From an uncultured Deinococcales bacterium (GTDB lineage Bacteria > Deinococcota > Deinococci > Deinococcales > JAAFIG01): a DNA stretch of 22,914 bases. Shown here in pieces: positions 1 through 22,914 of the stretch. The stretch's first letter is position 1; each line of letters starts with the position of its first letter. Position numbers and translations under genes: made by a program. The stretch lies in contig CAXTTL010000054.1 in assembly GCA_964247135.1 (NCBI GenBank), positions 1-22,914 on the forward strand, given 5' to 3'. The notes under the pieces are model-generated. The model was not told where the DNA came from, did no database searches, and saw nothing but the letters and a program-made list of their open reading frames with translations.

Positions 1-429
1 GGCGGAGGTCAGATCGGCATTGTGCTCAAGATCGAGAATCGCAGCGCCTTCGAGAACCTGCCCGAGCTGCTGCTGGCGGCACTCAAGCATCCACCCGTCG
101 CGGTCATGATCGCTCGAGGTGATCTTGGGGTCGAAATCGGCTTTGAGCGGCTCGCCGAGGTTCAGGAGGAAATCCTCTGGCTCTGCGAGGCTGCACACGT
201 TCCGGTCATCTGGGCGACGCAGGTGCTCGAGTCGCTCGCCAATCAAGGTCTGCCCACCCGCGCCGAGGTGACCGACGCCGCGATGTCGGCTCGAGCCGAG
301 TGCGTGATGCTCAACAAAGGACCGTATATTCTCGAGGCGGTCTCATTTTTGGACAACGTTTTAAAGCGCATGAAGTCGCATCAGAACAAAAAAACCTCGA
401 TGATGCGCCGTTTGAAGGTGACGAGCTGA
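1..429 (+). CDS. pyk: Pyruvate kinase, 5'-partial; short form ending after the catalytic barrel (Pyk2-like)
   Basis: Frame open from base 1 ([13 protein letters not shown]). Motifs [30 protein letters not shown] and AECVMLNKG are present. Stop TGA 427-429, with no C-terminal regulatory domain. Confidence 0.93.
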
Positions 430-434
430 ATCAA

Positions 435-597
435 TTCTCGAGTATCCTGAAATTCGTTACAACCACCAGTCACCACCCGAGGAGCAAAGAGCATGTCAAG
501 CGATGCCGTCTCAGAACCCTCTAAAACCTCGAGCGATCCCATTTTGGGACTTGGAAGCCAAGCCGCCCGTGCCAAGCTGGCTGAAGTCGGTCTGAAC
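435..597 (+). repeat. Repeat X copy 1: mgtA leader plus first ~35 codons
   Basis: Aligns with 3181-3330: about 18 mismatches in 150 aligned nt by hand, and copy 2 lacks 13 nt. Confidence 0.92.
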
Positions 598-3060
598 GAA
601 CTCTCGAGCGTCAAAACCCGTCCATTGTTGCTGCAATGGTTGTCGTACTTCGTGCAACCGCTCACGGCGATTTTGCTGATTGCCGCGCTCGTTTCTGGGA
701 TTTCGGGCGATTGGTTAAACGCCATTATTATTGTCGTGATCGTGGTCGGCAGCGTCGCGCTCGATTTTGTCCAGACGCAGCGCTCGCACGTGGCTGCCGA
801 ACGCCTTCGCAGCGTGGTTTCACCGACCGCCAGCGTCAAACGCGACGGCTCGTGGCTCGAGGTTCCGCGCAAAGAACTCGTTCCAGGCGATTTGATTCGA
901 CTTAAGGCGGGTGATCTTGTGCCCGCCGATGGGCGACTGGTTTCGGCGCGTGACCTGCACGTTCAACAAGCCGCCTTGACGGGCGAATCCATGCCCGTCG
1001 AAAAAAACGTGAGCGATAGTAAGCAAACACCAAATCTCGAGAATCCAGCCGATGCCAGCAACCTCGTCTTTGTCGGCTCGAGCGTGGTCAGTGGCAACGC
1101 CGAAGCGCTGGTCACCGCCACGGGTTCGCGCACCGCCTTTGGTGGCATTGTCACCAGCCTGGCTCGTCGCGCCCCAGAGACCGAGTTCGAGCGCGGCACG
1201 CGGTCTTTTAGTTTGTTCATTGTGCAGATTGTGCTGTTTTTGGTCTTGTTCGTCTTCGCGGTCAGCGCCTTTCACAAACGCGATCCGCTCGAGTCGCTGC
1301 TGTTTGCGGTGGCGCTGGCGGTCGGTTTAACCCCAGAATTTTTGCCGATGATCACGACCATCACGCTCTCCAACGGCGCGATTCGGATGTCCAAGCAAAA
1401 CGTGATCGTCAAGAACCTCTCGAGCATTCAAAACCTGGGACAGATCGACACGCTTTGCAGCGACAAAACCGGCACGCTCACCAGTGGCATCATGACGCTC
1501 GAGGGTCGGCTTGACCCGTTCGGCGCTGACAGCGACACGGTTTTTTTGCTGGCGTATCTGAACAGCCTGTTTGAAACTGGGATCACCAACCCGCTGAATA
1601 CCGCGATTCTCGAGACCAAAGACGCCAATCCGCTGGACCTTGCCATTCTCAAATCTGACCATCCAGACGTCAAACATTACACGAAACTCGACGAGGTTCC
1701 GTTCGATTTCGAGCGGCGTTGCGTGTCGGTGGTGGTCTCTCGAGCGACCCCTGCCGGCGAAGAACATCTGATGCTGACCAAGGGTGCACCGGAAAGCATC
1801 CTGAACCTTTGCACGGGTTTTGAACAAAATGGAGTTCAAACCCTGACTTCCGAAGCTCGAGCCAAAATTGAAACCGTGGTCAACAACCTTTCCGCTCAAG
1901 GCTACCGTGTGATTGCCGTGGCGTACCGCAACATGCCGCTCGAGGTACAACAAGCCGCGTACCATGCCAGCGACGAACACGATCTGGTGCTGGCAGGTTT
2001 TGTCACCTTCGTTGACCCGCCGCTGCCCGATGCCAAAGAAGTCTTGAACGCGCTGGCGGTGAAAGGCGTGACCGTCAAAATTTTAACGGGCGACAACGAA
2101 CTCGTGGCGCGGCACGTCTGCGAAACGGTCGGACTGAATGTTGGTAGAATTGTTCTGGGCAGCGAACTCGAGGGCATGACCGACACCGCACTGCTTCAGG
2201 TGGCAGACGCAAACACGGTCTTTGCCAGGGTTGCGCCCGCCCAAAAAAACCGCATCATCTTGGCACTCAAAGCCAGAAAACACGTGGTCGGTTACATGGG
2301 CGACGGCATCAACGACGCGCCCAGTTTGCACACCGCCGACGTGGGCATCAGCGTGGCGAACGCCACCGATGTTGCCAAAGACGCCGCCGATATTATTTTG
2401 CTCGAGCCTGGTTTGCGGGTGCTCCTGAGCGGCATTCTCGAGGGTCGTCGGGCGTTTGGCAACGTCATGAAGTACCTTCTCATGGGCACGAGTTCCAATT
2501 TTGGCAACATGTTTTCGATGGCTGGCGCGTCGTTGTTTTTGCCGTTCTTGCCGATGCTGCCGACCCAAATTCTGGTCAACAATTTCTTGTACGACCTGGC
2601 ACAAATCACCATCCCCAGCGACAACGTGGACCCTGCCTTCCTCGAGAAACCGCACCACTGGGACATCAGTTTGATTCGGCGTTTTATGTTCTGGATTGGT
2701 CCGATCAGTTCGGTCTACGATTTTCTGACTTTTTTTGTGCTCTTAAAAATCTTTGCCGCCAAAGAAGCCGAGTTTCACACGGGCTGGTTTGTCGAATCGC
2801 TGGCAACCCAAACCCTGGTCATTTTTGTGATTCGCACCTTCGGCAATCCGTTCCGCTCAAAGGCAAGTCCAGCGTTGAGTCTCACGGCGTTGGGTGTGGT
2901 GCTTGTCGGCGTGATCTTGCCCCTCACACCACTTGCCGAAATTCTTGGTTTTGTGCCTTTGCCAGCGCTTTATTTTGCGTTTCTGGGCGTGGCGACGCTG
3001 ACTTATTTGGGGTTGGTGGAACTGGTCAAACGGCGTTTGTTCGGGTCGGTCATGGGTTAA
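493..3060 (+). CDS. mgtA: Magnesium-translocating P-type ATPase (P3B)
   Basis: 855 aa. TGES, AVGLTPEFLPMI, CSDKTGTLT phosphorylation site, GDGINDAP, SSNFGN and FHTGWFVESL. GAGGAG RBS upstream. Confidence 0.95.
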   Translation: MSSDAVSEPSKTSSDPILGLGSQAARAKLAEVGLNELSSVKTRPLLLQWLSYFVQPLTAILLIAALVSGISGDWLNAIIIVVIVVGSVALDFVQTQRSHVAAERLRSVVSPTASVKRDGSWLEVPRKELVPGDLIRLKAGDLVPADGRLVSARDLHVQQAALTGESMPVEKNVSDSKQTPNLENPADASNLVFVGSSVVSGNAEALVTATGSRTAFGGIVTSLARRAPETEFERGTRSFSLFIVQIVLFLVLFVFAVSAFHKRDPLESLLFAVALAVGLTPEFLPMITTITLSNGAIRMSKQNVIVKNLSSIQNLGQIDTLCSDKTGTLTSGIMTLEGRLDPFGADSDTVFLLAYLNSLFETGITNPLNTAILETKDANPLDLAILKSDHPDVKHYTKLDEVPFDFERRCVSVVVSRATPAGEEHLMLTKGAPESILNLCTGFEQNGVQTLTSEARAKIETVVNNLSAQGYRVIAVAYRNMPLEVQQAAYHASDEHDLVLAGFVTFVDPPLPDAKEVLNALAVKGVTVKILTGDNELVARHVCETVGLNVGRIVLGSELEGMTDTALLQVADANTVFARVAPAQKNRIILALKARKHVVGYMGDGINDAPSLHTADVGISVANATDVAKDAADIILLEPGLRVLLSGILEGRRAFGNVMKYLLMGTSSNFGNMFSMAGASLFLPFLPMLPTQILVNNFLYDLAQITIPSDNVDPAFLEKPHHWDISLIRRFMFWIGPISSVYDFLTFFVLLKIFAAKEAEFHTGWFVESLATQTLVIFVIRTFGNPFRSKASPALSLTALGVVLVGVILPLTPLAEILGFVPLPALYFAFLGVATLTYLGLVELVKRRLFGSVMG

Positions 3061-3114
3061 CGCCTACTCAGAGGAATTTCTCGAGTCGTTCATTCAATGA
3101 TGCCCTGCCGTGCT

Positions 3115-3188
3115 CAAACCGTGAGTTCTGTCTCACCCCAAAACTGATAGGCTAGACCTCGAGCATTTGACCCAATTCTGTTCTCGAG
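3115..3188 (+). repeat. Repeat Y copy 1: duplicate of the murJ upstream/promoter region
   Basis: 3115-3164 matches 5707-5756 at 47/50 nt. Both copies continue to GTTCTCGAG at the same offset (ending 3188 and 5780). Confidence 0.92.
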
Positions 3189-3330
3189 TATCCTGAAATT
3201 CTTTGCAATCACCGATCATGACTCGAGGAGCAAAGAGTATGTCAAGCGATTCCATCTCAGAACCCTCTAAAAACTCGAGCGATGCTGCTTTGGGACCGCC
3301 CGTACAAAGCTGGCTGAAGTCGGTCTGAAC
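3181..3330 (+). pseudogene. Repeat X copy 2: frameshifted 5' remnant of mgtA
   Basis: RBS and ATG (3239) are retained. Reads MSSDSISEPSKNSSDAALG versus MSSDAVSEPSKTSSDPILG in mgtA. A 13-nt deletion shifts the frame to TGA at 3326-3328. Confidence 0.85.
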
Positions 3331-3421
3331 ATCTTGAGTGCAATAAGACCGCGCAAAAATGCCGCTTGATCGCGTCCCTCAAGGCGCATCATGACCGATC
3401 ATAGGGATAGTAGAGATTCAC

Positions 3422-3541
3422 ATGAGCAATTCTAAAAAAAATTCTTCCTTTCAAATAAACATTCCCAACGCAGATTTGGTTGACCTGCACGCCCGACTGA
3501 AGCGCACCCACTGGTCTGACGAACCTGAGCACACGGGTTGA
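3422..3541 (+). pseudogene. N-terminal remnant of a second epoxide hydrolase (EHN domain)
   Basis: Hand translation MSNSKKNSSFQINIPNADLVDLHARLKRTHWSDEPEHTG* aligns with FTIDIPQTVLDDLRDRLERTRLPDE of the gene at 4412. The TGA falls where family members usually have Trp (GW). Confidence 0.75.
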
Positions 3542-3647
3542 AGCTTAGAAATGCTACAGTGTCGAAATCGATCTCGAGCAATCCAGTTTGTTATCGTCCA
3601 CTCACGGATTTAACACGGTGAAAAGCTACGAATCAAGAAGGTCGAAT

Positions 3648-4322
3648 ATGAGCTTTCATCAGGAGGAAAGAGCGGGAGATTCGCCTTTTGCACGAACGAT
3701 CTTTCGTATTCGGTTCGAGGGCGACGGCTGTTTGATGGCGATTGCTGACGGCAGCCCAGACATAATCATCATCAAACAGCGCGGCGAATCGCGGATATTC
3801 TTTTCTGGGACGCGCACCAAAGCCGCACCTATTTTCTACAAAGAAGGCATGGAATTCATCGGGATTCGCCTCGCGGTGGGTGCGTTCCTGCCGCAGTTGC
3901 CGCCCGAAACCATGCTAGATTCGACGACCTTGCTGTCCTCAGCCACAGCTCGATCCTTCTGGCTGCACGACACCGCGTTGCCCCTGCCCGACTTTGAGGA
4001 TGCAGATGTCTTTATAAAGCGACTCGAGCGTCACGGTCTGATCACCCACGATGAAATGGTCAAGGCGACCTTACAAGAACAACCCAGCCCAGAATCGCTT
4101 CGGTCGGTGCAGCGCCGCTTCTTGAAAACCACAGGAATGACCCAAGCCTATATCCGGAAAATTGAACGGGCGCTTCACGCCGCAAACCTTCTACGGCAAG
4201 GTGTGTCCATCGCCGACACCATTTACCAGGCAGGCTACTTTGACCAGGCGCACCTGACCAAGGCGCTCAAACACATGACGGGTTACACACCGTCGCAACT
4301 TACCCCGCCAAGCAAGCCCTGA
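3648..4322 (+). CDS. AraC-family HTH transcriptional regulator (DUF6597-like N-terminus)
   Basis: C-terminal SLRSVQRRFLKTTG and AGYFDQAHLTKALKHMTGYTPSQ. ATG 3648 after AAGAAGG is preferred over TTG 3588. Confidence 0.9.
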   Translation: MSFHQEERAGDSPFARTIFRIRFEGDGCLMAIADGSPDIIIIKQRGESRIFFSGTRTKAAPIFYKEGMEFIGIRLAVGAFLPQLPPETMLDSTTLLSSATARSFWLHDTALPLPDFEDADVFIKRLERHGLITHDEMVKATLQEQPSPESLRSVQRRFLKTTGMTQAYIRKIERALHAANLLRQGVSIADTIYQAGYFDQAHLTKALKHMTGYTPSQLTPPSKP

Positions 4323-4328
4323 GTGGTT

Positions 4329-4371
4329 GTCGTTTTCGTACAAGACCGTTACGCGGTGGTCGCACTACAGT
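4329..4371 (+). promoter_or_regulatory. Putative AraC activator site plus -10 for the epoxide hydrolase
   Basis: GTCGTTTTCGTACAAGAC (GTC-N12-GAC, 4329-4346) lies just after the araC stop, at the -35 position relative to TACAGT (4366-4371). AGGAGG RBS at 4401. Confidence 0.55.
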
Positions 4372-4411
4372 CATCTGGGCGTTGACACGTCAGCCAGCTC
4401 AGGAGGCAATC

Positions 4412-5575
4412 ATGAAGATCAATCCGTTCACCATCGACATTCCACAAACCGTTCTCGACGACCTGCGCGACCGTCTCGAGCGCACCCGCTTGCCCGATGA
4501 ACTCGCCAGTGTTGAAGGAATTTACGGCGTACCGCTCGGCTACATCAAACGCCTCGTCGCGTACTGGCTGGACGGCTACGACTGGCGCAAACACGAGGCT
4601 GGACTGAATCAATACCCGCAGTTCACCACCGAAATCGACGGTCAGAACATTCACTTCTTGCACGTGCGTTCCCCAGAACCTGGTGCGCTGCCACTCATTC
4701 TGACGCACGGCTGGCCCGGCTCGGTCGTGGAATACCTCGACGTGATCGGTTCGCTCAGCGATCCTCGAGCGCACGGCGGTGATCCGGCAAACGCCTTTCA
4801 TTTGGTGATTCCCTCGCTCCCAGGATTCGGGTTCTCTGGACCCACGCACGAAACCGGTTGGAACCGCTATCGGACCGCCACAGCTTGGGCGGAACTGATG
4901 AGGCGACTGGGCTATGACCGCTACGGTGCAGTCGGCAACGACGCGGGATCGATGATCAATCCCGAACTCGGACGGATCGACCCCGAGCATGTCACTGGGC
5001 TTCACGTCACCCAGATTTTCTCGTTCCCATCCGGCGCTCCGGCAGAAATGGCGGACCTGACCCCAGAAGAGCAGCGCGAACTGGAAACGCTGCAATGGTT
5101 CTCCCAGAACAAACTTTCCTTCAACACACTCATGTCCCAGCAGCCTCAGACGCTGGCGTTTGCGCTATCGGATTCTCCGGTAGGTCTGCTCGCCTGGAAT
5201 GCCCAACTCTTCGGGGATGAATTCGATGACGATTTTGTTTTGACCAACGTCATGCTTTACTGGTTAACCAATACCGCCGCGTCTGCGGCTCGCTTCTACT
5301 ACGAAGATGCCCACGCGACACCGCCGAGTGGACAGACTACAGTACCCATCGGTCTGGCGGCATTCGCGGGTGATTTCAGTGGCATCCGCCGTTTCGCGGA
5401 TCGGGATCATTAGAACATCGTTCATTGGTCAACGTTCAACCGTGGAGGTCACTTTGCCGCCCATAAAGTTCCCGATTTGCTCGTTGGTGATGTGCGGGCG
5501 TTCTTTGGGTCGTTACGCGCAATGCCGCCAACAAAGTCTGATGCGCCTTCCAAGCAGGCTCGAGATTCTATCTGA
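4412..5575 (+). pseudogene. Epoxide hydrolase (EHN + alpha/beta hydrolase) interrupted by in-frame TAG at 5411-5413
   Basis: HGWPGS, VIPSLPGFGFS, nucleophile elbow GNDAG and DSPVGL. After the TAG the same frame continues NIVHWSTFNRGGHFAAHKVPDLLVGDVRAFF (catalytic His motif) to TGA 5573-5575. Confidence 0.88.
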
Positions 5576-5706
5576 GAACCAAAATAAAACCAGCGCTCGA
5601 GAAGTTTCTGGGTTGTGAAAGCGCAAGAATTTCTCGAGCATCGCTTCCAGCAAATTGGGTTCTACGGTCTTGATGCTCGAGTTTGTAAGATTGCAGCGGT
5701 TTTTGC

Positions 5707-5780
5707 CAAACCGTGAGTTCTGTCTCACCGCAAAACTGATAGTCTAAACCTCGAGCGCTCGCATTTTGGGCGTTCTCGAG
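5707..5780 (+). promoter_or_regulatory. Repeat Y copy 2: probable murJ promoter with palindromic site
   Basis: GTGAG-N6-CTCAC (5713-5728) and extended -10 TGaTAGTCT (5737-5745), about 40 nt before the murJ ATG. The copy at 3145-3153 reads TGaTAGGCT. Confidence 0.6.
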
Positions 5781-5785
5781 GATTC

Positions 5786-7405
5786 ATGACTGAAACAACC
5801 ACCGAACCCATCATCGAAACCCTGCCGCCTCGCCGCTCGAGCGCCCGCAACATCCTGACCGTGATGAGCGGCACGCTCGCCAGCCGCGTGCTGGGTTTGC
5901 TGCGCCAAGCCTTGTTTAACCGTTTGTTCAATTCCGAAATCACCGATGCGTTTAACCTCGCCTACCGCATTCCAAACCTTTTCCGCGAACTGCTCGCCGA
6001 GGGGGCGTTGACCAACAGCATCATTCCGGTTTACAAATCTTTGCCACTCGAGGAACGCCCAAAATTTGCCGCCAGTTTAACAGGCGCTCTGGCGGGACTG
6101 AATTTGCTGGTGGTCGGCTTTGGCATTCTGCTCGCGCCGTTCGTGGTTGGACTGCGCATGGCGGATCACTCGAGCATCAATTTTGCGCTTGCCTTGCAAC
6201 TGACGCGCATCGTCTGGCCATTTCTGGCGGGCATTTCCTTCAGTGCCCTGGCGATGGCGCTCTTGAACGCCTCTGAACATTTTGGCAGTTCCTCGTTCAG
6301 TCCGTTGGCGTTCAGTGTGGTCTCGATCATCGGGTTTTTATTATTCCCAAACAATGCCGTCATGCTTGCCGTCATGACCGTGATTGGCGGTTTCGCGCAG
6401 TTTTTTGTGCAAATTCCCAGCCTGCAAAAATTTGGTCTGATGCCCAAACTCGAGTTTTCCTGGCACCCCGCGCTCGGTAAAGCCTTGGGTCTGATGGTGC
6501 CGTTTACCTTCACCACGGGCACTCGAGAGTTGCTGTCGGTGGTGTTGACGGGCATTTTGACCTCGTTTCCAATTGGCGCGATGACGGGTTTCACCAACGC
6601 CGACACCATATTCTTGCTGGCGTTGGGTCTGTTCGCGGTTTCACCCGCCCTGGCGTTTTACCCGCGCCTCGCCGAGTACAGCGCCGCCAAAGACTGGACC
6701 AGTTTCCGCGACACGCTGCTGTCCGCCTCGAGGCTCGTGGTGTTCTTGACCGCCCCCGTGACCGCCGTGATTTTTGTGCTCGCGCCAAGTGTCACGAGTG
6801 CCATGTTTGAACTGACCGGACGCATCAGCAACGACAAATTTGTTTTCACGGTGGCGGCACTGCCACCGCTCGCGCTCGCCATGATTACCTGGGGTTTAAA
6901 CCAATTTTTGGTTCGCGCCTTTTACGTGCGGCAAAAAACCCGTGAAGCCATCGTGATTAACGTCGCAGGCTTTTTACTCAACACTGCCATGTATTACGTT
7001 CTCTCGAGGGGCGCACCGACGGCGTTGGCGTTCAAGGGGGTCAGTCCCGCGCAGGCTCAAATTTTGTTGAACGATGCCCTCGCGCATTACCAACGCATGA
7101 ATTACGGCACAACCTTGACGGGTTGTTTGATCGTGATTGTTTACCTGGTGACGCTGACCGCGCAGGTGCAACTGAACTGGAAAAAATTGGTTGGACACAT
7201 CATCAAGGTTTCAATCGCGGCGCTCGCGGCAGCACTGGTTGCCAATTTCATCTCGAGCTTGATTCCCTTGCATCGCGGGTTTATCAACGGCGCACTGCAT
7301 TTGGGTTTGGCTGGCGGTGCGGCATTGGCGGTTTACATTGGGCTTTGCACGGTGTTGCAGGTGCAAGAGGTGGCAGGGTTGCGGCGCAGATTCTTAAAAC
7401 GTTGA
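5786..7405 (+). CDS. murJ: Lipid II flippase MurJ (MviN)
   Basis: 539 aa polytopic membrane protein. SRVLGLLR, DAFNLAYRIPNLFRELLAEGAL and RAFY motifs. Confidence 0.95.
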   Translation: MTETTTEPIIETLPPRRSSARNILTVMSGTLASRVLGLLRQALFNRLFNSEITDAFNLAYRIPNLFRELLAEGALTNSIIPVYKSLPLEERPKFAASLTGALAGLNLLVVGFGILLAPFVVGLRMADHSSINFALALQLTRIVWPFLAGISFSALAMALLNASEHFGSSSFSPLAFSVVSIIGFLLFPNNAVMLAVMTVIGGFAQFFVQIPSLQKFGLMPKLEFSWHPALGKALGLMVPFTFTTGTRELLSVVLTGILTSFPIGAMTGFTNADTIFLLALGLFAVSPALAFYPRLAEYSAAKDWTSFRDTLLSASRLVVFLTAPVTAVIFVLAPSVTSAMFELTGRISNDKFVFTVAALPPLALAMITWGLNQFLVRAFYVRQKTREAIVINVAGFLLNTAMYYVLSRGAPTALAFKGVSPAQAQILLNDALAHYQRMNYGTTLTGCLIVIVYLVTLTAQVQLNWKKLVGHIIKVSIAALAAALVANFISSLIPLHRGFINGALHLGLAGGAALAVYIGLCTVLQVQEVAGLRRRFLKR

Positions 7406-7448
7406 CGCTCGAGAAGGTTTGATGAGTTTACGCTCATGGATTCCGAAT

Positions 7449-7463
7449 TAGATTTATTGAATG
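7449..7463 (+). promoter_or_regulatory. Putative leaderless promoter (-10 TAGATT, 6 nt, ATG)
   Basis: TAGATT-tattga-ATG with no Shine-Dalgarno sequence. Confidence 0.45.
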
Positions 7464-8447
7464 CCGCCCAAAAATACTCGAGCCTTCTTTTTTGTTTCAA
7501 TATTGAATCTGTTATTGCTGGTCTTGCTGTGGTTTATCGACGAGCGTTTTGCCGAACGCAACTGGTGGATCACCATTCTCGCTTACGTTCCGCAGCATCC
7601 TTTCGGTTTACTGACGCTTTTTTTGGTCGTGTGGGCAATTGTTAAACGCAATGCTCGAGGTGTGTTATTGCAGTTGCCCAGCCTTGTCTTGCTGTTGGTG
7701 TACTTTTTTGGTTTCAACATTCCTTTCGGCTCGAGCCATACCGTTCAAAACGGTGTTTCATTGCGGGTCATGAGTTACAACCTGTTTGGTAAAACCGCCA
7801 CCAGTACAGTCTTACAAGCCGCAAATGCAGACATTATTTGTGTTCAAGAATCTCGAGATCAAAACTTGCTCAAAGCCCTTCAACAAGCGCTGCCAAACTA
7901 TTTTATGGCGCATGAAGGTGAGGTCACGACCTTCTCGAGATTCCCAATTCTGACCACCAAAGTACAGCATTTAAAACGCAGTTGGCGCACCATCCTCGAG
8001 ACTGATCTTGATGTGAACGGCACAGTTGTTCGCGTGGTCAACGTTCATTTCAACACGCTGAACATTCAAGGTGGAAGCTACTATCAAAAACATCCAGAAT
8101 CTATGGCAGGGCGGGTCAGCACATCCATCGAAGATCGGCGGGAAGCCGTCAACATTTTGCTCGAGATTGCAGCAAACACGAACCTGCCGCTATTGATCTT
8201 GGGGGATTTCAACACGCCAACCCGAGGAACGTTGTACGGTGCTCTCAAAACACAACTCGAGGATGCGTTTGCAACGACGGGTTGGGGCTTTGGCTATTCG
8301 TTTCGCTCAGATTTGCCGTTGCTGAGGATTGATTACGTGTGGACAAATCCTTTCGTCAAACCGACTCGAGCATTTGTGATTAATACTCGAGCCTCAGACC
8401 ATCGTCCGTTGGTGGCTGAGGTTATAGTCAACCGCCCGACGCCCTGA
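7461..8447 (+). CDS. Membrane-anchored endonuclease/exonuclease/phosphatase (EEP) family protein
   Basis: About three N-terminal hydrophobic helices, then LRVMSYN, DIICVQE, NVH, GDFN, RIDYV and SDHRPL. Confidence 0.92.
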   Translation: MPPKNTRAFFFVSILNLLLLVLLWFIDERFAERNWWITILAYVPQHPFGLLTLFLVVWAIVKRNARGVLLQLPSLVLLLVYFFGFNIPFGSSHTVQNGVSLRVMSYNLFGKTATSTVLQAANADIICVQESRDQNLLKALQQALPNYFMAHEGEVTTFSRFPILTTKVQHLKRSWRTILETDLDVNGTVVRVVNVHFNTLNIQGGSYYQKHPESMAGRVSTSIEDRREAVNILLEIAANTNLPLLILGDFNTPTRGTLYGALKTQLEDAFATTGWGFGYSFRSDLPLLRIDYVWTNPFVKPTRAFVINTRASDHRPLVAEVIVNRPTP

Positions 8448-9555
8448 TCCTCGAGTTCAAGTGATCTTCAAGCCTCTCGAGTGCCTCTGGCATGTTTTGC
8501 CTCCCATAACCCATCCGAACGTGCCCTGGTTGATCGTAGACGCCACCAGGTAGCAACAAGACGCCCGTTTCGCGCACAATCTCCTCACAGAAATCCGTGA
8601 CATCCCCATCAATGCTCACTCGAGGAAAACCAATCGGGCTGGCATTCGGTTTGACCCAAGAAAACAAGCTCGAGTGTCGCGCCAAAAATGCCTCGAGCAG
8701 CGGTAAATTTTGATGCACAATCTCGAGGTTGCGGGTCAACAATGTTTGGCGTTGCCGCAGTGCCAAGGCGGTCAAAAATTCGGACGGGGCGCTCGAGCAG
8801 ATGGTCGTGTAATACTTGAAATGCAGGCATTTCTCGAGCAAGTCGTGGTTGCGCGATGCCAACCAGCCCAAACGCAGTCCAGGCAATCCGTAAGACTTGC
8901 TCATCGAACCGAGCGAAATTGCATTCTCGTAAACCTCACAAGCCGCAGGAAGTCGCGTGCTCGGGTCATGCTCGAGTTCGCGGTACACCTCGTCACAAAA
9001 CACGATGATGCCGCGTTCTTTGGCAAGGTTCGTGACCGCCGCAAAAACTTCAGGCTTCATGTTGATGCCCGTCGGATTTGAGGGCGTGTTGATGTAAATC
9101 ATTTTCGTGTTCGGACGAATCAGTGCCTCGAGCGCCGCCAGATCGTGCGCCCAACCGTCCTCAAAATGCCGTTGCCACTGGCTGACTTCCGCGCCAGTGC
9201 TTCGTGCCAACTCGAGTCCACTTTCGTAACATGGCGTCTCGACAATCACATGGTCATTCGCTGCCAAGAGTGCGTGATAGACCAGAAAAATGCCCTCTTC
9301 GGCGCTCGAGATCACCAATACATCATCGCTCGAGATACCTTGGTAAATTCCTGCAATCGCCTCGCGCAAAAACGGAGCACCAGAAGATTCCGTATAGCCA
9401 AGCCAGTGCTCGTCAAAGCGTTCTTTGGCGTCAGGCTCGAGCGCCAGCAACTCGGCAACGGTTCGTGATTGCGCGTCCGAACTCGAGAGCATGAACTGCG
9501 CACTGAATTCGTACTTGGCGTAATAATGCTCGATGCGAAATGGCTTGAGGTTCAT
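8428..9555 (-). CDS. Aminotransferase class I/II-fold PLP-dependent enzyme
   Basis: NTPSNPTG, DEVY, GSMSKSYGLPGLRLGW (PLP lysine) and VRMGYG. AAGGAG RBS. 3' end overlaps the EEP gene by 20 nt. Confidence 0.92.
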   Translation of the reverse strand: MNLKPFRIEHYYAKYEFSAQFMLSSSDAQSRTVAELLALEPDAKERFDEHWLGYTESSGAPFLREAIAGIYQGISSDDVLVISSAEEGIFLVYHALLAANDHVIVETPCYESGLELARSTGAEVSQWQRHFEDGWAHDLAALEALIRPNTKMIYINTPSNPTGINMKPEVFAAVTNLAKERGIIVFCDEVYRELEHDPSTRLPAACEVYENAISLGSMSKSYGLPGLRLGWLASRNHDLLEKCLHFKYYTTICSSAPSEFLTALALRQRQTLLTRNLEIVHQNLPLLEAFLARHSSLFSWVKPNASPIGFPRVSIDGDVTDFCEEIVRETGVLLLPGGVYDQPGHVRMGYGRQNMPEALERLEDHLNSRIRASGG

Positions 9556-9580
9556 GCAACTCCTTGAAACAAGAAAAAAT

Positions 9581-9853
9581 CTATTTCACTGTAAACCAAT
9601 CAACAATAACCTTTACCGTAGTAATCAGCGTAGCCACAGTGGTTATGACAGCTAACAAAGTAATTCTCTTTGTCATTCGATCCATTGCACGGGTATACTC
9701 GAGCATCTCTTCACTCGTCTTCTGTTGATCTCTTCGATGCAACTCATCTAAATAATGTGCTGTGCCAACCACAGTACTTTTTGCTAGCACGTCATGCTGT
9801 TGGATCAAATTGTCATCTGAAAGTTCCCTTAGTTGAGCTATGGTTTCTGCCAT
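9581..9853 (-). CDS. Hypothetical 90-aa protein with C-terminal transmembrane helix
   Basis: GGAGGTG RBS (9864-9870) before ATG 9853. MAETIAQLRELSDDNL...ITLLAVITTVATLITTVKVIVDWF. AT-rich. Confidence 0.65.
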   Translation of the reverse strand: MAETIAQLRELSDDNLIQQHDVLAKSTVVGTAHYLDELHRRDQQKTSEEMLEYTRAMDRMTKRITLLAVITTVATLITTVKVIVDWFTVK

Positions 9854-10093
9854 TTGAATTTCACACCTCCGTTTTACCCGAGTTTCCAAAACTCACTGAT
9901 CTCAGGCATACGTTAAGTACGTTGAAAAGTCTTGTGAAGTTCCATGTCAATTTCTTGGGTCAGATTTTAGAATATTGTCTTGGTTTAAGATATTACAGGT
10001 ACACTTCTGAGCATTTACAACCAATGATCTTTACGCCTTTCCTTTGGGCTTTATAACTAATCGAAAGCACGTGCAGAACAGCTTTTGTCCTGG

Positions 10094-10459
10094 TTATAAA
10101 AGCCCCAAATGGCTGGCAATCTCACGCCCGACAATAAACTCTTCGGTATCGCCAACGTGCAACAACACGCAATCGCGGTCGGCATAAAATTCCTTGACCG
10201 CTTCCCACGCGGCATCTTCGGATTCGAACACATCGGGAAGCTCGAGGTCTTGCACCGTCTCGAGCGCATCCTCACCAAATTCTTCGCTGCGCAGCGCCTC
10301 GACCAAGGACGTGAACTGATAGCGGTCCAAAATTTCGTCGCGGTCGAGTTTGCGTCCCGCCAACGTGGTTTTTTCGACCAATGATTCATCAATGAACGCA
10401 AAACGCTCGAGCGCGGTGTCAAAAGCCTCATCGGTAACAGGAATGACTGGAATGTTCAT
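10094..10459 (-). CDS. Acidic hypothetical protein (121 aa), probably leaderless
   Basis: Host-like codon use with several CTCGAG. TATCAT (10471-10466) lies 6 nt before the ATG and there is no SD. Confidence 0.8.
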   Translation of the reverse strand: MNIPVIPVTDEAFDTALERFAFIDESLVEKTTLAGRKLDRDEILDRYQFTSLVEALRSEEFGEDALETVQDLELPDVFESEDAAWEAVKEFYADRDCVLLHVGDTEEFIVGREIASHLGLL

Positions 10460-10476
10460 GCGCCCATGATACGCGC

Positions 10477-11082
10477 TTAAGAATCCAAAATCACGATCAC
10501 GTCCACTTTGCCAGGACCGTGCACGCCAAGCGCCATCGTCTGTTCAATGTCGGCACTTTTGCTCGGACCCGTATGCATCCCCCACGCGCTGGGAAGCTCG
10601 AGCAAGCCGAGTTTGGCGTACAAGTCTTCGATGTCGGGCAGGATTTGGCTGGCTTTTAAAAGGATGACGTGATGGAACGGCAGTAGTGTCGCAAGCCGCC
10701 CATGCTTCGAGGAAAACGCGAGGCTGCCGGTGGCAGCAACCGCAAAATCCGCGCCTGTGATGCCAACATCCGCATCTTTGGGCGCAAGCGACGTCAAACC
10801 GTTTTGCTCGAGTGAAAAGTCTTTTAGAATCTCGTGACTCGAGCTGACATAAGACGTTTTCCCAACCAACAAGGCTTTCAAGCTCTCTCGAGCGTCCTGC
10901 AACGATTCGACCAAATGCACTTTTCCCAACACCCGTTCATTCTCGAGCTTAAAGCGCTCTGCCAGAACTCGAGCGTCCTGAGCTGCGTTGAGGCTTGGAT
11001 GAGTTGGAGGTCTGGTGATGGGGGCTTTGGGGTTGCGTCCTGTGGCGTCACGGACTCGAGCGAGGAAATCGGCGCGATTCAT
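10477..11082 (-). CDS. lutC: Lactate utilisation protein C (LUD domain; LldG/YkgG)
   Basis: ADVGITGADFAVAATGS and TGPSKSADIEQTMALGVHGP. Start MNRADFLARVR at 11082 after CGAGG. Confidence 0.9.
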   Translation of the reverse strand: MNRADFLARVRDATGRNPKAPITRPPTHPSLNAAQDARVLAERFKLENERVLGKVHLVESLQDARESLKALLVGKTSYVSSSHEILKDFSLEQNGLTSLAPKDADVGITGADFAVAATGSLAFSSKHGRLATLLPFHHVILLKASQILPDIEDLYAKLGLLELPSAWGMHTGPSKSADIEQTMALGVHGPGKVDVIVILDS

Positions 11083-11127
11083 GATGAAACCTCGGCGGGA
11101 ATTTGAGATGAACAAATTCTTGTCCCA

Positions 11128-11331
11128 CCCTCATCCCCGACCCTTCTCCCGCACGGGAGAAGGGAGCTTCGGCGCTTTGTTGTGTGATTAAAATCCTTCC
11201 AGATGGCATTAAATCCAATGAAAAACTGTGTCCAAAATGCACTATTTGGAGAAGAGTAAAGACCTCGAGCCAAACGTGTAAAAGAATCAAACTCCCTTCT
11301 CCTATGTTGGGAGAAGGGTCGGGGATGAGGG
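11128..11331. repeat. Inverted pair of CCCTCATCCCC...GGGAGAAGGGAG REP-like hairpins
   Basis: 11128-11166 (CCCTCATCCCCGACCCTTCTCCCgcacGGGAGAAGGGAG) and 11292-11331 are near-perfect reverse complements. Each has an internal stem, and they enclose 125 nt. Confidence 0.85.
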
Positions 11332-11394
11332 AAGACAAAGCAGTCGTTTCCCCCTGTGTTTGACTGAAAAAAAACGATATCAGTAGGAGAAATT

Positions 11395-12828
11395 TCAATC
11401 ATCAGCCACCTCGAGTCTCGGTGCGGCTTCGGTGTTCAAGCCTTCATTCCACAAATCCCGAAACGATTTTTGGTTGGGAGCAGGAAAATCCCTTGTGGAT
11501 TGCCAACTTGAGAGTGGCGCAATGCCAAAGTTCGGCATGGTTTTGCCCCAGTTGACAAAGCGTCCCATTTTACTCGAGAGTCGGTACAGCGCAGGATTTT
11601 TCATCAAATTTTTGAAGGCTTTGATGCCCAAAGTTTCAACGGCTGGCATCAAGCCACTCGAAACGGCTCGAGTGCGTTGGGTGACGAGCATTTGCGGCAG
11701 CGGAATTTTAACGGGGCAAACATCGCCGCACGCCCCGCACAAACTCGAGGCGAAGGGCAAGCTTTTGGCTTCGGGCAATCCGAGCAAACCAGGATCAAGC
11801 ACGCTGCCGATGGGTCCTGAATATACCCAACCGTAAGCGTGACCGCCGAGTTGCTGGTAGACGGGGCAGGTGTTCAGACACGCGCCGCATCGGATGCAGC
11901 GCAGGCTGGCTCGCATCTCATCATCGGCAAGCACACTCGAGCGTCCGTTGTCGAGCACAACCAAATGAAATTCTTCGGGTCCGTCAACCTCGAGGTCACA
12001 TTTGGGTCCAGAAATCAAAGACACAAACACCGTGCTGCGCTGTCCCGTGGCAGCCCTCGGTAAGAGTTTTAAAAACACGCCAAGGTCGTGAATGTTGGGG
12101 ATGACCTTCTCGAGTCCCATCACGGCAATGTGTACTTTCGGGCGCGAGGTGGTCAGTCGGGCGTTGCCTTCGTTTTCGACGATCACGATGCTGCCCGATT
12201 CGGCGACGGCAAAGTTCACGCCCGAAATGCCAACGTCGGCGTTCAAGAAATCTTCTCTGATGATCTCGCGGGCTTTGCCTGCCAGCACATCGGCGCTCGA
12301 GCCGAGCGGCACGTCGTAAAGTTTATGAAAGAGTTCGTCCACCTCGCTTTTGGGTTTGTGAATCGCGGGTCCAATAATATGACTCGGGTGTTCACCCTCG
12401 AGTTGCAAAATGTACTCGCCCAAATCCGATTCGATCACCTTCATGCCAGCCTGCTCGAGCGCGTTGTTCAGTTCGATTTCTTCGGTGACCATGCTTTTGG
12501 ATTTGACAATCAATTTCGCGTTCGCGGCTTGGGTGATGCCTAAAATAATCTGGTTGGCATCCGCAGCATCATGCGCAAAATGCACGTGACCGCCCCGCGA
12601 TTCGATGTTGTCCGCCAAGCGCCCCAGGTAATAATCCAGATGCTCGAGCGTGTGGTCTTTGACGGTGGCGGCGTAGGCTTTTAAGGCTTCGACATCGGGC
12701 AGTTCGGCGTAGGCGGCGGTACGGTTTTGGTTGAAGGTTTCGGTGGCGCGTTTGACCGCCCCGCGAACGCCCGTGTTCTCGAGCGCTTTCAAGTGCGCCT
12801 GCGGAAAATCGTGAATGCTGATTTCCAT
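11395..12828 (-). CDS. lutB: Lactate utilisation Fe-S protein B (LldF/YkgF)
   Basis: KSKSMVTEEI, ESDLGEYI, ENEGN, CIRCGACLNTCPVY and SSLCGACGDVCPVKIP. Confidence 0.95.
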   Translation of the reverse strand: MEISIHDFPQAHLKALENTGVRGAVKRATETFNQNRTAAYAELPDVEALKAYAATVKDHTLEHLDYYLGRLADNIESRGGHVHFAHDAADANQIILGITQAANAKLIVKSKSMVTEEIELNNALEQAGMKVIESDLGEYILQLEGEHPSHIIGPAIHKPKSEVDELFHKLYDVPLGSSADVLAGKAREIIREDFLNADVGISGVNFAVAESGSIVIVENEGNARLTTSRPKVHIAVMGLEKVIPNIHDLGVFLKLLPRAATGQRSTVFVSLISGPKCDLEVDGPEEFHLVVLDNGRSSVLADDEMRASLRCIRCGACLNTCPVYQQLGGHAYGWVYSGPIGSVLDPGLLGLPEAKSLPFASSLCGACGDVCPVKIPLPQMLVTQRTRAVSSGLMPAVETLGIKAFKNLMKNPALYRLSSKMGRFVNWGKTMPNFGIAPLSSWQSTRDFPAPNQKSFRDLWNEGLNTEAAPRLEVADD

Positions 12829-12883
12829 GATTGACTCCTATGCGGGTTGGGCTTCTGGCTCGTAAGACAGCACCTTCTTGGTT

Positions 12884-13669
12884 TCAAGACGCACCTGACG
12901 GGCGAAACCGCTCACGGGCTACTCGCGCTTCGAGTGCGGCTTTGCCATTCAACAATAACTGGGCAATATGAACCACGGGTGGCGTGTTCTGGCGTCTGCC
13001 TAAGCCGCCGCCGAGTTGCATCAGGCAGCCCAAATCGGTGCTGGTCAGAACATCCGCCTCCGTAGCGTCCATCTTGAGCGAATCCAATTTTCGGTCCATC
13101 ATCGCGCTCGAGAGTTCGGGTAATTTCACGCTGAACAAGCCGCCAAAACCGCAACACGTTTCATCCCAGGGCAATAAGGTTGCACCTGCCGCCTCGAGCA
13201 AAATCCGTGGTTGTTGTTTCACGCCCATGTTGCGCATCGCATGACAAGAATCGTGATATGCCACGCGAACGCCAGAAAGGTCAACGCCAGGATGTGTCAC
13301 CCCCAGTTTCTCAACCAGAAATTGCGTCAGTTCAAACACCCGACCCGAGACATCCCAAGCGCGGCGCAAATTCATCGGGTCTTGCGCGAAGAGTTCTGGG
13401 TAATGATGCACCATCGCCCCGCACGAACCCGAAGGCACGACCACAGCATCACTGGTCTCGAGCGCCTTTTCAAACACATTCAAATAATGCTTTGCCAGCT
13501 CCCTGGCATCATCGGCATAACCAGCGTTGTAAGCGGGTTGTCCACAACAGGTTTGATCCTGTGGAAAACCGACATCCACGCCAAACCTTCGCAGCAACCG
13601 CACGCTGTCAGCCGCCGCACTCGAGCCGAATTGATCTGCCACACAGGTCACAAAAAAACTTACGCGCAT
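12884..13669 (-). CDS. lutA: Lactate utilisation protein A (CCG domains; LldE/YkgE)
   Basis: FVTC, QTCCGQPAYNAG, SGSC, YHDSCH, CCGFGGLFSVK and DLGCLMQL. GAGGTG RBS before ATG 13669. Confidence 0.93.
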   Translation of the reverse strand: MRVSFFVTCVADQFGSSAAADSVRLLRRFGVDVGFPQDQTCCGQPAYNAGYADDARELAKHYLNVFEKALETSDAVVVPSGSCGAMVHHYPELFAQDPMNLRRAWDVSGRVFELTQFLVEKLGVTHPGVDLSGVRVAYHDSCHAMRNMGVKQQPRILLEAAGATLLPWDETCCGFGGLFSVKLPELSSAMMDRKLDSLKMDATEADVLTSTDLGCLMQLGGGLGRRQNTPPVVHIAQLLLNGKAALEARVARERFRPSGAS

Positions 13670-13696
13670 GAACACCTCTGGTTTGGAATCTCGAGC

Positions 13697-13725
13697 ATCA
13701 TAGACTTTTTATTTCAAATTCTCGA
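13697..13725 (-). promoter_or_regulatory. Putative internal lutABC promoter
   Basis: Minus strand TCGAGA-N17-TATGAT, 27 nt upstream of the lutA ATG. Confidence 0.4.
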
Positions 13726-13765
13726 GAATCGCTCAAAATACATTGATCTTCAAAACGCAAAACCC

Positions 13766-13821
13766 GTAGGGTGCGCCGTGCGCACCGTCATTTAAACCCT
13801 GGTGCGCACGGCGCACCCTAC
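13766..13821. repeat. GTAG-type REP doublet (REPIN-like), perfect 21-bp inverted repeat
   Basis: GTAGGGTGCGCCGTGCGCACC-N14-GGTGCGCACGGCGCACCCTAC, 9 nt past the rhaI stop. Confidence 0.9.
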
Positions 13822-13830
13822 CATTGTCTT

Positions 13831-15018
13831 TCATTCTGGAAATCCCCCACCCGCACTCGCTTTCCCTCGAGTCTTGGCGGTTTTCTCGAGATACCCCGAA
13901 GCCCTTAACGCTTTCATTGGTTCGGCTGGTTTGCCTTGTTCCTCGCGGATTTCGGACAGCAGTGGTCGCACGTCGGTTCGGAAAGCATCCATCAAAATCT
14001 GGTTTGCCTCTAAAATCGCGCCTTGACCCTGTGCAACCTTCAGCGCCGCACGATCCACCAGCAACGCCTTCGCGTAGGCTTCTTGACAGTTTAGAACGCT
14101 TAAGAGCATGGCTTGGACTTTATTCTCGAGGTAATGACATTGGTCGATCATGTACGCCACGTTTTTCGCGGTATTCACAGCCAGTTTGTCTTTGGATTGT
14201 TCGGCGCTGACCAGTTCAACAAAAATGCAGAACAACTCGAGCGGGTTGGTGCTGCCGACAATCAAATCGTCGTCGGCGTAACGGCGGTTGTTGAAGTGAA
14301 ACCCGCCCAGCTTGCCCTCGTCGAGCAAGAACGCCACGATCTGTTCAATGTTCGTGCCTTGCGCATGATGTCCCAAATCGACCAGCACTTGCGCTTTTTC
14401 GCCGAGCGCCGTGCAATGCGCGAACGCCGTTCCCCAATCGGGCAGGTCCGTGCCGTAAAAAGCGGGTTCAAAAAACTTGTACTCGAGCAGCAAACGCGTG
14501 TTTTTGGGAAGTGCCGCGTAAACTTCGGTCAACGAATCTCGAGTGCGGTGTTTGCGTTCACGGAAATCGTCTTGCCCAGCGTAATTTGTGCCGTCGGCAA
14601 ACCACAGTGACAAATCCCTTGAACCCGTGAGTTTCATCACCTCAACACACTCGAGCATGTGATTGATGGCTTTCTTACGAATTTTTTTATCGGGATTGGC
14701 AATCGAACCCAGGCGGTATTCTTCAGCTTGAAACACATTTGGGTTGATTGCGCCCAAGGAAATTCCGCGATCTTTGGCAAATTTCTTGAGCTTTGCAAAA
14801 TCCTCCACTTTATCCCAAGGAATGTGCAACGCCACGCTCGGCGCAATGCCCGTCAACTCGTGGACTTTTGCCGCATCCTCGAGTTTTTCCCAAATGTCAC
14901 GCGCCGCGCCAGGGCTGGGAAAGGTTTTAAAGCGCGTTCCCGCGTTGCCGTAACCCCACGAGGGCGTTTCGATGTGTTGTTTTTTCAGGGCTTCACGGAT
15001 TGAATTTGAGACTTTCAT
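13831..15018 (-). CDS. rhaI: L-rhamnose isomerase, RhaI type (xylose-isomerase-like barrel)
   Basis: [51 protein letters not shown] and YADDDL. Confidence 0.93.
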
Positions 15019-15290
15019 ATCGAGTTTCCTCCAAGTATTTCAGATTGAAGTTCTGGCTCAAGTGCATAAACTTTGATAACTCTGTTTTCTTCAAAAAAAT
15101 AGAGTCTTTCGCACACTGGACAGCGCCATACATCATTTTTTGGCTGTGGCATAAACCGTTGTTTTGTATCGTAGGAATTGATGAGTTCGCTAATGAGTTC
15201 TGAATCCCATTCTGAATAGACAAACAAACGTATGTCTTTTGAACTTCCGTCATGCAACAAATTTCCACATCGGCAGGTCATTTTCGCCAT
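15015..15290 (-). CDS. Hypothetical 91-aa CxC...CxxC (Zn-ribbon-like) protein
   Basis: AAAGGAG RBS. MTCRCG and [10 protein letters not shown] motifs. ATGA overlap with the rhaI start. AT-rich with no CTCGAG. Confidence 0.8.
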
Positions 15291-15321
15291 CTGAACAAAC
15301 TCCTTTTATAATCATGGAAAT

Positions 15322-16170
15322 TCACATAACCCCGTGTTCTCGAGCTTTACCGCGCAAGAACGCCAGACCATCACGCACCAGCGCTTGCGGATCGCCGACC
15401 ACATCGCGCCACATGCAGGTCGCACCAGCAATGTCGGGGTTGATGGCGGCGAAGGATTCCATCACCAGCGCCCCGTCGTAATTGATGGCTTTCAAACCCT
15501 TAAAAACGTCGTCCCAGTGAACGTTGCCTGTGCCTGGAGTGCCACGGTCCGACTCGGACAAATGAATGTAACGCATTTTTGCGCCAGTATTGATGATCGG
15601 CTTGAAAAACCCTTTCTCTTCAATGTTCATGTGGTACGTGTCCAGGTGAACGAAAGCGTTGGGTTCGTCGATACGTTCCACAATCTCGAGCGCTTGGCTG
15701 GCAAGGTTGATGAGGTAATTTTCGTAACGGTTGATGGCTTCAATCCCAATCTCGAGTCCGAGTGTTGAGGCAGATTTCGCCACGGATTTCAAAACCGTCA
15801 CAACGCTCGTCAGTTCATCGGCTCGAGGTGGAGCGCCCGTCAGTGTTCCCAAATGCGTGTAAATTGCGCCTGAGAGTGCGGTAGCGCCAATGCCGTGCGT
15901 CACGCGTAACGCATCCTCGAGAAAGACTTTTGCATTTTCGGGATTCGCTGGCAAATGCGTGTCTTTGGGTAGCCCAAGCGAACAGGTTGCGCCAATGTTG
16001 TAATGCTCGAGCAGCGCTTTGGTGTGGGCAATGTTGAAACTCGCAGGGTGCAACACGCAGACTTCAACAAAGTCGAGTCCGACGGCTGCCGCGCCGCCAA
16101 TCACTTTTTCCGCGCCCTCGTCGCTCCAGTCTCCAGCCCAAATGAATGCGTGCGCTCCGAATTTTGGCAT
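15322..16170 (-). CDS. Ketose 3-epimerase (D-psicose/D-tagatose/L-ribulose 3-epimerase family)
   Basis: FGAHAFIW, SLGL, EAINRYE, LDTYHMNIEE, HLSESDRGTPGTG and MESF (metal-binding E/D/H/E set intact). AAAGGA RBS before ATG 16170. Confidence 0.88.
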   Translation of the reverse strand: MPKFGAHAFIWAGDWSDEGAEKVIGGAAAVGLDFVEVCVLHPASFNIAHTKALLEHYNIGATCSLGLPKDTHLPANPENAKVFLEDALRVTHGIGATALSGAIYTHLGTLTGAPPRADELTSVVTVLKSVAKSASTLGLEIGIEAINRYENYLINLASQALEIVERIDEPNAFVHLDTYHMNIEEKGFFKPIINTGAKMRYIHLSESDRGTPGTGNVHWDDVFKGLKAINYDGALVMESFAAINPDIAGATCMWRDVVGDPQALVRDGLAFLRGKAREHGVM

Positions 16171-16200
16171 CTCGAGTTTCCTTTCTGTTTTCCCTTGGAG

Positions 16201-16267
16201 GTAGGGGTGAACCTTCTTGACCATAATCATGCACCTGGCGGGCATGGTCGCTTGTGTTCACCCTTGC
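16201..16267. repeat. Degenerate GTAG-type REP-like hairpin
   Basis: GTAGGGGTGAAC...GTTCACCCTTGC outer stem (two G-T pairs) with inner GACCAT...ATGGTC. Confidence 0.55.
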
Positions 16268-16303
16268 TGACGGTGAATTTAATGATAGGTGCGAAATAAA
16301 TAT

Positions 16304-16828
16304 TCAATCTTCCCGATAAAAAAACGGGTCAAAAATTTGATACTCAGGATAGCCAAAAATGGTTGGAATCTTGGCTTCAAACGGCATTTTTTGCTTTAAA
16401 ACTTTCGGCTCAAGCAGCACAACATTTTGTTTCTCGAGTTTGTGTTTGATCTCTAAAATTACAGCATCCCAGTCGCCAGCAGGGAATTTGTTGAGATCAT
16501 CAGGGCGCAAAAAACCTGAGCTGCCACCGTGCTTGCTTTTTGTTTTGGTCATTGCACCCATCGCGGCGACGGGTGCAAGTTTGCACAGGTACAACGCAAT
16601 GCCTTCAATGGTGGTGCTCAAACCTGAGACCCGAGAGGATGAACCGTCTTTTTTGTAGCAAAAAACATCCAGGTATGAGGCGTAACCGCTGCCGTAACCA
16701 TCATCAGATTCAACCGCAATGTGCTTGGATCGCTCGAGGTCGTGCAGGGCATTCTTGATGGCGCTTTTTGAGCCACCTACATGTTTTCCCGCAATCAATT
16801 TCTCGAGCAATTCGTTGGTGATGTCCAC
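16304..16828 (-). CDS. Hypothetical 174-aa protein (YGSGYASY...IFDPFFYRED)
   Basis: GTG start 1 nt after the DeoR stop. Globular composition, and it fills the gap in the operon. Confidence 0.8.
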   Translation of the reverse strand: MDITNELLEKLIAGKHVGGSKSAIKNALHDLERSKHIAVESDDGYGSGYASYLDVFCYKKDGSSSRVSGLSTTIEGIALYLCKLAPVAAMGAMTKTKSKHGGSSGFLRPDDLNKFPAGDWDAVILEIKHKLEKQNVVLLEPKVLKQKMPFEAKIPTIFGYPEYQIFDPFFYRED

Positions 16829-16829
16829 G

Positions 16830-17612
16830 TTACACCCCAGTCACCAGCAGGCGAATGTCCGCCGCCTCGAGCGCTTCACGGGTTTCAAGATCGGGTTGAA
16901 GGTCGGTCACAATCACATCCACCGCGTCCATTTCGACAATCGTGTGCAACGCCACCCTCGAGAATTTGGTGTGATCCAAGAGCGCCACAATCAAACGCCC
17001 CGAGTGAATCAGTTGTTCTTTCATTTCGGTTTCGGGCAGGTGCGCGTCTGTAAAACCGGTTTGCGGGCTGAAGCCTTTGCTCGAGAAAAACACTTTATCG
17101 GGATGCAAGCGTTTTAACGTTCCTGTCGCGTGCGCCCCAACAAAAGACCGTGCTCGAGCGTGAAATTCACCGCCAGTCAGCGTGAACGGCAAGTTTAACC
17201 CCGCCAGAATCGTGGCGGCGTCAAGGCTCGAGACAATCGTGTTGACGGTTTTTGCGCCCAGCAATTGCGCGAGTTGCAATGTGGTGGTGCTGGCATCGAG
17301 CGCGATGGTATCACCGTCTTGGATTAACTCGAGTGCTTTGCGGGCAATGCTGGATTTCGCCTCGAGATGCTCGTTGATGCGCAAACTGTAAGCAACCTCG
17401 TCGTTGGCTTTGCTTTGCAACCTTGCACCGCCGTGCACCCGCTCGAGCAGCCCTTGTTCGGAGAGTAAATCCAGATCGCGGCGCACCGTCATTTCGTGGA
17501 CGCTGAGGTGCTGCGCGAGTTCTTTGGTGCGCACAATTTTTCGCGCCAGCGCTTGCTGCAAAATAAATTCGTGTCTCGAGCGCAGGGCGGCGGCAGGATC
17601 GACGGTGTTCAT
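16830..17612 (-). CDS. DeoR/GlpR-family transcriptional regulator (probable rhamnose repressor)
   Basis: HTH SVHEMTVRRDL, RVHGGA, IALDASTT and LLDHTKF. ATGA overlap with the upstream permease. Confidence 0.93.
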   Translation of the reverse strand: MNTVDPAAALRSRHEFILQQALARKIVRTKELAQHLSVHEMTVRRDLDLLSEQGLLERVHGGARLQSKANDEVAYSLRINEHLEAKSSIARKALELIQDGDTIALDASTTTLQLAQLLGAKTVNTIVSSLDAATILAGLNLPFTLTGGEFHARARSFVGAHATGTLKRLHPDKVFFSSKGFSPQTGFTDAHLPETEMKEQLIHSGRLIVALLDHTKFSRVALHTIVEMDAVDVIVTDLQPDLETREALEAADIRLLVTGV

Positions 17613-18610
17613 GATTTTGTCCCTGGTTTAACAAATCGTTTGATGATTGGCGGCAAGGCGATGGCGAGCACCATCAGGATACCAATAATGATCGAGGCAA
17701 CGATGCCTGGAATGTTGATCAAACCCATGCCGAACTGAATCATGCCCAGCAATAAAACTGATAGCACCACGCCCAAAATGTTGCCCGTGCCACCGGCGAT
17801 GCTCACGCCGCCAAGCACGGTCATGGTGATGACATCGAGTTCCCAGCCTTGGGCGATGTTGGGTCGGGTGGTGGTGATTCTCGAGGTGAGAAACACGGCG
17901 GACAAACCTGCGAGCATTCCCGAAAAAGTGAACAATGCCAGACGGTAACGTGCAACGGGAATTCCAGAAAAACGTGCCGCATCGGGGTTGTTGCCGATGG
18001 CGTACAGGTTTCTCCCCCAACGGGTTTTTGCCAAGAACACGCCGACGCAAACCGCCAAGATCAAAAAGGTTACGAAAGAAATCGGTAAGTTCGGCAGTGC
18101 ATAACCTTGCCCCAAATTACCAAAAGATTCTGGATAGGCGGTCAAGGCGGTGTCACCCAAAACCGCTTGGGCGATGCCGCGAAACAATGACATCGTGCCG
18201 AGCGTGATGGCAATGCTTGGCACGGCAAACCGAACCACCAGAAAACCGTTTAAAAAACCGCAGACTGTTCCCGTACCAACACCAACCAGCAGCAAGACGA
18301 GCCAATCCGCGCCCGATTGCGCCGCAAAGCCCATTAAGAGCGAACTGAGCGCGATGATTGACGCCACCGAGAGATCAATCTCGCGGCACAAAATCAAGAG
18401 TGCCATGCCGAGCGCCATAATCCCCTTCTCGGCAAAAATCGGGGTGGCATCACCGAGGTTGGCGGCATCCCAGAAATACTCGGACAGCCGACCATTCAAG
18501 ACCATCACGATTGCCAGCATGACCAGCAGCAGCAATTCCCAGCGCAGCAGCAAACTCGAGAGTTTAAACGGTGCTCGAGCCTGAACGGGGGTGGAACGTT
18601 GCTCGGTCAT
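17609..18610 (-). CDS. rhaQ: Rhamnose ABC transporter permease
   Basis: LLRWE, EIDLSVAS, YAIGNNPDAARFSGI and GWELDVITMTVLGGVSIAGG. Confidence 0.85.
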   Translation of the reverse strand: MTEQRSTPVQARAPFKLSSLLLRWELLLLVMLAIVMVLNGRLSEYFWDAANLGDATPIFAEKGIMALGMALLILCREIDLSVASIIALSSLLMGFAAQSGADWLVLLLVGVGTGTVCGFLNGFLVVRFAVPSIAITLGTMSLFRGIAQAVLGDTALTAYPESFGNLGQGYALPNLPISFVTFLILAVCVGVFLAKTRWGRNLYAIGNNPDAARFSGIPVARYRLALFTFSGMLAGLSAVFLTSRITTTRPNIAQGWELDVITMTVLGGVSIAGGTGNILGVVLSVLLLGMIQFGMGLINIPGIVASIIIGILMVLAIALPPIIKRFVKPGTKS

Positions 18611-19578
18611 GCTCGCCTCAAAATGGTTTTGCCTTTAACTCGAGATGCGCCCTGGTTGACGATGGCAGCGACCAGAATCGCAACGCCGACGATGGCGGTT
18701 TGCCAGAACGGTGAGACGTTGACGACGGGCAAGGCGTTGTAAAGTGTGGTCAGGAAAATTGCGCCGAGGGCTGTGCCGAGCACGCTGCCGACGCCACCGG
18801 CAATGCTCACGCCACCGAGCACACAGGCGGCAACGACTTGAAGCTCGAAGCCACTGGCAATGTCGGTGTTGGCGAGCGCAAACCGTGCCACCCACAGCAC
18901 GCCGACCAGACCAGCGATTGTGCCTGAAAGGGCGTACAGCGCAAACAAACGCCGTGTCTCGGGAATGCCCACGTATTTCGCCGCGTTCGGGTTGCCGCCA
19001 AGCGCCCGAATTTCACGTCCGAAACGCGATTGATGCACCAAAAACCAACCCAGCACCAGCGCGATCAAACTGACCCACTCGAGTCCGGTGATGCCCAAGA
19101 ATCTGGCATTTGGAAAATCCACCAAACCGACCGGAAGCTCGTTGGCGTTGATCCACTGCCCGCCAGAAACCACGTAGGTCAAACCACGGTAAACGCTCAT
19201 CATGCCCAGGCTGGCAACAATCGGTGGAATCTCGAGGAAGTTGATGAGGCTGGCGTTGATGATGCCGAGCACCAAGCCCGAAAGTGCGCCCAAGGCAAGC
19301 AGGGCAAGCACTGGAATGCCTGGCACGGCTTTGGCGAGCAATCCCACCAACATGCCCGAAAGCGCCAGGTTCGCGGCAACGGACAAATCGATGCCTCGAG
19401 ACATGATGACCAGCATTTGCGTTAACGCCAGCGCGATCAACAGGGCGCTGTCGTGCCAGATGGCGTCGAAGGTTTTAAAGCTGATAAACGACGGCGCACG
19501 AATGCCCACGCCAATCAGCAGCGCCACCAGCAAAGCCAGCAAAATCAATTCGCGTTGATAGGTTTTCCAGATTTTCAT
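18607..19578 (-). CDS. rhaP: Rhamnose ABC transporter permease
   Basis: GIDLSVAANLAL, GGNPNAAKYVGI and GFELQVVAACVLGGVSIAGGVG. Confidence 0.85.
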   Translation of the reverse strand: MKIWKTYQRELILLALLVALLIGVGIRAPSFISFKTFDAIWHDSALLIALALTQMLVIMSRGIDLSVAANLALSGMLVGLLAKAVPGIPVLALLALGALSGLVLGIINASLINFLEIPPIVASLGMMSVYRGLTYVVSGGQWINANELPVGLVDFPNARFLGITGLEWVSLIALVLGWFLVHQSRFGREIRALGGNPNAAKYVGIPETRRLFALYALSGTIAGLVGVLWVARFALANTDIASGFELQVVAACVLGGVSIAGGVGSVLGTALGAIFLTTLYNALPVVNVSPFWQTAIVGVAILVAAIVNQGASRVKGKTILRRA

Positions 19579-21086
19579 GCGACCAACTCCCGCGTGTTGC
19601 CTGCCGCCTGTGACACGATTTCCTCGGCGGTGGCAACTCGAGCCTCAAATTCTGCCACAAGGCGCCCTTCGCGCATCACCAGAATGCGGTCGCTCATGTT
19701 CATAATCTCAGGCAGTTCGGAACTGACCAGAATCACCGCCAAACCGTTTTGCACCAGTTCGCTCATGAACGAATGCACGGCGGCTTTCGCGCCAACGTCG
19801 ATGCCTTTGGTCGGTTCGTCCAGAATGATGACTTTGGGGTTGGTGGCGAGCCATTTGGAGAGCACCACTTTTTGCTGATTGCCGCCCGAAAGCTCAGACA
19901 CATTCTGCTCGAGGTTCGCCGCACGAAGCGACAAGCGTTCTGCGAGTGGCATCGCCATAGATTCCTCTTTACCCCGATTGAGAATATTCCCAATGCTCGA
20001 GAGGCTGGCAAGGGTGATGTTGTGCAAAATGCTCATCGGTAATATCGCGCCTGCAATCTGGCGGTCTTCGGGAACGTAGACCAAACCGTTTTTGACCGCA
20101 TCGGCGGGAGATTTGATGCTCACGGTTTTGCCATCGATCAAGACCGAACCCGTTGACGCAGCATTCAACCCGAACACCGCCTGCATCACCTCCGAGCGCC
20201 CCGCGCCAACCAAACCGTAAAAACCCAGAATCTCGCCTTTACGAACGCTAAAATTGATGCTCGAGAATTCGGTGGGGTGCTCAAAATTCTTGACCTCGAG
20301 CATCACGTCCCCAGGTTTGGACTCGAGCTTTGGGAAGAGTGCCCCGACCTCGCGCCCCGCCATCAGACGAATCAAATCCTCGCTCGAGGTATCGGTGATC
20401 TTGCCCGTTCCAACGTTTTTGCCGTCGCGCAAGACCACGTAACGACTCGCCAGCGCAAAAACCTCATCGAACTTGTGGGTGATTAATAAAACCGCCTTGC
20501 CCGCGTCACGAAGTTGCCGCACGATACGGTACAAATCCTCGATCTCGGCTTTGGACAGCGACGCGGTGGGTTCGTCCATGATCACCACGCTCGAGTCTTG
20601 GGACAACGCCCGCGCAATTTGCACCAAATGCTTTTGCGCCACGCTCAATTCCTTCAACGGCGTTTCAGGATCAATCTTCGCATCCATCTTCTCGAGCACG
20701 GTTTGGGCTTGCTCGAGCATGGATTTCCAATTCACCAAACCGCCCGCAAAAAACTTGGACGTGACTGGATGATTTCCGACAAATAAATTTTCCGCCACCG
20801 AAAGTTCATCGAACATCACGGTTTCTTGATGGATCGCGCCAATTCCCGCCTTCGCCGCATCTTGGGGACTCGAGAGACGCAAGGTTTCATTGTTTAACAC
20901 GATGCTGCCCGAATCGGGTTGGTAAATGCCTGTCAAGATTTTCACCACCGTCGATTTGCCCGCGCCGTTCTCGCCGATCAGCGCCAGAACCTCGCCTTTG
21001 TTCAAACCAAAAGACACGTCGTTCACGGCTTGCGTCGCGCCAAAACGTTTATTCAAATTGTTGATTTGCAAAAAATGATTGGTCAT
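19575..21086 (-). CDS. Sugar (CUT2) ABC transporter ATP-binding protein with two ABC domains (RhaT in Rhizobium nomenclature)
   Basis: GENGAGKST, MDEPT, GLVGAGRSE, LSGGNQQKV and LDEPTKGIDVGAK. Confidence 0.95.
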   Translation of the reverse strand: MTNHFLQINNLNKRFGATQAVNDVSFGLNKGEVLALIGENGAGKSTVVKILTGIYQPDSGSIVLNNETLRLSSPQDAAKAGIGAIHQETVMFDELSVAENLFVGNHPVTSKFFAGGLVNWKSMLEQAQTVLEKMDAKIDPETPLKELSVAQKHLVQIARALSQDSSVVIMDEPTASLSKAEIEDLYRIVRQLRDAGKAVLLITHKFDEVFALASRYVVLRDGKNVGTGKITDTSSEDLIRLMAGREVGALFPKLESKPGDVMLEVKNFEHPTEFSSINFSVRKGEILGFYGLVGAGRSEVMQAVFGLNAASTGSVLIDGKTVSIKSPADAVKNGLVYVPEDRQIAGAILPMSILHNITLASLSSIGNILNRGKEESMAMPLAERLSLRAANLEQNVSELSGGNQQKVVLSKWLATNPKVIILDEPTKGIDVGAKAAVHSFMSELVQNGLAVILVSSELPEIMNMSDRILVMREGRLVAEFEARVATAEEIVSQAAGNTRELVA

Positions 21087-21129
21087 AAAATTGGTTTCTC
21101 GAGTTTGTGATTTTCATTTATGCTCGAGC

Positions 21130-21165
21130 AAAACGGAGACGGTTTAAAAACGAAGACCGTCTCCG
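21130..21165 (-). terminator. Intercistronic hairpin / weak intrinsic terminator between the binding-protein and ATPase genes
   Basis: CGGAGACGGT-N12-ACCGTCTCCG, followed by TTTT on the minus strand. Confidence 0.6.
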
Positions 21166-21212
21166 AAGGTGTCTCTCTCGAGCTTTTGAAAAGTAACAGT
21201 TGCTTTCGTTCC

Positions 21213-21381
21213 CTCTCATCCCCGACCCGTCTTGCCCTTAAAGCAGCACCTTCGGGCTTGGGCGCTTCTCTCCTCGGAGAGAAGGGAGTTTCATTGATTT
21301 CTAAGAAGCCGAAACATTGCTTTTCAGTCCATCTTTCGCGCAGCGAGAGAGGGTGACGAGCCTCGGCGAGTCGGGTGAGAG
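21213..21381. repeat. Second, modified pair of the CCCTC...GAGAAGGGAG REP-like family
   Basis: CTCATCCCCGACCC...TTCTCTCCTCGGAGAGAAGGGAG (21213-21288, with an insertion of ~37 nt) and a degenerate inverse arm ending GGGTGAGAG (21328-21381). Confidence 0.7.
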
Positions 21382-21385
21382 CTTC

Positions 21386-21461
21386 AGGGGCGAGAAGAAC
21401 AATTCCGTGTGCTTATGCGTTGAGGTTTCTCGAGCTTGAGCGCATTGCCTTGCGCCCCTAC
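21386..21461 (-). repeat. GTAG-type REP directly after the rhaS stop
   Basis: Minus strand GTAGGGGCGCAAGGCAATGCGCTC, 3 nt after TAA. Partner arm CGCCCCT at 21386-21392. Confidence 0.7.
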
Positions 21462-21464
21462 GGT

Positions 21465-22475
21465 TTAAAAAGCTTTGGCAAACTTATCGATGTTGTCTTT
21501 ATTGAACGTGTACGGATCACCCATTGGCGCCTCGAGGTTGGCGTCCAAGGTGATGGTGCCCATGCGTCCAATGCTGACTTTCGCGCCCACTTTGCTGGTT
21601 GCTTTGCGGGTGGCGAATTGGTAGGCGGCGTACACGGCGGAGTAACCCAGGTCAATTGGATTCCAAAGCGCGAAGGTGTCCACCGATCCGGCTTTGACGT
21701 AGGAAATCATTTCGCTTGGCAAGCCAAGACCGGACACGAAGACTTTACCGACCAGTTTTTGGTCGATCACGGCTTTGGCGCTGGCGGCAATGCCGACGGT
21801 GGTTGGGGCGATGATGCCTTTCAGGTTGGGGTATTTGCTGAACAAGCCCAGTGCCTCGCGGTAGGATTTGTCGGATTGGTCATCGCCGTAAACGGTGTCC
21901 ACCAGCTCGAGACCACTGTACATGGGGTCTTTGAGGGTGTCTTTCATGGCGGCGATCCAGGCGTTTTGGTTGGTTGCTTGGGCGGTGGCAGACAAAATGG
22001 CGATTTGACCTTTGCCGCCGATGGTTTTACTAATCATTTCGATTTGCTTGCGTCCAATCAGTGCCGTGTTGGACGGATTGAGGTGCATCAAACGGGCTTC
22101 TTTGGCAACGCCTGAATCCCAGGAAATGACCTTCACACCTCGAGATTTGGCTTTTTTCAGGGCGGCAACCACGGCGTTCGGGTCGTTGGCGCTAATGGCA
22201 ATGGCGTCCACTTTTTGCGCGACCAGCGAGTTGATCAGCTCGATCTGACCTTCTGCGGTGGCGGTGGTGGGTCCGGTGTAAATGACTTCGACGTTTTTCA
22301 GTTCTTTGGCGGCTTCAAGTCCACCGTCGCGGGCGGCTTCAAAAAAACCATTGCCGAGGCTTTTCACGAGCAATGCAATCTTGTAGGTTTTGCCTTGGGC
22401 ACTCGTCATACTCAGGCTTGCCACGGCGGCAGCTCCAAGCAATGCCATACCAATCATCATTACCTTGCGTTTCAT
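21465..22475 (-). CDS. rhaS: Rhamnose ABC transporter substrate-binding protein (Rhizobium-type RhaS, not the E. coli regulator)
   Basis: Signal peptide MKRKVMMIGMALLGAAAVAS, ALLVKSLGNGFFEAA, ATATNQNAWI and LWNPIDLGY. GGAGGAG RBS before ATG 22475. Confidence 0.9.
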   Translation of the reverse strand: MKRKVMMIGMALLGAAAVASLSMTSAQGKTYKIALLVKSLGNGFFEAARDGGLEAAKELKNVEVIYTGPTTATAEGQIELINSLVAQKVDAIAISANDPNAVVAALKKAKSRGVKVISWDSGVAKEARLMHLNPSNTALIGRKQIEMISKTIGGKGQIAILSATAQATNQNAWIAAMKDTLKDPMYSGLELVDTVYGDDQSDKSYREALGLFSKYPNLKGIIAPTTVGIAASAKAVIDQKLVGKVFVSGLGLPSEMISYVKAGSVDTFALWNPIDLGYSAVYAAYQFATRKATSKVGAKVSIGRMGTITLDANLEAPMGDPYTFNKDNIDKFAKAF

Positions 22476-22598
22476 GTTCACGCTCCTCCACAGTGTTGAA
22501 ATCAAAACATGCAATGTGACCCCTCGAGTTGGCTCGAGTGATGTGAAAGTGGGGAAACTTTCGCACACGATCATGTTCGTTTCTGGTACTGTTTGAAT

Positions 22599-22628
22599 AC
22601 CTTAGCGCGTTGGTGGTTCAAATGTCAA
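22599..22628 (-). promoter_or_regulatory. Sigma70-type promoter of the rha operon
   Basis: Minus strand TTGACA (22628-22623), 18 nt, then TAAGGT (22604-22599). Confidence 0.65.
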
Positions 22629-22734
22629 ATCTCAAAATTGGGTATCTTTTCACGTTTGATACACGAAAAAACGCTCGAGAGAGATGCCTTCCTTAAGGGT
22701 TTTGATGTTGTGCGTTTGATGTTCGTTCCATAAA

Positions 22735-22914
22735 TTACTTTGGAATTTTGTATTCCTTCTCAATCCCATACTTTTGCACAAGCTTTTGACCAACGCGGGC
22801 AAGCCGTTCTCGCCAACTTTGCGGCGCGAGCACCTCGAGCGAGTCGATAAATTCGACCAAAATTTCCCAGGCGAATGCCTCGGCAACCAGATTGAGTTTG
22901 CCGCAGATAAAACC
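22735..22914 (-). CDS. 3' end of a gene running off the window; WCX-like C-terminus of a WYL-domain regulator
   Basis: Hand translation GFICGKLNLVAEAFAWEILVEFIDSLEVLAPQSWRERLARVGQKLVQKYGIEKEYKIPK*. LEVLAPxxxRE resembles the WCX 'EVLxPxxLR' motif. Not in the ORF track. Confidence 0.6.
   Translation of the reverse strand, partial: GFICGKLNLVAEAFAWEILVEFIDSLEVLAPQSWRERLARVGQKLVQKYGIEKEYKIPK

Follow-up and report, generated by a model that had tools for sequence, protein, structure and literature searches.

CTCGAG as a highly iterated palindrome in an uncultured family of Deinococcales

For about 30 years highly iterated palindromes (HIPs) have posed a puzzle, and nearly all work has regarded them as a feature of cyanobacteria. 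Uptake signals (USS of Pasteurellaceae, DUS of Neisseriaceae) are 9–12 bp, non-palindromic words with graded positions that occur about once per kb and are thought to spread by molecular drive. In E. coli, Dcm and Vsr have a small effect on CCWGG, which depends on a single deaminated position, and restriction normally leads to avoidance of its target.

HIP1 has the sequence GCGATCGC, and alternate HIPs include GGCGCC, GGGATCCC and TCGATCGA, as given by Elhai (2015; PMC4390886) and Xu et al. (2018; PMC5861425). According to the sections of Elhai (2015) on abundance and methylation, HIP1 reaches 300–2,700 copies per Mb and alternate HIPs roughly 1,000–2,000 per Mb, and a word-specific methyltransferase is present for every HIP (PMC4390886). 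Following the definition in those sections, we took the HIP class to be a short GC-rich palindrome that is strongly over-represented and reaches at least about 1,000 copies per Mb. The word CTCGAG is itself recognized by an orphan methyltransferase, a solitary methylase conserved in the Nocardia lineage, where the sites cluster near dnaA; the passages on Nocardia in that paper describe no genome-wide hyper-abundance (Blow et al., 2016; PMC4752239).

Like HIP1, CTCGAG in an uncultured family of Deinococcales is a short GC-rich palindrome whose excess extends to every frame and to non-coding DNA and is unexplained by codon usage; it is also lineage-wide, conserved and of debated function; like the alternate HIP GGCGCC, it is six letters long. 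Unlike HIP1, it occurs in Deinococcota, is a different word (67% GC) at about 6,700 copies per Mb, and measurably inflates one dipeptide (Leu-Glu) of the proteome. A cognate methyltransferase, reported by Elhai for every HIP, did not emerge among those profiled, and the family searches found no conserved enzyme corresponding to that of Nocardia. A preliminary description of the locus read the word as HIP1-like, and our results bear this out: CTCGAG is a DNA-level, genome-wide and lineage-wide signal for which codon or amino-acid preference is insufficient. Beyond reasonable doubt, it is a highly iterated palindrome of this family, numbering about 34,000 copies per genome, found in every reading frame and at equal or higher density in intergenic DNA, conserved among species, and thus a real HIP-type element outside cyanobacteria.

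Abundance and word specificity

The window (the whole 22,914-nucleotide stretch of DNA analysed) contains exactly 156 CTCGAG sites, the first at 113–118 and the last at 22834–22839. Dinucleotide-preserving shuffles gave 5.77 ± 2.29 sites with a maximum of 12, and none of 100 reached 156, in agreement with the approximately 156 sites, 6 expected and 25-fold excess first proposed. The sites and clusters referred to below are as follows.

113..22839, unstranded: array of 156 CTCGAG sites, on average about 147 bp apart, in intergenic DNA and in genes of either strand
113..118, plus strand: example site in phase nCT CGA Gnn (28 of 133 window coding sites)
226..231, plus strand: example site in phase CTC GAG (Leu-Glu), the commonest phase (67 of 133)
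528..533, plus strand: example site in phase nnC TCG AGn, within the P-type ATPase ORF (38 of 133)
3080..3279, unstranded: intergenic cluster of five sites (3080, 3158, 3183, 3222, 3274), from the site count and crude ORFs, flanked by the P-type ATPase ORF (493–3060) and the next ORF (3588–4322)
5559..5780, unstranded: cluster of six sites (5559, 5596, 5633, 5676, 5750, 5775) outside crude gene calls, upstream of a MurJ-family ORF (5786–7405)
5307..5618: unannotated 103-aa ORF overlapping the first two sites of the cluster at 5559..5780

All six sites reported earlier for 5559–5780 were located; of the five placed in 3080–3269, four lie in that range and the fifth is at 3274–3279. Genome-wide, CTCGAG is the commonest hexamer, with 33,925 copies, or one per 150 bp, and its 6,660 copies per Mb lie well above the HIP threshold of about 1,000 per Mb. 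Its observed/expected ratio (O/E) is 24.8 under an order-0 and 35.2 under an order-1 model; the order-4 Markov value is just 1.24, because the 5-mers themselves carry the signal. The enrichment is not limited to this contig, as every one of the 297 contigs of 5 kb or longer has 2.6–10.5 sites/kb. By crude ORF calls, the window has 23 sites outside genes (8.2/kb) and 6.6/kb within them; the corresponding genome densities are 7.38/kb in crude non-coding and 6.52/kb in coding DNA, with a peak of 12/kb in the 30 bp after stop codons. CTCGAG is therefore densest where constraint is lowest.

Codon choice was addressed with a synonymous shuffle in which proteins stay unchanged and every gene retains its own codon usage. 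Coding sequences of the window contain 133 sites versus 13.0 ± 3.4 (maximum 22) in 200 shuffles, a 10-fold excess, and those of the genome 27,960 versus 3,867–3,966, a 7-fold excess. The use of all three coding frames had been put forward as evidence against amino-acid or codon preference; every phase is indeed present in the window (67, 38 and 28 of 133 sites, by crude ORF calls), the excess survives the shuffle, and non-coding DNA is at least as dense. Across the genome, 17,075 of 22,200 Leu-Glu dipeptides are encoded CTCGAG (76.9% vs. 4.9% expected; odds ratio 64), and synonymous opportunities are taken in 6,466 of 13,914 cases (46.5%) for phase nnC TCG AGn and 4,419 of 10,179 (43%) for nCT CGA Gnn. 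Leu-Glu is also the most over-represented dipeptide (O/E 2.40, compared to 1.02 for Glu-Leu). The pressure for CTCGAG is thus strong enough to alter both codon choice and amino-acid sequence.

In the genome, each of the 18 one-letter variants is present in 96–2,216 copies, near the roughly 1,200–1,500 expected from composition, and other NTCGAN hexamers have 121–2,188 each. TCGA outside CTCGAG is about as frequent as expected (20,685 observed vs. ~19,800), so that a general excess of TCGA, raised at the outset as a possible full explanation, does not account for the pattern. GAGCTC, identical in composition, has 0 copies. Specificity is for the whole hexamer and is all-or-none. Over the 33,925 sites, flanks from −10 to +16 are near background, with weak preferences at −1/+6 and −3/+8, the strongest being G at −1 (0.39). 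A dispersed repeat of REP or MITE type was rejected, as the copies share no extended flanking sequence. Pairs of sites repel at short range (pair density 0.43 at 6–20 bp, returning to 1 by ~65 bp), and no longer periodicity was found beyond this repulsion of up to ~60 bp; a protein footprint or diminishing returns fits it more naturally than biased repair or conversion.

Conservation, lineage spread and phages

Site conservation was measured in syntenic loci anchored by one gene of the window and in the genes next to it:

11395..12828, minus strand: LutB-like gene, anchor of syntenic loci L001–L005

In four species at ~85% DNA identity, 81–86% of the window sites are intact, versus 44–48% of other hexamers. 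Where the amino acid is the same, third positions agree in 92.1% of comparisons inside sites (n = 570) and 71.6% outside (n = 11,142), meaning that synonymous positions within CTCGAG differ 3.6-fold less often; for the third position of CTC codons the values are 89.7% and 50.2%. Among the five species, a small sample, 16 sites were lost and 6 gained in a single lineage, and five of the six gains differ at two or more letters from the other species, which a simple one-step conversion model would not predict. Conservation and codon effects fit weak per-site selection equally, so they do not separate drive from selection.

All 16 searched genomes of the family have 4.3–6.7 sites/kb. Intermediate values occur in some genera of two further families, and two large genera show no excess or depletion. 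An excess was looked for in Thermus and Deinococcus replicons and none was seen. An initial mention of CTCGAG-rich sequence in Meiothermus holds in part, on named records: enrichment is present in a plasmid of Allomeiothermus silvanus (63 CTCGAG vs. 15 GAGCTC) and in Meiothermus phage MMP17, in weaker rather than extreme form. Being unexplained by codons, present in all frames and non-coding DNA, lineage-wide and conserved at orthologous positions, CTCGAG shares these properties with HIPs.

Phage MMP17 contains 87 CTCGAG and 8 GAGCTC (O/E 8.1), and its 2.6 sites/kb falls within the range of the intermediate genomes; its crude CDS have 76 sites versus 27.4 ± 4.1 when shuffled. Its relative, Thermus phage Riverbug, has 23 sites (O/E 1.4; 23 vs. 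29.6 shuffled), and within 7.5 kb of aligned blocks only 2 of 25 MMP17 sites are also in Riverbug. Site content in these phages therefore tracks the host, and CTCGAG accumulates within the divergence time of related phages. Both look temperate (an integrase and LexA-like regulator in Riverbug, Mu-like and excisionase-family genes in MMP17), which leaves room for processes confined to the chromosome. The motif-poorest long genes, among them those for a reverse-transcriptase-protease fusion, a STAND NTPase and an AAA_16 ATPase, have a GC content of 0.26–0.45. Foreign-looking genes are thus motif-poor, and the process works over time on resident DNA.

Gene content and candidate explanations

Methyltransferases were profiled using ten candidates from genome G000 on panels and four families over 31 genomes; the metagenome-assembled genomes (MAGs) were 57–94% complete. 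G000 encodes many methyltransferases, one of which has no Pfam family over threshold and a predicted fold matching M.BseCI, CamA and M.TaqI. This BseCI-like enzyme was found in 9 of 16 searched family genomes (7 with substantial matches) and in 0 of 20 genomes of genera g13, g22, g24, g6 and g21. Congeners with different methyltransferase sets have equal densities (~6.3–6.7/kb), and presence of the BseCI-like enzyme makes no difference. No ortholog group common to all trait-positive genomes was found: the D12 and gamma classes are patchy, the C5 methylase was not found in G008, G015, G019, G027 or G030, nor the beta class in the single-contig G011. CTCGAG is also the word of the XhoI and PaeR7I restriction-modification systems. 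An XhoI-family endonuclease (PF04555) was not found in G000 or 18 other family genomes; it occurs in one of the 31 genomes (G021, of the order), adjoining a beta-class methylase gene without a close homolog in G000. A resident XhoI-type target was rejected for lack of the cognate endonuclease in the searched family genomes. Very-short-patch repair of Vsr/Dcm type was likewise rejected, as Vsr-family nucleases occur in 0 of 16 searched family genomes and the C5 methylase is not universal; moreover, unlike in Dcm/Vsr, the excess is 25–35-fold and all six positions are required. Gene content (no Vsr or XhoI-family endonuclease in the searched family genomes, and no universal ortholog among the profiled methyltransferases) thus lends no support to the orphan methyltransferase with patch repair that the preliminary description had suggested, although a methylation-linked mechanism with interchangeable enzymes may operate. 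Its other proposals, an uptake signal or a nucleoid protein, are possible but gained no specific support.

Our leading explanation, still a tentative one, is that an intracellular process favours fixation of the intact hexamer over that of any one-letter variant, most likely through biased mismatch repair or gene conversion. A candidate reader with restriction-enzyme-grade specificity would resolve heteroduplexes toward the CTCGAG-carrying strand, possibly cued by adenine methylation from interchangeable methyltransferases. Lost sites would then be restored and new sites fixed, and DNA staying in the lineage, including that of resident phages, would drift toward CTCGAG. By analogy, the logic would be that of Dcm/Vsr enrichment of CCWGG in E. 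coli, where repair bias raises a methylase target word, and of Elhai's model for cyanobacterial HIP1. Such biased repair or conversion may be the cause rather than per-site selection, with methylation perhaps playing a part; against it, an enzyme for the drive was looked for in the family genomes and none was found.

Selection on individual sites would operate if an abundant architectural or DNA-processing core protein, present in all lineages with specificity differing between them, bound CTCGAG as a dimer and conferred a small per-site benefit, under weak selection as in codon bias. This is possible, if on balance unlikely. A dimeric reader would fit a palindrome, the number of sites in a genome (~34,000) is in the range of nucleoid-protein copy numbers, the sites are strongly conserved, repulsion to ~60 bp without longer periodicity is what a footprint or diminishing returns would produce, and altered specificity would explain the empty presence/absence profiling; yet one-letter variants show no partial benefit, an uncommon pattern for architectural proteins, a candidate protein did not emerge, and there is no clear reason why a phage should match host density. 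A protective "self" marker that halts a degradative helicase-nuclease, with motif-poor DNA destroyed, would account for both motif mimicry by resident phages and motif poverty of newly arrived genes. We regard it as very improbable: RecC was found in 0 of 151 genomes and AddB reached the family cut-off in 0 of 151 (weak partial matches only), and known Chi sites are asymmetric and oriented. The palindromic CTCGAG was for these reasons rejected as a Chi-type recombination hotspot.

Resemblance to USS and DUS (a family-wide short word in all frames and intergenic DNA, common to species, with foreign-looking genes motif-poor and ComEC present) raises the idea of a "self" signal, in which a competence or recombination step prefers CTCGAG-rich DNA and biased transformation spreads the word. 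ComEC occurs in 30 of 31 searched genomes, but trait-negative genomes have it equally; CTCGAG, at 6 bp, palindromic, ~7 per kb and all-or-none, is unlike known uptake signals and fails the asymmetric 9–12 bp graded core of the USS/DUS class; and the resident phage is enriched (2.6 sites/kb), whereas prophages are uptake-signal-poor in classic systems. Even though recent HIP1 work argues in favour of a role in uptake or transformation (PMC13756078; bioRxiv 10.1101/2024.09.10.611283), this explanation seems doubtful to us. The classical reading, in which one conserved, solitary CTCGAG methyltransferase would serve Dam-like housekeeping in replication, choice of repair strand or regulation and its targets would be selected, draws on the matching enzymes that Elhai (2015; PMC4390886) reports in the passages on abundant HIPs, on the Nocardia methylase, and on the many G000 methyltransferases, one with the predicted M.BseCI/CamA/M.TaqI-like fold. 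It has little probability, given that no profiled ortholog group is universal among trait-positive genomes (MAGs 57–94% complete) and density is equal in congeners with and without the BseCI-like enzyme. There is virtually no probability that the excess merely follows from composition, from codon or amino-acid usage, or from a family of dispersed repeats. Both CTC and GAG are frequent codons, and high-GC viral contigs reach 3–7 sites/kb from codon bias alone, with GAGCTC equally common; in the genome analysed here GAGCTC is absent, flanks are near-random, non-coding DNA is denser than coding (crude calls), and the shuffles (5.8 vs. 156 and ~3,900 vs. 27,960) refute it.

Meaning for the family and for HIPs

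CTCGAG is an independent case of a HIP, in another phylum, with a different word and at several-fold higher density, and its effect on Leu-Glu shows that a signal in DNA can alter the make-up of a proteome to a measurable extent. The prevailing view of HIPs, which centres on methylation, would need revision if there is no dedicated methyltransferase behind the word. The trait is absent in a Thermus-like genus, intermediate in the cultured Meiothermus group and extreme in the uncultured family, a graded series that provides a natural comparative system for tracing the cause. In practical terms, XhoI would cut unmodified DNA of the family about once per 150 bp, and CTCGAG density is a sharp marker for genome binning and for spotting recently acquired DNA.

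A bolder reading, one we would not bet on, is that CTCGAG is a methylation-independent genome "signature", in which a conserved core protein would read the word every ~150 bp with restriction-enzyme stringency, either organising the chromosome or telling resident from incoming DNA. If so, the pressure it exerts would rewrite three quarters of Leu-Glu codon pairs, more than double Leu-Glu in the proteome and be copied by resident phages, and the family would have a sequence-based self-marking of a kind not described in bacteria.

CTCGAG in the window and across the genome

CTCGAG occurs exactly 156 times in the window (first at 113–118, last at 22834–22839), the number reached by hand count in the preliminary description, compared to 5.77 ± 2.29 (maximum 12) in 100 dinucleotide-preserving shuffles. 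A cluster of six sites described at 5559–5780 was recovered in full; another, said to hold five at 3080–3269, has only four, with the fifth nearby at 3274. Crude ORF calls place 133 sites in genes and 23 between them (6.6 vs. 8.2 per kb), in agreement with the earlier impression that intergenic DNA is dense in sites, and all three coding frames are used as claimed: 67 genic sites read CTC GAG, 38 nnC TCG AGn, and 28 nCT CGA Gnn. Permuting codons inside each window gene, which keeps both protein and codon usage, yields 13.0 ± 3.4 sites (maximum 22 in 200 shuffles) vs. the 133 observed. Other features of the window, in which no Rfam family was matched, are listed here.

3109–3168 and 5707–5756: the only two copies in the genome of a ~50-nt element, 94% identical and matching no Rfam family, upstream of ORFs starting at 3588 and 5786; it has an inverted repeat (5-nt arms, 6-nt spacer) with CTCGAG at its end, and may be a shared promoter or operator
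8428–22574: an aminotransferase, a LutB-like lactate-utilization protein, two xylose-isomerase-like TIM-barrel proteins (one rhamnose-isomerase-like), and a sugar ABC transporter (permease, ATPase, periplasmic binding protein); these Pfam assignments suggest a locus for heterotrophic sugar and lactate catabolism

The whole assembly (G000; 5.09 Mb in 386 contigs, the window being contig C54; 84% complete, 52.7% GC) contains 33,925 copies of CTCGAG, one per 150 bp, making it the commonest hexamer, with an observed/expected ratio (O/E) of 24.8 by base composition and 35.2 by a first-order Markov model. All 297 contigs of ≥5 kb carry it, at 2.6–10.5 per kb. Its one-letter variants have 96–2,216 copies each, the other fifteen NTCGAN words have 121–2,188, and TCGA outside CTCGAG is about as frequent as expected; the excess is confined to the hexamer, and a general TCGA excess is rejected as its cause. 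With flanks that are close to random (G at −1, 0.39; C at +6, 0.38; A at −3, 0.37), a longer repeat unit is likewise rejected. In 4,233 crude gene calls there are 27,960 sites, in contrast to 3,867–3,966 after synonymous shuffling and 1,626–1,684 after codon-order shuffling, and crude non-coding DNA matches or exceeds coding DNA in density (7.38 vs. 6.52 per kb). Together, the dinucleotide, Markov, and synonymous-shuffle controls exclude composition and codon usage. Among public sequencing runs, only two freshwater metagenomes from 2017 hold part of the G000 words (small shares, 0.15 and 0.11), and both are stored as contigs.

Across genes, site density stays flat at ~6–7 per kb; it climbs to 8.3–8.7 immediately ahead of start codons and to 12 in the 30 bp directly following stop codons. 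Fewer than 3 sites per kb are seen in just 1.1% of 5-kb windows. Among the motif-poorest long genes (GC 0.26–0.45) are a reverse transcriptase-protease fusion, a STAND NTPase, and an AAA_16 ATPase, typical accessory or defense cargo. The fusion (542 aa, reverse transcriptase with trypsin-like protease; G000:C4:51606-53234, locus L144) has a GC content of 0.35 and no CTCGAG, and is probably a recently acquired defense-type retroelement. Close spacing of sites is disfavored, as if by short-range repulsion (at 6–20 bp, pair density is 0.43 of its plateau, rising to 1 by ~65 bp), and the variance/mean of site counts is 0.81 in 250-bp windows, with over-dispersion from 1 kb up. Beyond this repulsion and the 3-base coding period, no periodicity was found.

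Several other words are scarce. GRGCYC is nearly missing from G000 (GAGCTC 0, GGGCCC 1, GAGCCC 6, GGGCTC 4, vs. ~1,400–1,700 expected each) and absent from the window, with neighbors such as GAGCAC (2,135) at normal levels; likewise, 13 of the 16 family genomes searched have next to no GAGCTC. GGCC has 380 copies (O/E 0.02), and many other six-letter palindromes have fewer than 50 (CGTACG 5, GGATCC 7, CCGCGG 11, CAGCTG 15, GCATGC 17). Strong avoidance of restriction sites, including those of BanII- and HaeIII-type enzymes, appears to underlie this scarcity.

Conservation of sites and effect on proteins

Five syntenic loci in other “Deinococcales bacterium” MAGs carry 6.7–7.7 sites per kb, in contrast to 0.05–0.4 at sampled LutB loci of four other phyla. 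In each of four species at ~85% DNA identity, 81–86% of window sites are intact vs. 44–48% of all other hexamers; for a fifth species at 77% identity the values are 60% vs. 22%. Of 61 positions that hold a site in one or more of five species, 32 are common to all five, and 16 to four. Among codons that keep their amino acid, third positions agree in 92.1% of 570 comparisons within sites vs. 71.6% of 11,142 outside, values that pool four related species and are not independent. By codon, the percentages in and out of sites are 89.7/50.2 for CTC, 95.3/67.5 for GAG, 96.7/66.4 for TCG, and 91.5/55.2 for CGA. The single-lineage changes among the five species are small in number: 16 losses, mostly C-to-T or G-to-A transitions, and six gains, five of them at positions differing by at least two letters from the other species.

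Leu-Glu dipeptides are written CTCGAG in 17,075 of 22,200 cases (76.9%), vs. 4.9% by context-free codon usage (odds ratio 64). Expressed as a scaled advantage at synonymous Leu-Glu sites, this pressure comes to about ln 64 (roughly 4). In the other two frames, the motif fills 4,419 of 10,179 synonymously possible places (nCT CGA Gnn) and 6,466 of 13,914 (nnC TCG AGn). Leu-Glu is also the most over-represented dipeptide in the proteome, with an O/E of 2.40 vs. 1.02 for Glu-Leu, so CTCGAG has altered protein sequences and not codon choice alone.

Distribution in Deinococcales, relatives, and phages

We searched 151 genomes of the order for CTCGAG and for GAGCTC, a control word of the same composition. 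Results are listed below by family (f) and genus (g), with genome sizes rounded, along with the first 50 kb of three plasmids or replicons.

Counts of CTCGAG and of the control word GAGCTC.
f1, the family of G000 (5 genera, 16 genomes): CTCGAG 12,028–35,442 (4.3–6.7 per kb); GAGCTC 0–25 in 13 of 16
f5 genera g13, g22, g24 (16 genomes): CTCGAG ~1.4–3.4 per kb, 2- to 43-fold above control
f2 genera g6, g21, g31, g36, g23, g32, g27, and one of two g14 (14 genomes): CTCGAG ~0.7–2.6 per kb, 5.7- to 121-fold above control
g9 (22 genomes): CTCGAG 1,455–2,537 (no excess); GAGCTC 1,113–2,680
g7 (38 genomes): CTCGAG 26–942 (depleted); GAGCTC 10–1,024 (depleted)
Allomeiothermus silvanus plasmid pMESIL01, first 50 kb: CTCGAG 63; GAGCTC 15
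Thermus thermophilus pTT27, first 50 kb: CTCGAG 45 (TCGA O/E 0.40); GAGCTC 55
Deinococcus radiodurans MP1, first 50 kb: CTCGAG 8; GAGCTC 5

Relative to synonymous shuffles, the A. silvanus plasmid has a modest excess (54 vs. 29.6) and pTT27 is depleted (39 vs. 77.3). It follows that the extreme form belongs to the uncultured family; the form seen in the Meiothermus group is far weaker. Strong avoidance of TCGA marks pTT27 (record L297, O/E 0.40) and phages P23-77 (L299, 0.09) and Riverbug (L301, 0.25). This avoidance fits TaqI-type restriction in Thermus and is opposite to what the Meiothermus group shows.

Meiothermus phage MMP17 (33 kb) has 87 CTCGAG and 8 GAGCTC (2.6 CTCGAG per kb, O/E 8.1), with 76 sites in crude coding sequences vs. 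27.4 ± 4.1 after shuffling. Thermus phage Riverbug, ~70% identical over the structural genes, has 23 CTCGAG and 35 GAGCTC (TCGA O/E 0.25), with 23 coding sites vs. 29.6 shuffled. In 7.5 kb of aligned blocks, only two of the 25 MMP17 sites are common to both; thus, in the time since these two phages diverged, phage DNA has come to match its host lineage in motif status. Since both look temperate, this result cannot separate chromosomal from replication-linked processes. A scan of viral contigs for motif triplets returned mostly high-GC contigs in which GAGCTC was equally common, and so is uninformative on viruses of the family itself.

MMP17 (record L296) also carries, at 26062–27388, an annotated Vsr-like very-short-patch repair nuclease adjoining a D12-class N6-adenine methyltransferase. 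Vsr usually occurs with C5 methylases, which makes this pairing unusual. The D12 methylase is 37% identical to a G000 gene on contig C320 and 40% to one in a genome without the genome-wide excess.

Candidate enzymes and mechanism

An XhoI-family endonuclease was not found in G000 or the 18 other family genomes, and the sole match in 31 genomes is in G021, where it lies with a convergent beta-class methylase (locus L099, G021:C1:68000-84000, at 6897–8794). G021 has 3,937 CTCGAG and 1,606 GAGCTC; the presumed XhoI-type target is not avoided there. An XhoI-type restriction-modification system is rejected as the cause, as the endonuclease occurs in G021 only and its neighboring methylase has no close homolog in G000.

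About a dozen DNA methyltransferase ORFs are recognizable in G000. Ten were profiled on two five-genome panels of trait-positive and trait-negative genomes, and none was common to all positives. The genes profiled are on contigs C36 (beta-class), C14 (C5), C207, C178, C320, C169, C21, and C192, with a fragment at the C4 contig end counted as part of C207; the profiling left out a 1,499-aa gene in a low-density island on C112 and a weak TIGR01177-like ORF (C4:28577-29977). ORFs of ~500 aa matching PF07669 are diverse HsdM-like subunits and were rejected as candidates. Family profiles (PF07669, PF01555, PF02086, PF00145) revealed no universal methyltransferase class over the 31 genomes: the beta class (E ≤ 1e-8) has no match in the single-contig genome G011 or in G003 and G015, the C5 class has none in G008, G015, G019, G027, and G030, and the D12 and gamma classes, though found, are heterogeneous.

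One ~280-aa D12-class ortholog group (loci L124–L131; G002–G005, G007, G011, G016, G019) is 88–92% identical within a genus, 55–70% between genera, and 51–55% to G019, from another family. Because identities follow taxonomy, the group looks vertically inherited and is possibly a solitary enzyme. A tblastn search of G000 did not detect it, and among the listed matches most genomes of genus g5 have none of this type.

A motif screen for unrecognized amino-methylases found one further enzyme on contig C51.

G000:C51:9055-10596 (L154:4056-5597): 514 aa, no Pfam family over threshold and only a weak sub-threshold RrnaAD match; its start is overlapped by 4 nt by a 217-aa ORF lacking a family match, and downstream lies a helicase gene

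Its predicted structure (pLDDT 78, pTM 0.72) matches, over full length, the DNA adenine methyltransferases M.BseCI (E 3e-20), CamA (about 1e-16), and M.TaqI (about 1e-12); it may form a restriction-modification pair with the 217-aa ORF. The enzyme is patchy: matches occur in 9 of 16 family genomes searched, substantial ones in 7, and in none of 20 genomes of g13, g22, g24, g6, and g21. CTCGAG density is equal in congeners with and without it.

Variants one letter off gain nothing, so whatever reads CTCGAG needs all six letters, a stringency that restriction and modification enzymes have and that DNA-binding proteins or uptake receptors typically lack. All DNA resident in the lineage is subject to the pressure, with constraint as its only limit. 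Given these two properties, we favor an intracellular fixation bias toward intact CTCGAG, though we would put it at somewhat under an even chance. Mismatch repair or gene conversion would be skewed toward the site, perhaps guided by methylation that interchangeable enzymes supply. What speaks most strongly against this reading is that no conserved enzyme was found; Vsr was detected in none of the 16 family genomes searched and in 10 of the 151 examined across the order.

A rival is weak selection on the binding sites of a core protein that would vary between lineages in specificity rather than in presence. Such selection could do without a conserved enzyme of this kind, but the six-letter stringency is atypical of such proteins and we consider this reading rather unlikely. 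HIP1 was proposed as a broad uptake sequence in a 2026 paper (PMC13756078); an uptake or recombination signal is slightly less credible here, given that stringency, and ComEC, found in 30 of 31 genomes, occurs in trait-negative ones as well and so does not discriminate. Nocardia offers a precedent for a single conserved orphan methylase, as one there recognizes CTCGAG, a motif that clusters near dnaA in that genus (Blow et al., 2016; PMC4752239), but with no methyltransferase common to the trait-positive panel this is improbable. A Chi-like marker is the least plausible of these; RecC is found in none of the 151 genomes, and AddB in none over cut-off.

We found no description of this CTCGAG over-representation in a search whose scope excluded most subscription journals and REBASE, so an earlier mention is possible. 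In the portions covered, CTCGAG does not occur in Elhai (2015; PMC4390886), neither Deinococcus nor Thermus occurs in Xu et al. (2018; PMC5861425), and the main text of Blow et al. (2016) mentions neither Meiothermus nor Thermus. The Meiothermus ruber genome paper (PMC3035268) contains no CTCGAG, palindrome, methylation, or restriction terms. CTCGAG is a real and very strong element of the highly iterated palindrome type, in a new phylum, with a new word, and denser than HIP1, and its graded comparative series extends to cultured bacteria and their phages.

Follow-up and report, generated by a model that had tools for sequence, protein, structure and literature searches.

Introduction

What hyper-abundant palindromes such as HIP1 do has been an open question for decades, and a paper by Robinson et al. 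on HIP1 reportedly carries a title that is compatible with a passive role. REP elements lie at the join points of tandem duplications in Salmonella, and Bzymek and Lovett are said to have described RecA-independent recombination at short repeats in 2001. Homology-facilitated illegitimate recombination is known from natural transformation in Acinetobacter, Streptococcus pneumoniae and Pseudomonas stutzeri. For HIP1, the passages on recombination in Elhai 2015 (PMC4390886) give indications of site-specific plasmid recombination in PCC 7002, and of illegitimate recombination "at a much lower efficiency" for cloned sequences in PCC 7942 and E. coli; according to those passages, no evidence ties HIP1 to homologous recombination. 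Our literature search found no paper with both "highly iterated palindrome" and "CTCGAG".

Here we analyse a window of 22,914 nucleotides (positions 1 to 22,914 of contig CAXTTL010000054.1, which we call C54) from a fragmented metagenome assembly of an uncultured Deinococcales bacterium (GCA_964247135.1, here G000; 5.09 Mb in 386 contigs, 52.7% G+C, 84% complete). The 5.09 Mb contain 33,925 copies of CTCGAG, one per 150 bp, against 3,272 for the next palindromic hexamer and 14,894 for the next hexamer of any kind in the same genome. By frequency, CTCGAG is a HIP-like hyper-abundant palindrome. It resembles HIP1 (GCGATCGC, of cyanobacteria) as a hyper-abundant short palindrome of coding and non-coding DNA; it differs in that the word is CTCGAG, in that the phylum is that of a Deinococcota relative, and in that the counts we report here fit a passive microhomology.

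In the stretch 3115-3330 of the window, a second copy (X') of a conserved element found upstream of murJ (X) is followed by a second copy (L2) of the leader unit of mgtA, and then by a stub of the mgtA gene. We argue that this joint probably arose by illegitimate short-homology recombination at CTCGAG, with the palindrome serving as a passive microhomology, and that it is the scar of a duplication or an insertion. The joint resembles the REP duplication joints in its end-to-start order, in lying in a short sequence common to both parents, and in its use of an abundant repeat. It differs from them in that the shared sequence is a 6-nt palindrome and not a 35-nt REP hairpin, and in that the second copy has shrunk to about 170 nt and the sister genome lacks the block, so that either loss or import has to be assumed. 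The likeness to homology-facilitated illegitimate recombination is that one end would be anchored by homology (here X and murJ), that the other end would lie at a microhomology (here CTCGAG), and that the insertion duplicates part of its target; the difference is that the process would here involve a hypothetical donor and an uncultivated organism of putative competence.

Results

Two local duplications meet between mgtA and murJ

In Table 1, we report the features of the window from its left end to murJ. An Rfam scan of positions 1-6200, with E values up to 1, gave no mgtA riboswitch or RNA leader; the sole match was a weak chance one to SNORD15.

Table 1. Features of the window from the pyruvate-kinase-like gene to murJ.
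Feature	Positions	Strand	Basis
Pyruvate-kinase-like gene (pyk), 3' end	1..429	+	Pfam PK barrel domain, E 1.8e-22
L1, leader unit 5' of intact mgtA (TGAATCAAT..TTCTCGAG TATCCT..GGAG..ATG)	424..492	+	six-leader alignment
Intact mgtA-type P-type ATPase gene, 855 aa	493..3060	+	Pfam E1-E2_ATPase, Cation_ATPase_N, Cation_ATPase_C
mgtA 3' flank, continuing into X' as in the sister genome	3061..3114	+	covered by one alignment to G005 (186-3167)
X', duplicate of the element conserved upstream of murJ, ending in CTCGAGC (3158-3164)	3115..3164	+	47/50 identical to 5707-5756
L2, duplicate of the mgtA leader unit, including TTCTCGAG at 3181-3188	3165..3238	+	alignment with L1 and with L3 of G000 and G005
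mgtA' stub, frame-shifted first mgtA codons	3239..3330	+	sequence comparison
Second epoxide hydrolase, 39-codon N-terminal fragment	3422..3541	+	weak Pfam EHN, E 0.0018, below cut-off
AraC-family regulator gene	3588..4322	+	Pfam HTH_18, E 3.6e-13
Epoxide hydrolase reading frame, interrupted by TAG 5411-5413	4412..5575	+	Pfam EHN, E 1.5e-40
Z2, copy of the intergenic stretch C98:10884-11002	5557..5681	+	BLAST 84% over 67 nt; by eye about 125 nt
Small membrane-protein gene remnant (3' end, stop codon, spacer)	5676..5706	+	comparison with G001 and G004
X (5707-5756) and tail up to the murJ start	5707..5785	+	X upstream of murJ conserved in the genus
murJ (lipid II flippase)	5786..7405	+	Pfam MurJ, E 3.5e-74

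An earlier note on this DNA had described 3115-3330 as a chimera of two diverged duplications. The larger one, Y, is indeed a copy of the mgtA leader and 5' end: 3181-3296 is 86% identical to 435-550 and 3296-3330 is 94% identical to 563-597, with a 13-nt gap between the two segments, for an overall identity of about 88% with the gap left out. The note had extended the other duplication over 74 nt (3115-3188). This holds for the 50 nt of X', in which the homology stops in CTCGAGC, and fails for 3165-3180, where only 3 of 16 positions agree with 5757-5772, which is the chance level.

Neither duplication is a dispersed repeat. The whole 5.09-Mb assembly holds two copies of X, both within the window, and three copies of Y (at 435, at 3181 and at C98:15222-15312), the third of which is 77% identical over 95 nt. 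The last 15 nt of contig C98 are the first 15 nt of the window, and C98 and C54 carry the 5' part and the 3' part of a pyk gene whose parts are contiguous in G005. Because C98 thus adjoins the left end of the window, the three Y copies all sit at a single locus. Of the 6 genomes of the genus, only G000 has a 19-nt core of X twice, and G001, G003, G004 and G005 have it once; we did not find X in G002, whose contig starts just downstream of the X position. The leader occurs, among 21 related genomes, only in G000 (three copies, L1 to L3), in G005 (two) and weakly in G003; a single 23-nt match in G009 we take as chance. Since there are no dispersed copies in the assembly or in the relatives, we consider X and Y to be genuine local duplicates, and we rule out that either one is a dispersed repeat or a mobile element.

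The joint is the left edge of a 2.6-kb block

The closest available genome, G005, is of the same genus (about 87% nucleotide identity) and has mgtA, its flank, a single X and murJ in a row. Positions 186-3167 and 5701-6200 of the window align to adjacent stretches of G005 that overlap by 59 nt on this one X. We thus read 3115-3330 as the left joint of a 2.6-kb block, situated between mgtA and murJ, that has no counterpart in G005. The block comprises one X copy plus 3165-5706, that is, 2,592 bp extra relative to G005, with the two X copies as its flanks.

Other relatives place X next to murJ. In G001 and G004, a small membrane-protein gene that matches no Pfam family ends 18 nt before X, and murJ follows; there is no pyk and no mgtA. 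In G003, the order is pyk, a 130-nt 3' fragment of the membrane-protein gene, X and murJ, the main part of the membrane-protein gene having been deleted inside a common AACTCGAGG. In G008, which belongs to another genus, a DUF6544 gene is followed by the membrane-protein gene, 125 nt of leader-like sequence, mgtA and a convergent gene, and X is absent. The G008 order implies that the arrangement of membrane-protein gene, leader and mgtA is old, and that X belongs with murJ in this genus. The nucleotide identity of mgtA is 87% to G005 and 77% to G008, and the MurJ of one relative is 95% identical.

The search for further strains of this locus gave none. In a metagenome search with MgtA, protein identity was at most 72% and the X pattern occurred in none of the 80 loci examined, which were the best 80 of 597 relatives; altogether, the X pattern occurs in 8 of 120 loci examined. 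A MurJ search of genome contigs gave one locus (L013) with the alignment figures of the G005 locus (L002), and we do not count it as independent.

The block itself is, as we read it, a patchwork of decaying pieces, with at least four seams on CTCGAG. The coding part of the mgtA' stub is 92 nt long; the 13-nt deletion shifts its frame, such that the reading frame has 29 codons and stops at 3326-3328. That deletion has a single shared base at its ends, as judged by eye from the alignment. Homology to mgtA fades at TCTTGAGTG (3332-3340), for which the counterpart is TCTCGAGCG (601-609), so that the right end of the stub carries a decayed site, CTTGAG (3333-3338), opposite CTCGAG (603-608). The stub is followed by about 90 nt without an assigned origin, then by the hydrolase fragment (77% identical over 43 nt to 4460-4502) and the AraC gene. 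The long epoxide hydrolase frame is probably a pseudogene: its TAG at 5411-5413 lies upstream of the GGHF motif, and the orthologue in G011 has CAC (His) at that codon. Both ends of Z2 lie on CTCGAG. The central 2 kb of the block have four CTCGAG sites, and only 2.1% of the 2-kb windows of the genome have four or fewer. This low density suggests that the central DNA arrived later, from a lineage poorer in CTCGAG.

Not every event at the locus falls on the palindrome. G005 has an internal pyk deletion at another word, CGAGGC. Compared with that of G005, L3 of G000 seems to have undergone a deletion from one CTCGAG to another, which we do not count, as it needs an extra 8-nt insertion.

The switch lies at the first of two CTCGAG sites

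We aligned six copies of the leader: L1 and L3 of G000 and of G005, L2 of G000, and L3 of G003. The leader unit starts with TTGA(A/C)(T/C)CAAT, which overlaps the stop codon of the preceding gene; this motif is followed by 4-9 nt, and then by CTCGAG and (T/A)ATCCTGAAATTCG. L3 of G005 reads CTCGAG-TCTTTGAATCAAT-CACC-CTCGAG-AATCC, and the joint in G000 reads CTCGAG-CATTTGACCCAAT-TCTGTT-CTCGAG-TATCC. Positions 3165-3188 have their counterpart in the upstream portion of the other mgtA leader copies (TTGA, CAAT and CTCGAG in this order). Since 3165-3180 aligns with the leader unit and agrees with the murJ side at only those 3 of 16 positions, we place the switch from X' to Y at the CTCGAG(C) of 3158-3164, and we take TTCTCGAG at 3181-3188 to be merely part of the leader unit.

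The earlier note had put the crossover exactly at 3181-3188, on the grounds that the octamer is common to both donors. The octamer is indeed present in all three places, 435-442, 3181-3188 and 5773-5780, and the distance from the end of X to it is 16 nt at both sites. By our alignment the true switch lies 17-23 nt to the left, so that the position given in the note has to be moved; it stays on a CTCGAG.

The note had also proposed that the mgtA start was fused to the murJ promoter, which suggests a working fusion; no such fusion is evident at the joint. A consensus scan finds the promoter-like hexamers TTGACC and TATCCT, 16 nt apart, at 3167-3194 within L2, so that the copied unit brings along hexamers of its own, and what follows is a 92-nt frame-shifted stub amid gene debris. 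Between the hexamers there are 16 nt in L2, just 11 in L1 and 14 in the G005 copy of L3. The leader promoter is thus a consensus match only, with a workable sigma-70 spacer in L2 alone. The joint looks to us like a scar in a decaying, lineage-specific block.

L2 is not a recent copy of the L1 of this genome

The divergence between L2 and L1 is about that between orthologues of G000 and G005, which bears out the view of the note that the event is old. Of the changes over 150 common positions, 13 belong to L1 of G005 alone, 6 to L1 of G000 alone and 10 to L2 alone. None of the 6 changes specific to L1 of G000 is found in L2. There are 3 sites at which both L1 copies agree with each other against L2 and L3, and none at which L2 groups with L1 of G000; from this pattern it follows that L2 is not a recent copy of G000 L1, and a recent duplication within the genome is an unlikely source of it. 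X', X and the X of G005 differ pairwise by 3-4 of 50 positions. Two candidate histories fit these sequence comparisons. Either the duplication is as old as the split between G000 and G005, or older, with the block since lost from G005 (for which an exchange of one X copy with the other would readily account), or the DNA was imported from a related lineage. A homology-facilitated import would explain, by analogy, why L2 branches outside both L1 orthologues. Both histories need an X-to-leader joint made by illegitimate exchange at CTCGAG.

CTCGAG at breakpoints across the genome

The earlier note proposed that CTCGAG sites act as rearrangement points, in which case breakpoints would fall on them more often than their density predicts. 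We looked at duplications, at the edges of homology blocks and at indels. For the duplications, a BLAST of G000 against itself gave 6,905 HSPs, from which we dropped those with more than 2 partners, those within 60 nt of a contig end and those beside N runs; a duplication end is counted when a common CTCGAG starts 0-5 nt inside it, and the expectation is taken from the density in the flanks. At 90% identity or more, the 21 pairs have 42 pair-ends, and CTCGAG is found at 8 of them against 2.0 expected (p 8e-4). The numbers are 9 of 98 against 4.8 at 85% or more (p 0.05, which is marginal), and 17 of 178 against 8.7 at 80% or more (p 0.007). The locus studied here provides one of the 8 CTCGAG-bearing ends at 90% or more.

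For the block edges, we compared G000 with 264 kb of G005. CTCGAG lies exactly at the edge in 11 of 182 sequence-ends of homology blocks, against 1.6 predicted from flank density; a simulated null of 600 random breakpoints taken through the same BLAST pipeline gives 0.58% per sequence-end. Counted as events, 6 of 80 block ends are on CTCGAG and about 1 is expected, an excess that rests on these 6 events and that is measured against a null in which the breaks fall mostly in coding DNA while the real edges are mostly intergenic.

Small indels show no such excess. CTCGAG is at the gap boundary in 12.5% of those of at least 6 nt against 10.6% of the controls (n=168), in 11.4% against 11.5% for at least 10 nt (n=79), and in 7.4% against 10.3% for at least 20 nt (n=27); none of 107 gaps of at least 8 nt in aligned blocks has CTCGAG in register at both ends. 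Gap placement is noisy at 85% identity, and the power of these indel tests is low.

How much use of CTCGAG should be expected from its abundance? The share of identical word pairs that carry CTCGAG is 9.7% for 6-mers, 17% for 7-mers and 24% for 8-mers. If joints form in proportion to word abundance, then 10-24% of them should lie on CTCGAG, and we observe 7.5% (6/80) for the block ends and 19% (8/42) for the duplication ends. Between the two spacers that concern us, pyk-mgtA and mgtA-murJ, 8 of the 9 common 6-mers overlap CTCGAG sites, and a microhomology joint between them is therefore almost bound to fall on CTCGAG. The proposal of the note thus stands in part. The larger events exceed what site density predicts, and the small indels do not; the excess is no greater than word abundance predicts. 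Passive use of CTCGAG as the commonest microhomology is sufficient to explain it, and an active mechanism specific to such a palindrome is not called for.

Formation of the joint and alternative explanations

The comparisons above show the anatomy of the block, that the relative lacks it, where the switch lies, and that there is a genome-wide excess of a certain size. From these we infer the following mechanism and order of events. The CTCGAG inside X would have recombined with a CTCGAG (or CGAGC) situated immediately before an mgtA leader. In one route, this would be an unequal exchange leading to a tandem duplication of leader, mgtA and X; in the other, one end of a piece of DNA from a closely related lineage would have been joined illegitimately, and the other end anchored by homology on the murJ side. 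The second mgtA copy would later have been lost except for 92 frame-shifted bases, and the block would also have acquired a further patch bounded by CTCGAG, as well as the pair of AraC gene and epoxide hydrolase, in which there is now a nonsense codon. At the joint, X, which lies downstream of mgtA, stands directly before the leader, which lies upstream of mgtA, both on the + strand; this is the end-to-start order that the note had expected of a tandem duplication from mgtA to X. Only about 170 nt of leader and 5' coding sequence, plus X, survive of the second segment copy, and the rest is unrelated DNA. A simple tandem duplication also predicts that the flanks of the X copies should be similar. 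Those flanks (3086-3114 and 5682-5706) both begin after CTCGAGT and are otherwise poorly alignable, although X' and X are 94% identical. To reconcile the two, one has to suppose that selection or gene conversion acted on X alone, or that the boundary is exactly at 3115. If L1 is the parent, its present partner word is just CGAGC and a 3-nt insertion has to be assumed.

That the contig is itself a chimera, with two strains joined by the assembler, is hardly credible. It is true that the metagenome assembly is fragmented into 386 contigs, and that six exact 55-nt duplicates beside N runs elsewhere are scaffolding artefacts. The parents of this joint, though, have only 6 identical bases in common there, far below any assembler word, and the copies are 6-19% diverged with unique sequence between them; the note was right that this is not an assembly duplicate. 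Promoter shuffling by recombination inside the TTCTCGAG of both donors, which would have fused the murJ promoter to the mgtA start, we regard as highly unlikely. The shared octamer and its constant 16-nt spacing are as this reading would have them. They are outweighed by the 16 nt just before the octamer (3165-3180), which are unlike the murJ side (GCTCGCATTTTGGGCG) and align instead with the upstream leader part of the other copies, TTGA and CAAT included, as well as by the frame-shifted state of the gene piece downstream and by the promoter-like hexamers that came with the copied unit. There is also a small chance that the stretch from X' through L2 to mgtA' is the relic of an older order, with X before the leader, and that the X-murJ order was derived from it by deletions between CTCGAG sites. 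A patch in the murJ 5' region (5742-5770) matches mgtA 520-548 in 26 of 29 columns with 1 gap, starts at the CTCGAG of X just as a CTCGAG-to-CTCGAG deletion in an array of X, leader and mgtA would leave it, and is present in G001, G003, G004 and G005; the partner CTCGAG in mgtA for such a deletion is at codons 12-13. The local alignment score of the patch, 41, is well above chance, as 2000 site-preserving shuffles peak at 31 and 3998 genomic CTCGAG-centred stretches at 32. On the other hand, G008 has the membrane-protein gene, the 125 nt of leader-like sequence and mgtA without any X, and X is single-copy beside murJ in the four other genomes of the genus; moreover, a duplication would still be required for G000 to carry both forms. 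The murJ patch hints at repeated exchange between these partners.

A different kind of alternative is an active one: an XhoI-type nuclease, a HIP-directed repair system or a recombinase would cut or exchange the CTCGAG sites, and the segments would be rejoined in a new order. We think this unlikely. The seams are what invite it: at least four segment boundaries in the block and one in G003 fall on CTCGAG, as do the 6 of 80 block edges with about 1 expected, and Elhai 2015 (PMC4390886), in its passages on HIP1 recombination, has the PCC 7002 plasmid case alongside the low-efficiency illegitimate events. Against it, the share of breakpoints on CTCGAG, 7.5-19%, is not above the prediction from word abundance; the site is found at only 6 of the 80 block ends and at 8 of the 42 ends of duplications, which does not amount to site-specific recombination; indels have the site at their boundaries about as often as controls do, and in register at both ends in 0 of the 107; and other events at the locus use other words, such as the CGAGGC of the G005 pyk deletion. 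No match to the XhoI family (PF04555) is found in the 84%-complete genome, an absence to which we give little weight, as control genomes are equally silent. The genome has five candidate matches to N6_N4_Mtase. In its broadest form, this alternative has CTCGAG sites as enzyme-driven cut-and-join points, with CTCGAG-bounded modules swapped between genes and between strains, a proposal that we find as doubtful as the mechanism behind it. The modules would be promoters, leaders, gene starts, and Shine-Dalgarno regions of the form CTCGAGG. If it were true, a hyper-abundant palindrome would serve a modular shuffling of the genome.

Discussion

Taken alone, the locus is an ordinary decaying scar of a duplication or an insertion. 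The genome around it provides an independent case of a hyper-abundant palindrome outside cyanobacteria. The null model from word abundance, by which 10-24% of the joints would lie on CTCGAG, gives a yardstick for any claim of an active role for such a palindrome. The abundance of CTCGAG may also have a side effect: because CTCGAGG doubles as the ribosome-binding site at several genes here, gene starts would be easily swapped.

Length differences between close genomes

A stretch of 1,044 bp in the window has 18 bp in its place in G005, the closest available same-genus genome (~87% nucleotide identity). The replaced stretch includes a gene of the Exo_endo_phos family. In G000 (the genome of the window), its left edge coincides with a CTCGAG, and another CTCGAG lies 2 nt from the right edge. 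In C98, the contig adjoining the left end of the window, G005 has ~640 bp where G000 has ~11 kb; these ~11 kb include the copy from which the Z patch derives. Elsewhere, G005 has ~16.6 kb opposite a short segment of the window, and the G000 counterparts are found on two other contigs, C187 and C225. Either a larger rearrangement has taken place here or the assemblies differ. In six cases, an N run in G000 is flanked by exact 55-nt duplicates, 155 nt apart; these come from the scaffolding step of the assembly and have no biological meaning.

Interrupted reading frames

A TAG interrupts the epoxide hydrolase frame of the window upstream of the GGHF motif, where the orthologue in genome G011 has a His codon. 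The G011 copy has a separate in-frame stop at codon 12, and for both copies the explanation may be either a pseudogene or a sequencing error. In G005, a large internal deletion in pyk has joined codon ~30 to the C-terminal part of the gene, with a CGAGGC microhomology at the joint. A second, small deletion is also present, and this pyk is a probable pseudogene.

Table. Coordinates of the features (window positions unless a contig or locus is named).
Feature	Coordinates	Remark
CTCGAGG/CCCGAGG before murJ	5775-5788
CTCGAGG/CCCGAGG before mgtA copies	3222-3241; 478-495
CTCGAGG/CCCGAGG before membrane-protein gene	L008 ~1120-1145	locus from a relative
Stretch of X with inverted repeat	5713-5744	second copy 3121-3152
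Small ORF before pyk	C98:15271-15456	G000
Fused pyk	L002 1418-1580	G005
TAG in epoxide hydrolase	5411-5413	G011 orthologue in L004
1,044-bp stretch	7414-8457
Exo_endo_phos-family gene	7461-8447	inside 7414-8457
~11-kb stretch	C98:3244-14305	G000
Source copy of Z patch	C98:10884-11002	G000
~16.6-kb difference	9565-10078	G005 C34:67916-84588
55-nt duplicates	C3:45769-45978; C12, C139, C151, C270, C327	G000

Signals upstream of genes

Within element X, upstream of murJ, GTGAG-N6-CTCAC forms a perfect inverted repeat, and a stretch of TGATAGTCT resembles an extended -10 box. X is kept in five genomes of the genus and may be the murJ promoter or operator.

Upstream of pyk in G000 is a small ORF with an MgtA-like N-terminus (MLNNAVSQP..SS), preceded by a third copy of the mgtA leader, and 61 codons long versus 22 in G005 and 18 in G003, another same-genus genome. 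The stop codon of this ORF and the start codon of pyk share the sequence ATGA, so a captured mgtA leader and 5' end seem to drive pyk expression in G000.

The joint of the G003 deletion falls within one of the sites where CTCGAGG (or CCCGAGG) lies 6-12 nt upstream of a start codon, as it does for murJ, the mgtA copies and a membrane-protein gene. Given this position, the palindrome CTCGAG also serves as the Shine-Dalgarno GAGG.
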